Virus record (IMG/VR): IMGVR_UViG_3300018405_000012
Length of the DNA: 64,000 bases
Reading direction: 5' to 3' (one strand)
From: an uncultured virus (IMG/VR IMGVR_UViG_3300018405_000012)
Lineage: Duplodnaviria > Heunggongvirae > Uroviricota > Caudoviricetes
Shown: in pieces, positions 1-64,000 of the stretch
Position numbering within the stretch: the stretch's first letter is position 1
How the letters are laid out: every line of letters starts with the position of its first letter
Program-made: the position numbers and the translations under genes
The notes under the pieces: model-generated
Databases searched by the model: none
What the model was told of the DNA's origin: nothing
The model's input: the letters and a program-made list of their open reading frames with translations, nothing else

Positions 1-389
1 CCGAACTCATTGTGTTCTTCGAACTTGTCAGAAACATCCGAGGGCACAACGAGGCCTGCTCGGTCAATGAAGCTGCGCAGCGCTGGGTAGGTGACGATGG
101 TGTAGATTTCCTTGGTGATGGCTTCAATTTCGCCACGGACCAGGAACGAGGAACGGATTTCCTCTGACATCAAAAGTTCGGCAGAGCGCACGTACAGATC
201 CCACAAGCTGGTCTGGTCGGCCTCAGGTAGGGTGGCGATGAACTCGTTGGTCTCCTTGAACAAGATTTCGCGGTTGATGATAGCAGCCGAGTAGTAACTT
301 CCAGCTGACAGCATGAGAGTTTTGTCGCCGTGCTCCAAACGAAGCATGGAGATCCCTTTGCTGGACATGTCCTGTACATTGATCTGCAT
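1..389 (-). CDS. Partial gene running off the window start; probable non-virion RNAP subunit (phiKZ gp68-like)
   Basis: Read by hand: GAGG RBS, ATG at 389, MQINVQDMSSKGISMLRLEHGDK..., open to the window edge. Identity inferred from position after the SbcD / gp66-like / gp67-like genes. Confidence 0.55.
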   Translation of the reverse strand, partial: MQINVQDMSSKGISMLRLEHGDKTLMLSAGSYYSAAIINREILFKETNEFIATLPEADQTSLWDLYVRSAELLMSEEIRSSFLVRGEIEAITKEIYTIVTYPALRSFIDRAGLVVPSDVSDKFEEHNEF

Positions 390-457
390 CGATTACCTCG
401 AGGATGGTGATGAATCAGTGGATGGTTATACCGATTGATAGATCGGCGATCAGACTG

Positions 458-485
458 ATAATGTATCGCCTTAAAATGGTTGAAT
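458..485 (-). promoter_or_regulatory. Putative phage promoter, ATTC-N16-TACATTAT
   Basis: Copy of a recurring 28-nt motif found upstream of minus-strand genes. Confidence 0.6.
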
Positions 486-570
486 GAAACCTCGAGAGGG
501 TATAAGGCCGACACAGGGTCGTAATGACCCTGTGTCGATCCATGATCAAGGCTTAATTCGTATTCAGGTC

Positions 571-1293
571 CTAGAGAGGCACGTCCGAGTCAAAGCTGAA
601 GTCGCTGCCGCCGCTGGGTGCGCTGCTGGTATGGCCAGCATTACCACCGCCCCAACCACCGCCGCCATTGTTACCACCACCGTTATTCCAGCCACCTTGG
701 TTACCACCACCGTTGCCACGGTTGCGATTCATCCACTCGGGCTTCTTGTAATGACGTTCAAGCACCTTACCCATGTACTCGCGCATGGTGTCGATCCAGG
801 CGAGGCAGTACAGGCGGGAAGCGATCGCTACCGGCATGGAGCCGTTCGCATCACGGAACTTGTGATAGGTGTCGTCGAGGAACGGGAACTCGATCAGGGG
901 ACGGGTCTTACCGGCACTGATGCAGATGGAGATAACGCCTTCGGCATTCTTTTCCATCTTGATGCAGCTCATGATCGAGGGGTTCGGGTCACGCTTCTTG
1001 TCGATGAAGCGATGGCCCTTGTTGTCCATGAACCAGACAACCGGTTCTTTGCTGTTTGCTACCGCTTCCAGGGCGCGCAGAATCGAGAAAAACGCACGGT
1101 TCGACAGTTTGGCGTCGATCTTACCGTTGTTCTTGTCGTTCGGCACTTTGGTGGCCACAACCAGACGGGGATTGTTCTCGTAGTAGCTAGGGCGGAGGGT
1201 AGGTTCACCTTCCATGTCATCTTGACGTTTGGCTTTCAACGCCAGAGATGGATCGTCCAGAATGGTTTCAGGACGCTGGTTTTGTTCGCTCAT
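571..1293 (-). CDS. chmC: Probable ChmC-like phage-nucleus nucleic-acid-binding protein (phiKZ gp67 position)
   Basis: Globular N-terminal part plus G/N-rich disordered tail and acidic tip; syntenic position; GGAG RBS before ATG 1293. Confidence 0.6.
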   Translation of the reverse strand: MSEQNQRPETILDDPSLALKAKRQDDMEGEPTLRPSYYENNPRLVVATKVPNDKNNGKIDAKLSNRAFFSILRALEAVANSKEPVVWFMDNKGHRFIDKKRDPNPSIMSCIKMEKNAEGVISICISAGKTRPLIEFPFLDDTYHKFRDANGSMPVAIASRLYCLAWIDTMREYMGKVLERHYKKPEWMNRNRGNGGGNQGGWNNGGGNNGGGGWGGGNAGHTSSAPSGGSDFSFDSDVPL

Positions 1294-1371
1294 GGTGTAC
1301 TCCAACGGTCTAGGCGTTTTCTCTACAATATAGAGGTGATGGGTTCTTTTTAACAGGGGGGTTCAGGAGGC

Positions 1372-2241
1372 TCAGCTTTTCGCGTAGAGATTGATCACCA
1401 GCCGCTCCAGTTCGGGCTCATAGGCCTTCTTGACGCAGTCGATAATGTAGTCTTTAGTAGTCAGTGAGTTCCATCTGTTTTTATCAGCGATCGTCTGCAT
1501 TATCCGACGGTACTTGATCGGATATGCGGTGAAGAGATTACTTCCATCCCCAAAGAATTGCAGGGTCATGCGATCAAAAGGGATGTTGGTCAACTCTTTA
1601 CCGTTCGATAACTTGGTGTACCAGAACGTCTGGGCCTTGGTAGCACCCGTGTGCGATTCCAACAAAGTCAAGGCACTGAAACGATAACGCTGAAGCAGGT
1701 CTACGGCATAACTGGTCAACATCAGTACACGGTACGGGTCGTTAGGGATATCGATGTCCGTCTCAAGTGTCTTCAGGTGCGGGTGGTTAGGCAGAAGACC
1801 CAGCAGCTCGATGACCGTCTGTTCTTCCCGAATGGCGGCAAGTTTCTGACGCTCGGTGTTAGCGGCCTTTAAAATAGCGTGGGGGAATCGTTTCGGCAGT
1901 CCTCGATAGTTACAAAGGTAAAACTGAGTTCGAGCCCGTTCATTCGTGATCTGACGGATGGACTGGTCGATGACGGTCATCTCGTTGATCAAGATAGCCG
2001 CCATGTCTTCCGGGAACACGTAGTGCGCCAGTTCGGGGTTCAATGATCCGGCTAGGTTACGCACCAGCGTTCGGATATTGACATACAGTACATCGATCTG
2101 GTTGATAATGGGCTTGGGGTTGTGGTTGTCCTCGAGAATCCCGAAGGCTCCTTCCAGGGCCAGACTCGTTCCGATGGACACGGGAATCTGGCCAAGGTCT
2201 CGTTCGGACAAAACAGCCATGGCTTGCGCGTTGTTACTCAT
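1372..2241 (-). CDS. Conserved chimallivirus hypothetical protein (gp66-like position)
   Basis: 289-aa ORF in operon with sbcD. Confidence 0.75.
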   Translation of the reverse strand: MSNNAQAMAVLSERDLGQIPVSIGTSLALEGAFGILEDNHNPKPIINQIDVLYVNIRTLVRNLAGSLNPELAHYVFPEDMAAILINEMTVIDQSIRQITNERARTQFYLCNYRGLPKRFPHAILKAANTERQKLAAIREEQTVIELLGLLPNHPHLKTLETDIDIPNDPYRVLMLTSYAVDLLQRYRFSALTLLESHTGATKAQTFWYTKLSNGKELTNIPFDRMTLQFFGDGSNLFTAYPIKYRRIMQTIADKNRWNSLTTKDYIIDCVKKAYEPELERLVINLYAKS

Positions 2242-2251
2242 GGGTGTCTAC

Positions 2252-3403
2252 CTATACTTGACTGTATTTACCTAGGACAGTCAGAACCGAGATGACTTCA
2301 GGATCGTGCTCATCATGGTACAGTCGCTTAAGCCGATCAGCTACCAGGTGCCCGATGTTAGTCGGGGTGATGCTGATAGGCTTCAAGGCTGGCTGTCTAT
2401 CCTGGATAATCGCAGCGTCTTCCTGAGTCTTCAGCTCGTCCATTTGGGTACTTAGGACAAACTGCGGGAAGCGACGTCGGACATCCTTGATGCCATGTTG
2501 AACCACAGACCCACGGGTGATAAGCAGGCGAAACCGGGACAGATCAGGACAATCTTCGTACGACTCGAGTAAGGCAATCACTGCCTCAGTCGACATCTCG
2601 CGACAATCGAGGGTCTTATAGATCCGAGCACCTGTGTTCTCCACAAACCAGTGGTAATTACCGGATGGAGACAGACAGGCACGGTAGTGGCCTTTGGGAG
2701 ATTCCTCACCGTGTGAGAGTCGGTCAAAGGAACCCTGGGCCAGAATCTTACCGCCGCGCTCAGAACGGATGTGCACGTGACCGATGGTGATGTAGCTGCG
2801 CACAATGGACATGTATTGTTCACTGTTGTGGTTTTTGACTGACTCCACAGGCAGCTGATAGTCAAATGAGCCGTGCATGCAGGCCACATCCACCTGAGAC
2901 ATCCCATGGATACCTAACAGCTCCAGGGTCTGTTGCCAGGTCACCGATGCGTCAGCATTCCATTCGTCAGGGACATACAGGACACTTAGCCCACCCAGCT
3001 CGTCGATCACCTCGATGGACAAGGTATCGACATACTTAAGGTTGGCTTTGATGTGCAGCGAATTGTTGACGTTGACAAACTGCTTGGACTGACGCCAATC
3101 ATGGCTGGGGGTGCCTTCCAACACCCGAACAATGATGTTGTGTTTGACGCACAGTTTCAGTAAGTCAGCGATCCATTCCTGGATCGCATCTACCTCGTCC
3201 TGAGGCAGGTTCATCAGCCGGTCAAAGACATCTCCGGCGAAGAACAGGATATCCAGCTTGGCGGTGTCCGCATTATCGGGAAAGGCTTTTCGCAAATTGT
3301 CGATAATGTGGTACGTACTGGTGCGCGGATGCGCCAAGTGGATATCTGAGATGGACGCCATCGTAATTTCAGATGGGTGCGAGGTCGTCTTCGTCGATTT
3401 CAT
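2252..3403 (-). CDS. sbcD: SbcD/Mre11-like metallophosphoesterase nuclease
   Basis: SDIH, AGDVFD, GTPSHD, MHG and GHVH motifs. Confidence 0.9.
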   Translation of the reverse strand: MKSTKTTSHPSEITMASISDIHLAHPRTSTYHIIDNLRKAFPDNADTAKLDILFFAGDVFDRLMNLPQDEVDAIQEWIADLLKLCVKHNIIVRVLEGTPSHDWRQSKQFVNVNNSLHIKANLKYVDTLSIEVIDELGGLSVLYVPDEWNADASVTWQQTLELLGIHGMSQVDVACMHGSFDYQLPVESVKNHNSEQYMSIVRSYITIGHVHIRSERGGKILAQGSFDRLSHGEESPKGHYRACLSPSGNYHWFVENTGARIYKTLDCREMSTEAVIALLESYEDCPDLSRFRLLITRGSVVQHGIKDVRRRFPQFVLSTQMDELKTQEDAAIIQDRQPALKPISITPTNIGHLVADRLKRLYHDEHDPEVISVLTVLGKYSQV

Positions 3404-3959
3404 CCATGGTGTTCCGAGTGGAGGAAGCGGGTTGCTCCTCCTTTACAGGACCGAGCGCCGCTTCGATAGCTTTGGCCTGGTCGCCGAACAGGCGTTCCAG
3501 TGGGATGTTGTACCGACGGTAGATCTGAAGCCACATCCTGCCGTAGGCAACCTCAATTGCTTCGGCTGGGGTGAAGTTGATGGCCATCAGACGCTGAACG
3601 AACCCGTTGATCACAGAACCGGGATGCTCGGTGGTAATCTGGGCTTCGAACTGGGCGGTGATCTCTCCGATATCGGTACCAGGTTGGGCATCGAGTGATC
3701 GAATGACCATGGGGGTCTGGGAGATCAGCGGCGGTACGGTGAAAAGAAGCTTGCTGGGGTCCGAATCGGCGACCACATCGATCATGCGGTTCGGATGACC
3801 TGCTGCTGCGACATAGATCGAAACGTCGCGCTTTCGCCCGTCTTCCGAGGGGATCAGGTGAGGCAGGAGACGACGAACAAAGTCCGATTCACGTAATCGG
3901 GCGTTGTTCTCGTAATCCATGGCTTCCAGACGTTCGAAGTCATCGGAGTTCAGTTGCAT
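3369..3959 (-). CDS. Hypothetical protein
   Basis: 196-aa ORF, GAGG RBS, acidic C-terminus. Confidence 0.8.
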   Translation of the reverse strand: MQLNSDDFERLEAMDYENNARLRESDFVRRLLPHLIPSEDGRKRDVSIYVAAAGHPNRMIDVVADSDPSKLLFTVPPLISQTPMVIRSLDAQPGTDIGEITAQFEAQITTEHPGSVINGFVQRLMAINFTPAEAIEVAYGRMWLQIYRRYNIPLERLFGDQAKAIEAALGPVKEEQPASSTRNTMDEIDEDDLAPI

Positions 3960-4006
3960 GGCTATATCCTCGAACAGGGCGGGTTAACCCGCCCCATTAT
4001 GTCGTC

Positions 4007-4561
4007 TTACTGGATGGTTTCAGCTGCTTCTTCAACAGTGCGGGTAACTTCCATGGCCTGAGCCGAGGTCTGACGACGGAACTCTTCCAGGTGGGTGGAT
4101 TCCACCACGTAGTAAGTACGGTCCAGTTGACCGCCGTAGGAGACAACCAGGTCGCCAAACACGGTGACCACGTGGGGCTGGCGCAGCTCTTCGGAGATGT
4201 CGTCGCCGGAGACCCACTGGCCGTCTTCGGTCTGCTCTTCGATCACAGTGCCGGCGTCAGTCAGGGTGACACGGATAGCGCCTGGGACGTAACCTTCCAC
4301 TACCACCAGCTCGGGAGCACGCTGCTTGGAAGACTTGACCTTGTGGGAGATAGCGTTGGCGCCAGCAACCATGATGCGGTGAGCAATGGAGTCGACCAGG
4401 ACGTCGTCATTGAAAACACGCTGAACATGATCGGCGGTCAGTTCGACAATGGAGCGCTGGATGTTGGTAAGCGCATCGTTGGTGGCGATCAGGGTGGACT
4501 CGAGGGTGGCTACGCGCGCTTCGAGGTCAGCGATGATCTGATCTTTGGTTTGCTCGGTCAC
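4007..4561 (-). CDS. Hypothetical protein with N-terminal coiled coil
   Basis: 184-aa ORF with strong codon bias; start overlaps the upstream stop. Confidence 0.8.
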   Translation of the reverse strand: MTEQTKDQIIADLEARVATLESTLIATNDALTNIQRSIVELTADHVQRVFNDDVLVDSIAHRIMVAGANAISHKVKSSKQRAPELVVVEGYVPGAIRVTLTDAGTVIEEQTEDGQWVSGDDISEELRQPHVVTVFGDLVVSYGGQLDRTYYVVESTHLEEFRRQTSAQAMEVTRTVEEAAETIQ

Positions 4562-4998
4562 AGTGAAGCTCCTTGTACATTAAAGGTATCAGCCGGAATG
4601 AAAGGCCGGCCGTTGTTTTGTAAATCGATGATGCTACGGATACGCGAGTCCGTGGACGTTACCACGTGAACAATGTCAATGCTCTTGTCTCCGTCTCGTA
4701 AGATAACACTGATCTGTAAATCAATACTGTTCCCTTTCGTGACAGCGTTGACGTTCAGATCCACAGCATCAAACTGACGCTCAAAATAAGACTGTAAGAC
4801 GCGGTAAGTCTCGTTCTGTAGCTCAATTGGATTGTTACCAAACTGACTGATGATGGCCCCTAGACTGACCAGGGACCCACGGTACATGTCCGACTGAGAC
4901 TTCTGCGTGATATAGAAGTTGGCCATGGCCTCGTCGGCTTTGATGGTCAGGTCAGAAGCGAAGCCTGCTGGACCTAGGACGGGAATCACACGGGACAT
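4558..4998 (-). CDS. Conserved hypothetical protein
   Basis: Likely start MSRVIPVLG at 4998 with GGAG RBS. Confidence 0.75.
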   Translation of the reverse strand: MSRVIPVLGPAGFASDLTIKADEAMANFYITQKSQSDMYRGSLVSLGAIISQFGNNPIELQNETYRVLQSYFERQFDAVDLNVNAVTKGNSIDLQISVILRDGDKSIDIVHVVTSTDSRIRSIIDLQNNGRPFIPADTFNVQGASL

Positions 4999-5046
4999 GG
5001 GGAAGACTCCGACAAAGAAAAAGGATTGCGGTGGCAGTAACGGAAG

Positions 5047-5082
5047 GGGTGACACACATACCAATCGGCAGGTGTGTCACCC
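5047..5082. terminator. Intergenic 11-bp stem-loop
   Basis: GGGTGACACAC...GTGTGTCACCC. Confidence 0.5.
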
Positions 5083-5088
5083 TATCAG

Positions 5089-5712
5089 TCAAAGCGAGCT
5101 GTTATCTGGACAGCTCGGGTCGTCCAAACCCTCATCGAGGAAGGTGTTGAAATTGGCCCACATTGAGTCACGGATGGTGACCTGGTCGGCAAACGTCAAC
5201 TGAGTCCGTCCATCAGAGTCATACAGATGCAAGTACTCGACGAACTTGGAGTGGCCGTGCTCATCGAATTGCAGCAGTCCGTTAGTGACTTCCTGGTAAT
5301 CGGGGTCATCTTCGCCGATCCGGCCACGATTTTCGTGCTTGAGGAAACTCCTCCAGCCATTCATCATGTCCTTCTCAAACAACTGCTTTGCCCGTGGGTT
5401 GGCCATGAGCCAGCGAGCCTGTTCCGGGCCGGCTTGCTGGAATTGACCAATCTTCGACATTGGGCGGATGGAATCCTTGTCGAAGAGGTGGGTGACTTTA
5501 CGTTTCAGTGCATCGACCTTGCGCTCGATACGATCAAAGTCAAACGACTCGAATCGCTCAACGGCGCGGTTATACAGGTCACTGCCCATCAACCCGAAGG
5601 AACGTGCTGTGTTCTCCAGTCGGCTTCGAATGGCAGCCCGGTCCTCTGACTTCGGCAGCCCGTAGTGCATCGACCGAAATTCCGACTCGTCCGCATACAT
5701 TGCAATAGCCAT
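5089..5712 (-). CDS. Conserved hypothetical protein (phiKZ gp59-like position)
   Basis: 207-aa ORF directly downstream of the nvRNAP beta' gene. Confidence 0.75.
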   Translation of the reverse strand: MAIAMYADESEFRSMHYGLPKSEDRAAIRSRLENTARSFGLMGSDLYNRAVERFESFDFDRIERKVDALKRKVTHLFDKDSIRPMSKIGQFQQAGPEQARWLMANPRAKQLFEKDMMNGWRSFLKHENRGRIGEDDPDYQEVTNGLLQFDEHGHSKFVEYLHLYDSDGRTQLTFADQVTIRDSMWANFNTFLDEGLDDPSCPDNSSL

Positions 5713-5766
5713 GTTGAGACTTAGCCCCCTTTGTGAGAATGGGTGAGTAGGATGATAAGTTGCTCC

Positions 5767-5952
5767 TTATCGTGAAACCTGGTCACCTTCGATCAGCCAG
5801 TTCGTCATGCTGGCAATCAGTGGTGGCGGCAAGGTGGTGTTACGGGAAACTGTGAAGGGTTTGTTCAGATCCATGACGCCTGTGACTGGGTCGAATCGAC
5901 TCAGTGCTTTGGCCGTCTGCTTATCCAGTGGCAATTCGCCCCATAATGCATC
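5767..5952 (-). CDS. nvRNAP beta' N-terminal subunit, exon 3 (DALWGELPLDK...)
   Basis: Supplies the last D of NADFDGD; follows the terminal G at 5953. Confidence 0.88.
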   Translation of the reverse strand, partial: DALWGELPLDKQTAKALSRFDPVTGVMDLNKPFTVSRNTTLPPPLIASMTNWLIEGDQVSR

Positions 5953-6267
5953 CGGGGACACTCATGGGATTTCCCCATGACCTGACTATATCTTTACCTG
6001 TAAAACCAGGTACCTTCTGTTTCGGTCAATTGCCAGACCTACTCTACTCGGTTCGTCTCCCGACGCCTTTCGATAGTCGATGAACCGTACCCCTGGCTTG
6101 CTTCCCAGCAATCGGTAGGGTCTTGGCTGCGGATTGTGCAATCTTCATCTTTATTACCGTACCCTCGGAGTTACCCTCGGCCACTTCAGTGTTTCCACTG
6201 TAGCTTGGTAGATGAAGCTCTCAGCACGTTCCCGTCAATTTAAAAGGTTTAACGACGGCAATGCTTT
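5953..6267 (-). ncRNA. Group I intron without ORF (315 nt), second intron of nvRNAP beta'
   Basis: P1 CGACGGU/GCCGUCG with U-G pair, P10 GCAUU/GAUGC, R motif GUUCAUCGACUA, S motif AAGAUAUAGUC, terminal G. Confidence 0.9.
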
Positions 6268-6282
6268 ACCGTCGAAATCGGC
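6268..6282 (-). CDS. nvRNAP beta' 15-nt micro-exon encoding ADFDG
   Basis: GCC GAT TTC GAC GGT between two group I cores; completes the catalytic NADFDGD. Confidence 0.88.
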
Positions 6283-6671
6283 CGTATGTTCAGGTGAGAC
6301 GCAACGTCACCCCGCAGCATTACCTGCATAGCCCTGGCAATTACGCCAGGATACCAGACTATATCATCATCTCATGACTGAGATGCCTCCCGTTTCGACC
6401 CCGCTTGGTGGCCTACTCTACTCCCCGTAGGTTTCGATAGTCGTTGATCACATCCCATACGCTTCGGTTAATGAATTACACATTAACGGTTAGGCCCTTT
6501 CCCTGCGCGATAGGGACTTCGAGGCTGATTGACCCATTGTATCATCTACCTACTTTTCAAACCGTCACGAATGCCGTTTCCAGCTGCGTTGTGGTAAGGT
6601 AGCTTTAGCGTCTTCCAGCAGTTAGAGAGGTTCTTCGACTAGAGTCGCCCCTAGAAGGAACAATGTGACTT
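6283..6671 (-). ncRNA. Group I intron without ORF (389 nt), first intron of nvRNAP beta'
   Basis: 5' exon ends GAAU pairing with GUUC; AACUGCUGGAA, UCAACGACUA and GAUAUAGUC core motifs; terminal G at 6283. Confidence 0.88.
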
Positions 6672-7940
6672 ATTCTTATCGATCAGGTTCAGAGGACTCA
6701 TGCTGACAGTGTTATCTGTCGGGTCAGTCTTGAAGTGATCGATCTGGTTGTAGCCTATGGAACCCCTGGTCAAGGTGGGGTTCCTCGCGAACAGCGTCGG
6801 AATGGTCCCACCTGGGGATTCGTCCAGCAGTTCGTTCAGCAGGTTGTGCAAGTCCGGGTGGTAGCGCAACGTGTTCTCGTAGATCAGGGCATTCATTTCG
6901 TTGGGTGTGTAGCCCCGCGCCATGAGCTTGTTTTGCAGGTGGACCTTGAACAACAAGATACTTAGCGACCACGGCATCTCCAGGCCATCTTGACGATGTG
7001 GCTTTTGCCGGGAGGTGATGACCGAACGGAATCCCCAGTATGGCCGGGTACCATAGATCAGCTTACGCATGATCCCAGGCTTCTTAAAGATGACCTCAGA
7101 CTCGAACGACTTATAGTACTCGCTGAAGTTATTGAGGGCATTGACCATCCGCGCTTCTTTGTTAGCCTGTGGCAGCTTGGGCTGGTTCTCCGCGTTTTCG
7201 CGGTTGTCGATGCCGATGAGGATGTGTGCCGCATCGATGGCAGGGACCATCTTTGGGTCGGACACGATCCGGTTATTGGACGACTCGCGGATAAAGCCAA
7301 GGCGAGTAGGGAATGGCAGGTGTTCGGAGAACGTCCGGTCGAAATTCTCCTGAAGGAAGCGCATGATCTTGCGGCGTTTCCGGGCGCTGGCAGACGGACC
7401 AATCAGTGACGCCTTGGCCAGGGCAACCAGGATGGCTTCATAGTTCTCGATGAAGTGGTTGTAGCCGCGTGGGATCTCGAGCCGCTCAAGCTTACGCATC
7501 TTGTCGGCAGCCAATGGAGCAGCCGGTTGATAACGGGGATTGGTCAGGTACTCGAGGATGTTGAAATTAGAATGGCTGAGGTTCTTTGACAGAATCCGCC
7601 ACACCGTAAGGTTAATGAATGCTTTAATGCCCGCTGGTGCTTTGAGCCAGAGGATAGACTCCAGAGGCTTCTCGGTAACCGGGACAACCAGCGATAAGCA
7701 GTTATTGCAACGGATGTTGTAATTGTCCATGCCGACAATGGAACCGCAGTCACAGCTGGCGGTGTTGTTCAGCGAATCGCCGTCAAGACTGGCATAGATC
7801 AGGTTATTAAGCTCAAGACGATCGGCTTCCAGATCGATGTTGAACTCGTTCATGAGGATCGCAGGATGCGCCTGATGACGGAAGATGTCGTCGTAGTTGA
7901 CCACACTCAGGTAAATGCCATTGCGTTCTTTTATGGCCAT
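6672..7940 (-). CDS. Non-virion RNA polymerase beta' N-terminal subunit (phiKZ gp55-like), exon 1; spliced product about 489 aa
   Basis: Zn finger SCDCG...CNNC, FRSVIT, RNPTL, then ...SPLNLIDKN before the intron; adjacent to chimallin. Confidence 0.92.
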
Positions 7941-8037
7941 GTATAGTACCTTTATTAGCGGTTATTGGTGAGTATAAAAATTAATGGAAAGGGCATAGAT
8001 CGGGGGAGCCGGAGCCCCCCCTCTCTAATGGTGTTGC

Positions 8038-9948
8038 TTAGAACGACGAACCGCGACCGAAGCCGTTGCTCACATGGCTGCGCAGGCTGCGCTGATCGCC
8101 ATTAACCACACGACGGCTGTTCAGCAGACCGTGGGTCAGATCGCCACCACGGAAGTCGCGAATGCGAGTGTTGCCACGCAGACGACGAGCACCGAAGGTG
8201 AAGTGAGCTTGACGCTGATCGATGTTGATCTTGCAATCGGCCACCGACAGTGCCAGCGCTTCGATGAATTGCGGGTTGATGAAGGCCAGGTCGACGTAGC
8301 GGGAGAACTTGACGTTCTGCTGCAGGGCGCCGGTCAGCTGGTCGAACTGCTCGGATACGCGGATTTCCACGTCCAGGTCAGTGCGGTCGATCACGTCCTG
8401 ATAACGCAGGGCGCTTTCACCACCATCGTTCGGGTTCTGCGCCATCCAACGGAGCAGGTCCCATTCACGCAGATCGCGCTCGTTGCCCTTCTCGTCCAGC
8501 CAGGTACCGGTCAGGTAACGGGCACCGGACATCACGAGTGGGTTTTCTACGCCCAGCTCTTGAGCACGACGGCTGAAGTTGCCCGAAGTCAGGCGGTCAG
8601 CGTAGTCGTACAGACGGCGAACAGCTTCGCGGTTGGCCGAAGTGTCGTCTGCAGCATCCAGCAGCAGGCTGGTCAGCCAGCTGTTGTCGCCACCTTCTTC
8701 CAGCTCGATTGCGTATACCAGGTTTTCATCGACCAGACTGAAGAAGTACTGACCCCACTTCTCTTCGTCCAGCGAACCACGGTTGTCGAACACGATCGGT
8801 TGCTGATCTTCATCCGGGCCGAGAATGTTCAGCAGACCGCTGTCGCGAGCATCGATCTCACCACGGGCAACTTCACCCGGCAGGAAAGTACGGGCCCACG
8901 CTTGGTTCTTGGAGATCACCGAGGACGATGCCAGTGCCAGGAGCAGGAGCTCCGGGGTGATGGCGTTGCCGCTGGTGTCCATGCGGTTGATGATGTACGT
9001 CGGGGTGAAGTACGGCTGATCGCGACGACGGTCACGAGCCCAACGCTCTTCGTTCTGCGGCGGGGTGTACACGATGTTCATGTAACCACCCAGGTTGGCC
9101 AGAGGCACGGTGACGTTCTGGTCGCCCTTGCGAACGGTACCTGCAACCGATACCGCGATGTCACTGCGGCGAGGCAGGCCGTCGGCGGATACGCTTTCAC
9201 GACCGGACATGTCGACGTTGATCTCGAGGGTGGACTGCTTGTTGAGCCACTCGAGGCTGAAGAACATGTCGTTGCGGTACAGCTCGTTGTACATCGAGGA
9301 CAGAGCCGCCTGCGCGTAGAAGATGACCTGACGCGCTTCGGTAGTTTCCGGATCGTTGAAGTCGACCTTGCGGTCAACCACACGCCAGCCGCCACGGATC
9401 ACTTCGACGGAACGACGGGACTGGTCGAATGCCTTCTTGACGATGTCGTCGATGAGGGCGAGGTACGACTCGGTCACGTAATCCGAAGCGATGATCGGCA
9501 GCGGGTAGGTGCGATGGTTGATCTCGACGTTGCGGATCGGGGTTTCGTCGCTCAGCGTGCCTTCCAGCACCAGCGAGTGAACCAGTACCTTGGTAACGCC
9601 CTGATCTTCGATCGGGTACGCCAGGATCACCGAGGAGATGCTGACGTTGTTTTCCTGACCGTCCAGACCCAGCACTTGGATCTTGGTCAGGTCGATGGCA
9701 GCGGCACCGGCTACTTGACGCTCGGCCGAGAACCAGAACTTAGCGGCCTTGATGGCGTTGACCAGGGATTCACCGCTGGTGCGACGGGACATCGGGCTGC
9801 CGAGCAGACGGTTGATATCCAGCAGACCAGCGTTCAGGACCGGGTTTTCCTGAGGGGTCGGACGGGACGAGCGGCTGTTCGCCTGTTCGCGGGACGGCTC
9901 CTGCGCCTGCGAGTTGTTGCTGTTGTCGTGGCTATCTTGAACTGCCAT
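8038..9948 (-). CDS. chmA: Chimallin, major phage nuclear shell protein
   Basis: About 636 aa, strong codon bias, AAGGAG RBS, canonical position directly upstream of nvRNAP beta'. Confidence 0.88.
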   Translation of the reverse strand: MAVQDSHDNSNNSQAQEPSREQANSRSSRPTPQENPVLNAGLLDINRLLGSPMSRRTSGESLVNAIKAAKFWFSAERQVAGAAAIDLTKIQVLGLDGQENNVSISSVILAYPIEDQGVTKVLVHSLVLEGTLSDETPIRNVEINHRTYPLPIIASDYVTESYLALIDDIVKKAFDQSRRSVEVIRGGWRVVDRKVDFNDPETTEARQVIFYAQAALSSMYNELYRNDMFFSLEWLNKQSTLEINVDMSGRESVSADGLPRRSDIAVSVAGTVRKGDQNVTVPLANLGGYMNIVYTPPQNEERWARDRRRDQPYFTPTYIINRMDTSGNAITPELLLLALASSSVISKNQAWARTFLPGEVARGEIDARDSGLLNILGPDEDQQPIVFDNRGSLDEEKWGQYFFSLVDENLVYAIELEEGGDNSWLTSLLLDAADDTSANREAVRRLYDYADRLTSGNFSRRAQELGVENPLVMSGARYLTGTWLDEKGNERDLREWDLLRWMAQNPNDGGESALRYQDVIDRTDLDVEIRVSEQFDQLTGALQQNVKFSRYVDLAFINPQFIEALALSVADCKINIDQRQAHFTFGARRLRGNTRIRDFRGGDLTHGLLNSRRVVNGDQRSLRSHVSNGFGRGSSF

Positions 9949-10015
9949 GGTGTACTCCTTGGAGAGATTTCGTTGTTTACTAGGCCTAGTGAACATCGTA
10001 GTGATATTCACGTGG

Positions 10016-10043
10016 ATTATATAGCGCCATGAATTGTTTGAAT
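10016..10043 (-). promoter_or_regulatory. Putative promoter for chimallin, ATTC-N16-TATATAAT
   Basis: Recurring 28-nt motif. Confidence 0.6.
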
Positions 10044-10254
10044 GGAATTATAATTCCTAGGCTCGTACAATCCGACGGTTGCGTTTAAAAATACGACGTG
10101 ATCCACAGGAAAAGGAAATACCCTCCCTTGGCGACAGAGTGAAAACTCTGTCAGGAGCACATCTCCTATACAATAGGGGAATGGTAGTTATTTTTTACTA
10201 TTTGTCATGTTCGGCCAATCCTTTGAGATTAGACTTTTACCCAAGGACCCCATC

Positions 10255-11361
10255 ATGTACACGCTTTTTAACTCCGACCAGCTGTTGCGCCAGACGAACA
10301 CCACGGTCTTCGGGCTGGATTACGTCAAGCGTGAACTGATGGGCACTCAGGTAGAGCGCTATAAACAGTACCGGGCGATGAACCCAGGCTACCTCAAAAG
10401 TGACCATGTACTCCTTAAGATCCTCGGCCTGATCGACATCCCGTTTGACGGTGATCTCCCTGACTATTATCTACAGGTCAGCAGTATCGTTAACCGACTG
10501 GCTGGACAAATGGGTTTCTGCAACGCAGCCCACCACGGACGAGTCAGTACCAAGAGTCAGTTCTACGGCAAGGGAGTCAATGAGATCATCATCGCTGTGA
10601 CCGATGATAACCTGACACCAACACAGATCTGGTTTGGCTGGCGTGACATGTCACCCATTCGGGTCCTGAGCCATCCGGTGATGGGGTGCGGTATCCTTGA
10701 GCTAAATGGGACAGCCGAGTTCAAGGGGCTTCCCGACGGCGCCATGAGCGTGCTGGAATTGAACATCCCGCTGCTGGCCTGTCAGTATCATCTCTGGCGC
10801 ATGGCGGTGCGCACCATGGCCCCTGAAGGCCATACCCTGCCGGCTGCTCATTTTATCACACAGGTCATCATCCCGAATATGCTATCCAGTCATCTGGATG
10901 TGGCAGTACTCAACACCATGCATCATCTATTGGGTGCTGAACAGTACACCAAGATCGATTCGGCGATGCCGTTCTTCACTACAGACCTCTGGCCTCGCTT
11001 GACGAAGGGGTTGGGTGAAATTGTCAACAAGTTCAGCAGTCAGACCAGCTTCTACAAGGACATCCTGAGTAACACTCCCGTGTTCGGTCAGAACAACCTG
11101 CTTCAGACAGTCCGGATGCCCGACATTGCTTACACCAACCAAGCGATCTGGGCGCTGACCATCGCGCGACTCCCAGTCATTGCCATGTTGCTTAAGTTCG
11201 ATGCAGTGAGCTCTAACGCCAAAAACGATTCGGATAAAAACCGTATCCGTCGAAGCCTTAAGGAAGCACAGTCTGGAAAGTACCTGGTCAACCAGATACC
11301 GGCCAATGTTGCCGACTATGTGGCCGGGTTTATAACCGAACACATCGAACCTTACCTATAA
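10255..11361 (+). CDS. Conserved chimallivirus protein (phiKZ gp52-like position)
   Basis: ORF divergent from chimallin; likely start MYTLFN at 10255. Confidence 0.75.
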   Translation: MYTLFNSDQLLRQTNTTVFGLDYVKRELMGTQVERYKQYRAMNPGYLKSDHVLLKILGLIDIPFDGDLPDYYLQVSSIVNRLAGQMGFCNAAHHGRVSTKSQFYGKGVNEIIIAVTDDNLTPTQIWFGWRDMSPIRVLSHPVMGCGILELNGTAEFKGLPDGAMSVLELNIPLLACQYHLWRMAVRTMAPEGHTLPAAHFITQVIIPNMLSSHLDVAVLNTMHHLLGAEQYTKIDSAMPFFTTDLWPRLTKGLGEIVNKFSSQTSFYKDILSNTPVFGQNNLLQTVRMPDIAYTNQAIWALTIARLPVIAMLLKFDAVSSNAKNDSDKNRIRRSLKEAQSGKYLVNQIPANVADYVAGFITEHIEPYL

Positions 11362-11362
11362 G

Positions 11363-11397
11363 GACATAGAGAGGGGCTGAGGCCCCTCCTTATGCCG
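11363..11397. terminator. Hairpin plus TATGCCG between convergent genes
   Basis: GAGGGGC-TGAG-GCCCCTC followed by CTTATGCCG. Confidence 0.65.
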
Positions 11398-11446
11398 TCT
11401 GGCTTATGTCATGGCCAGGAGAACCTCTGACAAGTCACTGTCAAGT

Positions 11447-13732
11447 TTAAAGGAGAAGCCAGTCTTCATCATCGTCCTCGAACAAATCATCGTCATCATC
11501 GTCCTCCAGTGTGCTATTGGCATCTGTTGGCGAAGGCTGCAGATTGATTTCTCCGCTCGGGGTATAGATGTCACTGATGAGCCTGACGTACTTGCTGTCG
11601 ACCTGGAAGATTCCAAGAGACTCAAGGATCATGTAGAACGACTCCAGGATGCCATAGGTCAGTCGACGGATGTCGATCATCGCCATGACTTCGTCGGGCA
11701 TTCCGGTCCCCGACAGGATAGACAGTGGCAGCATCAGGGTGCTGATCTTCTCACGCTCCGACAGGACGCAGTAGTTGCGCAGACGAGCCCCAAATTCAGG
11801 GTCGATGGAGTCGCAGTGTTTGAACCAGGTCTGCATGTCAGTCTTGTTATTTACTGCCAGCGGGACCTTAATGACCGTAAAGGGTGGGGACTCTACATGG
11901 CCGTACTTGGGGGCAAAGATATCTTCCCACATCAGGTAGTGCCGGTACTTGGTCTTCTCCTTGTACGGGTCGTCCTTGTTCATGTTGGCGTACGACTCCT
12001 GAATCTGAGCTGACTGCAGGTAGCGGTGCTCACCTTTCTTGATCGAGGTATAGACGTCCTGCTCATACCGCCAGACGATCTGATAGACTTCCTCTAGGGT
12101 GAACTGCCGGTTTTCATCGGCACGGGTCATGACTTCCTTCATCAGACCTTTAGCTGCCTTGATGATGGTCGGAGGCACTGTGGATGACCGCAACGCCACG
12201 CCCTTGATCTCCATGTCGTAGTCCTTATAGACGTTACCCTCACGGGCCGACATGAATGCGTAGTAGTGTTTGGCACGGCTGGTCAGGGTGAATACAGGGA
12301 AGGCGTATTCGTTCTTCATGGTCAACCGGTGCAGGTCCTGCTGGATCACCCCCATGTTCGCTGACAATTTGGCCAACACATGCACGATGCATTGACAGGC
12401 AATGAACGTCGTGGCGTACCAAATGCCGTCACCTTCCCTTGTCCGCCGGTCGGTACCGGTGTACCACGTCACCCATTCCTGAGTGGTGAAAATGGTCGAG
12501 TCGGTATCGGAAGCCAGCACGCTGCGTCGCAGGATGCCTTTGATGTTGGCCACCGTTGGAGTCAGACTCACCGGAGTGAGGAACACCCGGATAAAGGTAA
12601 AGTACTCCTCCAGGACTCCTTGGACATGATACGCCGTCTTCGCGACCTTTGCCAGTACATCGGTCAGGCCTTTATCCTTGAGGGAGTCAAAGTTCTCCCC
12701 CTTGGTAAGGTCGGCATTGAGGTAGGTGGCCAGCATCAGCAGATCACCGTCGAATGTCTTACCCGTTAGAATAGCGTACGGGTCCTCGATCACAGTGGCG
12801 TCTGAAGCCGGGTCATACTTGATCAGTTTGTCCATCATGGTGCGAACAAACCCATCGTTGTACTGGGCGATGTGGTACAGATCACCGGTATAAACGATGA
12901 TGGCACGTTCCAGTGGGGTGATGCGCACGATGTAGTCAATGATTTTCTGGAATTGTCCCGCGTTACGCCAGTACAGGTCAGTACTGCGGCGAATGCAGTC
13001 AGCCGTTTGTTCGACAGTGGGGTAGGCCAGCCCGCATTTTTCCATGGCCGCTTCGAAAACATCATGCGGCTGAGTGGTGACCAGTGAAAGCATATTGGCC
13101 AAAGCGATAGTCGGGGTGTGGTAATGCCTCGACCCGGCCAGAAGGCGTTCGTTGTTGGCGTTGCCGTATCCAGTTGCCGCCCGGCACATCGACGTCAGGC
13201 TGGAGTGGCCGGATTTAATGTACAGGATGTTACCGGAGAAGCCATGCATGCCAGAGAGGGAGTTGATGCCGATCTTCTTGGCGTTCTGTTCCGCATCCTT
13301 GATCTTTTCAAGGACTTCATCCCCGGCTACCTTGGCGTAAAACATCTCGGTCTTGGCTTTCTTACGGCCGGCAATGCCTTTCTCAACGAAAATGGCAGAC
13401 GGAGACTTAAGCACTTCGGGGTTTTCATAGCAGACCATTGACGGCGACAGGATGCGCTTGCTATCGGTCACTGTTCTGACGTAGGTCAGCAGGGTCATTT
13501 CGGTCTTGACGCGATTACCTGGGCTTTCTTGCTTCAAGACCAGCATGTTCGGGTCACGGAGCGGGAAGTCGCCACCACGCGACAGGTTTCGCTTAAGGAA
13601 ATTCATGGCTTTCTCTTTGGGCTGACCTGTCATGGTCGTGAGAAAGTGAATATTCTGATCGAAATAACCTTTAAGCAGATTTAGGTCGCGTGTGTACTGG
13701 TCTTTGGGAAGAACAAATGGATTTTCCATCAC
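11447..13732 (-). CDS. Family B DNA polymerase, polymerase-domain subunit (phiKZ gp50-like)
   Basis: K-x3-NS-x-SG motif (KIGINSLSG), SDTDS, MKNE, KHYY and EIKGV motifs; no obvious exonuclease domain. Confidence 0.9.
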   Translation of the reverse strand: MMENPFVLPKDQYTRDLNLLKGYFDQNIHFLTTMTGQPKEKAMNFLKRNLSRGGDFPLRDPNMLVLKQESPGNRVKTEMTLLTYVRTVTDSKRILSPSMVCYENPEVLKSPSAIFVEKGIAGRKKAKTEMFYAKVAGDEVLEKIKDAEQNAKKIGINSLSGMHGFSGNILYIKSGHSSLTSMCRAATGYGNANNERLLAGSRHYHTPTIALANMLSLVTTQPHDVFEAAMEKCGLAYPTVEQTADCIRRSTDLYWRNAGQFQKIIDYIVRITPLERAIIVYTGDLYHIAQYNDGFVRTMMDKLIKYDPASDATVIEDPYAILTGKTFDGDLLMLATYLNADLTKGENFDSLKDKGLTDVLAKVAKTAYHVQGVLEEYFTFIRVFLTPVSLTPTVANIKGILRRSVLASDTDSTIFTTQEWVTWYTGTDRRTREGDGIWYATTFIACQCIVHVLAKLSANMGVIQQDLHRLTMKNEYAFPVFTLTSRAKHYYAFMSAREGNVYKDYDMEIKGVALRSSTVPPTIIKAAKGLMKEVMTRADENRQFTLEEVYQIVWRYEQDVYTSIKKGEHRYLQSAQIQESYANMNKDDPYKEKTKYRHYLMWEDIFAPKYGHVESPPFTVIKVPLAVNNKTDMQTWFKHCDSIDPEFGARLRNYCVLSEREKISTLMLPLSILSGTGMPDEVMAMIDIRRLTYGILESFYMILESLGIFQVDSKYVRLISDIYTPSGEINLQPSPTDANSTLEDDDDDDLFEDDDEDWLLL

Positions 13733-13749
13733 TCGGCCTCAAATTGGAC

Positions 13750-13798
13750 AAAAAAGAAATAAGTGGGAGCTCTCATAGAGAGAGCTCCTTTTGTTTTT
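13750..13798. terminator. Bidirectional terminator-like hairpin
   Basis: GGAGCTCTC-ATAGA-GAGAGCTCC flanked by A- and T-runs. Confidence 0.65.
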
Positions 13799-14354
13799 AT
13801 TCACTGTCAGCATTTGCCACCACATACACCATGGTGTCCTCTTCCCGGACAGGGTAGAAGTCCAGCAAGTAGAAGCCTTCGTTGGTCCTCAGGAGGTCAC
13901 AGACATTGTCAAAACCTTGCGGGAAAACGCCACAGTTGCAGAAGTTGACCACGTGCTCGATGATGTCTGATGCACAATCGTCAATGTCTGTCAATCCATA
14001 GATGTCATCCATCATGGCCTCGGCCATGTCGGTGTTACCCATCTGCTCGCGCATCAGGACATCCACCATGGCAGAGGGAGACAGGGTGTGTTCAAGACAC
14101 ATGACCATCTCATTGGGTGTTTCGTACCGAAGCAAGGTGGCTTTAACCATATCGTAGAACTCGGTGTACTTATCGAAGTACGCCTCGTCAAACGAATAGA
14201 GCAGGAAGGTTTCTCGCTCAGGGTCGCGGCTGAGAATGAAGTCGTTGGACCGGGTGGGATAGCTTACCCGGCGTTTAGCCCTCAAATGTAAAGTCTTCGA
14301 TCCCATTTTGCAAGAATGCCTGTCGAATGATATTCTCAGTGGACGGGGTAGCAT
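13797..14354 (-). CDS. Hypothetical acidic protein (start uncertain, probably shorter)
   Basis: ORF track; 5' part overlaps the upstream gene. Confidence 0.6.
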   Translation of the reverse strand: MLPRPLRISFDRHSCKMGSKTLHLRAKRRVSYPTRSNDFILSRDPERETFLLYSFDEAYFDKYTEFYDMVKATLLRYETPNEMVMCLEHTLSPSAMVDVLMREQMGNTDMAEAMMDDIYGLTDIDDCASDIIEHVVNFCNCGVFPQGFDNVCDLLRTNEGFYLLDFYPVREEDTMVYVVANADSE

Positions 14355-14664
14355 TTCGGACCCGGATGAACAACTCGCGGTTGTCGATCACCTCGATGGT
14401 TTCGTGACGAATCCATGGCACACCGAGGACTTCAATCTCACCGTTACCGTAGCGCAACTTGACGTAGCTGTACGCTCCTGCGCTACCCGGTAGGTCGGTG
14501 ATGTAGTTCTTGACCTGTGCGTGTTTGGCGCGCACATCGGACAGAAGCATCGCGGTGTCCAAGTCCAAAACAGCCAACACGGTGACGTTCTGGCGGTTGG
14601 AGCCAAGGGCTGCCGGAGCAGCCGTGTCAAACTTAACAGTGGAGCCGATGTAATTGGTGATCAT
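14275..14664 (-). CDS. Conserved beta-rich chimallivirus protein (possible SH3-like fold)
   Basis: 129 aa, YSYVKL...VLGVPWI; near the DNA polymerase gene. Confidence 0.7.
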   Translation of the reverse strand: MITNYIGSTVKFDTAAPAALGSNRQNVTVLAVLDLDTAMLLSDVRAKHAQVKNYITDLPGSAGAYSYVKLRYGNGEIEVLGVPWIRHETIEVIDNRELFIRVRNATPSTENIIRQAFLQNGIEDFTFEG

Positions 14665-14666
14665 GG

Positions 14667-14966
14667 TTATAGATCCTCAAATGTAAGAATGAAAGTGCCA
14701 TCTGTGTCCATCACCTCGACGTCGATCCAGCGACGATCGCTCAGTTGGGTGAGTAATCCATCTTTTTTCACCTGTAACACCCACCTCATGTCAAATGCGA
14801 ACTCCTCGCTCAGGGCGCGGTGAAACGCTCGCATGAGCAGTGCACGCAGGTATTTGCGTACCTCAAGGGGGAGGTCAGATGAAGGTGGGATATCCGGGTC
14901 AATAGAATGGCACACCTCGGGAAGTAACTCAGCAATAACTTCAGAAATGCCAATAAGGATCATCAC
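14667..14966 (-). CDS. Hypothetical protein
   Basis: ORF in tightly packed operon. Confidence 0.65.
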   Translation of the reverse strand: MMILIGISEVIAELLPEVCHSIDPDIPPSSDLPLEVRKYLRALLMRAFHRALSEEFAFDMRWVLQVKKDGLLTQLSDRRWIDVEVMDTDGTFILTFEDL

Positions 14967-14994
14967 GTTGCTCGATGATGTAATGGAAGGTGAT

Positions 14995-15330
14995 TTAACG
15001 TGCGGTGATTACGATGGTTTCGTCAGGTTCACTGTAAGCCATGTGGGCAATGGATCGGCGATCCAGTCCACGGGTGGCTCTATCCACCGCACAATAGAGG
15101 TTGATCATGGCGTTCCGCAGACCCACGAAATCATCGGCTGTCTCGCTCAAGTCAGGTGGAAACAATCCGCCCGCGAATTCGTCGACGAAATGCTCGCCAC
15201 GGCGCGCCCAGTCACCGTATAAGGAGAAGATCTCATCAAAGTCGTAGGAATGGTCCATCAACCGTGAGAGGTCGTCAATAAAATCCGTGTAAATGTCTCT
15301 CCCATCGATTAGGATAATTTGTTCAGCCAT
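14995..15330 (-). CDS. Hypothetical acidic protein
   Basis: 111-aa ORF coupled to the upstream stop. Confidence 0.7.
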   Translation of the reverse strand: MAEQIILIDGRDIYTDFIDDLSRLMDHSYDFDEIFSLYGDWARRGEHFVDEFAGGLFPPDLSETADDFVGLRNAMINLYCAVDRATRGLDRRSIAHMAYSEPDETIVITAR

Positions 15331-15733
15331 CGGATATTCTCACTACAAATCCTTGATCATAAGGGTCGTACCGGATCAAATCAATCACTAAATGATCCTG
15401 GTCGTTATATAGACTCAAATGATCGGAGAGATCTGCAAGGATCTCTACCACGGACTCGAATGCTTCTTCTGCCTGAACCATAACTGCGGAGAGGTCGCGG
15501 GACCGGGTGCCAGGGTTCTTATAGCTTGTCCAGAATCTCAATACATTCCCATATTCAGCCGGGAGGCAGTTGTAAATAACTCCTCGCATGGCTGAGACAA
15601 CGGCAATGGACAGCAGCGGTTTAGGGATGGACTGCAAGGCTTCCTTATTGTCAGGGACCATCAGCACCAATGGCAGGGCTGGACGGTCACTTATCTGGAA
15701 GTGGGACGATCTCAATGTAGGCCGAATCATCAT
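15323..15733 (-). CDS. Hypothetical protein
   Basis: 136-aa ORF in operon. Confidence 0.65.
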   Translation of the reverse strand: MMIRPTLRSSHFQISDRPALPLVLMVPDNKEALQSIPKPLLSIAVVSAMRGVIYNCLPAEYGNVLRFWTSYKNPGTRSRDLSAVMVQAEEAFESVVEILADLSDHLSLYNDQDHLVIDLIRYDPYDQGFVVRISDG

Positions 15734-16037
15734 CGGGATTTACCCCCATTAGGCGGATAGCTTGGGCCTGCCGTTGGATCAATTCCGTTTGGCCATTCAG
15801 CTGGTCGATTAACTGGCTCAGGTGATCTCGAATTTGCATCGAGTAGCTATCGGGGTAGCGAGAATTCAATAGGACCTGTTCCGGGAAGCGATCGTGCCGG
15901 TAATCGGACAGTGCGGTGGAGAGGTATTCAAATAGCTCTTCCAACGACATGCCGCTGGCCTGTAAGACGTGTGTCAAGTTCACTAAGAACTCGCCACTGG
16001 TTTTCAAGGTGATAATAGCGCGGATCGCAGGTGGCAC
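15687..16037 (-). CDS. Hypothetical protein (start uncertain; 3' part of the 202-aa track ORF)
   Basis: In-frame GTG at 16037; C-terminal half looks protein-like. Confidence 0.5.
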   Translation of the reverse strand: MPPAIRAIITLKTSGEFLVNLTHVLQASGMSLEELFEYLSTALSDYRHDRFPEQVLLNSRYPDSYSMQIRDHLSQLIDQLNGQTELIQRQAQAIRLMGVNPDDDSAYIEIVPLPDK

Positions 16038-16383
16038 TGACGTAAAGGTCTTCGTCGGTACTGACGTAGTTAACTTTGAGCAAGTGGTAGGTTGATTCCG
16101 ATTCAGAATGAAACGTGTCTTTGGCATAGTAGACTCGAAGTTGGTAAAGGATATTGCCGAACGCGCAATAGAGATCTTCCATCCATGCCACGATGGGTTC
16201 GGCAAGTTCGGGGTTGTGATCGATGAGGTCTTCGGCGAAGAACGAATCATCGAACACGTAATAGGCGATTGCGGCATAAAGGAGTGCCGAGGCACCTAGA
16301 CGTTCGGCCAGTGTTTCACCGAACGTCTGAAATGCCTCATCAAATGGTAACCTTATAGCAATTGAGCTTATCCCAGTCGACAC
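15928..16383 (-). CDS. Hypothetical acidic protein
   Basis: 151-aa ORF, GGAGG RBS. Confidence 0.7.
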   Translation of the reverse strand: MSTGISSIAIRLPFDEAFQTFGETLAERLGASALLYAAIAYYVFDDSFFAEDLIDHNPELAEPIVAWMEDLYCAFGNILYQLRVYYAKDTFHSESESTYHLLKVNYVSTDEDLYVSATCDPRYYHLENQWRVLSELDTRLTGQRHVVGRAI

Positions 16384-16831
16384 GGGCGCGAACCTCCAAT
16401 ACCATCAGACCGTCGCAATATTCGACGACCCTGTAGGCGAAAGGTTGGGATGACAACACTCCATGAAATTCTTCATGGAGTCTCTCGGTGATACGTTTAA
16501 TCTCATCGATACGTCCGGCATACTCATCCTTGGCTACCAGACGAGTCCAAGCCATGCCCGCAGGCGTGTCAAGGACGTTCAGGCCTGACATGGCGCAGTT
16601 GGCCATCTCGGCCATTGGCACCATGACACCAATTTTACCCAGGCGCCTGTACAGGATTTTGAAGTCATCATGGTCCATGGGAGAATGGACCATCACATAC
16701 CGGACCGTGTTGGGGCCTGGATCAACGGTGACTTGTGAGTACTTGTACGGCGTGGGCTTAAATGTACGCAGCCAGTTCGTCGAGAGCCCTACGTATCCGT
16801 TCGGGGTAGAAATCACCTTGCATGGTCGCAT
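16340..16831 (-). CDS. Hypothetical protein
   Basis: 163-aa ORF, start uncertain. Confidence 0.6.
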   Translation of the reverse strand: MRPCKVISTPNGYVGLSTNWLRTFKPTPYKYSQVTVDPGPNTVRYVMVHSPMDHDDFKILYRRLGKIGVMVPMAEMANCAMSGLNVLDTPAGMAWTRLVAKDEYAGRIDEIKRITERLHEEFHGVLSSQPFAYRVVEYCDGLMVLEVRARVDWDKLNCYKVTI

Positions 16832-17198
16832 GCTGGTATTCGTCCTTCAGGTGTTTAACCGGGTCTGGGGCAGGCTTAGGTTGCTGAGTGACTACAAGCG
16901 TTTCTTCCTTGGGCAAGTAGTCCAGCACGGCTATGTCGGTGGTGGGGTTTATACAGCTTTCCACGAGCTGGGTGAAGCTTTCAACAATACGGTCAAGAGG
17001 AGCGTAATCTTCAAGCCAGTCTGTCCAGGGCGCTGCCAGTCGATCAAGGAGCTCATCGGTCTGGCAATGGTTATAACTGTCAACCAGACGCTGCATGGCA
17101 TTGGTCACCTCGGCTGCAAAACAGACGCCGAGGTTCTCACTGACAATTGCTTCAATATTCTGCTCAAGCTCGCTGGCACCAAGTAGATACCGAGCCAT
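16758..17198 (-). CDS. Hypothetical acidic protein
   Basis: 146-aa ORF, GAGGAG RBS. Confidence 0.75.
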   Translation of the reverse strand: MARYLLGASELEQNIEAIVSENLGVCFAAEVTNAMQRLVDSYNHCQTDELLDRLAAPWTDWLEDYAPLDRIVESFTQLVESCINPTTDIAVLDYLPKEETLVVTQQPKPAPDPVKHLKDEYQHATMQGDFYPERIRRALDELAAYI

Positions 17199-17217
17199 GT
17201 CAGTCTCCTCTAGGGCG

Positions 17218-17820
17218 CTAGTAGCGTTTAATGGCCTGGTCGAAGATCAGCTTCAGTTCGTCGCGCATGGCTGGTGATTGGACCGAGCCAAGGACTTCAC
17301 GCACCATCCGGTCGATGTACTCAGCCATGGCTTGCGTATTGAGTTCATCTTCTCCGATCTTCGGCGGGGTGCGGTCCTTCAAGCTGCGCTTGAGAGCCTG
17401 ATACCGCTGGTTGATCAAATCTCCGGTCACCTCAATGAGGACGTCCTCATCTTCAACGACCATGGTGAAGACCTTACGTTCAAGGTACGGCTGAACCTTG
17501 TCGTCAACCGCATCGAACAGGACCGTAAGATAAAGGTAATGATCATCTACCTCTATCATCAGGTTGTCGAGTTCTTCTGTCGACAGGGATTTGACCGGAT
17601 ACCCCAAGTCATGCAACAGCTGGACCACCGGATCGGGTTTATTCCGAATATGTTTGACTGACTGCAATATCAGGTTCTTACAGAGTTCACCGGCTGCAAG
17701 GGTCAGCTGATTGTCACGCTCTCGCTTGTCTTCTGGTAGTCTGTGGCCGTGTGGCCATAAATCCAGGGTGCTCTCAATATATGCGAGCAACTCAGTAAAG
17801 GGTACTATGATGAACTTCAC
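17218..17820 (-). CDS. Hypothetical protein
   Basis: 200-aa ORF, GTGA start/stop overlap. Confidence 0.75.
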   Translation of the reverse strand: MKFIIVPFTELLAYIESTLDLWPHGHRLPEDKRERDNQLTLAAGELCKNLILQSVKHIRNKPDPVVQLLHDLGYPVKSLSTEELDNLMIEVDDHYLYLTVLFDAVDDKVQPYLERKVFTMVVEDEDVLIEVTGDLINQRYQALKRSLKDRTPPKIGEDELNTQAMAEYIDRMVREVLGSVQSPAMRDELKLIFDQAIKRY

Positions 17821-18167
17821 ACGACTACTCCCGTCACCAGTTTTCGTTTGGTCACAATCAGTTCGGTTGTCGTCATCTCAATCGAAATGACGTACTGTGC
17901 CAAGTGCTCCATGAGTACCTGACCGACTGATGAGATAATGTTGATGTTATCCCTGGCTTGCAGGGCTTGAATAAGTCGATACTGCTCAGTCAGAGATGGG
18001 CACTTCGGGTAGCTGGATACAACGGTCAGATTACCCAAAACCACCAGATCCCTCTCGACGACGTATTGCCACGCTAGAGGCGAGAACTCCCCACCCCTAT
18101 CCAGGGTATCGGTTAAAGCAAAAACGTCGAATATGAGCACGCTGGGTGCGTTTAAATGGATGGTCAT
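17817..18167 (-). CDS. Hypothetical protein
   Basis: 116-aa ORF, GAGG RBS. Confidence 0.7.
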   Translation of the reverse strand: MTIHLNAPSVLIFDVFALTDTLDRGGEFSPLAWQYVVERDLVVLGNLTVVSSYPKCPSLTEQYRLIQALQARDNINIISSVGQVLMEHLAQYVISIEMTTTELIVTKRKLVTGVVV

Positions 18168-18237
18168 GTCCCCCCTCAGAAGATAAGGACGGGCTGTTCG
18201 TTTTTACCGGTATTTGAGGCGACATAAAAGAAAAGTA

Positions 18238-18263
18238 AGAGGGAGGACCTAGGTCCTCCCTCT
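18238..18263. terminator. Perfect 26-bp palindrome, terminator-like hairpin
   Basis: AGAGGGAGGACCT|AGGTCCTCCCTCT next to an A-rich run. Confidence 0.65.
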
Positions 18264-18271
18264 ATACCGGG

Positions 18272-18481
18272 TTAGCTGAAGCTGGTGAACGAATTGTCCG
18301 GATTGACCTTGTTCAAAGCAGGGCCGTGGATTTCGAAACTATATCGGGTTTCTTGAAAAAGGTGATGCCATTCACCGGTCTTGCAGCGATGACATTCATA
18401 CCCGATTCCAGTCTGTGGGGTGGCATGGATGGAATCAGCGTTACCGCAACGCTCACATTCAAAGACGGAACACATTCTCAA
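18272..18481 (-). CDS. Small Zn-ribbon protein
   Basis: CERC...CHRC motifs. Confidence 0.7.
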   Translation of the reverse strand: MRMCSVFECERCGNADSIHATPQTGIGYECHRCKTGEWHHLFQETRYSFEIHGPALNKVNPDNSFTSFS

Positions 18482-18537
18482 ATCTCCTTAAAGTTGAGGG
18501 TGTCTATATCAACTTCATTATGTATGGCTTCAGAAAT

Positions 18538-18786
18538 TTACTGGTAATTTGGAACGAGGATACGCTGCTGCCATGGCATCACTTGTTGATCAGGTTCGAG
18601 ATCGTCGCATTCGTAAATTCCCACCACCCGATTGTCGTCGGTGACGTACGCGTATTCACAACCGGGAAACTGACGCAGGGCCTCAGCAATATCCAGTGCA
18701 CCAATGGTCGACGAAAAGGGTTGGCTGGTGTGTACCAGTCGTTTCTTGGACCGTTTTTCTACGTCTTCTGGTGCTGAAGTATTCAT
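18538..18786 (-). CDS. Hypothetical protein
   Basis: 82-aa ORF with AAGGA RBS. Confidence 0.65.
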   Translation of the reverse strand: MNTSAPEDVEKRSKKRLVHTSQPFSSTIGALDIAEALRQFPGCEYAYVTDDNRVVGIYECDDLEPDQQVMPWQQRILVPNYQ

Positions 18787-18801
18787 AAGAGGTCTTCCTT
18801 A

Positions 18802-19503
18802 TCAGAGAGGGAGGGTGGTCGGCAAGCTACCGTCTTCGGCATTCTCGAACTTCAGAAGCTTACGGGCATATGCTTCAGCTTCCTCCAGAGTCTCGGTCGG
18901 ATAGACGTTGACTTCGAGTCCTGTCCAGTCGGTGTATTCGCGCTGAAACGCCTCGTGCTCATGTACACCGTATTCCAGTTGGTGGCAGTTGAGCTGAATG
19001 TCGTAATCGGTGTCGTCACTGAAGCCGATGATCGACAGGTCGGATTCAGGTTCAGTAATCTTGAACGCGCCAGTCTTGGGTGGTGCGACCCGGAAACTGG
19101 GGTCTTGCACGCCCTTGAGCCAGATAGGTTCGGGGAAATTGCTATTGAAGCAGTAGTGGGTGACGTTCTCCTCGAATACGGTCACCTCGGTTGCTTCCGG
19201 CCAGTACAGCTTGACATGCTCGATTTCTTCCACATACGCCATCAGCATGTTGGCATCGTCAGACATGCGGACGATCCAGTAAGGATGGTACAGTGGCCAT
19301 GCAATTGGGCGGGAATCGTGGATGTAGGCCTCATTGTTCAAATGACGCGGTGGCACCGGCGACAGGAAACCTACACGCAGCAAGTTGATCTTACCGAAGA
19401 CGGGTTTATGAATGAACGCCTGCTCCTGATGGGGCTTGGTGATGAGTTCGTACATCGGCTTACCGTCAACGCCGAGGATAATGTTGGGATCTTGCTTGGA
19501 CAT
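18802..19503 (-). CDS. Two-domain protein with a C-terminal degenerate (inactive) GIY-YIG domain
   Basis: Ungapped hand alignment to the GIY-YIG at 20549-21316; start MSKQDPN with GGAG RBS. Confidence 0.7.
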   Translation of the reverse strand: MSKQDPNIILGVDGKPMYELITKPHQEQAFIHKPVFGKINLLRVGFLSPVPPRHLNNEAYIHDSRPIAWPLYHPYWIVRMSDDANMLMAYVEEIEHVKLYWPEATEVTVFEENVTHYCFNSNFPEPIWLKGVQDPSFRVAPPKTGAFKITEPESDLSIIGFSDDTDYDIQLNCHQLEYGVHEHEAFQREYTDWTGLEVNVYPTETLEEAEAYARKLLKFENAEDGSLPTTLPL

Positions 19504-19530
19504 GGGTGAGTCTCCGTAGATGTGGGATGG

Positions 19531-19564
19531 CGGCATAACGACAGCGGGATTGCTCCCGCTGTCG
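19531..19564 (-). terminator. Hairpin plus TATGCCG downstream of phuZ
   Basis: CGACAGCGGGA-TTGC-TCCCGCTGTCG preceded on + by CGGCATA. Confidence 0.65.
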
Positions 19565-19572
19565 TGTATTAC

Positions 19573-20556
19573 TTAGAGCACGAGTCCGGTAGTGGACACG
19601 TCATCGCTGTCGCTGAAGAACGAGACAGCTTGAGAGCGGGTTTTACGCTGCATCTCCATCTCCTTCTTCAGGCCTTCGAGTTCCTGCGCCAGGGCGCCGA
19701 AGGAGTGGTTTTCGATACCAAAGAACAGGCTCTTCGACGTTTGAGCAAACGACGGCATGAAGCCATCGCAGCTGTAAGGCACGAAGACATTCGGCTGAGG
19801 GTCATCCTGCTCGCGCTTGAGGTAAGCGGCCGAGATCGGGTCGGTCAGGACTTTCTCGAACTGATCGATGTCATCGAACAGGTGGATACGAGCCAAGCAC
19901 GCCGGGATATCGGTCGACTTGTTGAACTGCAGGAAGCTGGCGATGTCGGCAGTGTCCAGGCCGTGGTTACGGCGGCTGCACAGGATTGCCAGGGCATTGA
20001 TCATCAGATGGGCTTCACGGTCGATCGAGGAGCGCGGCACATTCGGACGGTTCATGCCGAAATGGATAACCACCGGCTTGTTGGTCATGCGACCGATGGC
20101 ATCGAGCGACTTGATGGTACCGATGGTGTTCTCGGCAGTCTTGATGGACTCGTGAGAACCGGTGACGATACCAACGGCCTGGTGACCGTCTTCCAGCAGC
20201 TGTTTGAGGATCAGCGGGCCAGCGACCGAACCCGTACCACCCGACGCCGTGAAGATCACGATGTTCATGTCAGCCGGCGCGAACTTACGCAGGATGTCAG
20301 GCACTGCCTTGGCAATGACCTTGTCGTTGCTGTTGCGGATCTTACCGGAACCGTCGAGGTCCTTGAACAGCCAGGTGTTGTTTTCCAGACCTTCGGTGAG
20401 GTTGGAATCGGAGGTGTCGACGAAGGCCACTTGGAAGTCAGCAATATCTGCCGAATGGCCTGGGGTCAGGTAGTCACGACCGATGTTTATCCCTCCACCT
20501 CCGCAAGCAAAAACCCTGATGGTTCCGACCGGACGAGCACTGAGACCGTTATGCAT
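19573..20556 (-). CDS. phuZ: PhuZ phage tubulin
   Basis: CGGGGINIG T1 loop, DTS, DGSGK, SGGTGS tubulin signature; C-terminus ...GLVL. Confidence 0.95.
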   Translation of the reverse strand: MHNGLSARPVGTIRVFACGGGGINIGRDYLTPGHSADIADFQVAFVDTSDSNLTEGLENNTWLFKDLDGSGKIRNSNDKVIAKAVPDILRKFAPADMNIVIFTASGGTGSVAGPLILKQLLEDGHQAVGIVTGSHESIKTAENTIGTIKSLDAIGRMTNKPVVIHFGMNRPNVPRSSIDREAHLMINALAILCSRRNHGLDTADIASFLQFNKSTDIPACLARIHLFDDIDQFEKVLTDPISAAYLKREQDDPQPNVFVPYSCDGFMPSFAQTSKSLFFGIENHSFGALAQELEGLKKEMEMQRKTRSQAVSFFSDSDDVSTTGLVL

Positions 20557-21316
20557 GGTGTTTTCCTTCTGTGGTTTCTTTGAGTTTTTGACGCTTGAGT
20601 CTGGCACGTAGAGCATCTGGTTTAATACCTAATTGTCTAGCAGCCTCAGCGTTACTTGGGTAAGTAACGCCATTGGCAGTTACTGGTTTTGCGTTTATCG
20701 TTGCCACAAGGGCTCTGAATTCCGGGGACTGTCTGTGTGCAAGGAGTCGGTCACGACTGTCTTCATCTTGCCATGCCTTGGTTCTTGCTGCAGCTAGCTT
20801 TTCTAACTCATCAAGTGATCGCTCGCGCCCAACGTGCTTAGCCCTGAATTCAGGATCTTTCCACAGTTCCTTAGAGCGCTCAGACTGCACCTGCCTGGCT
20901 GCCTCGTCAGCAAACTGGCGCCGAGCAGCTTCGCTCAGTTTCTTCTTGGCCTCTTCAGGGACCGGGACACCTAAGCCTGTTCGACGAGCATCGGTAGAGA
21001 CGTTAAACAGTCTGCCTTGACTATGGCCGCTGTCAAGCAAATGCTGTTCAATGTCAAGAGCTTCTTCTTTACTCTCAGCCTTAATGAAACCCAGGTCGAA
21101 ACGAGGATCGTCATCATAAGCCTTTTGTAAATTTGGGTTCCGGTGAGTCCCGTCTTTCAAACGGTTCTTGTGCTGATTAATGCGTGTGTAGAGGTTGTGC
21201 GTGCTGCCGACATATGCCCTGCCCGTCTTCTGATGAGTCAGGACATAAGCCGCTGGAAATGAATGTTCTTTCCTGGTCGGTTTGCCGCTCAATGGGGCAA
21301 GAACTATGTCGTTCAT
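20549..21316 (-). CDS. Free-standing GIY-YIG homing endonuclease
   Basis: AAYVL...YVGST...R...H...E catalytic pattern, NUMOD3-like region, C-terminal HTH (YPSNAEAARQLGI). Confidence 0.9.
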   Translation of the reverse strand: MNDIVLAPLSGKPTRKEHSFPAAYVLTHQKTGRAYVGSTHNLYTRINQHKNRLKDGTHRNPNLQKAYDDDPRFDLGFIKAESKEEALDIEQHLLDSGHSQGRLFNVSTDARRTGLGVPVPEEAKKKLSEAARRQFADEAARQVQSERSKELWKDPEFRAKHVGRERSLDELEKLAAARTKAWQDEDSRDRLLAHRQSPEFRALVATINAKPVTANGVTYPSNAEAARQLGIKPDALRARLKRQKLKETTEGKHHA

Positions 21317-21319
21317 TGC

Positions 21320-21391
21320 TTATTCCTCGATGACCCCGCACGAATAGATACGCACTTGGCCGACAGGACGAGTAGAAAGACCTTGAGACAT
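21320..21391 (-). pseudogene. Orphaned original phuZ N-terminus (MSQGLSTRPVGQVRIYSCGVIEE*)
   Basis: 23-codon ORF matching the PhuZ start MHNGLSARPVGTIRVFACG; own GAGGA RBS. Confidence 0.85.
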
Positions 21392-21452
21392 CTTGTGTTT
21401 CCTCTTTGGGGTTGAGCGATTAGTTGATGAAGCTATGATCGCTAGCATATGG

Positions 21453-21480
21453 ATAATGTGTGTCCATGAAATATTTGAGT
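21453..21480 (-). promoter_or_regulatory. Putative promoter of the phuZ operon, ACTC-N16-CACATTAT
   Basis: Recurring 28-nt motif. Confidence 0.55.
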
Positions 21481-21523
21481 GGCCAATCGTGTGTATGGGT
21501 TCTTAAACAGACAGGAGACAACT

Positions 21524-22351
21524 ATGGTCGATCATCTATCGCGGGCACTTGACACCATCAAGTTTGAAATCCCGCCAGAAGTGTTGCGCTACACCTTTTC
21601 CCCGACCCGTTATGACCCGTCGAAGAATGGTCTGATTCGCGACTATAGCACTGGCGTCAGCATGGACACCATCATTCGTCGCCAGATCATTGAGGGTAAG
21701 GTGATGATCGATATCAACCTCTGTTCGGGGGTTGAGGTGTTCATCCCGATGAAAAATGTCAAGAGTGAGCGGGTCGATAACTGGACAATGGTCTACACCA
21801 TCGATAAAGAACTGACTCAAGGACGAAGCATCACCGAAGTCTATGGACTCAGTTATGGTCAAGGCCATACTCTCGGAAATGTTGGGGTGATCTCCGAAGA
21901 CCGTTCGATGGTACTGGAAGCGGCTGCCGGGCTCATGCAGTCGAATGCCGCCTGGACACAGGTGCAGTCGGCGTACTGCACACTGGTAGCAGATAACGTG
22001 GTCATGGTCACCAACATGAACCGGGTGCCAGGCATTATGTACCTGCGCTGTATGGTTGCCCACGATCCGAACCTCGCTAACCTCCCCATGAGCTATTCGG
22101 ATGCTTTCTCGGAATTGTGCATCCTGGCTACCAGGGCGTACATCTACAACCGTACCATCATTCCATTGGACGAAGGTGCAATCCGAGGCGGTGCTTCGCT
22201 GGGCCGGATTCGTGAAGTCGTCGACTCGTATGCTGACGCTGCCACAATGTACAAAGAATACCTGCGGGATGAATGGCGCAAGCGTGGGGTGATGGCAAAC
22301 CGCGATCAGCATCGCAGACTCCTTCGCTATACTGTTGGGTCCCGGAGATGA
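21524..22351 (+). CDS. Conserved chimallivirus protein (possibly virion-associated)
   Basis: Start MVDHL with AGGAG RBS; 275 aa. Confidence 0.75.
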   Translation: MVDHLSRALDTIKFEIPPEVLRYTFSPTRYDPSKNGLIRDYSTGVSMDTIIRRQIIEGKVMIDINLCSGVEVFIPMKNVKSERVDNWTMVYTIDKELTQGRSITEVYGLSYGQGHTLGNVGVISEDRSMVLEAAAGLMQSNAAWTQVQSAYCTLVADNVVMVTNMNRVPGIMYLRCMVAHDPNLANLPMSYSDAFSELCILATRAYIYNRTIIPLDEGAIRGGASLGRIREVVDSYADAATMYKEYLRDEWRKRGVMANRDQHRRLLRYTVGSRR

Positions 22352-22370
22352 CAAAGACCGGAAACAAAGA

Positions 22371-22418
22371 AAAAAAGAAACAGCTAAGAGAGGGAGCGCA
22401 AGCTCCCTCTCTATGCCG
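22371..22418. repeat. 48-nt terminator element, identical copy at 38612-38659
   Basis: AAAAAAGAAACAGCTAAGAGAGGGAGCGCAAGCTCCCTCTCTATGCCG. Confidence 0.85.
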
Positions 22419-22422
22419 TCGG

Positions 22423-22812
22423 TCAGTGGACCATCAAAGAGATATCACGATCCAGCATGATTTTCTCCATTGCCGAGAGTTTCGGTTCAGGGAAAAGGCT
22501 CAGTGGTGCGGCCAGGGCGATGATAATCACCTGGGCGGCAGCATAGAGTTCAAGACCGATGAGATAGACACCGGCAATGAATGCGATCTGGAACAGGGTA
22601 CGACCGATCCGTAGCTTGCCATTGCTGACAAAGCTTTTGTAGATCGCCCGGCTGTAACCGTACGCATAGCCCAGGAAGAACTCCTTCAGATTCTGGGTGG
22701 TGAAAGCTTCACCTTTCGGATAGCCCTTGATCAGAGGGATGACAAAAGCGAACAAAATGATAGCGGCGATGAGCAACATGTCGACGATGTCGATAATGGT
22801 AGCGAAGTTCAT
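22423..22812 (-). CDS. Hypothetical membrane protein
   Basis: Two or three hydrophobic segments, AAGGAG RBS. Confidence 0.75.
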   Translation of the reverse strand: MNFATIIDIVDMLLIAAIILFAFVIPLIKGYPKGEAFTTQNLKEFFLGYAYGYSRAIYKSFVSNGKLRIGRTLFQIAFIAGVYLIGLELYAAAQVIIIALAAPLSLFPEPKLSAMEKIMLDRDISLMVH

Positions 22813-22840
22813 GGTAAAGCTCCTTACGGGAATGGGGTAG

Positions 22841-22864
22841 CCAGGATAGGACGTCCTATCCTGG
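22841..22864. repeat. Perfect 24-bp palindrome
   Basis: CCAGGATAGGAC|GTCCTATCCTGG, intergenic. Confidence 0.8.
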
Positions 22865-22884
22865 ATGCAGCGGTTGAGGAAGGG

Positions 22885-23259
22885 TTATGCAGCTTTGAAG
22901 TAACCTTCCGCCGTCCATCTGACGATAAAGGCCAGAGTAGCAGACTGACGAGGTTCGTGCAGATCCAGCATTTCACCGAGTTGATCGATGACTTGATTGG
23001 CTTCTTCCTCATCCATAATGACCGGATAGATGACACCATCGACCACGGTCATGTCGTGACTACCCAACTCCGGATTGGCTTTGAAGGTCTCGATGACCAT
23101 CTCGATGATGTCGTTATCGAGGGTCTCTTCGTTGTAGTGCTTGGAACTCACGGCCAGCAGGCGGTTGGCGCGGTCTTTCAGAAGGTCTGAAACTTTACGG
23201 CCAGCAATGACTTTCTCAACAATGGTGGTCAGTTCGGCTTTCATAGTGGCGATGCTCAT
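22885..23259 (-). CDS. Hypothetical protein
   Basis: 124-aa ORF, AGGAG RBS, downstream of the promoter motif. Confidence 0.8.
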   Translation of the reverse strand: MSIATMKAELTTIVEKVIAGRKVSDLLKDRANRLLAVSSKHYNEETLDNDIIEMVIETFKANPELGSHDMTVVDGVIYPVIMDEEEANQVIDQLGEMLDLHEPRQSATLAFIVRWTAEGYFKAA

Positions 23260-23318
23260 GGTGGATCTCCTAGATAGATCATGGTTAGACAGGTAGATTA
23301 TTCTGCCATGTCACGAGT

Positions 23319-23346
23319 ACTATGTAGGGTTGAAATTATTTCGAAT
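23319..23346 (-). promoter_or_regulatory. Putative promoter, ATTC-N16-TACATAGT
   Basis: Recurring 28-nt motif. Confidence 0.6.
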
Positions 23347-23362
23347 CAAATTTTCATGCAAG

Positions 23363-23394
23363 CGGCATAACAGGGAGGGGCGACTGCCCCTCCC
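23363..23394 (-). terminator. Hairpin plus TATGCCG
   Basis: GGGAGGGGC-GACT-GCCCCTCCC preceded on + by CGGCATA. Confidence 0.65.
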
Positions 23395-23413
23395 CTATGT
23401 TCGAATCAATCCA

Positions 23414-23734
23414 CTAGATCCGCGTTTTATAACCCTGCCGTTGCGCGTATATCGCCGCGAAAGCGACAGCTGTAAAGTAGACTGCACAAGCCAGTGCAAT
23501 GGCCACTGACCACGCACACAGCAAGAACAACAACACCAAGGTCCCCATGACCTCGAAGAAGCGGTGTTTGACAGCGCTCAAGAACACTTCCATATACCCC
23601 ACTCCATTGTCGTAGAGGCTGTTCTTCAGCGTCTTGTTATCACGGTAGTACCCGATGTAGGGAAACACTGCCATGAACAGGATGACAGCCACCACCGACC
23701 ATTCAATAACGGTTTTCATCTTCCGGCCCCTCAT
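23414..23734 (-). CDS. Hypothetical membrane protein
   Basis: Several hydrophobic segments. Confidence 0.7.
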   Translation of the reverse strand: MRGRKMKTVIEWSVVAVILFMAVFPYIGYYRDNKTLKNSLYDNGVGYMEVFLSAVKHRFFEVMGTLVLLFLLCAWSVAIALACAVYFTAVAFAAIYAQRQGYKTRI

Positions 23735-24116
23735 GATCCAACATCCCCAGGTATTCAGCCAATTCTTTTACACGGCCCTCGTGACTGACCTGGACCTTAC
23801 CCTCAGAGACAGTCAGGACAGGAATACCTTCCAAGATGTCTTCTGCACCCTTGCCCTTGTAATAGAACACCACCTGAGGTTCGCTCGTGGGCTCGCCATC
23901 ATCAGGTTCCATCACCCTGGTCAAAGGATTCAGGGACTCTGCCGACACCGCACTACCAGTCGGAATGACCTTGATCGCATAGCCTAGATCCACAATCTGA
24001 TTGACCGTGCTCATGAAGCTATCGTCCCAGTCACCCACCTGCATCCCAACGACAGGTGCCTTAGATTCTCCTATCGGAGCCAGTACGTCTTCCAGTGATA
24101 CGAATACATTGAACAT
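23703..24116 (-). CDS. Hypothetical protein
   Basis: 137-aa ORF. Confidence 0.7.
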   Translation of the reverse strand: MFNVFVSLEDVLAPIGESKAPVVGMQVGDWDDSFMSTVNQIVDLGYAIKVIPTGSAVSAESLNPLTRVMEPDDGEPTSEPQVVFYYKGKGAEDILEGIPVLTVSEGKVQVSHEGRVKELAEYLGMLDHEGPEDENRY

Positions 24117-24122
24117 GTCAGG

Positions 24123-24854
24123 TCACCATTTGAATGCAGCAGGTGGGCTGAGTGACTCCAGTGACAGCATACTAGCAACGTAGCCCTTCAGGAGCGCATA
24201 GTGAGCCGCACTGATCGGAGCAATGGAATACGGTTTCAGGTCATTCCACCGGGCATGGTCTTCAAGTAGCGGACCCTCTACCATCCATGCACCCTTACCC
24301 AGTGTTCGATCACCACCCAGTAAGATACCCCGATCACTCAGCACCTCAATGACCAGCTTGGTCCGATACTCTGGGACCGATCCTGCTTTGGGCATGATAT
24401 TAAGCTCAGAGTAAAACATCTTCGCTACAATCACTGGCCGGTATTCACGGGTCGCTGGGCTGTAGGTCACCAGCCAATGCTCATTGGAATTCTCCTGGTC
24501 AAACAGGAGTTTCTTATTGGGCTTGATGCAGTACTCATACGGGAGTTCGTATAGATACCAGCCATTCTTAAACTTCTTATTCTTGACATTGTCCCCAGGC
24601 CAAGCGATGTCTTTCCAACTGGCCATGTAACCGATGAAGCAGCCCATTATCGAAGGCGCCACCGATACCCTCGGTACTGACACGTTTTCCTTATTGGCAG
24701 CACGTCTAGGGACAAAGGGAATGAACTTACTGATCTCTCCGTCTAGACTCATGTGGTACATGGGTCCTGCTTCGTCAATGTGCGAGAACTTAACTGCAGA
24801 CTTGATGTTAGTAGGCTGAAGACTTAGCCATTGTTTAATTTCTTCGTTGTCCAT
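24123..24854 (-). CDS. Hypothetical protein, possibly a head protein
   Basis: 243 aa; C-terminal SLE motif resembling a prohead-protease site. Confidence 0.7.
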   Translation of the reverse strand: MDNEEIKQWLSLQPTNIKSAVKFSHIDEAGPMYHMSLDGEISKFIPFVPRRAANKENVSVPRVSVAPSIMGCFIGYMASWKDIAWPGDNVKNKKFKNGWYLYELPYEYCIKPNKKLLFDQENSNEHWLVTYSPATREYRPVIVAKMFYSELNIMPKAGSVPEYRTKLVIEVLSDRGILLGGDRTLGKGAWMVEGPLLEDHARWNDLKPYSIAPISAAHYALLKGYVASMLSLESLSPPAAFKW

Positions 24855-25325
24855 AGGACTTCCCCTAGATAGAATCGTTCTATATGATTCCCGCGAGACA
24901 GCATAAATAACCAGCCAGAAGCTGGTAGATTGGGGGAACTCCTCCTTCGATCTCGCTCACGCTGATCTCAGTCGGTCTTGAACTTACTGATGGATCGTAA
25001 TAAATTACGGTATCAATTAATGGTATGGTTATATGTTTTACTTAGTGTATATAGAGGGCTTCGCCCTCTTAAGAGCATTACCAGCATTGGTGATTTGTCT
25101 CCCTTACGCTACGCTACAGGATCACAAATCAGTAGTCTCCAAACCCCCCAGGATACCAGTGATACAGTACGAGTCTTTTTGGCCGAATTCCCCCCCCCTT
25201 TTTTCAAATGGGGCGAAAAACACCTATACCAATATGGACCCTATTGTAAAAGAAAAAGATCACCCGACAAAGTACCCCTACACAGCCTTCGAGAGGGACT
25301 GTGTAGGGGCTTTATGTCAGATGAA

Positions 25326-25742
25326 TCAGTTCAACCACACCGGCGCGATGTAGAGGTCCTTCAGCATGAGTTTGTCTAGGAAGAGTTCATCCTTCTTCGT
25401 CAAGGAGTGACCGATGGCGATCCCCGACTGATAATCGCTCATGTATCCCCAGATCTCGTTATCTCGCACCATGATGTCGAACGACACCTCATTGTCTGCG
25501 AGCAACCGGGTGATGTCACCACGCCAAGTCATCAGGTGGTTGACAATATCATCCACAGACATGTCTGCCGTCAGGTCCCTATGGAAGCCGGTCATGAACC
25601 ACGCAACCGACTGAATCATTGGAGCGGAGCGGGTAAAGACCTGCCGTTCAATCTCAGGGGGAATGGTGTTATTGGTGTACCGCGAGAGGGTGTCTACCAG
25701 TTGCTTGAATGTTTCAATGCGTCCGATAACATCGCTGGACAT
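25326..25742 (-). CDS. Hypothetical protein
   Basis: 138 aa, AGGAGG RBS. Confidence 0.75.
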   Translation of the reverse strand: MSSDVIGRIETFKQLVDTLSRYTNNTIPPEIERQVFTRSAPMIQSVAWFMTGFHRDLTADMSVDDIVNHLMTWRGDITRLLADNEVSFDIMVRDNEIWGYMSDYQSGIAIGHSLTKKDELFLDKLMLKDLYIAPVWLN

Positions 25743-25845
25743 GAATGTGCCTCCTGGGGCAAAAAAGAAACCCTGCCCATCTTAGCCAGAAATGGAAAGG
25801 GGGACCGCTGACTAAGACATCAGCGGACAGGGTTTCAAGTGTAGG

Positions 25846-26400
25846 TTACTGATCGTCCTTGAGGTTGAACGTCAGAAAGTACGTAGGGCTGATCTGGATG
25901 TCGCCCACTTGCAGCTTGGATTGGGGTTCCACGAACCGATCCAGAGGACCAATGCCATTGGCTTGATCAATGAGTCGCTTGTTACGCACATCCATCATCT
26001 CTATACGCTCTGTGAAGCCTTTACAGAGGTTATTGATGTTCAACCCTAGGGTGAGTTGGCCAGTGGACCGATCGTACGTTACAATGCATCCTAGGGCCTC
26101 CAACCGATCCATGACCTTATCAAGGATCTTGGAGTCATGGGCGGCTTTAAGTTCTTCAAAGATCAACGGATATGCCGGGTGCTCGATAGCCATGGCGCGC
26201 CATTCATGCTGAGTTATCCCTTCGACTACATCGCGGGTCAGACTACGAATCCGGCTACTTAAAGTCCCTTGCATTTCACGTTGTCCAATGGCTCCACCGA
26301 TGGATGATTTGACGGTATGGCTTTCCAGCATCAGCGTGGAAGCTGTGTTGTCAAAGTGGTCGTTGTTCTTCGGGGCGTAAAGATCTTGTTGAGTAGACAC
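25846..26400 (-). CDS. Hypothetical protein
   Basis: 184 aa, AAGGAG RBS, GTG start. Confidence 0.75.
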   Translation of the reverse strand: MSTQQDLYAPKNNDHFDNTASTLMLESHTVKSSIGGAIGQREMQGTLSSRIRSLTRDVVEGITQHEWRAMAIEHPAYPLIFEELKAAHDSKILDKVMDRLEALGCIVTYDRSTGQLTLGLNINNLCKGFTERIEMMDVRNKRLIDQANGIGPLDRFVEPQSKLQVGDIQISPTYFLTFNLKDDQ

Positions 26401-26439
26401 GGGTAAATCTCCTTACGATTTTGGGTTATATTCACCTGG

Positions 26440-26467
26440 ATCATGTAGGGTTGAAGAATATTCCATT
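26440..26467 (-). promoter_or_regulatory. Putative promoter (TACATGAT core, degenerate upstream box)
   Basis: Variant of the recurring motif. Confidence 0.5.
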
Positions 26468-26513
26468 CGTATCGGTATGATATTCACCTTTGATTCTCAC
26501 AGCAGGACTTATC

Positions 26514-27773
26514 ATGGCCACGCCTCCCCCTAACGTGAAGTCGTTGTTTGATGCGGCATGTCAACACATCACCATCGACCGCCAGTTTATTCGGCGCCTG
26601 CAGACGTACCGCCAAAACTTCGCCAACAAGAATGAAGACCATGTGGCTTTCTTCGGCGGACATTTGATGGGCGTACAGGACGTTCGTTTCACCCGCACCG
26701 ATCAGTTGGAATGGTTCACCAGCGTGATGGACATCGATGATGTCTCCCTGCAGGATGAACTGCTGGAATTGAGCACCCTGGTACCCGACCCCAAGAAGGT
26801 CCGTTTCGTATCGACCAACGTCATGAACCTGTCGTGCCTTTGGCTGGTCCATGCGATCTTCCGATCCAAGCTGACTGAGTCTGAGAAACAACAGGCCATG
26901 GTAGATGCCCTGTTGGTGTTGCAGTACAAGTTCATCACCTCCATCTTGGCTTACTGGTTCCCCAATAAGGCCGACGAAGCGGTGGCGGTAGCCACCTACG
27001 CTCGCCTCCCCAAGAAATACAAACTGAAGGAGTTGGGAAGCTGGGGTGCCTTGTTGGAATACCGTGCCACCGCTACCTTGGCCAAGGATTCCCCACATTT
27101 CAAGCAAAAGACGTTTCAGCAGTTTGACGATGACTACGGCATCATCTACATGGTCAACGACATCCAAGGTCGGATCAAGGGTTACTTGAAGAACATCCGC
27201 GACGAGTTCGAGATCGTGCGCCGTGATCCTACGGCATTGATCCGCAGCACCTCGAACACCTCGATCAATATGGATGGGGAGGTCATGGTCCGCAATCGCA
27301 AGAACGTCTACTCCACGTACCGCCGCTACCTCGACGAAGTCATGGCAGACCGTAACAGTTTCATCATCCGGGAACTTGCCGAGATCGTCGCAGGCACCAT
27401 GCCTAAGCTGCCCTTGCACAACATGCTCGAGTGCCTTGAGTACATGGCCAAACACTCCTCCAAGCTCAAAGGCGATCCCAACGTCACCCGTTTGGTGGAC
27501 CTGACCCTGGAGCACTTGTTTGACTTTATTGCGTCTAACCGCAACAGCATCAACACCAAGGACATCGCCACGCTGCTAGGGAAGCTCCGTAACCTCTACA
27601 CCGCCTCTCGTGCCAATAACGATCTGTTGCTTGAAATGAGGGACGTGGGTTACGATGTGGTGAAGAAGGCAGTCAAGACCAAGAACGATTCGCTGATGAA
27701 ATCCATCCGCACCGGTGTAGTTCTTTACATCGTCATTAGGACCGTATGTATGAACCATTACCGTAAAACGTAA
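26514..27773 (+). CDS. Conserved chimallivirus protein (phiKZ gp32-like)
   Basis: About 419 aa; F.NKN..H..FFGG.L.GV motif recognised from phiKZ-like phages. Confidence 0.7.
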   Translation: MATPPPNVKSLFDAACQHITIDRQFIRRLQTYRQNFANKNEDHVAFFGGHLMGVQDVRFTRTDQLEWFTSVMDIDDVSLQDELLELSTLVPDPKKVRFVSTNVMNLSCLWLVHAIFRSKLTESEKQQAMVDALLVLQYKFITSILAYWFPNKADEAVAVATYARLPKKYKLKELGSWGALLEYRATATLAKDSPHFKQKTFQQFDDDYGIIYMVNDIQGRIKGYLKNIRDEFEIVRRDPTALIRSTSNTSINMDGEVMVRNRKNVYSTYRRYLDEVMADRNSFIIRELAEIVAGTMPKLPLHNMLECLEYMAKHSSKLKGDPNVTRLVDLTLEHLFDFIASNRNSINTKDIATLLGKLRNLYTASRANNDLLLEMRDVGYDVVKKAVKTKNDSLMKSIRTGVVLYIVIRTVCMNHYRKT

Positions 27774-27780
27774 CGGCCAA

Positions 27781-27813
27781 CATAGAGAGGGGCGGGCGCC
27801 CCTCTCTATGCCG
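27781..27813. terminator. Hairpin plus TATGCCG between convergent genes
   Basis: CATAGAGAGGGGC-GGGC-GCCCCTCTCTATG. Confidence 0.7.
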
Positions 27814-27815
27814 TC

Positions 27816-30035
27816 TCACCGAATCATGACCTGGCCTCTGGGCGCCTGATAATGACCTCGACTGCGCAGGTCAAGGTTCAATGGTCGCTCAAAGGCCAAG
27901 GCTCTACCCGGCCCAAACGATCGGGTATCGATCATCTGCCGCTCCCGGTTACTCTCTTTGATCTGGTCAATGGATGCCGCACTCTCCATGTCAAACTCAT
28001 CGGAGATCTTGGCCATCAAGAGGTCTAACCGGTTTTGCACCTTGGTTCGTTCGTAGACGTTGCGCTCTGAGGACAACCGTTCATTGAGCTGGGCGATCTC
28101 GTCACGAATCTGCTGCTGTTTATCGTAGCGGCGCTGTTCATCCCAGGACAACTTATGTTCAGCCTCATAGACGCGTCGTTTGACCTCACTCAAGGTAATG
28201 CCGTAATGCTCAAGGTTCTGACCGTACGTCAAGAACCAGTGACAGAGTAGCCAGCTGATGACATGGTCGTCGTGTCCAGATGCCTGGTGGTCGATCCGGT
28301 TATTCCTTTCCACCAGCCGCGCCAGCTCACCTTGCAACTTGGCATCCCGTACCAGTGAACCTGTCTTCTTGGCCGCTTCCTGCAAGACGGGTCCATAGAT
28401 GATCTCACGCAACCCTTGGTTCGTTGGGAAACCGAAATGCTTCCGATACGACCGGTAATTATCCCGATCCCCAATGTACTCGTGATAACGCTTACGGTCC
28501 TCAGGCGATTGGTCCTTGGCATCAACCAACGTCGAGTAGATCCGCTTGGCAGGGTCAATACCGTGAGACGGCAGAGTCAGCAGCAAGGTGTCCAGAATAC
28601 CTATCCAGGTGGATTTCGACTCAGGCACCAAGGTCAACTTCTTGAATCGGATAAAGAACTTCACCAGCCACATGGCAAACACCGTGAGGTTGGAGTCGTT
28701 CACTGTCCATGCCCCGACCGTCTCAAGAGTACTGGTGTCCAATATCACCCCTGTGATGTTGTCTCGTCCGACTGCGTTGGAGGTGTCCATCCCCATGACA
28801 AGTTCACGCCCCGGCAAACCTTCCCGAACTTCTCGTTCTGGCACATACCAGCGAATCGAATAATAGTCCGTCTTATCGATTTCAAGGAACTCGGGCTTGA
28901 CCACACTGGCCATGATCTTGCGCAACAAGTCTTTGGTCAGCGGGTTCTTGGCGTTACCTGAGGTCCATTCGTTCAGATAGTCACGCCGAACCTCGTCACC
29001 GGTCTGGCGAGATTCTGCAATCTTGGTCCTGAGCCATGCATCGGTCTTACCCAACTGACGATGGTTGAAGGTACCGTTGATCAGGATGGCATCTTTGTTA
29101 CGGCACTGCTTGCGAATCACCTCGTACAGTTCGGTGCGATTGGTGCAGTCGTAGAAGTGATCATTCCACTCGGCTCCACCGGTCATGAGGTCGTAGGCAT
29201 AGGCTCCTTCTGGGGTGTCCAGTTCGCCCGCTGTGGTAGTGAAGATGTTACCGTACGGTAGGCCGTTGCGGGCCGCTTCTTCACGTGCCGCACCACCACC
29301 TGCGAGCATAACACCCAAGGAGATGTGGACGTTCTTCAGGAACGCGATTTCGTCCGTGTGGTTGTGGGGTACAGTCAGACCACGACCTAGGTTACGGGCC
29401 GCTTCTTCGTCCTTCTGGGGGATGTAGACCACCATCCGGTTACCCTGGGACATGTTGGTGAATTCTTTCTGGTTATCCGTGTCCTTCTTGACAATGTTCA
29501 CCAGGTACTTAGGGAGCAATGCCCGGAGTTTCTTCAGGCGTGCAATGTGTTCCTTGTACAAGTCACCCTTGGTGAACAAGTTGGAACGCGAGTTGCGCGC
29601 GCCGAAGACCTGGTACCAAACCGAGATACCGTCCGAGTTAAGGGACTTACCGGTCTGACGGATCTGCACAAGGAAGTAGTCGATGTGGTTCAGGAAACTC
29701 CACCACAGCGAGATGTTACCCCGGTTTGCTTCCAGCTTGATGGGTGTATCACCTGCTGCCGGCGGTACCCGCATGACTTCACGAATGAAGTACCAAGGGT
29801 TGAACGTACACTCGATCTTGATCTTGAGTTTCATCTCCTCGGAGAGTAACGGATCAAAGGGATCGACCCCTTGAAGATCAGGCTGAAGCAATGCCAGCAT
29901 GAACAGGTGGTTCTTAACCCCCATGTGTTTCAGCAGGGCCGAGAAACCCAAAAAGGAGGTATTGGTCGTCTTGGTATCCCAAATTGCGGTGGGGTACTTC
30001 TCCTGCCAGTCGTTAGCAAAAAGAATAGTTTCCAT
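27816..30035 (-). CDS. terL: Terminase large subunit (phiKZ gp25-like)
   Basis: NPWYF, RQTGKS Walker A, DE Walker B, TTTAG, GMDTS and HDD nuclease motifs. Confidence 0.93.
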   Translation of the reverse strand: METILFANDWQEKYPTAIWDTKTTNTSFLGFSALLKHMGVKNHLFMLALLQPDLQGVDPFDPLLSEEMKLKIKIECTFNPWYFIREVMRVPPAAGDTPIKLEANRGNISLWWSFLNHIDYFLVQIRQTGKSLNSDGISVWYQVFGARNSRSNLFTKGDLYKEHIARLKKLRALLPKYLVNIVKKDTDNQKEFTNMSQGNRMVVYIPQKDEEAARNLGRGLTVPHNHTDEIAFLKNVHISLGVMLAGGGAAREEAARNGLPYGNIFTTTAGELDTPEGAYAYDLMTGGAEWNDHFYDCTNRTELYEVIRKQCRNKDAILINGTFNHRQLGKTDAWLRTKIAESRQTGDEVRRDYLNEWTSGNAKNPLTKDLLRKIMASVVKPEFLEIDKTDYYSIRWYVPEREVREGLPGRELVMGMDTSNAVGRDNITGVILDTSTLETVGAWTVNDSNLTVFAMWLVKFFIRFKKLTLVPESKSTWIGILDTLLLTLPSHGIDPAKRIYSTLVDAKDQSPEDRKRYHEYIGDRDNYRSYRKHFGFPTNQGLREIIYGPVLQEAAKKTGSLVRDAKLQGELARLVERNNRIDHQASGHDDHVISWLLCHWFLTYGQNLEHYGITLSEVKRRVYEAEHKLSWDEQRRYDKQQQIRDEIAQLNERLSSERNVYERTKVQNRLDLLMAKISDEFDMESAASIDQIKESNRERQMIDTRSFGPGRALAFERPLNLDLRSRGHYQAPRGQVMIR

Positions 30036-30107
30036 TGATGGACCTCAATCCCAAGGCATACCCAGGCCTATCGGGGAATTACCCCCGACAGACCCAGGCA
30101 CCCTAAC

Positions 30108-31784
30108 TCAGTTGCTTTGCTGCACACTCATGCCCGTGACCCCAAGCTGCAATGGACCTTGCACAGTTTCGCGCACCCATCGCAGGTAAATAGTCTCGCC
30201 AACTTTAACATCATTGAGAATCGGGAACTCCTGGTTCCACTGATCACGATGGAAGGTGTACTCGCGTGTCTTGGTATGGATCACAAAGTGTGTCGGCTCT
30301 GGAGCAGCGACTTCACTTGTGCTGTCATACAAATGGTTCAAAGGCCAGTACACTTTGTCCAGCCATGTATCCAGGCTGGTAGCACCGGACTTCAGATCCA
30401 GGTACGACAGGTTGGTGTTGACGAAGCGGTTCTTGGCCACGATACCTTGACCGTAGAACTTCTCCTGCGACGGATCACATTTGATCTGCCAACGGTCACC
30501 TGCCTGATCACCCGCCTTGGTCAGCGAGATCTCAGCCGCCTGTACAAAGCGGTGAGCGGTGAAGATCGGATCGACGCTGGACAGTTTCAGACCAAACTTA
30601 AGCCGTTGACGGGAGACAAAGTCCTGGCCATCGAAGGCCACTTCATTGTCGGGGATCTCGATTACGCTACGCGGCACGCGGTAGTAAACGTCCCGGTCGA
30701 TGTTAAACAACCAGAAGTCCAAGTCATACCGACCTGCTGCACCATTCCACGTCGGGAAGACGTACAGACGAAGGCTGTAAGCATTATCTGCCGCAATCGC
30801 CTTGATGGTGAAGGCTTCAGTGATATACCCGTTCTCAGTGATCCCGTGTTCCAGAGAGTATTCATCCTCACTCATCCGGTAGCTCAGGGTCATTTTGTGC
30901 GGGTGAGACTGAATCGTCGGAGTGAACCACCGCAGACCGTGCAGACTCATCTTACCGGAGCCGTCCAGCGTGATGGGGACTTCCATCTCTTCACCGGAGT
31001 TGTACCGTACGACCCCTGTAACGCCCACAGTGCGCAGATCGACGTTAATCGGTACCACGAGTTGGGTTGGGTCTGCATCGGACAGATACGGGCTCTTGAG
31101 GCCGATGGAACGGATGCGTTTCATGCCAGCAGCAGAGCGACGTACCAGGCTGGTGTTCTGCACCAGCATCGACGAATGGCTAAGCTTGTGCCCCGTGGCA
31201 TTATACATCACCACAGTCACCACTTCCCCGTCATTGAGGCGGCGGTTGGTGTTACCGGCAGCTGGCGCCCAGATCGCCCAGTTATTGATATTGTCAGTCC
31301 CGACATGCTCCAGTGGAATGTTCTCCCCAAGGAATTCACCGGAGGCATTGTAATGGGCGCTGACGACTACACCGTTGTCGGTGAGATCGGTACCCAGGAA
31401 GACTTTGTAATGGTCCGCATCAGACCGATACAGGTGCAGGCGACCATCCACTTGAAGCGAGAAGGGCATCTGACGTGTGTCAATGTAGACCCGCCACGTC
31501 TCACTTTGCTGACCAGTACCTACACCAAGCAACTGATCGATGACCACGTTGTTCTGGGTGACCGGAGGCAACTCCCATGGGATGTAGGTGCTACGACCGG
31601 TGGTTATGTCGATGGTGGTGACGCGGTAGTAACCCGACGTCAGGTCCAGGATCAGGTCATCGACGTTCGGACAGTGTAGACCAGTGCCCGGCAGACCAGT
31701 GAAGATCTGGGTGATGTTCCAGATCCTCCACTCACGGTCAAGGTCAACAATACCGACCTGAGGAATGTCAGAAATTGTGCTCAT
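30108..31784 (-). CDS. Virion structural protein (phiKZ gp26-like position)
   Basis: 558 aa, beta-rich, syntenic with terminase. Confidence 0.7.
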   Translation of the reverse strand: MSTISDIPQVGIVDLDREWRIWNITQIFTGLPGTGLHCPNVDDLILDLTSGYYRVTTIDITTGRSTYIPWELPPVTQNNVVIDQLLGVGTGQQSETWRVYIDTRQMPFSLQVDGRLHLYRSDADHYKVFLGTDLTDNGVVVSAHYNASGEFLGENIPLEHVGTDNINNWAIWAPAAGNTNRRLNDGEVVTVVMYNATGHKLSHSSMLVQNTSLVRRSAAGMKRIRSIGLKSPYLSDADPTQLVVPINVDLRTVGVTGVVRYNSGEEMEVPITLDGSGKMSLHGLRWFTPTIQSHPHKMTLSYRMSEDEYSLEHGITENGYITEAFTIKAIAADNAYSLRLYVFPTWNGAAGRYDLDFWLFNIDRDVYYRVPRSVIEIPDNEVAFDGQDFVSRQRLKFGLKLSSVDPIFTAHRFVQAAEISLTKAGDQAGDRWQIKCDPSQEKFYGQGIVAKNRFVNTNLSYLDLKSGATSLDTWLDKVYWPLNHLYDSTSEVAAPEPTHFVIHTKTREYTFHRDQWNQEFPILNDVKVGETIYLRWVRETVQGPLQLGVTGMSVQQSN

Positions 31785-31826
31785 CGTTTATTTCGCGGGG
31801 CCTATTGACCCCGTGCTCCATGGAAG

Positions 31827-34394
31827 TTAAACAGGTGGGTGATCGATGGTGATCGAGTGTGTGATGTCGACCTTATCGTTGAGCATCACCCGAATAGCGC
31901 GCGCCAAGAAGTTGTAATGGTAGACGTTCAGCTCAAGCTTGGCTGCCCGTTCATGTGCCTCGATGGCGATGTACCGTTGATCGAAGTCTCGAACAGACGG
32001 CTCATACGGCAGCAACCAGACGTAAGGCTCGCACCACTTGCGTACCTCGACATCGCTGTAGTGGCCTGTCAGTTCGATCTGATCAAAGAACCCATCCATG
32101 AGATCGTGCATCAGCTTGGCGACGAACGGACTGTAGATACGATGCCGGCGTGGAATCAAATTGACGTCCTGTGCCGGCATGTCACCGACGACCACGGTCA
32201 TGTAGTTTTCAATCTGCAGGTCGGTGGCTTCCGCTCGATCCCTTAACCGGTACGATTCTTCATGCGTCAAACCACGCAATGGAATCAGGGGCTCGGTGAC
32301 CTGGTAGGGTGCACCGTTTCGTACGTTAGTCAGAATCACATCGGGCCTGTCTTCTGCCCAGCTGAGTTCATCACGGGACCAGATTCGCCCGTCCGCAATC
32401 ACCCGAATGACCTTATCGTCCCGCAGGTTCCAGCGGTTGTTACGACTCAGCAGACCGTTTTCAACAAACCCGTACTCAGAAGCATGGATTCTCCCCATGT
32501 CCTTGGTGCAGAACCCTGTCGCGCGAACTGTGATGGTGTTCGATGTGCCGGCCTGGTTACGCCACTCCTTGTTGATGATGCAGATCTCCTGACCATTCAT
32601 CAGCCAGTCCAACCCTTCAATCAACGGATGACCATTCAGCCATAACTCGAGCAAACCAGAGGGAATCTCAACCAGACCGTTGTACAGCAGGCCATTGATC
32701 CGCAGTTCCTGTACGTTCAGACTGAAACGCAGCAGGCCATCCGGGTAGTCGAGCACCAGGTTGTACGTCAGGAAGGTGTCGTCCATCTTGACCGCGGTGT
32801 AATAGAACGCCGGGTCGACCTTCCACAGAACGGTATCGTCGAGAAAATCGTAGAACGCCGGGTCATCGGTCACATCGCGCCATTCCCCAGTGGGGATGGC
32901 CGACTCTATAGGGCACACGTAGCAGCGAAAGGTCAGACCTTTCGCCGGCTTGTGGTTTTTCCCGTAGACTGTTGATTGGATCGCACCACCCTTGCCCACG
33001 ATCGCCTCGATATAGCGACAGGTTTCAGACCGTGGAACGTACCACTGCGTGTTCTGGTTAACATACCACCCAAGCAACACACCTTGGCCGTCGTACTCGT
33101 AGACTGTACTCTCGCCCCGCAGTCCAAACGGCAACTCCACCCAACCCTTCGGCGTGGTGACGGCCTGTGGGGTGTCTGCTACAATGCGCGTGATGGCATT
33201 GTAACCGTACGCCTGTTCTACCATCTGACGAGTGATCTTACCTGCTGGAGCACGCATCAGGGCCGTGTACATGGATTTCTCAAGGGCTTCTACCCGCCAG
33301 ACATCCACGACAGCTTCCGATCCCATGATAGCCGAATGGAATCCATCCTCATCAAACTTGTACAACTCTTTGATGTGTTGGGCTTCGTCTACCAGGTTCT
33401 TATCCATTCCCGACCGACGCTGGACCATCACAGCGGTCAGCTGATTACTGCGCGCCCAGTTCGGGTTCAACGAACACATCCTGTCCACATAGATCGATGG
33501 GATCGAGTAATCCTGATGGGTGACCATCCGGATAGAGTCTTCCAGGTTCTTGTGGTAGTAAACACCCTTTTGAATGTGTGCGGTTCGCTTGTGCACCAGG
33601 AACAGATCCTGATCATCACGGTAACGGATTAGATCGTCGCCAACTCGCGGCGGGTGTAGCAGGTACTTTTGCTTCTGGTCCAGCTCTGACAGAAATACCG
33701 GCAGATCAGCAACTGCAAACTCCACTACCCGTTCCACCGAACTGTCACGTACCAGTTCGACGTGGTCACCTCTACCCACAGTGGCGGTGGTGACATCATT
33801 GGTGAACCAACCATTGACATAGATGAAAACATGCCCTGAGCGTTCCTGCATCCTGCGAAGCTGGAAGGTCAGGCTGTTAATCTGGCTGGTAGTCAGGGGC
33901 ACGTTGTACAGGTATTCAATGCCTTCATAGGGGTCATGTTCATCAGCCCGATCGAAGAAAGCATTGCTGTAAAACCGGAAGTACAGATCCTCGGTCCCGA
34001 AGTCGCCAATCTCCGGCAGCGCCAGCACGGCGACCACGATATTGCCATCCTCGGTCCCGAGAAAGTACATCTGCGACCGCGGGACCATGAGACCCCGCTC
34101 GGTATAGACCTCAATCACCATGCTGTCAGTAACCATTTGATTACTGACCGCTGTCCAGACGTTGCGCTTGAACTTCAGACCCAAGGTTCCCTGGGCGATG
34201 TTGCCAAACTGAAACACATGGTAGCGTGGGCCTTGTGTCGGCAGGTTAACAGTGTTCCAGAGTACCTGAATACTGCCCCGTGCACCGACTTTTGGACTGA
34301 TCCTTGAGGGTCTCAGGATATGTTGCCGGTCCTGCTCCGGCGCACACCAGACATGCTGGTAGGCGTGATTGATGAGAAAGTCATCGGAGGTCAT
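31827..34394 (-). CDS. Virion structural protein (phiKZ gp27-like)
   Basis: 855 aa, N-terminal HA...VWC.P.QD motif; synteny. Confidence 0.72.
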   Translation of the reverse strand: MTSDDFLINHAYQHVWCAPEQDRQHILRPSRISPKVGARGSIQVLWNTVNLPTQGPRYHVFQFGNIAQGTLGLKFKRNVWTAVSNQMVTDSMVIEVYTERGLMVPRSQMYFLGTEDGNIVVAVLALPEIGDFGTEDLYFRFYSNAFFDRADEHDPYEGIEYLYNVPLTTSQINSLTFQLRRMQERSGHVFIYVNGWFTNDVTTATVGRGDHVELVRDSSVERVVEFAVADLPVFLSELDQKQKYLLHPPRVGDDLIRYRDDQDLFLVHKRTAHIQKGVYYHKNLEDSIRMVTHQDYSIPSIYVDRMCSLNPNWARSNQLTAVMVQRRSGMDKNLVDEAQHIKELYKFDEDGFHSAIMGSEAVVDVWRVEALEKSMYTALMRAPAGKITRQMVEQAYGYNAITRIVADTPQAVTTPKGWVELPFGLRGESTVYEYDGQGVLLGWYVNQNTQWYVPRSETCRYIEAIVGKGGAIQSTVYGKNHKPAKGLTFRCYVCPIESAIPTGEWRDVTDDPAFYDFLDDTVLWKVDPAFYYTAVKMDDTFLTYNLVLDYPDGLLRFSLNVQELRINGLLYNGLVEIPSGLLELWLNGHPLIEGLDWLMNGQEICIINKEWRNQAGTSNTITVRATGFCTKDMGRIHASEYGFVENGLLSRNNRWNLRDDKVIRVIADGRIWSRDELSWAEDRPDVILTNVRNGAPYQVTEPLIPLRGLTHEESYRLRDRAEATDLQIENYMTVVVGDMPAQDVNLIPRRHRIYSPFVAKLMHDLMDGFFDQIELTGHYSDVEVRKWCEPYVWLLPYEPSVRDFDQRYIAIEAHERAAKLELNVYHYNFLARAIRVMLNDKVDITHSITIDHPPV

Positions 34395-34527
34395 GTGGAC
34401 ACCTATCGAATTAGCGCTTGCCAGCCACGACGTCTTTCAAGTACTGGCCGAAAGTGGTGTTCATGGGCTTGTCGCTAGTGGGGGTTGTTTGGTAAAGCTT
34501 GCCCTTGTCATCGCCGACAGCAGTGCC

Positions 34528-35493
34528 TTAGAACGCTTCCAGGCTGGCGCGACGACTGGGTGAACCCGGTGCCCTGACCTTACCGGCCAGCACTTCCATG
34601 GAGCGACTGAACTCATCGCCTGTACGTCCCACGGCAAAACGCTCAACCAGTTTACCGAGGTGGGTCTTACGCCAGACCTTGGCATTGCACGCCGCTTCCA
34701 CCAGCGCAAGGTAAACGGGCGGGTATTCCAGTGCGACAGCAGCAATCTCTTGCGCACCGTACCCGAACCACGAACGCCCCAAAGTCATGATCAGGAAGCC
34801 GACATTGATCTGGCTGATCCGAGTGTTCTGGGCAAAGTGGGTGTGCAGGGCTGCCACATACTCATCCAGCAGGCTCATGTACGGCAGGTCATCCACGATC
34901 GAGGTGATCAGTTGGATAGGGGCACGAGTCCAACGCTGGAGCAGTTTGACCAGCTTCTCACGGCCGCGATCGGAGAGCATTTCTTCAGGCGAGAAGAAAC
35001 GCTGGGCATAGTAAGCACCGGTAATGATCTGTACTTCACGGGCCACATCCAGGTCCAGGCCTAGCTTGTTGGCAATCGATTGACTGAGCCAACTGATATA
35101 GACTTGAGCCGGAAGATCGCTGGTGCGCATGAAGTCTTCGCGCAGGGATGGGTCTTTGATCCACAGGGCGGTCAGGTCACCCATACGCGAAAAGAAATCT
35201 GCCTGCATTTGGTTGGCAACCACAAACCCTGTGTCAGAGCGTTGTTCGCGACGCATGAACGAACGGGCATCCATGAACACGCTACCGTTGTCATCGAGCT
35301 TGCGTTCAGCATACTCGACCGAGGTAACTGGCATGACGAACACAGGTACTTTTTCTGCCAACGGTGTGACGAATACCACCGACTCACTATCACGAATCAG
35401 TCCGCCCGTGGCCTTAGCCATGGCCAATTCACTGAGCAATGTGGAGAGCTTATGCTTACGCAAAACGGTGGTGTTCCAAGGGCTGGTGAGCAT
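34528..35493 (-). CDS. Virion-associated protein (phiKZ gp28-like position)
   Basis: 321 aa, ALEYPP motif; synteny. Confidence 0.7.
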   Translation of the reverse strand: MLTSPWNTTVLRKHKLSTLLSELAMAKATGGLIRDSESVVFVTPLAEKVPVFVMPVTSVEYAERKLDDNGSVFMDARSFMRREQRSDTGFVVANQMQADFFSRMGDLTALWIKDPSLREDFMRTSDLPAQVYISWLSQSIANKLGLDLDVAREVQIITGAYYAQRFFSPEEMLSDRGREKLVKLLQRWTRAPIQLITSIVDDLPYMSLLDEYVAALHTHFAQNTRISQINVGFLIMTLGRSWFGYGAQEIAAVALEYPPVYLALVEAACNAKVWRKTHLGKLVERFAVGRTGDEFSRSMEVLAGKVRAPGSPSRRASLEAF

Positions 35494-35683
35494 GATAAAC
35501 CTCGTGTGGATGTAAAATTAAACAAAGTCAGGGAATACCGGAATCGAATAGTATGCGGTGATGGTATCAGTCACCTTGATTGCCGTATACGTCACTCTAT
35601 ATAGCGGCGTGGTCATACCATCTCTCTGCCAAAGTAAACTTCGCGCGGAAGTTGATTCATTTATTCCCATGGGAGACATGTAC

Positions 35684-37738
35684 ATGTCGTCTGTTTCGAT
35701 GGCTTCATCTTTGCCGAGAACTGAAGTTCTCGGCTTCAAGGATGTGAGTGGCCAAGGCCAACCGCTGGAGATCGTCAACCTGCCGATCTTCCTGCCGTTC
35801 TGCCCGCTGTTCACCTCTTGGGGTCCGTCCGACACTGCCAGTCTGGTTAGTGGCGATGGTTTCAATTCCATTTATGGCGCAGATAACTTCTACGCCGGCT
35901 CTGCATTCCTGAGCCACCAGGCCGCTATGTTGCAGAAAGTTCTGCAAACTGGTGCCATGGCACTTGTCCGTCGGATGAAACCGGCTGGCGCAAAAGTAGC
36001 CACCCTGCGTGTCTGGGCTGACGTGATCGCTGATCAAGTTGCACAGTACGAGCGTAATGCCGACGGTACCTTCAAGCGTATCAATGGTGAACTGGTTGAA
36101 ACCGGTGAAACCGTCGACGGCCATCGCGTCCGTTTCCACATCGACGAGCCGGGTGAAACCGCTCTTCGTCAAGGCACACCGACCACCGGCACTATGGTCG
36201 ATGGTAGCGGCGCGCCGTCGACCATGTACCCGCTGTTTGACATCGAAGCGCGTTTCTTCGGTGCCAAGGGCTCCAACTTCGGCATCCGTCTGGTTGCACC
36301 GACCACCAACTCCTCGACTCCGGCCAACGCCGAACTGATCGAAGAGCAGGGCGCTTACCTGTATCGCCTGTCGATCCTCGAGCGTGCCAACAGCAACAGC
36401 ACTGGTTCGCCGCTGATGAACATGAACGGTGAGCCGTTCGTCGAGTTCAGCCTGAAGCAGGGTGTGGTCGACCCGAAGACCAAGATCAACTACGCGCACG
36501 ACAAGCGTATCCTCAAGGCGTTCGAGGACAATGATCCGGAAGTGTTCACCGGCTATGGCCCGCTGAAGAGCTTCCATGTCTACAAGGACAACCTGCAATT
36601 GGTCCTGGACAATCTTCTGTCCACCGAGCAAGACTACGGTCTGATCGGTAGTGAAGTGACCCCAGAGCATTCGATCAACCTGTTTGGCGGCGTCGACGTC
36701 AATGGCGTGCCGTACTACAGCATCAAGATCGAAGGTCCGAGCGAGGGCGGTGCCCTGTTCGGCGAAGCGGCCACCCACTGGCTGCAAGGCGGTACCGACG
36801 GTGCGGTAAGTCCTGCCGAGTATGACGCCGCTGTGCGTGAAGAACTGAACGTATTCGGTCAGGGCGAGATCGCCTACTCCGACCGCGCCAGCTTCCCGAT
36901 GTCGGCTTTCATTGACACCGGCTTCACCCTGGAAACCAAGCTGCTGATGGCCAACATCATGGCTGTTCGTCCGGACGCCTGGGTATTGGCTGCTACGCAG
37001 GACGTACTCGAGCCCCTGAACACGCCGGAAGAAGATTCCAGCATCGGTGCTGCTCTGCGTAACGCGTTGTCGCTGGTTCCTGAGTCTGAGTTCTACAACA
37101 CTGGCGCATGCCGTGCTGTGGTGATGAAGCACGCCGGGACCTACCTCGATTCCATGTACGACGGTATCCTGCCGTTCACCGTGGACTTCGCGACCAAGGT
37201 TGCTACCTACATGGGTGGTGCTCGCATGCTGTCCGGTTATGCGCCGGATAACGGCATCTATCGTGTCGTGACTCGTTTCGTCGATCACAATGCCAAGTTC
37301 CGTCCAGTCAAACCGCGTAACACTGACTGGCAGAATGGAATCAGCTCGGCCGAGCCGTTCGATCACCGCAACCAGGTATTCTTCCCTGGTATCCAGACGG
37401 TTTATCACGACAACACCTCGGTGCTGAACTCGTTCTTCCCAATGGCCATCTGCTGCCACCTGAACCGCATCGGCGAACTCGCCTGGCGCATGTTCACCGG
37501 CGACAGCCGCATGTCCGCTGATGAATACACGACTAACGTCGACCGTTTCATCGAAGAGCAGATCAAGGACCGTTATGACGGTCGCGCCAACATCACCCCG
37601 TCGTCCTACTACACCCCGGCTGACACTCAGCGTGGGTACAGCTGGCACACGGATATCGAAGGCCTGTTCGACGGCATGAAGACGGTGCAAGTACTGACCA
37701 TCGTGGCCGGTCGTCGTACTGGACAGGAGACTGAATAA
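35684..37738 (+). CDS. Contractile tail sheath protein (phiKZ gp29-like)
   Basis: About 684 aa, strong codon bias, LQGGTDG and DTGF motifs, followed by the tube gene. Confidence 0.88.
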   Translation: MSSVSMASSLPRTEVLGFKDVSGQGQPLEIVNLPIFLPFCPLFTSWGPSDTASLVSGDGFNSIYGADNFYAGSAFLSHQAAMLQKVLQTGAMALVRRMKPAGAKVATLRVWADVIADQVAQYERNADGTFKRINGELVETGETVDGHRVRFHIDEPGETALRQGTPTTGTMVDGSGAPSTMYPLFDIEARFFGAKGSNFGIRLVAPTTNSSTPANAELIEEQGAYLYRLSILERANSNSTGSPLMNMNGEPFVEFSLKQGVVDPKTKINYAHDKRILKAFEDNDPEVFTGYGPLKSFHVYKDNLQLVLDNLLSTEQDYGLIGSEVTPEHSINLFGGVDVNGVPYYSIKIEGPSEGGALFGEAATHWLQGGTDGAVSPAEYDAAVREELNVFGQGEIAYSDRASFPMSAFIDTGFTLETKLLMANIMAVRPDAWVLAATQDVLEPLNTPEEDSSIGAALRNALSLVPESEFYNTGACRAVVMKHAGTYLDSMYDGILPFTVDFATKVATYMGGARMLSGYAPDNGIYRVVTRFVDHNAKFRPVKPRNTDWQNGISSAEPFDHRNQVFFPGIQTVYHDNTSVLNSFFPMAICCHLNRIGELAWRMFTGDSRMSADEYTTNVDRFIEEQIKDRYDGRANITPSSYYTPADTQRGYSWHTDIEGLFDGMKTVQVLTIVAGRRTGQETE

Positions 37739-38604
37739 TGGGCGTCCGGCATCGTGACTCTCTCCTGGGCAATGGCCTGGGTTACGGCGAGTTCAACAAC
37801 TCGCCGATGGTAAACCTGGCAATTGGTGGGCAGAACGCCTACCAGTCTGACCTGCGTTACTTCCACGCCAACACCGATTACGTCCGTCGTAACCTGGTGA
37901 TCAAAGTCCTGCAGGCCCCGCGCGGCTTCCAGTACCTCGATAACCCGGACAGCTACTACCGGGCGCTGAAAGGCATCGTGGAAATGCATGCACAGACCTG
38001 GGACGGCTTCAACCGTACCCTGACTGTCAACAGCGTCGAGGCTCCGGTCTCGGGTGCTGGTGAAATGCAACAGACGCCGAGCAACGTGCTGCGTCAGAAG
38101 TCCGACCCGTCGATGTCCATCCGTGAAAAGTACGGCCGTCCCGTCCAGCGTTTCCTGGAGTCGTGGATTACCGAGCTGATCATGGACCCGGATTCGAAGG
38201 TTCCAGGTATTGCCACGCGCGTCAATGCGCCGACCGACCTGCTGCCGGACATCTACTCCATGTCGATCATCGCGTTCGAACCCGATCCGACCTTCACCAA
38301 GGTCAACTCGGCATGGCTGATGACCAACATGTACCCGACTACCGCCGGTGATTTCACTGGTCGTCGGGACAAGACCGCCGACGGCGAAGAACTGGTCCTG
38401 ACTGTTCCCTTCACGGGCATGCAGCAGGTCGGTATCGCTGTTGATCGGTTTGCTCAGCAGTTGCTCGATGCAATGCCGAAGACTGGCACCAGTCCGAACC
38501 TGAAACCGGCCTTCATGTCCGGTGTGGAAGCGGATGTCGCCAAGCACAATGTCGGCTTCAGCGAGCAGGTTGCGGAATTCAACCGTACCTACATCAAGCT
38601 GTAA
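37738..38604 (+). CDS. Tail tube protein (phiKZ gp30-like)
   Basis: 288 aa coupled to sheath by TAATG; EPDP...AWL..NMYP motif. Confidence 0.85.
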   Translation: MGVRHRDSLLGNGLGYGEFNNSPMVNLAIGGQNAYQSDLRYFHANTDYVRRNLVIKVLQAPRGFQYLDNPDSYYRALKGIVEMHAQTWDGFNRTLTVNSVEAPVSGAGEMQQTPSNVLRQKSDPSMSIREKYGRPVQRFLESWITELIMDPDSKVPGIATRVNAPTDLLPDIYSMSIIAFEPDPTFTKVNSAWLMTNMYPTTAGDFTGRRDKTADGEELVLTVPFTGMQQVGIAVDRFAQQLLDAMPKTGTSPNLKPAFMSGVEADVAKHNVGFSEQVAEFNRTYIKL

Positions 38605-38611
38605 AGCAAAG

Positions 38612-38659
38612 AAAAAAGAAACAGCTAAGAGAGGGAGCGCAAGCTCCCTCTCTATGCCG
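38612..38659. repeat. 48-nt terminator element, identical to 22371-22418
   Basis: Exact sequence match. Confidence 0.85.
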
Positions 38660-38663
38660 CCTG

Positions 38664-39704
38664 TCAGTAACGCAGGGTAAATGGACGCAGACGACCCGGT
38701 TCAACGCGGATGTGTGGATCTTCCATGCTGTCACGTGTCATCCGGTAGTCACGATCACTCCTGCCGCCGAACCTGGCCTCACGTTCACGCCGTGCAGAGT
38801 CAGCAATGGTCAGGATGAACATGTTCTTATACAGGTCGTAATCGGCGATGACGTAGAGTTCGTCTTCACCTTCGACCCTCACGAACTGGTTCATCTGGGG
38901 AATCCAATCGCGCACCGGCGCTTTTGGTGCAGCCCCCCGCACCACATCCGGACCTGCACCAATCAGCTCCACGTAAAAGCTCAGACCAAAGCGATCGGAG
39001 CTGTTGTCAAGGTGTGGCGCCGGAACGATCTTACCGTTGACCAGCATGGTCCCGATCCGATGACCATCGACGGTGATGATGGTGTTATAGTGATAGTCTG
39101 TGCACCCCGGAATGTTGGGATGCAATGTCACCTTGACCCGACGACTTTCACTTCCCAACACCAACCGATCGATGATCTGCATGATTGCCTTGTACCACGG
39201 GGCAGTCTCTTGATAGCGGAGCATCTGGGCCTGCTGCTCATTCTGGAACTGGATCTGGTAACGCTCGTTCAACTCGCCACTGACCTCCACAGTGTAATCG
39301 TAGTTGGGTTCTGGAACATCCAGTTCATCCAGAATGTCTTCGATCTGGGTGGCGTTGGACTGAGGGGGTGTTAACGGATCAGGGATCACACGTTCGAAAA
39401 AGAACTTATGATCGATAGTCGCAGCTGACACAAAGCCCTCTTCTGGCCAGTCATTCAGGAAAAACAAGCACCCTGCTCGCGATGTTACAGGAGTCACAGC
39501 ATCAGCCGTGACTCGTGCGATGCATTTGGACTGTTGCACCCGCAGTACGGTAAAGATCTCTTTGTCATTGAGGGGCTCCAGTTTCCCGTGCTTATCGTAA
39601 ATGCCTTCGGCGATCTGAAGCGCGTTGCAGAAGTCAACAACCTTGCCAGTGCGAGGCATGGCAACACGGTTTTCACAGCGAACTTTGATTTGAGATGCAG
39701 ACAT
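38664..39704 (-). CDS. Hypothetical protein
   Basis: 346 aa, AGGAG RBS, downstream of the promoter motif. Confidence 0.8.
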   Translation of the reverse strand: MSASQIKVRCENRVAMPRTGKVVDFCNALQIAEGIYDKHGKLEPLNDKEIFTVLRVQQSKCIARVTADAVTPVTSRAGCLFFLNDWPEEGFVSAATIDHKFFFERVIPDPLTPPQSNATQIEDILDELDVPEPNYDYTVEVSGELNERYQIQFQNEQQAQMLRYQETAPWYKAIMQIIDRLVLGSESRRVKVTLHPNIPGCTDYHYNTIITVDGHRIGTMLVNGKIVPAPHLDNSSDRFGLSFYVELIGAGPDVVRGAAPKAPVRDWIPQMNQFVRVEGEDELYVIADYDLYKNMFILTIADSARREREARFGGRSDRDYRMTRDSMEDPHIRVEPGRLRPFTLRY

Positions 39705-39742
39705 GATGATGCTCCTGTAGCGGGTTGGGTATGTTCACCGTT

Positions 39743-39770
39743 ATCATGTATCTTTAAAATAAACTGGAAT
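39743..39770 (-). promoter_or_regulatory. Putative promoter, ATTC-N16-TACATGAT
   Basis: Recurring motif, close match to 42999-43026. Confidence 0.65.
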
Positions 39771-39790
39771 CGAAACAAAAAAGAAATAGG

Positions 39791-39812
39791 GAGAGGGGCC
39801 GAAGCCCCTCTC
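39791..39812 (-). terminator. Intrinsic terminator
   Basis: GAGAGGGGC-CGAA-GCCCCTCTC with a U-rich run on the minus strand. Confidence 0.7.
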
Positions 39813-40163
39813 TTATTCCGACGGCAACCAGGTCAGTGCATCGAAGTACAACTCGACAGGACAGTCCAATACCAGCCAGCCCTTTATCGACTCGATCATC
39901 CGATGTCCGGTTACAGGTGCACATCTCACCACCCTGCCAAAGACGGTGCTATAAAACACCCTTCTGGCATCGTCTCGACCACGGTTAAGCAATATGCCAA
40001 ACCCACCCGACCGAATCAGTTGCCTTAAGGTCTCCACGCTCTCTATATGGCACATAGCGCGTAGATCCAACAACTGACCATGCATCGTAGGGATTAATGC
40101 TAGATCGTGCTCTATGGCGCTTACAGCGGCTTCTAGGGCATGATCGAAGTCAGGTACGATCAT
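39813..40163 (-). CDS. Hypothetical protein
   Basis: Likely start MIVPDFDH overlapping the upstream gene end. Confidence 0.6.
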   Translation of the reverse strand: MIVPDFDHALEAAVSAIEHDLALIPTMHGQLLDLRAMCHIESVETLRQLIRSGGFGILLNRGRDDARRVFYSTVFGRVVRCAPVTGHRMIESIKGWLVLDCPVELYFDALTWLPSE

Positions 40164-40632
40164 CCGATCCCCCGACCACCTTAAACCGTGCGCGCTTGGT
40201 AGCCCGTTCAGCCGCTTCTGCTTCTGCTTGACGGCGTTTCTCCATTTCCTGGTTGCCTTCTTGGTCCACCATGGCCATGGCATGAATCACCGTACCGATG
40301 TCGTGGATCAGATCGATCTCAGAGTCAGACCGAATAAGGATCAAGGGGACCTCAAGGTTTAAGTCGATCAAGAAATGGTCGTACTCTGTCCCACATTCGT
40401 GAAACCCAATTCGTAGACGATGTGTAAAGCCAAACTCAGGACTCAGCGAAAATGTAATCCAGACCTCATCTCCATGATCCTCGTATCCTGTCGTCATACC
40501 GAACTCATCGACAACAGGACAGAGGTCGCGGTAAATCCAGATATCGTTCTCACGGGATGCCTGATCGACTTTTGAATGGATGGCCGCTATTGCCCCTAGG
40601 AGCGCTGCCTCCATCATCCGTAGACCGGTCAT
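40150..40632 (-). CDS. Hypothetical protein
   Basis: 160-aa ORF. Confidence 0.7.
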   Translation of the reverse strand: MTGLRMMEAALLGAIAAIHSKVDQASRENDIWIYRDLCPVVDEFGMTTGYEDHGDEVWITFSLSPEFGFTHRLRIGFHECGTEYDHFLIDLNLEVPLILIRSDSEIDLIHDIGTVIHAMAMVDQEGNQEMEKRRQAEAEAAERATKRARFKVVGGSDDRT

Positions 40633-40646
40633 AGCCTACCCCTTGA

Positions 40647-41228
40647 TCAGCTCTTGATGACGCGAATTTCGGTGAACTGGCGACGTTTGACAGGGGGTTG
40701 CTTCTTGTGCGGCTTACTGGCCTTGACTGGCGTCACGGTAGCCTTGGGTTTCTCAACCTTAGGCGGTAGTGACTTCACCAGATCCGCCATGGTCACGGCC
40801 GGTTTGGCAGGGGCCTTATCGACGACTTTGGCTACCGTCTTAGGGGCTGGGCGCTTAACACGAGCTTTCGTCGTACGGGCGCTCACGTAGAAGCCCATGC
40901 CATTGCCGAGCAGGGTAAATAGGTACGCATCCTGATCCTGATGGAATTCCACCGCCAGTTGATGCTCAGTCAGATTATCCTGGGTGAGCAATTCCAGCAA
41001 TGCCGCCTTATGTTCACGTACCAGGCCATCGAGCATATCCTGCAGCCGATCAGGAAGCGCAGCGCCGTAGAAGAAGAAATTCTTTTCGGCAGTGGCACGC
41101 TCACGTAGCTTACGGTAATCCTTGATGTCGTCGGTCATCATGAGGCGCTTGGCATAACCACCTGCAGTCAGGTCCTTCTGCAGGGAAGCGAGTTTGGAAA
41201 TGAGGTCTTCAAGTGGCAGGGTGTTCAT
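40647..41228 (-). CDS. Hypothetical protein with K/P/A-rich tail
   Basis: 193-aa ORF, AAGGA RBS. Confidence 0.75.
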   Translation of the reverse strand: MNTLPLEDLISKLASLQKDLTAGGYAKRLMMTDDIKDYRKLRERATAEKNFFFYGAALPDRLQDMLDGLVREHKAALLELLTQDNLTEHQLAVEFHQDQDAYLFTLLGNGMGFYVSARTTKARVKRPAPKTVAKVVDKAPAKPAVTMADLVKSLPPKVEKPKATVTPVKASKPHKKQPPVKRRQFTEIRVIKS

Positions 41229-41280
41229 GTGAATCAGATCCTTAAGTAGAGGAATGGAACGAAAGAAAGAAGGAACATAA

Positions 41281-41310
41281 TCAGACCTGGTACCGAAGTA
41301 CCAGGTCTGA
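41281..41310 (-). terminator. 13-bp stem-loop terminator
   Basis: TCAGACCTGGTAC-CGAA-GTACCAGGTCTGA. Confidence 0.7.
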
Positions 41311-41321
41311 TCCAGATGGGC

Positions 41322-41789
41322 TTACTTGCCGCCGAAGGTGCTGGCGTAGTTTTCAGCGATGCCCAGGTTGACGCGCTTCAGGTCGCCGCGCTTGGCGGTG
41401 GCACCGGATTCCAGTTTGACTGCGACGTTGCCCCACTTTTCCTTCTCTTCAGTCGAGCCAGGTGCGCGGGTCATGATCTTGCGGTCGATGGACGCCTTGA
41501 TGGTGTTGTGGCCGAAGCACAGGTGGGCGCTGGTACGCTCGAGGTCCTTCTTCTTCTTCATCAGCGGCAGGGTGGCGTTGCCCAGACCCAGGGCCAGACC
41601 GGCAGCGAAGTTGGCTTCTTCATCCTGGACACGCTTGACGGTGTCGAGGTCAACACCTTCGATCAGGTTGTCGGCGAGGAAGGTTTCCGGCAGGGTCGCT
41701 GCACCGTCGTCGTCGAAAGAGATGGACTCTTCAACCTTGGTAGCCAGATCTTTGATGCGCTGGTTGATTTTGTTCAGTGCGTCGCTCAT
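41322..41789 (-). CDS. Hypothetical protein, probably highly expressed
   Basis: 155 aa, strong codon bias, AGGAG RBS, own promoter-like motif and terminator. Confidence 0.8.
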   Translation of the reverse strand: MSDALNKINQRIKDLATKVEESISFDDDGAATLPETFLADNLIEGVDLDTVKRVQDEEANFAAGLALGLGNATLPLMKKKKDLERTSAHLCFGHNTIKASIDRKIMTRAPGSTEEKEKWGNVAVKLESGATAKRGDLKRVNLGIAENYASTFGGK

Positions 41790-41974
41790 TTGTTTCTCCT
41801 AGGATGTAAAGATGTTCGTTGTCAACACGTGCTATTGCATAATCGTAGCCGCTGCAGTAAATTATTACAGAACAACGTTAGATGCAAGTGGATAATGTGT
41901 TTCTGTATTTGGGTTCAATGGAATCTTAAACGACAAAGAAAAAAGGACCCGAAGGTCCTTTTTTCCAGATGGGC

Positions 41975-42226
41975 TTACTTGGCCTCAGCCTTGACGGGCT
42001 CGGCTGTTGCAGTGACGGCAGCCGCTGCAGCAAGCGCCACGGCAGCGACTTCCGGAGTGATGGTGATTTGACCCATCACCTTGGTCTGCTTGCGCTTATG
42101 GTACCAGATGGTCCCACCGGTGCCGACTACCGCGACTGCGGCGACGCCACAGGCAACGGCCGGATGTTCTTTGATAGCATCAGTAATAACTGAACTGAGC
42201 GCTTTGAGGGTTTCTGCAATTGCCAT
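41975..42226 (-). CDS. Small membrane protein
   Basis: Hydrophobic segment followed by a basic patch; AAGGAG RBS. Confidence 0.75.
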   Translation of the reverse strand: MAIAETLKALSSVITDAIKEHPAVACGVAAVAVVGTGGTIWYHKRKQTKVMGQITITPEVAAVALAAAAAVTATAEPVKAEAK

Positions 42227-42265
42227 GGTGTAACTCCTTACAGGTTTTGGTTTGGATGGAGCGGG

Positions 42266-42400
42266 TTATACGCGGGTTGCGCCGCGCAGTTTACTTTTCT
42301 TGTATTGGCCATAACGGTGCCCAACGTAGGATATCGCCGTTATGACAGCCAAGAAGCCGGTCAGTATTGCTGCATCGATCAAGGGATTGAAGCCTTCCAT
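42266..42400 (-). CDS. Small membrane protein (44 aa, not in ORF track)
   Basis: MEGFNPLIDAAILTGFLAVITAISYVGHRYGQYKKSKLRGATRV; TAATG coupling. Confidence 0.65.
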   Translation of the reverse strand: MEGFNPLIDAAILTGFLAVITAISYVGHRYGQYKKSKLRGATRV

Positions 42401-42525
42401 TACCTGTTCTCCATGCGCGCTTTAAGAGAACTGAGTTCGTCTTTAAGCTTTTTGTTTTCTTCGATCTTGGCTTTGACCAGGTAGCCAATGCCAGCACCTA
42501 CAGCAATCAGAATGAATTCTTTCAT
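42400..42525 (-). CDS. Small membrane-anchored coiled-coil protein (41 aa, not in ORF track)
   Basis: MKEFILIAVGAGIGYLVKAKIEENKKLKDELSSLKARMENR; AAGGAG RBS. Confidence 0.7.
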   Translation of the reverse strand: MKEFILIAVGAGIGYLVKAKIEENKKLKDELSSLKARMENR

Positions 42526-42536
42526 GGGACGACTCC

Positions 42537-42956
42537 TTAATCGAAACGGCGAAACTCACCCAGCTCAACCAGAGCTTCGGTGAGGATGGCAACAGTCAGT
42601 ACGGCACCGCGAGTGAAGCCACCGGCGGCATGGGCTTCTTCCACCGCTGCCATGGCAGCGGCAAACTCTTCAGGGGCGATGGCCACCAGCACGCCGTCGT
42701 GACGCCCAGGGTGGGCGCTCTTCTGGACGTGACCTGTGATCAGCTTGTTGCTGAACATGTCGATAAACATGCCGGCTTCAGCGATATCGCTCTCGGTAAG
42801 ATCATCTTCATTGAACCCTGTCAATTCGATGATCTTGTCTTTGATCGCGATCATCTGCTTTTCGGCAGCAGCATCGATGGAGATCACGTAACCCTTTTCG
42901 CTTTCGATCTTGCGGACCAGAATGTCTTTAAGGGCTTCTTTAGTTTTAGCGGACAT
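42537..42956 (-). CDS. Hypothetical protein
   Basis: 139 aa, GGAG RBS. Confidence 0.8.
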   Translation of the reverse strand: MSAKTKEALKDILVRKIESEKGYVISIDAAAEKQMIAIKDKIIELTGFNEDDLTESDIAEAGMFIDMFSNKLITGHVQKSAHPGRHDGVLVAIAPEEFAAAMAAVEEAHAAGGFTRGAVLTVAILTEALVELGEFRRFD

Positions 42957-42998
42957 GATTAGATCTCCATTAGATCAGGGGTAGGGTATCTCACCGTT

Positions 42999-43026
42999 AT
43001 CATGTATCGTTGAAAAATACTGGAAT
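42999..43026 (-). promoter_or_regulatory. Putative promoter, ATTC-N16-TACATGAT
   Basis: Recurring motif. Confidence 0.65.
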
Positions 43027-43042
43027 CGAATAAACTGTCAGG

Positions 43043-43071
43043 CGGCATAAAGGGAGGGCCGAAGCCCTCCC
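43043..43071 (-). terminator. Hairpin plus TATGCCG ending the late head operon
   Basis: GGGAGGGC-CGAA-GCCCTCCC preceded on + by CGGCATA. Confidence 0.65.
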
Positions 43072-43086
43072 CGTATGTTTGGACGC

Positions 43087-44325
43087 TTAGCGCATCTTGT
43101 CGGCGACTTTACCGTTGATGGAGTTGACCTCACGGATCACACCAGCAATGATGGTGAACGCGCCGTTCAGGCACTGCCAGCCCAGACGATCGAGTTCGCT
43201 GATGGCGCGACGAGTGGCGCTGGCTTCGGAAGAACCAGTGACTTCAGCCTTGAGGTCCTTGACGAGCTTCTCGTGCTCGCGCCATTTCTTCGGCGCAGCG
43301 TTCCGGATGGCCTGAGTCTTGGCAGCAGCAGCCTGGAACTTTTCCAGACCCTGTACCAGCGCCTTCACGTCGATCTTGCGCTTGACAGTACCGTTGATCA
43401 GGACGCTGAGCTTACCGCCCGTCAGCAGCCAGAAATCGACCTTCTCGAAGGTGGTCATGCGCGAGCCACTGACCTTGATGGTGCCACCCTTGCTCCACTC
43501 TTTCAGCAGCTCACCTTTCTTGATGGTGAATTCTTTACTGGTGATCTTGCGGTTGGACATGGTGAACGCTTGGCGGAATGCGCGCAGGATGTCTTTGGTG
43601 GGGTTGCGCAGGGCGGCAATCTTACCCATGCCGGCACGAGCGGCTTCCTCGTCCTTCCAGTTCACGGTACTGGCAATAGCAGCAGCCTTCTTGGCGGCAT
43701 CGATTGCTTCGCTGCCCATCCTGACCAGATCGTCGACGATCTTGGCGGTGTCACCGGCCGCGCTCGACAGGTTTTCAGCGATCTCGCCGTCAACGGTGAA
43801 GGCACGGTACATGAGGCCCAGACGGATCTTGGTCTGGCCGTCGTAGTTCTTCAGTACGGAGATGGCATCGCGCAGACCGGTCATTTCGCGGTTGATCATG
43901 CCAACGCTGTCCCACATGTCGCGCAGCGCGAAGGATTCCATCGCCACGTTCATGCTCGATTCCAGCGATGCGTTGACATCACGGATCTGGGCGACCAGTT
44001 GGCTGGCGCGTGCAGCAGGGTCTTCCGAAGACTCGAGGCCGGTGCCTTCGAAGCTGACGCCATAGCGACCCATGACGGCATTGGCCAGATGTGCTACCTG
44101 ATCCAGTTGCTCGTGGCTGACGGTCTCGTTGTTCTCGATCTGGGTAGCGGCTTCTTCCAGGACATCAACGTCCTGTTCCATTTCGATGCGTTCATCGACG
44201 TAGACTTCAGGAGTCAGATCGCCTGCGGCCGCTTGGTGCTCTTCCAGCAGCTCCATGGTGCCTTCGGTGACTTCGAGGTCTTCGAGGGACACGTTGAGTG
44301 CCTGAGACAGAATGCTGTTTTTCAT
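43087..44325 (-). CDS. Probable internal head protein with acidic propeptide
   Basis: Acidic N-terminus with SLE, SFE, GLE, SLE and AME motifs; basic mature part; in the protease operon. Confidence 0.7.
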   Translation of the reverse strand: MKNSILSQALNVSLEDLEVTEGTMELLEEHQAAAGDLTPEVYVDERIEMEQDVDVLEEAATQIENNETVSHEQLDQVAHLANAVMGRYGVSFEGTGLESSEDPAARASQLVAQIRDVNASLESSMNVAMESFALRDMWDSVGMINREMTGLRDAISVLKNYDGQTKIRLGLMYRAFTVDGEIAENLSSAAGDTAKIVDDLVRMGSEAIDAAKKAAAIASTVNWKDEEAARAGMGKIAALRNPTKDILRAFRQAFTMSNRKITSKEFTIKKGELLKEWSKGGTIKVSGSRMTTFEKVDFWLLTGGKLSVLINGTVKRKIDVKALVQGLEKFQAAAAKTQAIRNAAPKKWREHEKLVKDLKAEVTGSSEASATRRAISELDRLGWQCLNGAFTIIAGVIREVNSINGKVADKMR

Positions 44326-45647
44326 TACTTCTTTTCCTTGCGAAGTTTGGAGGTTTGTTTCAACACATCATGGGCAATGAGTGTGACGTTGCGGTACACG
44401 TAATTGGAATGGTCTTCCATCATGGTAGCGATGGCTTTCCCCAGAAACATGTACTGAGACACGCTGCGCCGAGCCGCACGATGCAGGGCACGCAGCTCAC
44501 GAAGGCGAGTTACGTTTTCCTGCTGGGTTTTCTCGGTGTTCACATGATTGTACGCATCGTCCATGTCGCTAGAAAGCCGCTGGACTTTTTCACTCATGGC
44601 AGCCGCCATTTGAGCGAACTTGACAGCTCGGGTGTTCAGCGCCAGCGTTTTGTCAATTACCCTGACGAAATCACTGACCTCGGTTTCACCACCTGAAGCC
44701 TTGATCTGTTCGGCTACTTTTTTCTTGGCCACCACGGAATTCAGACCTACCACACCCTTCACAGCGGTGATCGGCCCGCCAATGGAAAATCCGTGGATCT
44801 TCTTTTTGGCCAACATGGTCGGAAGGTTGTGTTCGTCGTCCTCCTTGGAGGTAAACGACCACGGTATCGGCGACTTCTTGAACTGGGGGTAACCTCGCTT
44901 ATCCATGACCACCGTACGATTGCCCAGCAACTTGAAACGAGTCAGGTCATTGAACTCGGTGCGGTCGAGGATGTTCTCATCGAAGAAATCGATGGCCTCA
45001 CGAATAACTTCGTTGGAATCGCTGTTAGCCGCTTCACGAAACTTCTTGCCCATGTCCGTGGAACGCTCAAAGAGCATCTGGTACTTGGACTCGCACGCTT
45101 CAATGAATTTAAGGTCCTGGTCAATACTGGAGCTCATCTTGTTGACCGGTTTGTTATCCCGAGTCAAGAAGGAGTAAGTACTGGCAGAACTGAGCATGAC
45201 AGGGTTTTCTGCAATTCTTGAGCGGTTGACGTTAAGCTTTGTCTTGATGTCGACCAGGTTCTTGCCAAAGGTCCGAAGGGACGTGCTCATGGCGTGGAAA
45301 CTGCGCTTGAGGTTCTGGATCAGGTTCGATTCCATGGCAGGGTTATTTAGCACCGCCACGGCGTCACGAATCTCATCAATCAGTGCCTCACCGGTCTGGG
45401 CACGACTCTGTCCAGACAAGAGGTCGGAGTGGGAAGCCCGCCATTCCAGGTAGGTCTGCTCAGCTTCCAGGACATCGACAATTGAGCCGTCAGCCATAGT
45501 GAGCTGCTCAATGCAGCTCTCTAGGGTGATGCGACTGGCATCGATGTCTGCCAGCTCAGAGAGCGTAGCAAGCGCCGGTGCCAGAGTCGCTTCTGCCTCT
45601 ACCCGCTCAGACGCATCCACCAAGGCATTGTGGAATGTGTCGTTCAT
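44325..45647 (-). CDS. Probable internal head protein with acidic propeptide
   Basis: Acidic N-terminus ending at AME; directly after the protease gene. Confidence 0.68.
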   Translation of the reverse strand: MNDTFHNALVDASERVEAEATLAPALATLSELADIDASRITLESCIEQLTMADGSIVDVLEAEQTYLEWRASHSDLLSGQSRAQTGEALIDEIRDAVAVLNNPAMESNLIQNLKRSFHAMSTSLRTFGKNLVDIKTKLNVNRSRIAENPVMLSSASTYSFLTRDNKPVNKMSSSIDQDLKFIEACESKYQMLFERSTDMGKKFREAANSDSNEVIREAIDFFDENILDRTEFNDLTRFKLLGNRTVVMDKRGYPQFKKSPIPWSFTSKEDDEHNLPTMLAKKKIHGFSIGGPITAVKGVVGLNSVVAKKKVAEQIKASGGETEVSDFVRVIDKTLALNTRAVKFAQMAAAMSEKVQRLSSDMDDAYNHVNTEKTQQENVTRLRELRALHRAARRSVSQYMFLGKAIATMMEDHSNYVYRNVTLIAHDVLKQTSKLRKEKK

Positions 45648-46436
45648 TTACCATCTCCAGCTGGAGGGTACGTAGGCCCGGATGGGACGTTCAACTTCAG
45701 CGATGAGGCTGAACATATTGGCGCGACTTTCAAAGCCGATGCCCTCACCTACACCTGTCGGAATCGCTTGGGCTTCGCGGCGAAGTGCGTCGATGTAGAA
45801 CGCAGTTTCCAGTTCAGCCATCGGGATATCCCCATTAGCATCCTGGGCGAGGCTTTCCAGCGAGGCGGTGCCGTATTTCGAAGACTTGGCGATCCCAGGC
45901 TCGTTCACACAATCCCAGGTCACGATCTTCTTCAGCAACTTGGTCTTGATGCCGCCAATGACCTTGTCATCGGTGAAGGAGCGGATTGAGAAGCATACGT
46001 CCTCATCCCGGTTCTCCAGCTGACGGTCAAGCCACATGCTCTCTTTACCAGAGGCTTTGACTTCGCCCACCACCATGGTCACGCCACGGCCCCGTTCATC
46101 GACACCCGGCTCCAGACGAATCCGGCGGATATGGACGCAGACGTTAGGTTCATAGATGTCATTGACACGACCGAACCATTCCAACTGACTCATACCCGGC
46201 CGAAACCGCGGATGACCGCACTCGCCACGCAGACGACCTGCATCGATCAGGCGCATCAGGCCACCGGAGCCCTCGATGAGGCGCCGACCTTCTGGCTCGC
46301 TGTACAGCCAGCCCAGAGCATTGAATGCCCCAAGGGCACCCAAACGTACTTCATAATAGCCGTTGTCGAGCTTCTTAAGGTCCCCTGCCTTGTTGATGCC
46401 CTGCAACACGTTACACTGATAAACAATACGTTCCAT
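45648..46436 (-). CDS. Prohead protease (phiKZ gp175 / SPN3US gp245-like)
   Basis: GECGHP, FSIRS and TWD.V.EPG catalytic motifs; C-terminal SLE/GFE autocleavage-like sites. Confidence 0.9.
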   Translation of the reverse strand: MERIVYQCNVLQGINKAGDLKKLDNGYYEVRLGALGAFNALGWLYSEPEGRRLIEGSGGLMRLIDAGRLRGECGHPRFRPGMSQLEWFGRVNDIYEPNVCVHIRRIRLEPGVDERGRGVTMVVGEVKASGKESMWLDRQLENRDEDVCFSIRSFTDDKVIGGIKTKLLKKIVTWDCVNEPGIAKSSKYGTASLESLAQDANGDIPMAELETAFYIDALRREAQAIPTGVGEGIGFESRANMFSLIAEVERPIRAYVPSSWRW

Positions 46437-46449
46437 GAGGAACCTCAAC

Positions 46450-47181
46450 TCAAGTTCGCAGAATTCGTTCAGTGCGCTCAACCCGGTCACCTGGGTTCAC
46501 AATCGCACTGGTCATACCTTCATCAAACCGACTACCTGCCAACTTCGCAATGGTGTTATTCGCACCATAGCTTACGTTACGTAGTGGAATGATGGTCGGA
46601 GGATTCTGGTCAATATCTTCATAGGTTTCCACCGATTCCCGGTAGAACCGTCTCAGATCGGACGGGTCACGGCAAATGGTGCTGGCGATGATCTCCATCA
46701 CCGTGGGGGTCTTACCGACCCTGACGCCGGCGTGTTTACGAGCGGTGGAAAACATCCCACCGAGTTCGCGGTAAGTCAGGTACCATGGCACACGTCCTTT
46801 CGCAATCAACTCATCGTAAATGCGGTAGAGCAGGTTGTCGATCATCACCAGATCTTCACTGGCAATGACCCTATCACCTGGTTCGTACTGCATCTCGATG
46901 TACTCCACCTCATCAACGACTACACTGCCCACCAGTGTGGGTTCACTCCGGATGGGTGCACAGATCTTCGAAGCCATGTAGTACGTATCGTCGAGGATGA
47001 TGGCGCAAAACCCCAGGAAGGTGATCTCTTCCTCGAAGACCGCCAGTTCACGCTGGGGAAAGCGTGCTGGGATCTGGACCTTCAGTGGCTTCAATGCCAC
47101 GTACGACCCTTCATCGGTGCGAGAAAGGGCCTTGTGTACCCGAGCTGCATCACGGATGTATCGGGAAGATGAAATGCTCAT
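46450..47181 (-). CDS. Probable virion RNAP beta' C-terminal subunit (phiKZ gp176 / SPN3US gp244-like)
   Basis: 243 aa, G.VPWY and KLAGS.F..G...AI motifs; position upstream of the protease. Confidence 0.65.
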   Translation of the reverse strand: MSISSSRYIRDAARVHKALSRTDEGSYVALKPLKVQIPARFPQRELAVFEEEITFLGFCAIILDDTYYMASKICAPIRSEPTLVGSVVVDEVEYIEMQYEPGDRVIASEDLVMIDNLLYRIYDELIAKGRVPWYLTYRELGGMFSTARKHAGVRVGKTPTVMEIIASTICRDPSDLRRFYRESVETYEDIDQNPPTIIPLRNVSYGANNTIAKLAGSRFDEGMTSAIVNPGDRVERTERILRT

Positions 47182-47234
47182 GGTGAGATATCCTTGAGAG
47201 GGTCAGTGAGTCGCCCCACCGACCACAATTGCCA

Positions 47235-48584
47235 TTACGCCTGAATCAGGCCCAGCTGGCGCGCTTGCCAGTGGCTGATGTACTTCACGGTGGCCATCAG
47301 CGCCACTTCGCGCGGGTCAGTATCGGCCTCCATCTGCGCACCAACACGATTCATCAGGTTGATGAAGGTCAGGGCATCGGTCTTCGGGTAGAAAACTTCA
47401 CAGATGATTTCGGTGATCAGTTGATTCAGATCATCACAGCACTTCTCGTGAATCTTGCTGCACAGATCGACCAGCTTACGCTGCGCATCGGCCATGTCCT
47501 CGCCGAGGTCTTTCTCAACGATTTCACCATTGACGATCTGGCGCACGCCATCGCGCACAATGCCGGTCATTTCAGACTGTACCTTGAGGCTGCGCAGGTT
47601 CATCTCACGGGTGTAGATCTGTTCCAGAGCGGTCTTGTTCTCGATCAGCTGACCCTGACTGAACCGACGGCCGGCCATCTCGTTACCGATCAGTGCCTCC
47701 GGGGTAAGACCCTGGTCCAACATCTGGCGGTAGACGCGACCCATCACTGCAACAGTGGTCAGCGAATCCCGACCTGTGGCATAGAGGGTGCCAGCCTTGT
47801 CGGCTGCTTCGTAACGCAACTGGGCACCGCGAATCAACTGGGCAGTTTTGGCCAGCAGGCGGTTGACCAGATCGTTGTACTCGACCAGTGTCAGGTTAAC
47901 ACCCGGCTCGGGTTCACCGTAGATGGCTTGAGCGGCCACCAGAACACCAGGAAGGTGATCGACGTGGAGTGCCTGTACACCTTTGCGACCCGACAGCACT
48001 TGCTGAACTTCAGCATAGCCTTCGTCGTTGCCCAGCCCCAGAATCACAGCCAGTTCTTCGTCGAAACCAGCCATGCCGGTTTTGCAGAGGTCCTTGACTC
48101 GGTCCAGTTCGACCGGGCACAGGTTGCGAGCGGGAGTGTCCAACTGACTGGCAGTCGGGTAGCGCTCATACAGCTGCTTCAGAACAGGGTTGCTGTACAC
48201 GGCAGGGATTTCACGCATCTCCACGGTGTAGGGGAGGGAGGCCTCGACCCGACGGGCACTGACGTAGGCCTGAACACGCGGAACCACGTCCTTGATGTGC
48301 GGCAGAATGACGTTGCGCGTCATGTCATGTAGACGGGAGATGGACAGCGAAGCCAGTTTGATGATGTCGGCTTTGGCCAGGCGATGAAGGTCGTTGTTGG
48401 AACGCTCTTGCAGTACAGTGGTGACATCACTGTTCAGGGCCAGGGCGTTTTCCACCAAGGCGGTTTCAGTGGTCATGGTCAGGCTGAGCAAAGGGCTACC
48501 TTCGCTCGGCAGCACGCGCAGCTTACGCTCAGCCAAACGCTGAGCCACTGGCAGGGCTGCTTCGATGGCGATACGGTTAAGCAT
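47235..48584 (-). CDS. Virion protein (phiKZ gp177-like position)
   Basis: 449 aa; synteny. Confidence 0.7.
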   Translation of the reverse strand: MLNRIAIEAALPVAQRLAERKLRVLPSEGSPLLSLTMTTETALVENALALNSDVTTVLQERSNNDLHRLAKADIIKLASLSISRLHDMTRNVILPHIKDVVPRVQAYVSARRVEASLPYTVEMREIPAVYSNPVLKQLYERYPTASQLDTPARNLCPVELDRVKDLCKTGMAGFDEELAVILGLGNDEGYAEVQQVLSGRKGVQALHVDHLPGVLVAAQAIYGEPEPGVNLTLVEYNDLVNRLLAKTAQLIRGAQLRYEAADKAGTLYATGRDSLTTVAVMGRVYRQMLDQGLTPEALIGNEMAGRRFSQGQLIENKTALEQIYTREMNLRSLKVQSEMTGIVRDGVRQIVNGEIVEKDLGEDMADAQRKLVDLCSKIHEKCCDDLNQLITEIICEVFYPKTDALTFINLMNRVGAQMEADTDPREVALMATVKYISHWQARQLGLIQA

Positions 48585-48771
48585 GTTCGCGACCCTCGAT
48601 TACATTGTTCAGTTCGGCAGCCAGGATAGCTGCGATCGTGCGATCGTTCAGCGTGGTACCTTCCAGACGGTTGGAGATCATGTTGCCGGAGACGTTTCCG
48701 ATGATCTCGGTGCCGATGTCGACGGCGTTCGCCAACACCGACAGGTTGTCAAAAGTAGTATTGGTGCTCAT
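48577..48771 (-). CDS. Small hypothetical protein
   Basis: 64 aa, coupled to the next gene. Confidence 0.65.
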   Translation of the reverse strand: MSTNTTFDNLSVLANAVDIGTEIIGNVSGNMISNRLEGTTLNDRTIAAILAAELNNVIEGREHA

Positions 48772-48845
48772 GAGAGAAAACCCTGTTTTGTGAAGCTGTA
48801 AAAGGAGGGCCAGAGACCCTTGAAGATCTCTGGCCTTCGATCACG

Positions 48846-49970
48846 TTATTTACCGTCCATCCACATCGCGGCAGCGTTTTCACCAATCGCTGTCAAGACC
48901 GAGATGGTCATGCCAGACAACAGTGCGGACAATACAATCCGGTCCATGACCGACTTGGCACCGAAGACTGCGTTGACTGTCCGTCCCGATTCGGTCTCAT
49001 TGATCCCCGACAACCGGTGACCGACAACACTCTTCATCTGGGAGGCAAATACCAACTTGTCCCCTACCGACATTCCTTCACGGTGCGTGATGTACACCTT
49101 GATTGCCATGTGATCGAGTTCGAGACCGTTGCCATCAATACGCAATGACTGATCCACTTGCCCACTGGCTGCCGGTTTACCCAGCCGCTTGGCCACCTTA
49201 CGGCGACGCTTGTCGTGAGCCAACGCCAACTCCAAAAGCGAATCCGACATGTCGTCCGGGTCACCATGGTAGAAGACTTCGATCTTCGAGACTTCACCTA
49301 CAGCGCCTGCCGAAGGTGTTGCCGATGACATTAGGCGCAAGGTATCCAGATCGTCGTCTGAGAACAAGCCGGATTCGGCTGTTACAGCGTCTTCGATCGT
49401 ACATAGGATAGTTGCGATGTCCGTGTGGTCGCCTTCCTTGACCAAGTTACGGATTGTCTGGTCAAACCGAACAACAATGGTCTTGACCTTGGTGACTTCC
49501 GATCCCAGTTGCTCAGCCAACCAATCATCAATGGCCGAGGAGTCCTCGAGCGTATAGGACGCTTCCATCAAAGCTGTCCGGGCAATCACCCCTGCCATCC
49601 ACTGTACCTGCTTGGGATGGAACCGGCTGGGCTTGAAGAACCCGGCGTTGTACTTGAGGATGTCGCCCTTCTCGATCTTGTCGCCCAGCTTCAGGGTTGT
49701 AGCCTGTCGCTGCGGATAGACCGAACCGGCCGAGATGCCATACTGCGTGGTCAGATCAACGTGTTCAAACGTCCCGTCCTCATACGCCACCACCAGATGC
49801 TCGTCACTCTGCTCAACCACTTCACCTGCTTTAGAAGCAGGCACGGCGAAGATCTCATCGACCCGATGGGCCAGAATGTGATCGTAACCGGTGCTGATAG
49901 GTGACTCACGGTAACCCTGTGCAGCGATTACGTGAGACTGCTGGATGCCGATGAAGTTGACGCGTTTTGG
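48846..49970 (-). CDS. Virion RNAP beta subunit (phiKZ gp178-like), exon 3 (PKRVNFIGIQQSH...)
   Basis: EDS and GDKL...QMKSV beta motifs; frame open back to the terminal G at 49971. Confidence 0.9.
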   Translation of the reverse strand, partial: PKRVNFIGIQQSHVIAAQGYRESPISTGYDHILAHRVDEIFAVPASKAGEVVEQSDEHLVVAYEDGTFEHVDLTTQYGISAGSVYPQRQATTLKLGDKIEKGDILKYNAGFFKPSRFHPKQVQWMAGVIARTALMEASYTLEDSSAIDDWLAEQLGSEVTKVKTIVVRFDQTIRNLVKEGDHTDIATILCTIEDAVTAESGLFSDDDLDTLRLMSSATPSAGAVGEVSKIEVFYHGDPDDMSDSLLELALAHDKRRRKVAKRLGKPAASGQVDQSLRIDGNGLELDHMAIKVYITHREGMSVGDKLVFASQMKSVVGHRLSGINETESGRTVNAVFGAKSVMDRIVLSALLSGMTISVLTAIGENAAAMWMDGK

Positions 49971-51356
49971 CGATGTCTTCGGTTAGGTTCGTTAAGCCTA
50001 ACCCGCACCATTACGTGCAGCTCTGGGCTTTCCCCAGATGTCGAGACTATATCTTTACCCTCACTGTAGGGTAGTCCACATTTCCACTCACTTGAGTGTA
50101 CAGGCTGACGAGGCCTTAGTCGTTGAACCCGATCACCGTATCCGAAGACTTAGGTGCTTGGCTGCTGATTACCCAATCCTCACACTTTTCTAACCATGAC
50201 CGTCTGATCTTTCGATCTCCGTTTTGGTAGTGAGGCTCTAAGGATGTCCCAGCAATTAGAGGACGCTCAGTTAACCATTACTGATTAACCGGACCATTGT
50301 TACGGGCTGCATAGTCCGAATAGTACATGAATCTATATCCATCCCCATACGCCCGATCTGGGCGCTTGAGTCTGTAATCAAGAAGAGTTGGCGAGATATC
50401 GAATTTCCTAGCCGCATCTGTACATTGAGGAAATATCTCAATTGACTCACACGTGTCGTCAATTACTACGACAGACCTTTTCTTAGTGTACAAATCCAAT
50501 TCCAAGTAGGGGTCTTCTACGTGTCGCCATGGTTTAGGATCACTAGCCAATTTTACCTGAATGTATCCAGGGAGTACTGGCTGGTTTTCTTGTTTTAACC
50601 ATAGTGTCAACTTCGATTGATTGGTTCCTAGGAGCATAGCGAGCGTTTTAAGCTTCGAGAATGACTTTATTTTCCCTGTTAGAAGTTCTCTCACTAAAAC
50701 TACTTTGCCATTGCGGTCCGGGAATGTCTTCCTTAATTCCTTTCCAGGAATGAACCAATCTTCTTCATCATGGAGACGTTTATACTGCCGTCCATCGGGA
50801 AATACCTTCTGTCCCTTAGACATTATCCTCCACAGTACAGCGTCCTTTGTCAAACCTAGATTAAGTGCGCATTTGATAGCACTTGGAAACTCAATAACAA
50901 TACCAGTTACCGAGTCCCTGACAAGGACGGGAACGCATTTACTGGTCAATTGGTTATAACCAGCGTGTTCAGCGTTACCTGTATAAGTCTCCCACTCGAG
51001 ATTATCAAGGAAATCATCGCCCTTGATGCAGTTCTTGTGGTTGACCACTAGGTTATCTATTGGGTATCCTGGGTGTTTGAAGACGAAGCACATGAGTCTG
51101 TGTCGACCCCAAGTTAACACCTTTCCATTGTCCCCAATTAATCGAAAGTTAAAGTAACCCTTCGGATTTCGACTTCCTTGCAGATATTTCCCATCTGCCC
51201 GCCTAATTACTTCCCCAGTTATGGAAATCCCATAACGACTATATCCAGAAATTTCATAGAAACCTGGATAGTCCTCTAACTCGATTGGATTCATGTGCAA
51301 CTCCTATCATGACATACAATAGGAGTACTATATTCATTACTATACAGCAAACATTA
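49971..51356 (-). mobile_element. Group I intron (1386 nt) carrying an HNH homing endonuclease near its 5' end
   Basis: Joins ...SDRDD|PKRVNF in frame; AAUUGCUGGGA, CAGCAGCC, GUUCAACGACUA and AAGAUAUAGUC core motifs at about 50040-50260. Confidence 0.92.
50278..51294 (-). CDS. Intron-encoded HNH homing endonuclease (NUMOD4-like N-terminus, HNH, repeated helical DNA-binding modules)
   Basis: HRL...VNHKN...DNLEW...N..HA; AT-richer than its flanks; ATG 51294 with AGGAG RBS. Confidence 0.9.
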   Translation of the reverse strand: MNPIELEDYPGFYEISGYSRYGISITGEVIRRADGKYLQGSRNPKGYFNFRLIGDNGKVLTWGRHRLMCFVFKHPGYPIDNLVVNHKNCIKGDDFLDNLEWETYTGNAEHAGYNQLTSKCVPVLVRDSVTGIVIEFPSAIKCALNLGLTKDAVLWRIMSKGQKVFPDGRQYKRLHDEEDWFIPGKELRKTFPDRNGKVVLVRELLTGKIKSFSKLKTLAMLLGTNQSKLTLWLKQENQPVLPGYIQVKLASDPKPWRHVEDPYLELDLYTKKRSVVVIDDTCESIEIFPQCTDAARKFDISPTLLDYRLKRPDRAYGDGYRFMYYSDYAARNNGPVNQ

Positions 51357-52814
51357 ATCGTCTCGGTCAGAGAACGGTGAGATCAAAGCTGATGTCGACA
51401 GCAGGTTAGCCGAACCATCCTTTTCCTTGTCGTACTTGCGAACGGTACCGCGAATGCTGGTGATGTTGGCATTCGGTGACATGTAGGTGATGACCGCCAC
51501 GTCCCCCGAGTCCACTGTATCCCCAGAGATGAAGCCAATATCACTTTCCTTGTACAGGCGAGATTCTGCGGTCATCGAGCGGCTGCTCCGTCCACCGCGA
51601 CCCCCGTACGTGATGATCTCCTTTTGCTTGAGGTTCTGAATCGGGTTGATGTCATCGACCAGTGCCGACGCCGGGTCTTGGACGATGTTGGTCCAGACTT
51701 CATGGGGCTTCATGGTGACTTGAGAGTTGCTCGATGCACTGCGCGAGTTATACACCCGAATCGAACGCACCAGTTCCCCATAGACTGCTCCCGGAATCCG
51801 CTCATAGCCCTTGGCTCGTTCGAGACCATCGATCAGACCTTCCGCCCCTTCCACAACAGTTGGGACATAACGGTTGATCAGCAGCTCGACAGCCCGTAGC
51901 AACAATGGCACATACTCGGTGGGTTCTTTCATCCACTCGAGTACGCCCTTGGTGATCGGATCGACCCACATGGCGTTCATCAGGTCCAGTTCACGCAAAT
52001 ACCGCAACCCGATGCCGTTGGCGTCCAATACCGTGAAGTACACATCCTTGGCATTGAAGCTATGGCGACTGAAGCTCTTGATCTGCTTGTGATAGTGCAC
52101 GAACCCGGCGAAAATCATACTGACTTTGTCGTCGGTCTTGTCGAGCACCACCGTTTCATCCAGGAACTTCAACGCGTACTCATCCGGCCCCATCTGCAGC
52201 CTAGTTCCAACAGGGACCGTCCGGAAGCTGGCTTTGGTCAGTTCAAGCAACCGATCAAACCCGACCAGATACGCCAGTGCGATTCCAACCGGCATGGTTT
52301 TACCGAAGATGCTGATTTCAGCCATCCCCACCGGGGCCTTTTCACGGTTCAGGTTAAACAGCTCTTCGACATGACCCAGCTCTTCAACCTGTTCATTACC
52401 CTTAACCAGGTAGAAAGCATTGTCACGGTCCACCAGTACATAACCGTTGTCGCGCTTACCGCAGACCACCATCCCAGGATGCTTGTTCTCCAGCGCTTCG
52501 ACCTGTACCATGTCCAATACACGGCTGCGGTGGCGGTTCTTGTAATCGAACCAGTACTGTCCATTCGACTCAAAGGACATCACACGGCTGCCGATGATGG
52601 TGTAAATCGTGGGCAGGTCAAGTCCGAAGTCCGCTACGTCAGCGACCTTTACATTGTTGATGTCGTTATCGGTCTTATCCAGACCCTTGGCGACAATCTG
52701 CTTACCGATCCAGGCATCGTAGTTGAACACAGAGCGCTGAGAGCGTTCGATGAACAACTTACTGTAGTAGCTGGTCAGTGCTACACGGGTGGGGTTAACT
52801 TTTCTGATGGGAAT
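51357..52814 (-). CDS. Virion RNAP beta subunit, exon 2 (IPIRKV...SDRDD)
   Basis: GYERI.G, INPI and GRGGRS motifs. Confidence 0.9.
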
Positions 52815-53278
52815 CAACCCCATCTGGTTGGACCATATCTTCATCCTCAGCACTCTATTGAGTTGTAGGATGCCTACCGTTTCCCCATTCTTAATGAACA
52901 GGTACTCTACTCGCTTTAAAGACTCCTAAGAGCCACCACCTGGCTTTATGCAGATGTCATTAGTCCGTATGTACGGATGTAGCTTTCGATGGCCTCTGAG
53001 CACATCCCATGGCCTTGTAGGGCGTTAGGGACTTCGCTGCGTCGGTTGCGCCTATCGTTGACGTTTTTACCATGCTCATCGCTTCCATTACTGGGATGAG
53101 TGTTACTCTCAGTTTCCTGGAGCAAGTGGTAGCCAATGACCTTAACGGCGTTTTCCCGCAATTAGGTAGGTTTGCTAGTGACGCATTACTGCATCACGCG
53201 AACATTCGTTTCCGGTGTAATGATTTTACTGGGGTCGAACACATGTCCCCGTGCTTTAACGATTACTGGAAATTATTT
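52815..53278 (-). ncRNA. Group I intron without ORF (464 nt) in virion RNAP beta
   Basis: Joins KAD|IPIRK; P1 GCGGAU/GUUCGC, P10 GAAU/AUUC, AAUUGCGGGAA, UCAGAGGCCA and AAGAUAUGGUCC; terminal G. Confidence 0.88.
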
Positions 53279-55087
53279 ATCCGCTTTCTGAGTCCGCAAC
53301 CGATACCGTTGACCGTTGGAGATGTACACCCCGCGCTTGTCAACGACCGGCACCCGGAACGAGATGGTCGAAGGTTTTCCCGTTACAGGAGTCAACTGGA
53401 TCTTGTGGATCTCATAGTGACTGACCGCATCCTGCACCACCTCTACCTTATACCCAGTAACTGCTACACCGGCTTTCTGAACGGACATCACCGCATTGAG
53501 AATGTCCTTTTTCATCACCCGTTCGATGTACTGACTGTCCATCTGCTCCACGGTGGATTGCAACATGGATTCGTCACGCACCGCGTCAGTCTTAGGGTAG
53601 TTGTCAGCTGCCGAGAGGATTTGATCTTCATCGGTGATGACCAGCGACTCTTCCACAGTCTTCCCTGTGTTCCACGGATCGGGCATGGTCTTGTACGACT
53701 CGGCCAGACGCTGCATCCGACGGTACTGGGCAGCGGTATACAGGTCCTTGTCCACCAATTCATCGAGCTTAGCCTGAATGCTGCTAGTCAGGGTGTGTGC
53801 GATGTTGCTGGTACCGACCACTTGACCGACGCTTTCGCGTTTATCCTGGTCAGCCTCAATCACCAGCTCCCCGTCCTCATCGGTGAGTACAGTGTCGGTA
53901 TTGTCGGTCGCTGGCTCATCGAGTTCTTCAGCCAGTTCTTCTTCCACCTCGTCGATGGTCAGTTCGGGAGTGGTTGACTCCTCCAGCAGTCGGGCTTCTT
54001 CGTCAGCTTCTTCCTTGGCCTGAGCCGCTTCTTCAGGGTCCACCTCGCCTGCTTCAGGGGATTCCTCCAGCAAATCCGGATCAACTTCGGCCTGCACTGT
54101 ACTGGTCTGAGCAACAACCCGTGTCAACATCTTCAGGAAGCGCAACTGGATGATCTTGGGGTCAATGCCAGCCGCAGCTTCCATCGAAACCTGCATGTCC
54201 TCATCCAGCGTCATGTCACCATTGTTCTCCATCGAGACATACCGATCAAAGGTCTCCTCGAAGTCAAACTCAGGGTCCGGTTCACCGATGGTCAGAGATT
54301 CCATAGAGACACCGGCACCTGCTTTACGCCAGCTATTGAGCAAGCCCAAGTTGATGGTCAGGAACCCAGTCTCGCGGCGAATAAGCAGTTCGATCTCATG
54401 TAGGCGCGATTCGTCCAACTTAGCCATTGGCGCCTTGGCACGGTGTTCGCCCAACCACATCCACAGATCCAGCAGATCCAGACGCTCACGTGAGTTGAAT
54501 ACTTTCATCAACATCGGCGTCATGTTGCGCTCTGCTTTACGCAGATCCGACAGGGCTGGCAGGCTCTGAGGGACATCCATCACGACCAGATGATGACGTT
54601 CGTGAGGAGTCTTCAGCTGATTGATCCGCTCCCATTGCGTGGAACGAATGTTCTTCCAGTACCACCACCGACTCAGAGCCGAACGCTGATACTTGTACAT
54701 GTGTCCGATCATGGCGTAGTTGACCACCACCATGTTGGTCAGCTCTTTGGTGCTACCGATGTAATCGCGCATCGGTCGGATGAACATGTGCTCACGCCGA
54801 TACTGCTGAATCATCGGACCAATCAGCTTATAGGTCGGCCGGGGATTGCCGTCTTTAACCAACAGATCAGATACATGATCAATGAAGACCAACCGCTGGG
54901 CCGCCTTGATGGCAGGGTCGTCATTGGCCGGGCCGAGTTCAGTCTCGGTGACGGGCATGTAGTGGTAGACCGTACCACGCGGTAGCGCAAAGCGACTGAT
55001 CGGCCTGACCTTGGGGTTTTCCAGACCACCCAAGCGTCGAATACCGAACAGCTTTTCATAGCGCTCGTAAAGAAACATTACAGCCAT
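53279..55087 (-). CDS. Virion RNAP beta subunit, exon 1; spliced product about 1463 aa
   Basis: AGGAG RBS before ATG 55087; ends ...SNGQRYRLRTQKAD; acidic linker with SME sites. Confidence 0.88.
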
Positions 55088-55116
55088 GTTAAATCTCCTG
55101 GCGCTCACATATCGAC

Positions 55117-55311
55117 TTAGGCTTTTGCCCGGCCGTGTTTGAAGCGACCCGTCATGTTGGCAATCACGTACTTGATGGTGTCGTAGTTGTAGGAGGAAAG
55201 CAGGCTGCCGTCAGTGTCGACCCAATACTGGCGACTGCTGAGCAGTTTGTCGTTTTCATCCAAGGCTTCATTACTCATCACCAAGGTTGCAGAACCAGTG
55301 TCTCCGTCAAA
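55117..55311 (-). CDS. Virion RNAP beta' subunit, exon 2 (FDGDTGS...)
   Basis: Completes ADFDGD. Confidence 0.9.
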   Translation of the reverse strand, partial: FDGDTGSATLVMSNEALDENDKLLSSRQYWVDTDGSLLSSYNYDTIKYVIANMTGRFKHGRAKA

Positions 55312-55673
55312 CGGTATCTTCGGGTAGAGCCGCAACGCTCTACCCCGTGCACTCAAGCACTGCTCCAGGCTTTCCCTAGATGTCGAGACTATATCTTCAC
55401 CTTCACCCTGAGGTGGTCAGGTGTCTCCCATTTCGGAACGCTTGTTCCTACGGGGCGCTACCCCCTAGTCGTTGAACCTTCCCCATGCCGTTTGGTTTAG
55501 GGGCTTGGCTGCTAAAGGGACTCTTAGAGTCCACGGTTCCCCATTGTACATCCGTCCCGTTTTCAGACCATGGCTTTGCCTTTCGGCTCGCAGTGGTGGG
55601 ACAGCTTTAGGGGGTTCCAGCAATTAGAGAGAAATCACTCCATCATTTCGGATGGAGGGGACTTTACTTGTTA
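55312..55673 (-). ncRNA. Group I intron without ORF (362 nt) in the virion RNAP beta' catalytic motif
   Basis: P1 GGAU/GUCC, AAUUGCUGGAA, GUUCAACGACUA and AAGAUAUAGUC; terminal G at 55312. Confidence 0.92.
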
Positions 55674-57122
55674 ATCCGCCTGCAATCCCACCAGTTTGGC
55701 GGAATGTGGTGACTGACTGTCCATATAGGACGTCGATCCAGTCAATGGAAACTCAAGGGCGACATGATCTTCTGGATAGGGTTCCCAGTTATCGTCGAGT
55801 TCAGTCCGCTTCTCACCCACGATGGTCGTCTTGACATAGATGCGGCTCGCATAGATCGAGCGGTTACCGGAAATGGGGTAACGACTGATCTGGGCAAAAT
55901 ACCGGTTCCAGTGCTTGTAACCACAGAGGTAGAGCAACTCCACCAAGTTGATGGGGTGGACATGATCACGGTTAAGCTCGGCAGGCATGTCATGCAGATC
56001 GTGGAAGATCTTGAAAGTCATGTCCGGACCTTTATAGATCAGGGCCAGATAATTCCCCTCCACCTCAATAGCCCGATGACGCACATCCATCATCTGGTAG
56101 CGATCGATGATCCGCTCCAATCCATCGCGGGTGGTCCACAGATCACGGGTTTCAGGCGACAGAGTTACCCACTTGGGACGGAGGGTTTCCTTGTCAATCA
56201 GGCGGGCTTGACCTTCCCCTGGGTTGATCAGCGGCTCTACCAGGTTACGCAGATGGTGGATGGTGACTGGGGTCAGTCCCTTGATGACCTGAAACAGGCC
56301 AAGGGTCGTGGCATCGAAACCCGGTGCATTAGTGTCATCCAAGTTGGCAATGGAGGTGTCCATTACGGTCAGGACGTTCCGGGTACCGTAAGTCACCCGA
56401 CGGCTGGCCCACTTGTCCAGAATCAGACCATTCTTACCGGACAGCATACCTTCGATGAGGTCGTAGATTTCCATCAGGCAGTTGGTCAGTGCGTTACGGG
56501 CAATGTCCAGGGCGGGTGATTCCATGTCACTGCTAATCGGGATGGTGTTACTGATTGACAGTGCCCGGTAATACAAGTCATGGATCTCGTTCTTAGAGAC
56601 CACACCGTTGTCACTGATCTCAAGGTCACGCATCCCAGCCGGAATAATCGGCAAGTACTGCCCCAATGCGGTATCACGCCACTGATTAATGAACTCAACG
56701 CGCATCTGGCGGGTTGGCGACTTGCTCTTGCGCAGCTGCAGTTCATGGAAGTGACGAACAAAGAAGCTGTAACCGGTTTCAGCCTTCTCGGACTTGTCTG
56801 CAATGAAATCCTTGGACACCGGGTCAAAAATGGCGGTCTCCCGCCCACTGACGATCCCACGGTAAATACCTTTCAGGCTCATCAGGTCCCTGAAGATCTT
56901 GGGGTGAAACACCCGGACCTTGAGGTTAATGTAGGAAAAGGTGGTTTCGCGTTGATCTGAACCCACCCGACCGAAGATCCGGGTTGAATACAGTCCCTCA
57001 TCGTGAAATTCACTGCTGGCCCCGTCGTAGATATCAAGGCTGGTGACCGGGGTCAAGCGACTGACCCGTTCTTTAGTCAGGACCATTGGCCAGACCTTGG
57101 CCGGAATCTCTGCGTAATTCAT
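55674..57122 (-). CDS. Virion RNAP beta' N-terminal subunit (phiKZ gp180-like), exon 1; spliced product about 547 aa
   Basis: EGLYS..IFG, IIPAGMRD, GTRNV and RYPI motifs; ends ...LVGLQAD. Confidence 0.92.
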
Positions 57123-57192
57123 AGTGGGATTTCCAACAGTTGGTATGAAAGAAGGCTAATCTTATTTAAAGCCTGCGTGGAGTATCTAGACC

Positions 57193-60100
57193 ATGGCTAA
57201 GAAAGACGAAATCAATTTGGACGACCTCGACCTCGATAGTTTCGACTTCGACGTCCCTGAATTTGATGGCGAAGGTGTGGAGGATAGCTCTTCCCGCAAA
57301 CCCATCGAGCGTGTGCTCAAAGGCGTAGTACACGGCGCTAAAAACGAATTGACCAGTGTATCCAGCCTCAGGACCGCTATGTCGCTGGCAATGCCTGAAG
57401 GGTATTCGCTGGCAGCTGACACACTCGAGAATATCGCAACCGACACCCGCTCACTATACGATAAGGTAGCCGGGGATTCTCCAGAACTGGTTCGCAGCAG
57501 TAAGAGTTTTGGTCGAAAGGCCATGAACCTTCTGGGAAATAAGGTTCTGCCTAAGAAAGTCGCAGACCGCCTGAACAACGCCCTGGAGGAAGGTGAAGAC
57601 TACAAGGTCACCTCCGAAGCCCAGTACCGTCGAGAACAGGAAGAGAGTGAGCTGGCTGCGCTGGCTGAGATCTTCAAGGCCAAGGCCGCTGCCGACGAAG
57701 AGCGTTCTGATCAGGATGCAGTTGAGAACGTCGAACGCAAGGCGCTTGAACAGGCTCGCTTAGTCCAACATCCAAGCCCTCAATGCCATCAATCGCAGCA
57801 TGGCACGGTTGGTTGGGTATCAGGACAAGGTCACTATTCGTTACCAGCAAAAGATGCTGGAACTGAATTACCGTCAGTACGCGACCACCAAGCAACTGAC
57901 GGACATGATGTCCATTGCGACACAGAAACAACAACAATTACTTGAAACCATCCGCCACAACACCGCGCTCCCTGAGGCAGTTAAGATTCGTGGCAGTGAA
58001 ATGTTTGGTCAGATGGCCAGACAACGACTCATGGGAAATGGTCTTAACACGATTTCCAATTGGTCGCAAAATTACACCAAACAGATGATGTCCAACGTCC
58101 AGGGCATGGTCAGCGGTTTCCTTGATCCAGTCAAGGATGCCCGCAGCATGACCGAGGGCATGGATAAGAGCTATCTGGCAGGTCAGACCCTCGGCGCGAC
58201 TGCCGCCGGGGCAGCTCGCGATCACGCATCGATGTTCATCTCGCCATTCCTGGCGAAGAACAAGCGTATCGCAATGGGTGGTGAGAAACTCAGAGGTGCA
58301 TTCAGCGGCCTGCCGCAGAAAGTCAACGAATACGCGCAAAGTCAATCTGACAACGAAGGCTATGGCTTCAAGTCAGTGATGGGCAAAGTCTTCAAGAGCT
58401 TTTTGCCGCAATTTAGTCTGGATGCACGAACTGGTGGGGATTCGATTGAATCCCTCGATGAGATGGCGACGTTTGATAAACTCTCACGCCGTTCATTGAT
58501 CGAAGTGATTCCAGGTTACCTGTCTGAAATTGCTCACTGGACCAAAACCCTCGCTCGAGGTGAAGAGGGCGAGAAGCAGGTCTATAACCTTGCTCGGGGT
58601 GGTTTCACTAGCCGCAAAGATCAACTGAAGGATATCCAACGCACGCTGATGCCACGTCAAGAACGTGAAAGTCTACGCGCTGCCGCGGATGACTTCCTGA
58701 AGATGATTGGCGCCGACGGGATGTCTACGCGCGCACAGCGAGTGCTCAAACTGAAGTTGCTCGATGAGTTGGCTAACGGACGCGACCTGAAACCCGACCG
58801 GTTGTCCGATCCCGACAACTACCCAGGTGAAGAACTGGGGGTGGTGGAGGAAATCACCGAAGCGGTAATCGATGCATTCGGGTTGGATGAGAACGGCAAG
58901 CGCACTGACATGTCCATCGAGGGACGTAAGCGCTTCAATGACATTGCCGATCACTTCTATCGCATGTCCAGCATGGTACCTGCGATAGGCGACAAGACCC
59001 GCATCCTCGGAGACCTATTTGGTAAAGACACCCTTAGAGAACTTGGCTTCATACGCCGGGATGGCCGCGAAGACACCATTGATTTCAACAAATATTGGAG
59101 CAACATTCTCGATGGCGACTCCGACGCTGAATCAGGTAAAACAGGAACTCCGCAAGGTCGCAAGGATGACGTTAATCTGCGTGATCTCCTGCCTGGTAGT
59201 ATTGCAAAGCTTATTGATCCTGCTGGTGATCATGCCTCGCGGGCTGTTCGAGCTGACGTATCTTCCGCTGGCGCGGCGCAGAGCCTCGGTCGAAAGACCG
59301 GACTAGAGCGTTACCTAGGGGATAAATCCACCCTCCTGACTTTGATCCGTGAATCGCGAGATTTTCACAGTGAGACAGTTGAGCTACTCAAGCAACTCAG
59401 TACAAAAGGAATGTGCTGCAGTCAGCGCGGGGCCATGGAAGGGATGGCAGGAAAGGTGCAAGGGGCTACCCAGAACCTCTCCGAACGCTTCAGGCATTAC
59501 CGCAATGTTGCCGGTGATCGGGCATCCGATGTCTGGAAACGCGGTAATGAAAAATTCGACAAAGCCAAGGAGCTGGGTAGGGATATCTGGCTCCAAGGCG
59601 ATGATCATCCATTGATCACTGAAGCCAAGCTTAAAGCTGGCGAGTACCGTGACAAAGCCACCGGTGAGATCCTCAAGCACTGGGAGGAGATTAAAGGCGA
59701 TGTCGTCGACCTCAAGGGCAAGACAGTCATGCGGTACAACGACTTCATGGAAAGCGGTTACATCGCTGACAAGAAAGGGAAGCTGATCAAGCGCGCTGCA
59801 GACCTTAAGTTCAGGTTTGCCAGTTCAAAGGCCGGTCAGATGACCAGTGAGGCAGCCCGGTATATCACCGATCAGTCCAACAAATTGGCAACTGCAGCCA
59901 GCCCCCACCTGGACCAGGCAGGCAAGGAACTGAAGCGCCAGAAGCGTACCTTCAGACCTCGCATGAATCGTCTGATGCGCAGGCTCAAAGGTGAGCTGGG
60001 TGCTGATGTTTCCAGTGAGCTGACCGGAGACCATAACGAGGACATGTTGACGCTGGCGCTGCGCAACGTGCAGCTTCAGTACCAGACCTTGCAGGAAGTC

Positions 60101-63100
60101 ACCCGCGAGAAAGTCCGTAAGGGATCGTTCCAGGATCTGGCTTCGAGAGCCAAAGGAATGAAAGATGATCTTAAGGACAAGATCAAAGGAAAATCCGATG
60201 GCATCGGTGGACTCTTTAGTAAAGGTGGTCCGCTTGCTGCACTGATGGCCAAACTCCAAGGTGGGGAAGGCGAAGAAGGCGGTGGTGTTGGATGGTTGGG
60301 TGGCCTCGGCGGCTTATTAGGGGGTGGCCTCGGCGGCTTATTAGGGGGTGGCGATGGCGAGAGTAATAAAGACCGCGAGAATAAGCGGCGTGCTAAGCGA
60401 ACCGGTAAACTCGGTAAGCTGATGAACTTTGGGGGACGGGCGCTTGATAAGATGGGGATCGTCGGCAAAGGATTGAAGCTGGGCGCTAAAGGAATCGGCG
60501 GCGCGGCTAAGTTGGGCTGGGGTGCAACCAAGCTCGTGGGTAAGGGAGCCTGGGGTGCAACCAAGCTTGCTGGGCGCCTCCTGACTAATCCCCTGACCCG
60601 TACTGTGCTGGGGACAGGTGCTCGCATGGCCGCCGGTGCTCTCTTGGGTGCGGCTGGTCTGGTCAGTGCTCCGGTACTCGCAGGGCTGGCGATCGGGGGT
60701 GCTGCCATAGCCGGGGGTGCCATGGTGTACTCGTTCGTCAAGGAGAAGGTTCCGCCACTGACGCGTCTTCGGATGGCACAGTACGGTATCGATCCGAAAC
60801 CTGACACGGCTGAACTGAAGACCCTGCTGCAACTGGAAGAGTACGTGGGCAAGTACACGACCGTTGACCCAACCGGGAAGGCGCAAGTGGACATGCAGAG
60901 CATGTCGTTCGAACCCATTGCCCAGATGTTCAAGATCAACATGGATGTCCCACCCGCAGAGAACGAACTGTTCCAGCGCGTCAAGGCGTTTGTGACCGGT
61001 CGTTTTGCGGCGGTGTACTTGAACTGGATTGGCAACTACCACATGCTGAACAAGTCGCTTGACCTAGTCAAGATCGACGAGAAGCTGACCGGTAAGGTGG
61101 CGCTGGAGTTTGTGGGTAAGGTCGCCATGAGTGAGCGCTCCGAAGTCCTTAATGCCATGGTCAGTCCGTTCGAGGATGATGAGCTGGAAATGGATGCCAG
61201 GGACGTGGAAAAGATTGTCAAGGATGTCAAGCGAGAAATCGAAGCCAAGGCTGTGAAGTCTACAGTCGATACCGTGGCCAAGACAAACGCAGCCGCTGCA
61301 GGGATGTCCCCCGGTCACGATGGTGCGGCACGCAAGGAAGCAGCAGCGAAAGCCAAAGCAGAACTGCAAAGCCCATCGACCACCCCGGCTACTCCACCGC
61401 CACAACCGCTGAATAGCCAGAGCAAGACCACGACGGCCAATGTCACTGGGATGGTGAAGGCAAGCTACGACCCGGCTGGCGCCACTGCCATCATGGGTGC
61501 AGGTGCGGCAGTGATTGCTGCGATCAATAAATCGGCTAAGGATTTGACTGACGGGCGGTCTGTCCGTTATCGTGTCTACGGCCTGACCGAGATGGTCGAA
61601 AGTAAAGTCAATCAATTGGCTGCACTTGAAGCTTACTGCTTTGCTACCACACGCTACAACAAGGATGGCCAAGCTGAACTGGCTGATGTTAATACCGGGA
61701 TGTTGATGGCAGAGAAGATATTCGCCCCCATCGGGGAAGAGGTTGATCGGTGCTATATTTGGTTCCATCGTCGTTTCCTGCCGGCATACCTGGCCTTCTG
61801 CACTGGGGTGAGGGCACGCGCTAACATCGATGCACAAACTGCCGATGACCGACTGGCACCTGAGCAGTTGATGGAAGTGCTCCGTGAAACGGCCACGGCA
61901 CGGGACAATGCCGGTATCTCGGTCTGGGAGATTACAGCGAGCCCATGGCCCGGCTACTACCTCAATGAGGACAGTGACTCGGTCAAGGAACCCCTGTACA
62001 ACCTCAGCTTGAAGATTAAGGACAAAGTCCTGTCGGAACAGGAAGCCATTCATAAGGGCCGCACCCGCGGCAAGAATGGTGAACTCCTGGCTGAAGATCC
62101 CACCCAAACCAACCGGCCGAGCGCACCGGGACAAGGCAATGGCCCGAACGGCTCTGCGACCCCAGAATCTCAAAAGGAGAATGGGGGTAGTTGGTGGTCG
62201 AAGACAAAGGACTTCTTCGGACTTGGTAGTAAGTCTGAACAACAGGGGTCTATCAACAGCAGCGGTCAACCCGCTGCACCTGGGGGTGCATCGACACTGA
62301 AGACTGGAACACCCGTCAGCCATCCTGGTGGTGGCACAGGCGGTAACATCAACGACATCCCAGAACCGCAAGGCGATGGGTGGGAAGCGAACCGGGCTAC
62401 CTTGATGGCAGCTGCCAACATGGTCGGGGTCGATCCAGCACTGGCTGCTAGTATTGCCGGTGTTGAATCTAACTACAGACCTAATGCATTGCCATACAAG
62501 AACCCGCGCAACCCCTCCGCCGGTGTGCTCTCTTCGGCTGCCAGTTACTACCAGGTCATCAGCGGTACTTGGAAAGAACTGATGGGTAAGTATGCAGGTA
62601 AGTACGGCATCAACCCTGGCACCACGCAGCACGATCCACGGGCAAACGCCCTGTTGGGCCTTGAGTATATCCGGGAAAACATCAACACCATCAAGAAGGC
62701 GGTGAACCGTGGCATCACGGACACTGACGTCTACTTGGCACACTTCCTAGGTCCAGGTGGGGCGAGGAAATTCTTGAGAGCACCTCCGGGCGATCTTGCG
62801 ATCAACCATGTAGGGCAAGCTCAGGCAAGATCAAACCCCGCGATCTTCTACAGTCGCAGTGGCCAACCGCGTACCGTGGCTGATGTCTACAACGACTTCG
62901 ATAAGAAGTTGACGAAGCATCGGAAACAAGACGCAGGTCAAGTGGCCCAAGGGCTGCTGACAGGTTCGCCTGTACTCGCTGCCAGCGAAACCGCCGCAGG
63001 CAATGCTGGAGGAGCCGCAGGTTCAGTGGAGGCAACTGCGGCAACTGAGTCAGTGGCAGTTACCGCCGATGGTACAATGCCATCGATGGTTAAGCCTGTT

Positions 63101-63502
63101 GAAACAGCACCTGCAACAAATACTGTGGCAGAGAACCAGAGTGCACCTTCCGCGACCAGTCTCACCGAACAGGCCGACGCACGGCAGACCCAGTCTACCA
63201 TTGCACCCTTGGCCGTGGCTGCACGTACTGCAGAAGCTCAGACTGCCCCGCAGACTCGAGCCAATGCCGATACATTCGGTGGTGCTGAAGCTAACATCGG
63301 TCGTCTGATCAGTGTTAACGAATCGCAGCTGGAGCAACTGATCACCTTGGTCAGTCTGGTCAAAGGTGGTGCCATGCCCACACCCGGAGTCACCTCCGGT
63401 AAAAGTGAGCTGATGGCCAATTCCACCACTCGACAGAACCCCAGTATCAATGCCACACGACCCGCTCCGAAAGGGACGGTCTCCGTAGGGCGGATGGCGT
63501 AA
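57193..63502 (+). CDS. Tape-measure / lytic transglycosylase protein (phiKZ gp181-like), with an apparent frameshift near 57760
   Basis: Two overlapping ORFs (57193 and 57764/57800) forming about 2100 aa; SLT motifs IAGVESNY, YYQVISGTW and YLAHFLGPGG. Confidence 0.82.
60298..60352 (+). repeat. 24-nt tandem repeat, about 2.3 copies (GGLGGLLG)
   Basis: GGGTGGCCTCGGCGGCTTATTAGG twice plus a partial copy. Confidence 0.85.
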
Positions 63503-63506
63503 CCAC

Positions 63507-63540
63507 AGAGTGAGGGGAGCAATCCCCTCACTCTCTTTTC
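63507..63540 (+). terminator. Intrinsic terminator
   Basis: AGAGTGAGGGGA-GCAA-TCCCCTCACTCT followed by a U-rich run. Confidence 0.7.
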
Positions 63541-63559
63541 TATTTTTAAGAGGTCACCC

Positions 63560-64000
63560 ATGGACAATATCCTCGACGACAGTTGGGTTAAATCAGCCTT
63601 CTTGCTGCCTGCCGATACCATCATCGGGGGTAATGCTGCGGTCGTCAACCGAATTTATTCCACCTCGATGCAGAAGGCCAACGACACCACCCTAGGTGGA
63701 AACTTTGTCATCAACCCTCTCCCTCAGTTCACTCGGTATGCAGACCTGAAACACAACCTGTTTACCAATCAGCACGGTCGAGGATCATCGACCCTGCTCC
63801 CGAAGGTATCGCGCAGTCACAGCACTGACCCGAAAGGGTGTAATGGCATGGGTCGTACCTACAGCGAGAAGATTGACGACAACATGCAGGTTGTACACTT
63901 TCGCATGGGCTTTCCGCAGTTCAACAGCCTGACTCAGTTCTACACCAACTATTACTCGGTTCCTGCCTCGTCCATGGCGCGGACTGGTCGTGCACCAGGG
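63560..64000 (+). CDS. Partial virion/baseplate protein (phiKZ gp182-like position)
   Basis: Read by hand: GAGG RBS, MDNILDDSWVKSAF...DTTLGGNFVINPLPQFTRYAD...GMGRTYSE; open to the window end. Confidence 0.75.
   Translation, partial: MDNILDDSWVKSAFLLPADTIIGGNAAVVNRIYSTSMQKANDTTLGGNFVINPLPQFTRYADLKHNLFTNQHGRGSSTLLPKVSRSHSTDPKGCNGMGRTYSEKIDDNMQVVHFRMGFPQFNSLTQFYTNYYSVPASSMARTGRAPG

Follow-up and report, generated by a model that had tools for sequence, protein, structure and literature searches.

Two ORF-less group I introns flank a 15-nt exon in the catalytic-loop codons of a predicted jumbo-phage RNA polymerase gene

How can a gene encode an intact polymerase catalytic loop if its reading frame is broken on both sides of the codons for that loop? 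This question is raised by a locus in the DNA of an uncultured virus (IMG/VR IMGVR_UViG_3300018405_000012), of which a stretch of 64,000 nt, here called the window, was analysed. The explanation that we consider very probable is that a beta'-N gene is split within its NADFDGD codons by two independent group I introns and is spliced to a 489-aa subunit. The features of the locus are collected in Table 1.

Table 1 Features of the split gene and of the adjoining tracts that diverge from the intron-free near-twin L005 (positions of the window)
Feature	Positions	Strand	Remarks
Exon 1, predicted nvRNAP beta'-N gene	6672..7940	-	423 codons, 1269 nt; ends ...LIDKN at T6672
Intron A, ORF-less group I, site A (N/A codon border)	6283..6671	-	389 nt; RF00028
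Micro-exon GCCGATTTCGACGGT = ADFDG	6268..6282	-	15 nt; first two of three catalytic aspartates
Intron B, ORF-less group I, site B (G/D codon border)	5953..6267	-	315 nt; RF00028
Exon 3	5767..5952	-	186 nt, 61 codons plus stop; DALWGEL... start is the third catalytic aspartate
Upstream divergent tract	6672..6852	-	~180 nt; mismatches from CDS nt 1089
Downstream divergent tract	5857..5952	-	96 nt; last mismatch at CDS nt 1380, none from there to the stop

A gene split within its catalytic loop

Exon 1 matches PHROG 2987, 'RNA polymerase beta subunit', with an E value of 2.7e-116 (profile 2-410 of 478), and exon 3 matches the same family at profile positions 422-476 of 478 (E 6.3e-07). Exon 1 and its counterpart in Pseudomonas phage pPa_SNUABM_DT01 (DT01), which is an uninterrupted gene, are 81% identical, and the gene of L005, a contig that lacks both introns, is similar to the phiKZ nvRNAP chain 7ogp_A (E 1.5e-68) and also to bacterial beta' chains. 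The PHROG family, the PDB chains and the joined product all place beta' homology across the catalytic region including the loop NADFDGD. Judged by this homology the interrupted gene is the N-terminal half of nvRNAP beta', a homologue of phiKZ gp55, and the interrupted codons are those of the Mg-binding loop. The source is a nucleus-forming, chimallin-encoding, phiKZ-like jumbo phage related to DT01. Pfam recognised no family in either exon, and a megablast search of the region against GenBank phages yielded zero matches.

The lengths of all three exons are divisible by three, and exon 1, micro-exon and exon 3 form a single frame of 489 codons on the minus strand with its sole stop at the end; the unspliced frame of exon 1 enters intron A for 6 codons and then meets a stop. 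The joined product is identical to that of the uninterrupted DT01 gene in 397 of 489 alignment columns and passes both junctions without a gap through DKNADFDGDALWGELPLD. The splice borders are fixed by such gap-free alignment to intron-free alleles, and splicing at the borders so derived gave full-length frames with NAD[FY]DGD in 13 of 13 alleles, the truncated L011 being omitted from this count. Recovery of NADFDGD depends on inclusion of the micro-exon. The structural reading of two phase-0, ORF-less group I introns on either side of a 15-nt exon, which supplies the ADFDG of NADFDGD, is thereby supported. These results are in agreement with the initial annotation, which had given the same coordinates and the same LIDKN, ADFDG and DALWGEL borders, had restored the motif in frame by joining the three exons and had pointed out that, with both introns in phase 0, skipping of the micro-exon stays in frame: the computed product has 484 codons, is near full-length and lacks two catalytic aspartates.

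Two group I introns and a probable RNA circle

The Rfam model search that had been suggested as a check assigns both introns to group I, as originally proposed. RF00028, for which the gathering score is 50 bits, is matched over the full model (1-253) at 6335-6681 by intron A (52.3 bits, E 2e-10) and at 5962-6277 by intron B (61.1 bits, E 4.6e-13); the score of intron A exceeds the threshold by only 2.3 bits, and several non-standard pairs are flagged in its alignment. The core elements P, Q, R and S can be aligned in both introns, which includes the R and S elements noted at the outset, and the other hallmarks named there, a U-G pair at the 5' site and a terminal G (G6283 in intron A, G5953 in intron B), were found as well. 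In minimum free energy folds P1 of intron A has 6 bp with U6672 opposite G6661, and P1 of intron B has 9 bp with U6268 opposite G6259; in the latter helix 7 pairs use micro-exon bases (6274-6268), as had been predicted. The P1 hairpin of intron A folds by itself with an energy no better than that of shuffled sequences (z 0.17), and inspection by eye revealed no P10 pairing for this intron.

We assume that each ribozyme would fold on the pre-mRNA and pair its guide with the end of the preceding exon, namely with 4 nt of exon 1 in the case of intron A and with 7 of the 15 micro-exon bases in the case of intron B. Cleavage would occur after the U opposite the G, and the flanking exons would then be joined after the terminal G of the intron, so that an exon 1/micro-exon/exon 3 product would result and be translated into a subunit of 489 aa whose catalytic loop is intact. 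Since the two P1 helices have no bases in common, either order of splicing is workable on paper.

Neither intron contains an ORF of at least 60 aa, as the initial annotation had implied in describing them as free of ORFs. Three ORFs of 46-52 aa within the introns have no Pfam match at E values up to 1, and these ORF and Pfam scans revealed no homing endonuclease in either intron. Because the window's copies have no endonuclease gene, introns A and B are presumably passengers whose movement may have depended on recombination or on an endonuclease provided in trans. Searches with blastn against GenBank phages gave for both introns only core matches of 110-135 nt to unrelated phage introns, none of which covers 80% of the query. 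Intron A is homologous to intron A of the related contig L014. An origin of introns A and B by tandem duplication was rejected since the two have no mutual blastn match at E 1e-3; they would rather represent different lineages that homed to positions 15 nt apart. The two introns of L014 itself have a stretch of 117 nt in common (85% identity).

The spliced junctions that had been expected in RNA were not recovered: none of the contigs from the sequencing runs joins exon 1, micro-exon and exon 3 with the phage's own codons, each of the runs listed containing at most 0.20 of the sampled words. For intron B no RNA evidence was found in the searched runs. Run X4, which is on record as RNA, contains a 415-nt contig (depth 73.8) that returns on itself after 385 nt, with 6283 joined to 6667, so that the last G of intron A is connected to the fifth base of the same intron in a circle of 385 nt; the exon depth in this run is 0. 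We read 415 as 385 plus 30, that is as a circle put together from words of 31 letters, where the word size is taken from the description of the run index and not from the contig. The contig is an assembled variant with 6 differences from the window, and DNA can occur in RNA libraries. A circle of this kind is characteristic of group I introns after excision and suggests that the ribozyme of intron A may be active. That both introns are actually spliced in this phage, and by which history they arrived, we infer. A contig of run X12 that bridges 5952 to 6673 was considered as spliced RNA and rejected, as it has 16 other letters in between and its L005-like codons identify it as an intron-free allele; pieces from runs X1 and X2 were set aside as brief core matches or exon fragments from relatives.

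Alleles with and without introns

The near-twin L005 is 98.6% identical to the window in the body of exon 1. Identity falls to 82.1% over the final 229 nt of exon 1 and to 87.8% over the initial 156 nt of exon 3, and 13-25 mismatches per 100 nt are present beside the insertion sites versus about 2 per 100 elsewhere. Window and L005 constitute a pair of intron-plus and intron-minus alleles, and the pattern of mismatches suggests that the divergent flanks (Table 1) are probably co-conversion tracts; gain and loss of the introns are both compatible with it. A donor of the flanks was not found, and no sampled allele is nearer to the tracts of the window than L005.

Among 41 informative related genes the motif is interrupted in 14 and free of introns in 27; five of the 41 have two or three introns. 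The insertions occupy at least five, perhaps seven, positions within 21 nt. L015, a separate 51-kb IMG/VR contig, has an arrangement identical to that of the window, and L014 (71% identical) likewise combines sites A and B, its intron B containing an HNH/NUMOD1 ORF of 187 aa. The 15-nt exon is letter-perfect for ADFDG in all three contigs. A scan of IMG/VR for the micro-exon pattern with intron-type neighbours gave 19 matches, intron motifs being present only in those on the contigs of L014 and L015; the other 17 have none and were dismissed as unrelated. A longer micro-exon pattern had 0 matches in metagenome contigs. Compared at the level of their sequences, these alleles place the micro-exon arrangement beyond the window alone, with denser versions among the relatives.

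Lone site-B introns are present in L010, L012 and L042, and relatives that have an intron only at site A or only at site B support the 'stacked invasions' of the initial annotation. HNH_3 ORFs above the Pfam cut-off were detected in five motif introns, at site B in L010, L012 and L014 and at site C in L013 and L016; the HNH proteins of L010 and L013 have 330 and 331 aa, respectively. Intron presence is scattered over the tree of related genes, and several phages that are nearly identical differ in intron state (window and L018, L022 and L028, L031 and the pair L024 and L025, phiKZ and L037), which indicates ongoing gain and loss. At site D the exon GGAGAT of L037 is complementary to GTCTCC of the following intron, and the exon GGTGAT of L046 to GTCACC; the predicted guide sequences thus change along with the exon.

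Known systems and rival readings

The closest known counterpart is phiKZ gp55/gp56/gp56.1, the same gene adjoining a chimallin gene, in which an HNH gene (gp56) is located within an intron. The statement in the initial annotation that phiKZ has an HNH-bearing intron in this gene was correct, and the insertion point is exactly site A, between N and A of NADFDGD. The phiKZ intron scores 75.6 bits with RF00028, and the bases that precede its 3' splice site resemble those of the window's intron A. It is, however, a single intron with a 334-aa HNH gene and there is no micro-exon, whereas the window has an ORF-less intron at site A and a second intron 15 nt downstream. The sections considered of the phiKZ long-read transcriptome report no evidence of splicing for the site-A intron (PMC10914365). 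The phiKZ nvRNAP chain 7ogp_A in the PDB, named PHIKZ055 plus PHIKZ056.1, is continuous through NADFDGD.

For orf142 of phage Twort, interruption by three group I introns together with exon skipping was reportedly described by Landthaler and Shub in PNAS in 1999. Judged by that title alone the likeness consists in several ORF-less self-splicing group I introns close together and a possible skipping of the internal exon; phage family and gene are others, and no polymerase catalytic loop is concerned. PhiPA3 gp210, according to the consulted part of Birkholz et al. (Science 2024, PMC11620839), is an HNH nicking endonuclease that acts in phage-phage competition and resides in a group I intron at the conserved aspartates of a chimallivirus vRNAP beta gene. 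That case concerns the virion polymerase, its beta subunit and a single endonuclease-bearing intron, whereas the two introns of the window have no endonuclease. In Bastillevirinae, genes that contain two or even three group I introns, most of them of subgroup IA, are described in the examined sections of Weglewska et al. (NAR 2025, PMC11878797), many of them spliced in vivo and one alternatively; the genes concerned belong to Bacillus phages and serve as DNA polymerase, as terminase or in nucleotide metabolism, and those sections mention no exon as small. Very short exons between group I introns are spliced in placozoan cox1, as stated in the excerpt of PMC5436844 used here, which is a eukaryotic mitochondrial gene, unlike the phage gene. 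Our literature search found no paper that describes a double-intron micro-exon arrangement at a polymerase active site. An HNH-bearing intron also occurs in the vRNAP gene of the window, directly after a ...DRDD end.

Could the split gene be a pseudogene, its introns decayed relics that no longer splice? The absence of endonuclease ORFs from both introns, the score of intron A near the Rfam threshold and the lack of a spliced junction in the sequencing-run contigs would fit, but the frames of all exons are intact, the ADFDG exon is letter-perfect in three contigs, the P, Q, R and S cores align in both introns and the circular intron-A contig with its depth of 73.8 points to a probably active ribozyme. 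Moreover, the catalytic loop belongs to an essential polymerase of which ORF and PHROG scans of the window revealed no second copy, and we regard a dead gene as highly improbable. It is also unlikely, if less so, that splicing efficiency or exon skipping tunes nvRNAP, for instance by a skipped subunit that lacks two catalytic aspartates and could poison assembly. Skipping in frame to 484 codons would allow for this, tandem group I introns are linked to exon skipping in the Twort title, and one Bastillevirinae gene is reported as alternatively spliced in the sections examined (PMC11878797). A skipped product, however, was not observed, and the introns are dispensable since the relative L005 and the cultured phage DT01 manage without them; the scattered presence on the tree is more readily explained by selfish gain and loss than by a conserved device for control.

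Splicing of a gene split by two independent introns remains our preferred explanation, to which a role in immunity may be added, albeit tentatively: ORF-less introns might be kept as they break HNH target sites at A, B and C and would guard an essential gene from nicking in co-infection. The initial annotation had suggested both such shielding and a dependence of nvRNAP activity on splicing as possible roles. The HNH_3 ORFs in motif introns of five relatives and phiKZ gp56, annotated as HNH at site A, are consistent with such a role, as are the different intron states of near-identical phages with their ongoing gain and loss, and PhiPA3 gp210, whose HNH activity from an intron of a vRNAP gene harms phiKZ in co-infection, as stated in the part of the article considered (PMC11620839). 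In L014, on the other hand, a site-B endonuclease intron stands only 15 nt from a site-A intron; the presence of one thus does not evidently keep out the other lineage, and 27 of the 41 informative genes are intron-free at the motif. Slightly more speculative is a general model in which the seven or eight codons around NADFDGD in the nvRNAP beta' gene of nucleus-forming phages would be a contested landing strip, where each intron/HNH lineage has its own position. Introns would then accumulate in stacks of two or three, separated by exons of 6 to 15 nt, since each occupied position removes the target of a rival endonuclease in co-infection, and the phage nucleus, by keeping ribosomes off the nascent RNA, would let crowded ORF-less ribozymes fold and splice reliably.

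The relatives provide, at a single catalytic loop, a natural series of allele states: no intron, one intron at site A or at site B alone, introns at site C and at site D, and double and triple occupation. The near-identical pairs that are unlike only in intron state offer material for the study of endonuclease-driven competition, which has been shown once (PhiPA3 gp210), and of protection by ORF-less introns, and exons as short as 6 to 15 nt, enclosed by group I ribozymes, amount to a test of the minimum exon that can serve one intron as P1 substrate and another as 3' exon.

Note that gene callers convert this locus into a 429-aa beta' fragment without the catalytic loop and a 64-aa orphan, and that GenBank presents phiKZ likewise. 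Surveys of jumbo-phage polymerases that are blind to micro-exons will thus misjudge these genes. The GenBank entry of Goslar has just one added ncRNA feature, which is labelled Intron_gpI.

Organisation and identity of the split gene

The nvRNAP beta'-N gene of the window is interrupted twice within the catalytic motif NADFDGD, and reading the minus strand bore out all the coordinates of the initial annotation, which was correct both in what it observed and in its structural reading. Its ideas of a protective or a regulatory role for the introns are hypotheses. The window has a tight form, with two introns, of a habit known from these phages, and it becomes more informative through its intron-free near-twin, putative conversion tracts, a circular RNA and a map of insertion points. 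All three exon lengths are divisible by three, and joining the exons by coordinates with a script gives a single 489-codon frame; joined without the micro-exon they likewise stay in frame, as had been claimed for exon skipping. Without splicing, the frame of exon 1 extends six codons into intron A and then meets a stop.

Features of the window and their coordinates
Feature	Coordinates	Strand	Details
PHROG 3254 gene, downstream of the polymerase gene	5092-5712	minus	E 2e-33, function unknown; position kept in phage DT01
Exon 3	5952-5767	minus	186 nt; DALWGEL... up to stop at 5767
Intron B (site B)	6267-5953	minus	315 nt; last base G5953
RF00028 match, intron B	5962-6277	minus	61.1 bits, E 4.6e-13; full model covered
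Micro-exon	6282-6268	minus	15 nt; encodes ADFDG
Intron A (site A)	6671-6283	minus	389 nt; last base G6283
RF00028 match, intron A	6335-6681	minus	52.3 bits, E 2e-10; full model covered
Exon 1	7940-6672	minus	1269 nt; ATG at 7940, ends ...LIDKN at T6672
Nuclear shell protein gene, upstream neighbour	8041-10011	minus	PHROG family 4795
RF00028 match, second vRNAP intron	50021-50323		72.1 bits
ORF in second vRNAP intron	50324-51300	minus	325 aa; HNH endonuclease families, PHROG 59, E 6.4e-24
RF00028 match, first vRNAP intron	52804-53218		55.3 bits; ORF-less
Second RNA polymerase gene	48849-55108	minus	PHROG 3148 (1424-position beta-like family); three exons

Exon 1 corresponds to positions 2-410 and exon 3 to positions 422-476 of the 478-position PHROG 2987, 'RNA polymerase beta subunit', and the order of shell protein and polymerase gene is that of the phiKZ annotation (gp54, gp55). 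The nearest GenBank phage, Pseudomonas phage pPa_SNUABM_DT01 (DT01; 81% identity), carries the gene as a single uninterrupted CDS of 487 codons, to which the joined product aligns with 397 of 489 columns identical and gap-free across DKNADFDGDALWGELPLD. The product of the intron-free near-twin L005 matches the phiKZ nvRNAP chain 7ogp_A (E 1.5e-68) as well as bacterial beta' chains; this chain, named PHIKZ055 plus PHIKZ056.1 in the PDB, is continuous through NADFDGD.

At Rfam gathering thresholds the 64-kb window contains four matches to the group I model RF00028, and they include one on each side of the micro-exon, as the initial annotation had proposed. The core strands usual for group I introns (P4, P6, P7 and the J8/7 stretch) are visible in both alignments. 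In the minimum free energy fold of the micro-exon and the start of intron B, P1 is a 9-bp hairpin in which seven micro-exon bases (6274-6268) are paired, as claimed, with U6268 opposite G6259. The P1 of intron A has 6 bp with U6672 opposite G6661 (minimum free energy fold); since its energy is no better than that of shuffled sequence (z 0.17), its assignment follows from position and not from stability. Both introns were said to be without ORFs, and indeed neither holds one of at least 60 aa; a Pfam search with the three ORFs of 46-52 aa within them gave no match. The two introns do not match each other in blastn and are thus not a duplication.

Insertion points in related phages

Our survey, for which IMG/VR was scanned twice and metagenomes once and three GenBank records were added, comprised 41 informative genes (one incomplete contig was dropped). 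The motif was uninterrupted in 27 and interrupted in 14 of these, counts whose rows are not all independent, as some IMG/VR contigs may duplicate GenBank phages; phiKZ and Goslar were chosen deliberately. The second IMG/VR scan alone gave 10 interrupted motifs among 33 informative loci.

Intron insertion positions, in nucleotides counted from where the N codon of NADFDGD ends (L numbers denote relatives' loci or contigs)
Position	Site	Alleles
0	A	window, L015, L014, phiKZ, L046
+6	C	L013, L016, L035, L046
+7		L034
+8		Goslar
+15	B	window, L015, L014, L010, L012, L042
+18	D	L037, L046
+21		Goslar (tentative)

Positions 0, +6, +7, +15 and +18 have gathering-level Rfam support. Splicing at the inferred borders gave full-length frames with N[AC]D[FY]DGD in all alleles tested, namely 13 of 13 in one set, and L034, L035, L042, L046 and Goslar. 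At site D, the exon hexamer of L037 is complementary to the hexamer following in the intron; L046 has a different exon hexamer and an intron hexamer that differs to match, a co-variation that is a compensatory change in P1.

The window's two-intron arrangement is found elsewhere too. Contig L015, 51 kb long and from a separate assembly, is identical across the region. In L014, whose exon 1 is only 71% identical, the arrangement occurs again: site A holds a 351-nt intron without an ORF, the 15-nt micro-exon differs by one synonymous change, and site B holds a 1042-nt intron with a 187-aa HNH_3/NUMOD1 ORF. The L014 introns (4770-5120 and 5136-6177), unlike the window's pair, have a 117-nt stretch in common at 85% identity, which hints at sequence exchange between neighbours.

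The distant IMG/VR relative L046 (5246-6655) appears to carry a tandem stack of three group I-like introns without ORFs (467, 481 and 444 nt), separated by a 6-nt exon (AD) and a 12-nt exon (FDGD); splicing restores NADFDGD in a 482-aa frame. Only the first intron exceeds the Rfam gathering score (65.5 bits), the second reaching 32.6 bits (E 1.4e-06, searched alone) and the third 21.8 bits (E 0.0086). In Escherichia phage Goslar (MK327938 167000-171200, minus 2655-848) the gene reads as a 13-nt exon (1215-1203) with an intron on either side. GenBank annotates a single Intron_gpI ncRNA and an HNH/NUMOD1 CDS, flanked by two CDSs named 'hypothetical protein', and the frame (497 aa, NADFDGDA) is restored only by assuming the 13-nt exon and a second, 355-nt ORF-less intron; the first intron, to which the GenBank label Intron_gpI applies, scores 46.9 bits in Rfam and the second is weak (16.7 bits, E 0.067).

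Stacked invasions, as initially suggested, predict alleles occupied at one site only, and such alleles exist. Site A alone is occupied in phiKZ (locus L017, 9184-10540), whose single intron, HNH-bearing as the initial annotation stated, encodes the 334-aa gp56; site B alone is occupied in L010 and L012 (HNH ORFs of 330-334 aa) and in L042 (ORF-less).

Phage genes interrupted two or three times by group I introns are on record for Bastillevirinae phages (PMC11878797) and reportedly for Twort. Micro-exons between group I introns are known from mitochondria (PMC5436844), and gp55 is listed among the RNAP genes bearing introns (PMC11512511). phiKZ gp56, gp72 and gp179 were predicted to be intron endonucleases in 2002, and a long-read study saw no splicing there (PMC10914365). 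In full-text searches of open-access main texts, we found no description of jumbo-phage micro-exons in the beta' catalytic motif.

Intron history and RNA evidence

In the first 1040 nt of exon 1 the intron-free L005 shares 98.6% identity with the window, and across 8 kb of flanks about 97.5%. Mismatches per 100 nt, elsewhere about 2, rise next to the insertion sites to 13 (6800-6899) and 25 (6700-6799) on one side and to 11 (5900-5999) and 8 (5800-5899) on the other. The divergence tract spans 6852-6672 on one side and 5952-5857 on the other, the pattern that gene conversion around a homing site would leave. None of the sampled alleles is the donor of the divergent flanks, so the window may have gained the cassette or L005 may have lost it. 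In the exon 1 protein tree (38 rows), near-identical neighbours differ in intron state (the window and L032 versus L018; L022 versus L028; L031 versus L024 and L025), and phiKZ with site A lies at a distance of 0.002 from L037 with site D. The L037 intron (5261-6784) encodes a 386-aa ORF and is, as that of phiKZ, HNH-bearing. The three double-intron rows and L018 form one supported clade of four (95/100).

The sequencing runs listed each contain at most 0.20 of the window's sampled words. Run X4, recorded as metatranscriptomic RNA, yielded a 415-nt contig (depth 73.8) that matches 6283-6641 and 6612-6667, with a backward step of 385 that connects 6283 with 6667. In the RNA direction, intron A's terminal G is thus followed by the fifth base of the intron, and the first four bases are missing. 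Circles that form when the terminal G attacks close to the intron's 5' end are a well-known by-product of group I splicing, and the 30-nt excess of the contig is expected for a circle assembled with words of 31 letters, a size that we assume. The exon bins have a depth of 0. The circle places intron A's 3' end by an independent route and speaks for an active ribozyme, on the evidence of an assembled contig with six differences from the window, from a type of library that can contain DNA.

A contig from run X12 bridges the introns and could be taken for spliced RNA; this is ruled out, as it has 16 other letters in between that spell L005-type codons, and it therefore represents an intron-free DNA allele. 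The window phage's own spliced exon junctions, proposed as a check by the initial annotation, were not seen among the contigs of the searched runs, nor was any RNA of intron B.

A second split polymerase gene

The window's PHROG 3148 gene, probably that of the virion enzyme, is also split by two group I introns, and its exons match profile positions 1-574, 570-1050 and 1095-1420. The ORF in the second intron has, in addition to its PHROG assignment, weak Pfam matches to HNH_3 and an I-TevI DNA-binding domain. According to PMC11620839, PhiPA3 gp210 lies in an intron of the vRNAP beta gene that follows a pair of conserved aspartates, and it introduces nicks in phiKZ gp178 and confers a competitive edge; the window exon preceding the second intron ends in ...DRDD, which fits this insertion point.

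What the first reader, a model, noticed from the sequence alone, without database searches (positions are those of the whole stretch)
5953..55673. Five group I introns confined to RNAP genes, four of them without an endonuclease
Seen: introns at 5953-6267, 6283-6671, 49971-51356, 52815-53278 and 55312-55673 share core motifs (+ strand GACTATATC or GACCATATC). I saw none in the DNA polymerase, terminase or tail genes. The catalytic motif is cut at three different positions (N|ADFDG|D in nvRNAP, AD|FDGD in vRNAP), so neither polymerase has an intact catalytic motif in the DNA. Inference: ORF-less introns may be retained as target-site immunity against endonucleases of co-infecting phages, or be mobilised in trans by free-standing endonucleases.
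Basis: partly seen in the sequence, partly recalled or inferred. Interest (0 to 1): 0.78.

Follow-up and report, generated by a model that had tools for sequence, protein, structure and literature searches.

The report
Five self-splicing introns in phage polymerase genes

Summary
Rfam finds five group I introns at the stated places (four at or above the curated cut-off, one at 47.9 of 50 bits) and no other in the 64 kb. In the non-virion polymerase the motif NADFDGD is split N|ADFDG|D, leaving a 15-base exon between two introns; in the virion polymerase it is split AD|FDGD.

It is a known kind. Every site carries an endonuclease-bearing intron in some relative: phiKZ gp55/gp56 and gp180/gp179, PhiPA3 gp210 (42% identical to the window's own endonuclease), Vibrio phage vB_pir03, and several metagenomic contigs. 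This scan has also noted such introns before on other DNA.

New here:
- The 15-base exon, which recurs in a relative that is 71% identical in protein.
- Divergent exon tracts beside the introns.
- An endonuclease-less intron 95.5% identical between phages whose host genes are 74.6% identical, which indicates recent lateral transfer.
- A 385-base circular RNA form of one intron in an environmental metatranscriptome.

The immunity idea is plausible but untested.

The parts
6672..7940 (-). nvRNAP beta'-N gene (phiKZ gp55-like), exon 1, ends ...LNLIDKN
   Evidence: phrog_2987 E 2e-116. 99% identical to the G002 gene. Ends in AAU at the 5' splice site.
6283..6671 (-). Group I intron 1 (389 nt, no ORF) at N|ADFDGD
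   Evidence: RF00028 52.3 bits. Absent from G002. Same site as the phiKZ gp55/gp56 intron. 70-75% identical to the L012 intron at the same site. A 385-nt circular RNA form joining 6283 to 6667 is present in RNA run X18.
6268..6282 (-). 15-nt exon 2, GCCGATTTCGACGGT = ADFDG
   Evidence: Read from the sequence. Needed for the gap-free alignment to G002. The same exon lies between two introns in L012 at 4621-4635. Its last six bases GACGGU pair with the guide sequence of intron 2 (alignment).
5953..6267 (-). Group I intron 2 (315 nt, no ORF) at ADFDG|D
   Evidence: RF00028 61.1 bits. Absent from G002. The same site is occupied by HNH-bearing introns in L009, L011, L062 and L012, and by a 296-nt ORF-less intron in the distant L068.
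5767..5952 (-). nvRNAP beta'-N exon 3, begins DALWGELPLD
   Evidence: phrog_2987 C-terminus. 90% identical to G002 here against 99% in exon 1.
55674..57122 (-). vRNAP beta'-N gene (phiKZ gp180-like), exon 1, ends ...KLVGLQAD
   Evidence: phrog_2986 E 3e-161. Sequence read.
55312..55673 (-). Group I intron 3 (362 nt, no ORF) at AD|FDGD
   Evidence: RF00028 47.9 bits, just under the cut-off. 95.5% identical to the G007 vRNAP intron, which scores 53.0 bits. 82% identical over 299 nt to the core of the HNH-bearing nvRNAP intron of L013. Same site as the phiKZ gp180/gp179 intron.
55117..55311 (-). vRNAP beta'-N exon 2, begins FDGDTGSATL
   Evidence: phrog_2986 positions 485-538. 100% identical to the G002 protein here.
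53279..55108 (-). vRNAP beta gene (phiKZ gp178-like), exon 1, ends ...RTQKAD
   Evidence: phrog_3148 positions 1-574. Sequence read.
52815..53278 (-). Group I intron 4 (464 nt, no endonuclease) at KAD|IPIRK
   Evidence: RF00028 55.3 bits. Absent from G002. Same site as an HNH-bearing intron in Vibrio phage vB_pir03, with the core 74% identical over 196 nt. P1 is not resolved by the Rfam alignment, which starts 60 nt inside the intron.
51357..52814 (-). vRNAP beta exon 2, ends ...SPFSDRDD
   Evidence: phrog_3148 positions 570-1050. Sequence read.
49971..51356 (-). Group I intron 5 (1386 nt) at DD|PKRV, carrying an HNH endonuclease gene
   Evidence: RF00028 72.1 bits for the core at 50021-50323. 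Same site as the PhiPA3 gp210 intron and the 342-nt ORF-less gap in 201phi2-1. Core 71% identical over 292 nt to the PhiPA3 core.
50278..51300 (-). HNH homing endonuclease ORF (340 aa from TTG; an in-frame ATG at 51294 follows an AGGAG)
   Evidence: phrog_59 E 3e-25. Pfam HNH_3 scores 18.6 bits, below its 24.8 cut-off. 42% identical over 325 aa to PhiPA3 gp210, E 2e-81, and His88 aligns with gp210 His82.
48846..49970 (-). vRNAP beta exon 3, begins PKRVNFIGIQQSH
   Evidence: phrog_3148 positions 1095-1420. Sequence read.

Best explanation
These are five self-splicing group I introns of one phage intron family. They sit in the most conserved codons of three genes for the phage's two multisubunit RNA polymerases.

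How they work:
- Each intron is transcribed with its gene and removes itself from the pre-mRNA, restoring the catalytic motif. A terminal G and a U.G pair at the 5' splice site are present in all five.
- At the DNA level the family spreads by homing. An intron-borne HNH endonuclease of the I-HmuI/gp210 type cuts the intronless allele of a co-infecting relative. Repair then copies in the intron plus a short stretch of flanking exon.

State of this genome:
- Only the intron at DD| still carries its endonuclease.
- The other four are endonuclease-less copies. They persist because only a base-perfect deletion is tolerated inside catalytic codons.
- They can still move as passengers. They travel inside the conversion tract of a neighbour (the N|A intron lies 15 nt from the G|D site) or use an endonuclease supplied in trans by a related intron at the same or the paralogous site.

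Shown: identity as group I introns, exact junctions, presence/absence polymorphism with divergent flanks, endonuclease-bearing counterparts at all sites, lateral transfer of one ORF-less intron, and a circular RNA of one intron.

Inferred: homing as the mechanism, hitch-hiking, and splicing of the other four introns.
For: 1. Identity. Five full-length RF00028 matches (model positions 1-253): 72.1, 61.1, 55.3, 52.3 and 47.9 bits. U at -1 and G at the 3' end in 5 of 5.

2. Junctions. The spliced genes of 1470, 1644 and 4413 nt align with 0 gaps to the intronless genes of G002.

3. Polymorphism. G002 (250.5 kb, 94% complete) is 95-98% identical to the window in every aligned block of the 64 kb. 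It has no RF00028 match at E<=0.01 and lacks exactly the five introns.

4. Flank divergence.
   - nvRNAP beta'-N: 49 of 79 mismatches lie within +-120 nt of the N|A junction (12.9 expected, P 8e-20).
   - vRNAP beta'-N: 14 of 51 within +-30 nt (1.9 expected, P 3e-9).
   - vRNAP beta site 1: 9 of 68 within +-30 nt (0.9 expected, P 4e-7).
   - DD| site: 4 of 68 (P 0.014). All figures.
   - The nvRNAP tract is 81.2% identical to G002 against 98.6% for the rest of the gene.
   - At all five sites the window has T at -1 where G002 has the synonymous C.

5. Endonuclease-bearing counterparts.
   - N|A: phiKZ gp55/gp56.
   - G|D: L009, L011 and L062 (330-334 aa HNH, 3' of the core) and L012 (187 aa HNH, 5' of the core).
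   - AD|F: phiKZ gp180/gp179 and the nvRNAP genes of L013 and L015.
   - KAD|IPIRK: vB_pir03.
   - DD|: PhiPA3 gp210, 42% identical to the window's endonuclease.

6. Lateral transfer. The window's AD|F intron is 95.5% identical over 356 nt to G007's, while the host genes are 74.6% identical. G007 also carries an HNH-bearing relative of this intron (82% over 299 nt) at the paralogous nvRNAP site.

7. Hitch-hiking. In the metagenomic survey (2 of 24 evaluable loci) and in the window, the N|A intron was seen only together with a G|D intron. In L012 that neighbour carries the endonuclease. phiKZ has an N|A intron with its own endonuclease.

8. RNA. One contig of the metatranscriptomic run X18 (415 nt, depth 73.8) joins 6667 to 6283, giving a 385-nt circle that runs from the intron's terminal G to its fifth base. 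The flanking exons have depth 0.
Against: - Splicing was not observed for four of the five introns. The RNA circle comes from an environmental sample and a copy that differs in about 4-6 of 385 letters, not from this phage in a known host.
- A long-read transcriptome study of phiKZ reported no evidence of splicing for its predicted introns under its conditions (PMC10914365, passage read).
- Gain versus loss is not settled. The flank divergence would also arise if G002 had lost its introns by recombination with an intronless donor. G002's nvRNAP tract is only slightly closer to other relatives than the window's is (for example 75.1 vs 72.6%, and 76.0 vs 73.5%), and no donor was found.
- The very short tracts at the two vRNAP beta sites could reflect selection for pairing with the guide sequence rather than co-conversion.
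- No endonuclease remnant is visible in the four ORF-less introns. 'Lost' versus 'never had' an endonuclease is therefore open.
- The fifth intron scores 47.9 bits, under Rfam's cut-off.
- P1 of the intron at 52815-53278 is not resolved.
Confidence: 0.8

Rival explanations
1. Adaptive retention. The ORF-less introns are kept by selection because they break up the recognition sites of homing endonucleases carried by co-infecting relatives, protecting the phage's polymerase genes from being cut.
For: - Endonuclease-bearing introns exist at all five sites in relatives, so the threat is real.
- PhiPA3 gp210, whose orthologue the window carries, reduces the yield of intron-minus phiKZ in co-infection (PMC11620839, passages read).
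- In the nvRNAP motif, introns at N|A and G|D leave only 15 bp between them. This would also disrupt the target of an endonuclease homing to the third site, AD|F, which relatives L013 and L015 use.
Against: - Not tested here.
- A 97-98% identical sister genome has none of the introns. Most relatives are unoccupied: 16 of 24 nvRNAP beta'-N loci, 20 of 21 vRNAP beta'-N loci and all vRNAP beta loci.
- From recall, not from a call: HNH enzymes of the I-HmuI group can also nick intron-containing DNA of a heterologous phage, so occupancy need not protect.
- Passive retention explains the data as well.
Confidence: 0.3
2. The four ORF-less introns are mobilised in trans by a free-standing endonuclease of the same genome, such as the GIY-YIG gene at 20549-21316.
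For: The GIY-YIG gene (Pfam GIY-YIG E 4e-9) is absent from G002 as a clean indel, just like the introns (window 20510-21335). Trans homing by free-standing endonucleases is described for T4 mobE and the defunct I-TevIII (PMC2790892, abstract seen in the listing).
Against: - Relatives of this GIY-YIG protein occur in 4 of 5 related genomes regardless of RNAP intron content. G003 and G005 have copies but no intron in the vRNAP beta'-N, vRNAP beta or nvRNAP beta'-N genes.
- It sits next to PhuZ, 13 kb or more from any intron. Free-standing endonucleases usually target a site beside their own gene (recalled).
Confidence: 0.07
3. The introns have been taken over as regulators. Because both polymerases need splicing to regain their catalytic motif, splicing efficiency (GTP, Mg2+, folding in the phage nucleus) would gate polymerase production, and skipping the 15-nt exon would give a dead subunit.
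For: Neither beta' gene has an intact catalytic motif in the DNA. Exon skipping is documented for short exons of 23 and 34 nt between two group I introns in phage Twort and in Coxiella (PMC10136302, passages read).
Against: - The sister genome and most relatives work without the introns.
- The two nvRNAP introns use different guide sequences (pairing with AAGAAU and GACGGU), which favours exon inclusion.
- There are no expression data.
Confidence: 0.05
4. The insertions are dead relics and the interrupted genes are pseudogenes, or are expressed as split subunits.
For: Jumbo-phage RNAP genes are naturally split at other positions (PMC7598289, passage read).
Against: - All five are full-length ribozyme matches.
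- The exons stay in frame and are 97-100% conserved against the sister genome.
- A split inside NADFDGD would separate the three Mg-binding aspartates.
- An excised circular intron RNA exists.
Confidence: 0.02

Closest known systems
PhiPA3 gp210 intron in the vRNAP beta gene (Birkholz et al. 2024, Science; PMC11620839, passages read)
   Same: Same insertion site directly after the two conserved aspartates (window ...DRDD|PKRV, PhiPA3 ...MNDD|MKRV). The HNH endonuclease lies 5' of the ribozyme core in both. The endonucleases are 42% identical over 325 aa, and the catalytic His82 is conserved. The cores are 71% identical over 292 nt.
   Different: The host is a different chimallivirus lineage; the nearest isolate is Pseudomonas phage pPa_SNUABM_DT01, 82% identical in protein. 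Activity of the window's enzyme is not tested.
phiKZ introns gp55/gp56 (nvRNAP beta') and gp180/gp179 (vRNAP beta'), predicted by Mesyanzhinov 2002 and Ceyssens 2014 as cited in PMC11512511 and PMC10914365 (passages read)
   Same: Exactly the same sites: phiKZ ...KAPN|ADFDGDQ and ...LGAD|FDGDT. Both have a group I core (92.2 bits for the gp179 intron). The window's AD|F intron is 76% identical over 152 nt to the gp179 intron core.
   Different: Both phiKZ introns carry HNH genes, while the window's copies at these sites carry none. phiKZ was not seen to have a second intron at G|D, so it has no 15-nt exon.
201phi2-1 gp273/gp274 intron (PMC11512511, passage read)
   Same: An ORF-less interruption of 342 nt at the DD| site of vRNAP beta. 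This shows that endonuclease-less copies at these sites occur in isolated phages.
   Different: Different site from the window's four ORF-less introns. The window's copy at DD| still has its endonuclease.
Staphylococcus phage Twort orf142: three group I introns with a 23-nt internal exon (Landthaler and Shub 1999, as described in PMC10136302, passages read)
   Same: Several group I introns in one phage gene, separated by a very short exon.
   Different: The window's exon is 15 nt and encodes five residues of a catalytic motif. The two flanking introns have different guide sequences. Exon skipping is not examined here.
Trans or collaborative homing of endonuclease-less introns (T4 mobE/I-TevIII, PMC2790892, abstract seen; the cyanophage psbA case is recalled)
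   Same: An intron without a working endonuclease spreads through cuts made by an enzyme encoded elsewhere.
   Different: Here the inferred helper is an HNH gene inside a neighbouring intron 15 nt away (L012) or inside a related intron at the paralogous site of the other polymerase (G007), not a free-standing gene. This is inferred, not shown.
Vibrio phage vB_pir03 (MT811961.1) vRNAP genes
   Same: An HNH-bearing group I intron at the same vRNAP beta site (...SQKVD|VPIRK), with the core 74% identical over 196 nt. A second intron lies in the DFDGD motif of vRNAP beta'-N.
   Different: Its beta'-N intron sits at a fourth position, ADFD|GD. Its record annotates the pieces as separate hypothetical proteins.

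Membership tests
Group I self-splicing intron (Rfam RF00028) | Covariance-model score at or above the curated gathering score (50 bits) over the whole model | tested here: met
   Four of five score 72.1, 61.1, 55.3 and 52.3 bits over model positions 1-253. The fifth scores 47.9 bits. Its 95.5% identical G007 copy scores 53.0.
Group I self-splicing intron (Rfam RF00028) | U as the last exon base (U.G pair in P1) and G as the last intron base | tested here: met
   5 of 5 for both features. P1 with U.G is shown by the Rfam alignments for the two nvRNAP introns. P1 of the intron at 52815-53278 is not resolved.
Group I self-splicing intron (Rfam RF00028) | Removal restores an uninterrupted, conserved reading frame | tested here: met
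   Spliced genes of 1470, 1644 and 4413 nt align with 0 gaps to the intronless G002 genes and read NADFDGDALWGE like 5 intronless relatives.
Group I self-splicing intron (Rfam RF00028) | Excision as RNA (spliced exons, or free linear or circular intron) | tested here: inconclusive
   A circular 385-nt form of the N|A intron, with the terminal G joined to base 5, is present in one environmental RNA run, with the exons uncovered. Nothing was found for the other four introns. No ligated-exon read was seen.
Group I self-splicing intron (Rfam RF00028) | Protein-independent self-splicing with guanosine in vitro | not testable with these tools
   Needs a bench assay.
HNH homing endonuclease of the I-HmuI / PhiPA3 gp210 type (ORF 50278-51300) | HNH catalytic motif and DNA-binding modules | tested here: inconclusive
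   Pfam HNH_3 scores 18.6 bits (cut-off 24.8) and I-TevI_DNA-bd 22.3 bits (cut-off 27), both below threshold. PHROG 59 'HNH endonuclease' gives E 3e-25. The sequence VVNH88KN aligns with gp210 VVNH82KN.
HNH homing endonuclease of the I-HmuI / PhiPA3 gp210 type (ORF 50278-51300) | Full-length homology to an experimentally studied member at the same intron site | tested here: met
   42% identity over 325 aa to PhiPA3 gp210, E 2e-81. Same DD| site.
HNH homing endonuclease of the I-HmuI / PhiPA3 gp210 type (ORF 50278-51300) | Site-specific cleavage of the intronless allele | not testable with these tools
   Needs a bench assay on G002-type DNA.
Mobile intron (homing) | Presence/absence polymorphism between close relatives, with co-converted exon flanks | tested here: met
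   All five introns are absent from the 97-98% identical G002. Mismatches are clustered at four of five junctions with P<=4e-7, and weakly at the fifth with P 0.014. The direction, gain or loss, is not resolved.
Mobile intron (homing) | Intron more similar between genomes than the host gene is | tested here: met
   Met for 1 of 5. The AD|F intron is 95.5% identical against 74.6% for the host gene between the window and G007. Not seen for the N|A intron: 70-75% identical to L012, against 67% for the gene.

The most novel reading that the evidence does not exclude
The catalytic-motif codons shared by the two polymerase paralogues act as one common landing pad.

- HNH endonucleases of introns in the nvRNAP gene also open the paralogous vRNAP site, and the reverse. 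The shared flank is GCGGAT|TWYGAYGGNGA.
- As a result, endonuclease-less introns are carried between paralogues and between phages that are 25% diverged.
- The pair of introns around the 15-nt ADFDG exon moves as a single cassette, driven by whichever member holds an endonuclease.

This would be a collaborative, cross-paralogue homing network operating inside the phage nucleus. Occupied sites would also shield both polymerases from rivals' enzymes.
Probability: 0.3. Interest if true: 0.6.

Novelty: new member of a known kind. Interest (0 to 1): 0.4.

Why it matters
Gene models for uncultured chimalliviruses, and for some isolates such as vB_pir03, break these polymerase genes into 'hypothetical' fragments. 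The exact junctions given here correct that.

The locus also offers a natural matched pair for studying intron-mediated competition between co-infecting jumbo phages. The two phage genomes are 97-98% identical, one with five introns and a free-standing endonuclease and one with none. This extends the single experimental case, PhiPA3 gp210 against phiKZ.

The 15-nt exon encoding ADFDG between two ribozymes is, as far as my searches show, shorter than the 23- and 34-nt examples discussed for group I exon skipping. It would be a demanding substrate for studying how two adjacent ribozymes fold and splice in order.

None of this changes the known picture of what these elements are.

Tried and rejected
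- Own genome: not held. I used the nearest records G001, G011 and G002 instead, so a genome-wide 'confined to RNAP genes' could not be tested. The thymidylate synthase gene of the window's own lineage was not found in G001 or G011.
- Donor of the nvRNAP flank tract: none of 10 relatives is close to it (69-74% identity), so the direction of transfer stays open.
- Endonuclease remnants in the four ORF-less introns: tblastn with 8 endonuclease proteins gave only noise, best E 0.18.
- Close relatives of the twin introns among isolated phages: only short core matches to unrelated phage introns of Bacillus, Escherichia, Vibrio, Campylobacter and other phages (47 records, none covering 80%).
- Link between the free-standing GIY-YIG gene and the introns: rejected.
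- Runs X3 and X4 (DNA) showed the intron-plus form only, and no intronless joint was listed. Contigs can drop rare variants, so this says nothing about absence.
- Run X13 gave high depth on 6053-6286 from partial matches at 90-95% with loose ends. These are intron cores of other organisms and are not informative.
- An attempt to annotate the other window/G002 indels failed on stop codons and was dropped.
- Literature: no paper holds both 'group I intron' and 'NADFDGD'. The search on short exons between group I introns returned the Twort and Coxiella cases only. Subscription journals are not covered, so this is not proof of absence in print.
- Earlier notes of this scan: none for this genome.

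Full report
**What is there**

The window is part of a nucleus-forming jumbo phage (Chimalliviridae). It encodes:
- chimallin (Pfam PF25677, E 5e-36);
- PhuZ tubulin, a DNA polymerase, the large terminase subunit and a tail sheath;
- three RNA polymerase genes, all on the minus strand.

The three polymerase genes are:
- a non-virion RNAP beta'-N gene (phrog_2987, phiKZ gp55-like) around 5767-7940;
- a virion RNAP beta'-N gene (phrog_2986, phiKZ gp180-like) around 55117-57122;
- a virion RNAP beta gene (phrog_3148, phiKZ gp178-like) around 48846-55108.

Rfam finds five group I introns on the minus strand. Four reach the curated cut-off (72.1, 61.1, 55.3 and 52.3 bits) and one falls just below it (47.9 of 50). 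Each covers the whole model. Nothing else resembling a group I intron appears in the 64 kb at E<=1.

**Exact anatomy**

Reading the minus strand gives three gene structures.
- nvRNAP beta'-N: exon 7940-6672 (...LNLIDKN), intron 6671-6283, a 15-nt exon 6282-6268 (GCCGATTTCGACGGT, ADFDG), intron 6267-5953, exon 5952-5767 (DALWGE...).
- vRNAP beta'-N: exon 57122-55674 (...GLQAD), intron 55673-55312, exon 55311-55117 (FDGDTG...).
- vRNAP beta: exon 55108-53279 (...TQKAD), intron 53278-52815, exon 52814-51357 (IPIRK...SDRDD), intron 51356-49971, exon 49970-48846 (PKRVNF...).

Every 5' exon ends in U and every intron ends in G.

A metagenomic genome, G002 (250.5 kb, 94% complete), is 95-98% identical to the window in every aligned block across all 64 kb, yet has no group I match at all. 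The in-silico spliced genes of 1470, 1644 and 4413 nt align to its uninterrupted genes without a single gap. Five intronless relatives read ...IDKNAD(F/Y)DGDALWGELPLD... straight through.

Four introns (315, 389, 362 and 464 nt) hold no endonuclease gene and no recognisable remnant of one. The fifth (1386 nt) holds a 340-aa HNH endonuclease.

**Is it more than chance?**

Yes. The matches are full-length ribozyme models with E-values of 4e-9 to 2e-16 for this search. The junctions are fixed independently by the gap-free alignment to the intronless allele.

**Where the introns sit**

All five lie in invariant codons.
- Two lie inside NADFDGD of the nvRNAP beta'.
- One lies inside ADFDGD of the vRNAP beta'.
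- One lies directly after the paired aspartates of beta (...DRDD|). This is the position that Birkholz et al. describe for the PhiPA3 gp210 intron (PMC11620839, passages read).
- One lies at KAD|IPIRK in beta.

**Relatives: a family of mobile introns using the same few sites**

Survey of nvRNAP beta'-N in IMG/VR contigs. Of 25 loci, one is cut off before the motif. Of the other 24, 16 are uninterrupted and 8 are interrupted inside the motif:

| Pattern | Loci | Endonuclease |
|---|---|---|
| G\|D only | 4 | three carry a 330-334 aa HNH gene 3' of the core; one distant locus (32% protein identity) has a 296-nt ORF-less intron |
| AD\|(F/Y) | 2 | a 330-331 aa HNH gene 5' of the core |
| Both N\|A and G\|D, with the same 15-nt exon between them | 2 | see below |

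One of the twin loci is the window's own lineage. The other, L012, is 71% identical in protein. In L012 the N|A intron is ORF-less and the G|D intron carries a 187-aa HNH gene.

Isolated phages with an intron at the same sites:

| Phage | Site |
|---|---|
| phiKZ gp55/gp56 | N\|A (...KAPN\|ADFDGDQ) |
| phiKZ gp180/gp179 | AD\|F (...LGAD\|FDGDT; core 92.2 bits) |
| PhiPA3 gp210 | DD\| |
| 201phi2-1 | DD\|, a 342-nt ORF-less gap |
| Vibrio phage vB_pir03 | KAD\|IPIRK, HNH-bearing, core 74% identical over 196 nt to the window's |
| Vibrio phage vB_pir03 | ADFD\|GD, a fourth position in the vRNAP beta' motif |

So each of the window's five sites has an endonuclease-bearing counterpart somewhere.

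The window's own endonuclease is a full-length homologue of PhiPA3 gp210 (42% identity, E 2e-81). The histidine whose mutation inactivates gp210 (H82) is conserved (the H82R passage was read).

Occupancy is otherwise low:
- vRNAP beta'-N is interrupted in 1 of 21 loci.
- vRNAP beta is interrupted in 0 of 20 loci at site 1 and 0 of 17 at the DD| site.
- Among GenBank phage records, 240 of 274 (nvRNAP beta'-N) and 268 of 288 (the region around beta site 1) match in one uninterrupted piece covering at least 80% of the query.

**Evidence of movement**

1. Differences between the window and G002 cluster at the junctions.
   - 49 of 79 mismatches in the nvRNAP gene lie within 120 nt of the N|A junction (P 8e-20).
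   - 14 of 51 in the vRNAP beta'-N gene lie within 30 nt (P 3e-9).
   - 9 of 68 lie within 30 nt of beta site 1 (P 4e-7).
   - Only 4 of 68 lie within 30 nt of the DD| site (P 0.014).
   - The roughly 290-nt nvRNAP tract is 81% identical to G002, against 98.6% for the rest of the gene.
   - This is what co-conversion during homing leaves behind. It cannot say by itself which genome changed.
   - G002's tract is slightly closer to the other relatives than the window's is, which weakly favours import into the window lineage.
2. At all five sites the window has T where G002 has a synonymous C at the last exon base. A group I intron needs a U there.
3. The ORF-less AD|F intron of the window is 95.5% identical over 356 nt to the ORF-less intron at the same site in genome G007. 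The two host genes are only 74.6% identical. An intron without an endonuclease has therefore crossed between well-diverged phages recently.
4. That intron's core is 82% identical over 299 nt to the HNH-bearing intron at the paralogous AD|Y site of the nvRNAP gene in G007 itself. The exon flanks of the two paralogous sites share GCGGAT|TWYGAYGGNGA. An endonuclease acting on both sites is a reasonable, untested, source of mobility.
5. In the metagenomic survey and in the window, the N|A intron was seen only together with a G|D intron 15 nt away. Any homing event at G|D would carry it along. I read it as a hitch-hiker. phiKZ shows that the same site can also hold an intron with its own endonuclease.

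**RNA evidence**

Laying public runs on 5000-8500 gave one informative result.

In a metatranscriptomic run (X18), a 415-nt contig at depth 73.8 maps to 6283-6641 and 6612-6667. That is a 385-nt circle in which the intron's terminal G (6283) is joined to the fifth base of the intron (6667). The bins on either side of the intron (5000-6169 and 6755-8500) have depth 0.

Circularisation by attack of the terminal G near the intron's 5' end, releasing a short 5' piece, is the classic fate of an excised group I intron (established knowledge). The cut here follows a U.

This confirms the 3' splice site and shows that a copy of this intron, differing in about 4-6 letters, is excised in nature. It is an assembled contig from an environmental sample, so it is good but not conclusive evidence, and it concerns one intron of five.

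An independent sludge metagenome (X3) holds a 17-kb contig with both nvRNAP introns.

**How it most likely works**

- The introns splice themselves out of the three pre-mRNAs and restore the catalytic motifs. This is shown for excision of one intron and inferred for the rest.
- In the twin arrangement, the upstream intron's guide pairs with AAGAAU. The downstream intron's guide pairs with GACGGU, the last six bases of the 15-nt exon (alignments). The two ribozymes therefore recognise different 5' splice sites, which should favour inclusion of the tiny exon.
- At the DNA level they are products of the homing cycle: invasion by an HNH-bearing intron, spread, loss of the endonuclease gene, and persistence because only a perfect deletion is viable in these codons.

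- 'Mobilised in trans' is supported in substance, by lateral transfer of an ORF-less intron. It is not supported for free-standing endonucleases. The window's GIY-YIG gene (20549-21316), also absent from G002, has relatives in 4 of 5 related genomes irrespective of their RNAP introns.
- 'Retained as immunity' is plausible given the endonucleases found at every site and the gp210 precedent. Nothing here tests it, and an almost identical phage lives without any of the introns.
- 'Confined to RNAP genes' holds for the window and for two near-identical contigs (G001, 107 kb, three matches; G011, 51 kb, two matches). It is not a rule of the clade. G006, G007 and G008 have a group I intron in thymidylate synthase.

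**Comparison with what is known, and novelty**

Group I introns with HNH endonucleases in phiKZ-like RNAP genes have been in print since the phiKZ genome paper. They are cited in PMC10914365 and PMC11512511 (passages read). One has been studied in depth (PMC11620839).

Notes from this scan on other genomes also describe introns in the DFDGD motif of Goslar-like and phiKZ-like phages, including crowded cases. I checked the phiKZ claims myself.

The window therefore adds members, not a kind. What I did not find in print (searches; subscription journals are not covered):
- the 15-nt catalytic exon between two introns;
- the use of up to four positions within one seven-codon motif across two paralogous polymerases;
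- the matched intron-plus and intron-minus sister genomes;
- the evidence that endonuclease-less copies still move.

**Verdict**

- Observation: confirmed.
- Interpretation: partly supported.
- Novelty: new member of a known kind.
- Interest: moderate (0.4).

Noticed in passing
window 20510-21335 (ORF 20549-21316, minus strand): A free-standing GIY-YIG homing endonuclease gene next to PhuZ is a clean insertion relative to the 97-98% identical G002. Relatives of the protein occur in 4 of 5 related genomes, and G006 has up to six matches.
   Followed up: partly
window 18476-18801, 24140-24878, 42527-42990, and around 11446 and 22358-22367: These are the other places where the window and G002 do not align. 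They are replaced segments (326 vs 694 nt, 739 vs 1040 nt, 464 vs 380 nt) and two short G002-only insertions of about 190 and 180 nt. Their content was not determined.
   Followed up: no
L035 1501-1749, L020 1501-1746, L037 1501-1747 (genomes G007, G006, G008): A roughly 250-nt ORF-less group I intron (84.6, 53.0 and 70.9 bits) interrupts the thymidylate synthase gene of three relatives at phrog_160 position 210/211, recalling the T4 td intron. G002's thymidylate synthase is uninterrupted.
   Followed up: partly
L093 2461-3822 and L092 2329-3875 (Vibrio phage vB_pir03, MT811961.1): The GenBank record annotates the exons of two intron-split vRNAP genes as separate 'hypothetical proteins'. Its beta'-N intron sits at ADFD|GD, a fourth position in the motif.
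   Followed up: partly
window 52946-53161, minus strand: A 71-aa TTG-started ORF lies inside the 464-nt intron at 52815-53278. It has no similarity to any of 8 endonucleases tried and was not scanned against protein families. It is probably chance.
   Followed up: partly
L012 4305-4421 vs 5329-5444: The two adjacent introns of L012 share a 117-nt stretch at 85% identity. The G|D cores of L009 and L011 are 85-86% identical to L012's although their endonuclease genes sit on opposite sides of the core. This suggests exchange between neighbouring introns and independent endonuclease insertions.
   Followed up: no
L076 about 7649-7686; L090 and L091 5121-6437: One relative shows an apparent loss of about 90 codons in vRNAP beta (query residues 865-953). 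Two distant relatives (41% identity) have about 1.3 kb between the beta'-N gene and the start of beta. Neither was examined.
   Followed up: no
window 6053-6286 in run X13: Very high summed depth (150-550) comes from short 90-95% matches with loose ends. These are the conserved cores of other organisms' group I introns in a wastewater library, not this phage.
   Followed up: no

Follow-up and report, generated by a model that had tools for sequence, protein, structure and literature searches.

Organization of the phuZ Locus

The window, i.e., the whole 64,000-nucleotide stretch of DNA analyzed in this study, harbors on its minus strand, in the order 5' to 3', a 23-codon remnant of phuZ (21391-21320), a gene encoding a GIY-YIG endonuclease (21316-20549), and a complete phuZ gene (20556-19573). 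The mini-ORF, the GAGGA sequence, the GIY-YIG gene, the stop/start overlap, and the complete phuZ had been reported in a previous sequence-only reading of this DNA, and all of them were confirmed on the minus strand. The locus comprises the following features:

21391..21320, minus strand: mini-ORF MSQGLSTRPVGQVRIYSCGVIEE followed by a stop codon, consisting of phuZ nt 1-58 (21391..21334) and 14 nt of the cassette ending in TAA
20499..21333, minus strand: inserted cassette of 835 nt, absent from the related phage L004
20549..21316, minus strand: endonuclease gene, 255 aa, with Pfam and PHROG matches
19573..20556, minus strand: complete phuZ, 327 aa, phage tubulin with Tubulin and TubZ_C_2 matches
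20488..20556, minus strand: nt 1-69 of the functional phuZ (MHNGLSARPVGTIRVFACGGGGI), a new 5' end that is foreign as judged from its mismatches to L004
20521..20810, minus strand: putative exchangeable block, composed of phuZ nt 1-36 and its leader together with the DNA-binding C-terminal half of the endonuclease
21479..22351, plus strand: divergent DUF7484 gene (PF24302, E 3.2e-83), left homology flank
21451..21459, minus strand: conserved motif ACATTATCC ahead of the locus, presumed phuZ promoter element

The cassette consists of a 17-nt left spacer, the endonuclease gene, and a foreign leader together with phuZ nt 1-58, and its length equals that of the interval 21391..19573 minus phuZ. 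It is inserted after phuZ nt 58, within the Cys-Gly-Gly codons of the N-terminal GTP-binding loop. GAGGA is located 7 nt ahead of the endonuclease ATG at 21316, and the phuZ ATG at 20556 overlaps the TAA of the 255-aa ORF (ATGCATAA). The leaders of the remnant and of the new phuZ are alike, as had been claimed. The DUF7484 gene is syntenic in L001, L004, L008, L009, L024, L028, and L029, all relatives compared in this study being metagenomic contigs.

A single copy of ACATTATCC precedes the whole set of remnant, endonuclease gene, and phuZ. In 10 out of 12 clade-1 alleles, the sequence ACATTAT lies ahead of the first ATG at a distance of 67-72 nt, the exceptions being DT01 (-49) and L024 (-248, with an endonuclease remnant in between); in the occupied alleles of the window and L008, it precedes the remnant and not the endonuclease gene or the new phuZ. 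Judged from this distribution, the ACATTAT-containing motif probably represents the phuZ promoter.

The 327-aa protein matched the Pfam family Tubulin with 36.6 bits (cutoff 33), and a chimallin gene was identified in the same window (8041-9996; PF25677, E 4.6e-36); the host of the cassette is an uncultivated nucleus-forming (chimallin-encoding) jumbo phage. Assignment to PhuZ is based on the Tubulin/FtsZ GTPase domain and the chimallin-encoding phage, with the TubZ_C_2 match in the window staying at 22.9 bits, under the cutoff of 27 (65.2 bits for the PhuZ of L032). PhuZ of the window is 97% identical to that of L004 and 57% identical to the PhuZ-like homologue of Pseudomonas phage pPa_SNUABM_DT01, and its gene is only 37.5% identical to the phuZ of L032. 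Zero matches were obtained when positions 19500-21600 were compared with GenBank phages by megablast, and a PhuZ scan of metagenome contigs yielded a single, irrelevant locus (30% identity).

The Encoded Endonuclease

The 255-aa protein appears to be built in two parts like I-TevI, with a nuclease domain at approximately aa 24-96 and a putative helix-turn-helix (HTH) at approximately aa 208-244. It matched the GIY-YIG family PF01541 with 37.2 bits (cutoff 22.6), as did the copies of L008 (37.8 bits) and L032 (33 bits), and phrog_314, annotated as 'homing endonuclease' (9.4e-17). Matches to I-TevI_DNA-bd (PF20987, cutoff 27) were weak, amounting to 17.9 bits for the window, 16.8 bits for L032, and 23.7 bits for the L024 remnant. 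The family profile matched the I-TevI catalytic domain (1MK0) with E 2.3e-6 and, weakly, the I-TevI DNA-binding domain (1I3J) with E 0.11; phmmer with the single endonuclease sequence returned no match in the PDB at E<=0.1. The residues Y24, Y35, G37, R45, H49, H58, E90, and N105 are invariant in 11 relatives, and Y24, YVGS, R45, H49, H58, and E90 face I-TevI residues in the 1MK0 alignment; the catalytic Tyr, Tyr, Arg, His, Glu, and Asn, assigned by the I-TevI residue numbering, are thereby all present. By its nuclease domain and catalytic residues, the protein belongs to the I-TevI-like GIY-YIG homing endonucleases. The nuclease half is under strong purifying selection (pN/pS 0.09, window vs. 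L008 copy). The endonuclease relatives in L033, L035, and L036 do not adjoin phuZ.

Empty and Occupied Alleles in Related Phages

An empty counterpart of the locus was found in L004, a phage 97% identical to that of the window, whose uninterrupted phuZ starts with MSQGLSTRPVGQVRIYACGGGG, as had been predicted for an endonuclease-free relative. The homology blocks flanking the insertion are 97.75% identical over 1022 nt and 96.72% identical over 1708 nt, the BLAST blocks ending at 21336 and resuming at 20509 with a 9-nt overlap. The remnant agrees with the phuZ start of L004 at 53 of 56 nt, and the leader shows one mismatch in approximately 50 nt; since remnant and leader align to the start of an endonuclease-free phuZ over the 1022-nt block, the mini-ORF is no chance match. 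A search of the near-complete L004 genome gave no close copy of the endonuclease, the best match (34% identity) being located elsewhere. The L004 loop codons, GGC GGT GGC GGC ATC, are in keeping with the codon use of the gene itself and are not what a deletion between the two copies of the window would leave, so that gain of the cassette, and not its loss, appears to be the likely direction of change. The final 10 nt of the remnant (TCGTGCGGGG) are of the donor type and not of the L004 type, implying that the donor already had the split layout.

The same succession of remnant, GIY-YIG gene, and complete phuZ was detected in two more lineages, L008 and L032, whose endonucleases are 73% (tblastn; 76% in the MAFFT alignment) and 46% identical to that of the window, respectively. 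Each of the three lineages has an entire phuZ downstream, equipped with a separate start codon and ribosome-binding site, and the junction is common to them: the remnant breaks off after TGCGGGG in the window and in L008 and after TGCGGTGG in L032, i.e., at the same position within 1 nt and in the same codon. Identity between the remnant and the new copy amounts to 35/58 (window), 39/49 (L008), and 21/33 (L032). Remnant and endonuclease gene share the same frame in the window and in L008, but not in L032, for which reason a fusion of the two by read-through of the stop codon was set aside as a reading. Immediately past the junction, 11-14 nt differ between the window and L008, whereas the adjoining endonuclease sequence is approximately 92% identical.

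Presence or absence of the cassette at one fixed site distinguishes phages that are otherwise 97-98% identical (window vs. L004 and L008 vs. L009); L009, which matches L008 at 97-98% identity, carries phuZ without the endonuclease. The leader region of L008 and L009 also differs throughout (76% identity), with an HNH gene located there in L009, which blurs the left edge of this insertion event. In the L032 clade, the N-terminus encoded by the empty alleles of L039 and L040 is of the remnant type, MEVGKVRL(F/Y)GCGG. The PhuZ N-terminal motif occurs twice in all loci with an intact endonuclease (3/3) and once in all others (15/15). The mini-ORF accompanied the intact endonuclease in 3/3 contigs and was found in 0/14 endonuclease-free contigs, an occurrence which the sequence-only reading had named as speaking against its interpretation.

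The occupied allele was recovered in contigs of four public runs from three studies, one 59-kb contig spanning 19500-22355. No joint skipping the cassette was seen in the contigs of these four runs, rare variants being dropped from contigs. No cultured phage among the GenBank records listed as matches has this endonuclease beside phuZ, and in the eight phages listed for both proteins, the two genes are approximately 49 kb or more apart.

Foreign phuZ 5' End and Horizontal Exchange

The first 69 nt of the window's phuZ contain 27 mismatches to L004, compared with 2-4 per 100 nt beyond, and most of the window's variants in this stretch are common to L005, L006, L007, or L009. By this pattern of variants, the new phuZ 5' end is foreign and resembles the natural 5' ends of other lineages. 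The foreign tracts end at nt 69 in the window and at approximately nt 66 in L008, i.e., 8-11 nt past the junction. The earlier proposal of a 'recoded' N-terminal module has to be replaced by that of a foreign, natural-looking 5' end of the L006/L009 type. The unusual 5' codons on which it had drawn do occur in the window, where the first 23 codons of phuZ are enriched in AGG, ATA, AGT, GGA, and GGG and have a GC3 of 0.43 vs. 0.76 in the remainder, but they are not specific: a low GC3 in the first ~22 codons (0.33-0.55 vs. 0.68-0.81) is a feature of 16 out of 17 alleles, endonuclease-free ones included. Codon usage was rejected as a sign of deliberate recoding, the low 5' GC3 being general.

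Over the 5' 504 nt of the endonuclease gene, the window and L008 are 91.5% identical, whereas identity is 76% in the phuZ core and ranges from 62 to 84% among the 50-nt bins of DUF7484, and pS of the 504-nt stretch was 0.29 against 0.49. These divergence values show horizontal movement of the nuclease half between hosts that are approximately 76% identical. The exact 5' 20-mer of the endonuclease gene, sought in viral contigs, was found in the contig of L008 only. Identity to L008 drops from approximately 92% to 50% or less exactly at 20521..20810, and in a 16,986-nt contig of run X7, otherwise 96-97% like the window, the 290 nt of this block are replaced by 266 other letters. A tentative extension, for which we see a limited chance, is that the DNA-binding half and the replacement phuZ 5' end form one exchangeable specificity-and-immunity block, and that rival cassettes overwrite each other with the nuclease-coding half as left homology arm, which would amount to a natural phage-to-phage gene drive. 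If so, endonuclease traffic would keep rewriting the initial ~60 nt of phuZ in two or more chimallivirus clades, and the drive, directed against the GTP-binding loop of the spindle tubulin, would operate wherever a phage nucleus is occupied by two genomes.

Proposed Mechanism and Alternative Explanations

In our judgment, it is quite probable that the locus contains a mobile, intron-less, and splicing-free GIY-YIG cassette that replaces the 5' end of phuZ. After insertion, the native 5' end would persist downstream of the promoter motif as a remnant of 23 codons, and the cassette would recreate a complete phuZ with its own start codon, making RNA or protein splicing unneeded. The single upstream motif would drive one transcript, and translation would presumably be coupled along it: ribosomes would reach the endonuclease gene by way of the ribosome-binding site and stop of the remnant (TAA and, after 3 nt, ATG) and would continue to phuZ across the ATGCATAA overlap. 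On this model, the N-terminus of PhuZ would be MHNGLSARPVGT and not MSQGLSTRPVGQ. The cassette could spread in a homing-like manner, the enzyme cutting the endonuclease-free phuZ of a co-infecting relative at or near the loop codons and repair copying the cassette, with promoter and remnant as left arm and phuZ past nt ~58-69 as right arm. From the junction position and the ends of the co-conversion tracts, cleavage would take place at or near these codons, and the previously suggested function as a gene drive or weapon could be derived from the same features. The cassette may also confer a competitive benefit.

The phage's own new phuZ copy may be immune to cleavage; it retains an intact loop sequence. 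The private synonymous TGC GGA of the window reads TGT GGG in the occupied alleles X4, X5, and X7, and the new copy of L008 has GCG TGC GGG GGT, like the empty alleles. Private synonymous junction changes were rejected as an immunity signature, being inconsistent among occupied alleles, and no consistent signature was found in the junction codons of the window, L008, X4, X5, and X7. The sequence CNNNG, the cleavage preference of I-TevI, arises from TGC+GGN+G at the junction and was uninformative, as most alleles carry it irrespective of occupation by the cassette.

The layout could also be a scar without a role, the remnant having been gained once by illegitimate recombination beside a free-standing endonuclease and then inherited or dragged along, with the real target located elsewhere. 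Such an origin would agree with the usually intergenic location of free-standing GIY-YIG genes (T4 Seg family, SegB), with the HNH genes that the DUF7484/phuZ interval also received in L009 and L024, and with the failure to find an immunity signature in the compared occupied alleles. It could likewise draw on L024, where only a 54-aa HTH ORF, i.e., endonuclease-derived sequence, lies between the motif and phuZ and no phuZ remnant is found; however, L024, a decayed stage of the cassette, is more simply explained as a deletion derivative, since the same C-terminal residues are found in the intact protein P0003. A scar is improbable in view of the junction codon common to three lineages with endonucleases only 46-76% identical, of two near-isogenic pairs differing exactly by the cassette, of foreign tracts ending so close to the junction, and of the donor-type remnant tail, according to which the donor was already split.

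That an intein or a self-splicing intron, of group I or another kind, was missed, with the remnant as exon 1 joined past the duplicated part, appears scarcely credible, even though introns often encode such homing endonucleases in phages, a mobile intron is known in chimalliviruses (PMC12908238), and remnant and endonuclease gene are in frame in the window and L008. The Rfam scan of 19400-21700 (2.3 kb) gave no intron family at E<=10 and three unrelated matches with E>2, and since only 17 nt before and -4 nt after flank the endonuclease ORF (32 nt after it in L008), no room is left for a ribozyme core; moreover, the downstream phuZ is complete in each of the three lineages. An intein is impossible in frame, as the remnant terminates with the TAA at 21322-21320 and the endonuclease gene possesses a start and a stop codon of its own. 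The sequence-only reading, which had seen neither intron core nor intein, is borne out here. It is also very unlikely that the endonuclease, or the HTH alone as in L024, has been domesticated, either to regulate phuZ or to attack competitors or the host as a nuclease, with homing lost. The purifying selection described above, the apparent expression of the endonuclease from the phuZ control region, the HTH-only ORF still open in L024, and the competitive advantage described for a chimallivirus endonuclease (PMC12908238) would fit such a role, but presence/absence between 97%-identical phages and the horizontally moved nuclease half are marks of an active mobile element; domestication and homing are, in addition, not mutually exclusive.

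Relation to Known Mobile Endonuclease Systems

The closest counterparts of the proposed phuZ cassette are fungal mitochondrial mORFs, known from atp6 of Allomyces macrogynus, atp6, atp9, cox2, and nad3 of Glomus sp., atp9 of Rhizopus, and cox2 of Mortierella (PMC3630166), and the partial duplications of atp6/cob with flanking GIY-YIG or LAGLIDADG ORFs (PMC6279837). The mORFs and the phuZ cassette have in common an endonuclease ORF inside a coding gene with no intron, a foreign terminal copy that keeps the gene whole, and a native terminus left as a remnant matching the close relative, with the inserted piece being divergent. However, mORFs replace the 3' (C-terminal) end, often in frame, in mitochondria, whereas the phuZ cassette replaces the 5' end in a phage and, unlike mORFs, must supply a leader and a start codon, its endonuclease gene being placed upstream of the repaired gene. 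The locus shares the duplicated terminus with a foreign inserted copy and lacks the replacement of a 3' end, and may be regarded as a mirror-image variant of the mORF principle.

Like the free-standing T4 endonucleases SegB and SegF (the latter cited in PMC12908238), the cassette combines a GIY-YIG gene, presence/absence between related phages, and signs of co-conversion of flanking markers after a double-strand break. The free-standing T4 genes sit between host genes and cut their neighbor at a distance, with no gene end duplicated or replaced. SegG and MobE are further free-standing T4 endonucleases with intron-less homing. With I-TevI of the T4 td gene, the enzyme shares the N-terminal GIY-YIG domain with the same catalytic residues and, presumably, conserved host-gene codons as target, the match of its putative C-terminal HTH being weak; I-TevI resides in a group I intron capable of self-splicing, whereas no intron is detectable at phuZ.

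According to PMC12908238, an intron-encoded homing endonuclease of PhiPA3 acts against PhiKZ by targeting an RNA polymerase subunit gene, which is a precedent for a homing endonuclease in a nucleus-forming jumbo phage and between co-infecting chimalliviruses. The PhiPA3 enzyme differs in being intron-encoded and in its target gene, and its effect in competition was shown experimentally. Fractured genes, i.e., split inteins with a homing endonuclease gene between the halves (PMC2677866), similarly accommodate an endonuclease inside a coding sequence with function kept; they need protein trans-splicing, whereas the phuZ cassette would restore one complete ORF at the DNA level.

In the literature searched, with subscription journals lying outside the search, neither an endonuclease within phuZ nor a phage cassette replacing the 5' end of a gene was found to be described. 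Within conserved coding sequence, homing endonucleases are generally considered to depend on an intron or intein, and otherwise to be confined to positions between genes. The phuZ cassette would represent a third route in a virus, with the 5' end and start codon replaced at the DNA level, and would extend the mORF principle to phages and to 5' ends. Genetic exchange between nucleus-forming jumbo phages is thought to be limited by compartmentation, and the cassette would provide a concrete case of endonuclease traffic between them. It would also account for the mosaic first ~20 phuZ codons among otherwise near-identical phages. For annotation, short 'uORFs' upstream of endonuclease genes should be treated with caution, as they can be displaced gene ends.

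Organization of the phuZ Locus

Three ORFs follow one another on the minus strand of the window behind a single conserved motif:

21459-21451, minus strand: conserved upstream motif ACATTATCC, the only one ahead of all three ORFs
21391-21320, minus strand: 23-codon ORF MSQGLSTRPVGQVRIYSCGVIEE closed by a stop codon, first of the three in a row (the remnant)
21316-20549, minus strand: 255-aa endonuclease ORF with GAGGA ahead of its start
20556-19573, minus strand: phuZ, a 327-aa ORF whose ATG overlaps the endonuclease stop (ATGCATAA)

The 255-aa protein matched the GIY-YIG family in Pfam with 37.2 bits (cutoff 22.6), together with a sub-threshold match to the I-TevI DNA-binding domain, and was identified as a homing endonuclease in PHROGs. 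Pfam assigned Tubulin/FtsZ and phage TubZ C-terminal domains to the 327-aa protein. Since chimallin, a divergent family-B polymerase, phiKZ gp28/gp29-like proteins, and an S80 protease are also encoded in the window, the genome is that of a nucleus-forming jumbo phage. Among the cultured phages of the GenBank phage set, Pseudomonas phage pPa_SNUABM_DT01 is the closest relative, its PhuZ being 57% identical. A second ACATTAT copy, located at 19484-19478 just within the ORF downstream of phuZ (18802-19536), may represent a chance occurrence or an internal start signal.

Insertion of a Cassette into phuZ

Searching IMG/VR with the PhuZ of the window yielded eight loci. In L004, an endonuclease-free relative featuring a PhuZ 97% identical to that of the window, the same leader is directly followed by an uninterrupted phuZ starting with MSQGLSTRPVGQVRIYACGGGGINIG. 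According to BLAST, window 22357-21336 corresponds to L004 3035-4056 (97.75% over 1022 nt) and window 20509-18802 to L004 4048-5755 (96.72% over 1708 nt), and 53 of the first 56 nt of L004 phuZ are identical in the remnant. These matches to an uninterrupted gene define an insertion of 835 nt (21333-20499) after nt 58 of phuZ, as compared to L004. The insertion point falls within the Cys-Gly-Gly codons of the glycine-rich N-terminal loop, which we take to be the T1 GTP-binding loop of the tubulin/FtsZ structure. In the L004 genome (94% complete), no close copy of the endonuclease was found elsewhere, the best match having 34% identity. The sequence-only reading had described a mini-ORF, a GIY-YIG gene, and a complete phuZ, which is accurate, as the ORFs and the Pfam and PHROGs results agree; its core interpretation, namely an endonuclease that entered phuZ and rebuilt the 5' end, is supported by the uninterrupted gene that it had predicted for endonuclease-free relatives.

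Window and L004 also differ downstream of the gene after phuZ, where 326 nt (18476-18801) stand against 694 unrelated nt in L004, and past the DUF7484 stop, where L004 has 180 additional nt (window 22358-22367). Inverted matches of 26 nt (window 22412-22387 and 18263-18238) are located close to each of these two differences.

The cassette layout is no assembly artefact, because the occupied allele is also present in contigs from four public runs, which belong to three studies. A 59,252-nt contig of run X4 spans 19500-22355 with 74 differences and five gaps, and both junctions are bridged by pieces from X5 and X3, the latter possibly originating from the same sampling effort as the likely source of the window. 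A 16,986-nt contig of X7 resembles the window at 96-97%, except that 266 other letters take the place of 20521-20810. This block comprises the DNA-binding half of the endonuclease, the leader, and phuZ nt 1-36, and the same block differs between the window and L008, another phage of its clade.

Compared to L004, the window phuZ has 27 mismatches in nt 1-69, whereas past nt 69 the values range between 2 and 4 per 100 nt, nt 96-174 being slightly elevated with 8 mismatches. Most window variants in nt 1-69 are common to the natural alleles of L005, L006, L007, and L009 (for example, AAC GGT CTC AGT with L006 and CGT CCG GTC GGA ACC ATC AG with L009), and the new 5' end of the gene is foreign. The cassette was most probably gained by the window lineage rather than lost by L004, because the L004 loop codons (GGC GGT GGC GGC ATC) agree with the codon habits of the remainder of the gene and do not correspond to the product expected from a deletion between the two copies of the window. 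In its last 10 nt (TCGTGCGGGG), the window remnant follows the donor type (TGC GGG G) and not the L004 type (TGT GGC G), implying that the donor would have had the split layout beforehand and that the left crossover would lie inside the remnant. The codon usage previously regarded as unusual in the new segment is true as an observation, GC3 being 0.43 in the first 23 phuZ codons of the window versus 0.76 in the remainder, but is not diagnostic, since GC3 is low in the first ~22 codons of 16 out of 17 alleles, including empty ones.

The Same Layout in Other Phages

L008, whose PhuZ is 75% identical, features the order of motif, remnant (MSTGLSTRPVGTIRIFACG, then DNTGV and a stop past the break), a 232-aa GIY-YIG gene, a 32-nt spacer containing its own ribosome-binding site, and phuZ (MTTTGLSTRPVGTIRVYACGGGG). 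In L009, which matches L008 at 97-98% identity on either side, phuZ lacks a GIY-YIG gene and begins with the remnant-type MSQGLSTRPVGTIRIFACGGGG. Homology between both phuZ genes is ~97% overall from nt ~20, with mismatches being dense in the first ~45 nt and the final foreign positions at about nt 66. The left boundary of the L008 event is blurred, because the corresponding interval of L009 contains an HNH gene.

A profile of endonuclease relatives detected L032 from another clade (PhuZ 37.5% and endonuclease 46% identical to those of the window), where a remnant (MEVGKVRLYGCGG, continuing with DFKC) is followed by a GIY-YIG gene overlapping the remnant ORF and by phuZ (MKEQNASVGTVRIFGCGG) with an ATGA overlap. 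Among its four endonuclease-free relatives, phuZ starts with MEVGKVRL(F/Y)GCGG in L039 and L040, like the L032 remnant, and with MSDKNVSGVGTVRIFGCGG in L037 and L038, like the new module of L032. These two 5' ends may represent footprints of past cassette gain and loss.

The motif scan, covering the window and 17 loci (L005 and L011 possibly being one phage sampled twice), revealed two PhuZ N-terminal motifs in each of the three loci whose endonuclease is intact and a single one in each of the remaining 15. The remnant breaks after TGCGGGG in the window and in L008 and after TGCGGTGG in L032, i.e., at the same position within 1 nt. Between L037/L038 and L039/L040, the leader is identical and the first ~50 nt of phuZ are very different (MSDKNVSGVGTVRIF versus MEVGKVRL).

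Mobility and Modularity of the Endonuclease

Over its first 504 nt, the endonuclease gene has 91.5% identity between the window and L008, compared to 76% for the phuZ core and 62-84% per 50-nt bin for the DUF7484 gene. Likewise, pS is lower for the endonuclease (0.29) than for phuZ (0.49), and the endonuclease pN/pS amounts to 0.09 (10 non-synonymous versus 33 synonymous differences). The higher identity, lower pS, and low pN/pS show that the nuclease half moved between the lineages after their divergence and was kept functional. Its catalytic residues, invariant among 11 relatives, can be aligned to their I-TevI counterparts. Past residue ~168, both endonucleases diverge sharply, and their DNA-binding halves therefore differ. 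This modularity of nuclease and HTH recurs in database relatives: P0005 is 51-52% identical overall, yet contains the HTH sequence of the window, and P0002 and P0003 join a window-like nuclease half to the L008-type HTH. Several paralogous GIY-YIG genes occur in these phages, with six matches in the L008 genome and four in that of L032, against one distant match in that of L004. Sites of such paralogs are L008 1328-2068 and 7594-8331, L009 1498-2238, and the whole genome records G003 and G004.

Proposed Mechanism

An intron or intein was rejected: an Rfam scan of 19400-21700 (E ≤ 10) detected no intron family and three unrelated weak matches, in the window, the endonuclease ORF has flanks of 17 nt and -4 nt, too short to accommodate a ribozyme core, a stop codon closes the remnant, and all three lineages have a complete downstream phuZ that possesses its own start.

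The cassette contains the spacer, the endonuclease gene, the leader, and the first ~58 nt of phuZ, and occupies a fixed site in the loop codons. The enzyme would presumably cut empty alleles at or near this site, because in two independent pairs the foreign tracts stop 8-11 nt beyond the junction on its right side, and the stretch of donor type in the window remnant is at most 10 nt long. Repair would copy the cassette, with promoter and remnant on one side and the downstream phuZ on the other serving as homology arms, and expression would ride on the control region of phuZ itself. In the window and L008, the remnant frame ends at TAA with the endonuclease ATG 3 nt further; in L032, this ATG is located within the remnant ORF. 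Translation of phuZ is predicted to be coupled via ATGCATAA or the ATGA overlap, and in L008 to depend on its own ribosome-binding site. Both copies of the phuZ 5' end are identical at 35/58 (window), 39/49 (L008), and 21/33 (L032) positions, and this divergence should slow precise cassette loss by repeat recombination.

The cassette may target the loop codons, protect its own allele, and serve as a weapon, as the sequence-only reading proposed; these three points are inferences. The new phuZ copy of the window retains an intact loop sequence; its private synonymous changes (GCT, GGA) are absent from X4, X5, and X7, where nt 54 and 57 read TGT GGG. In L008, the new copy reads like the empty alleles at the junction, and nt 10-33 of its new module contain several synonymous changes that are private to it. 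I-TevI cuts some 25 bp from its binding site, and, speculatively, the L008 changes might matter if this enzyme cuts at a similar distance.

In the window (21320-21316) and L008 (3252-3258), remnant ORF and endonuclease gene are in frame, with TAA and one Ala codon between them (TAAGCNATG). In these clade-1 cassettes, read-through would yield an endonuclease fused to 19 PhuZ residues; L032 has a different arrangement.

Comparison with Known Systems

Among known systems, the mobile endonuclease ORFs (mORFs) found in fungal mitochondria come closest. These insert in atp6, atp9, cox2, or nad3 with a foreign C-terminal coding segment, the native C-terminus staying as a remnant, and the inserted pieces are 64-81% and the native ones 91-98% identical to the gene of a relative (PMC3630166). 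GIY-YIG or LAGLIDADG ORFs flanking partial duplications of atp6 and cob were also described (PMC6279837). The phage cassette works in the same way, but as a mirror image, with the 5' end replaced, the endonuclease gene upstream, and a phage as host; as the 5' end is replaced, it has to bring signals for translation. It has enzyme family and homing logic in common with the free-standing Seg endonucleases of T4 and with I-TevI, but neither the intergenic position of the former nor the intron of the latter. A review of nucleus-forming phages describes only intron-encoded endonucleases and one competition case (PMC12908238). Searches of the literature outside subscription journals yielded no description of a phuZ-borne endonuclease or of a phage cassette replacing a 5' end.

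Other Genes between DUF7484 and phuZ

Further genes reside between phuZ and its divergent neighbour, the DUF7484 gene:

L024 1477-1638: 54-aa open ORF with the L008-type HTH alone (PF20987, 23.7 bits), between the upstream motif and phuZ
L009 3151-3921 and L024 587-1363: HNH endonuclease gene (phrog_374, E 4.1e-73; no Pfam match)

P0003 is an intact protein with the same terminal residues as the 54-aa ORF, which probably represents a degenerating stage of the endonuclease; alternatively, it is possibly a retained DNA-binding protein. In both phages, the HNH gene is flanked by the DUF7484 gene and the phuZ upstream motif, which makes the interval a second site where homing endonuclease genes have landed. 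L024 has both the HNH gene and the GIY-YIG remnant. In L001 (MW735835, pPa_SNUABM_DT01), the interval upstream of phuZ harbors an unrelated 250-aa ORF (3171-3920; phrog_19333, no Pfam match).
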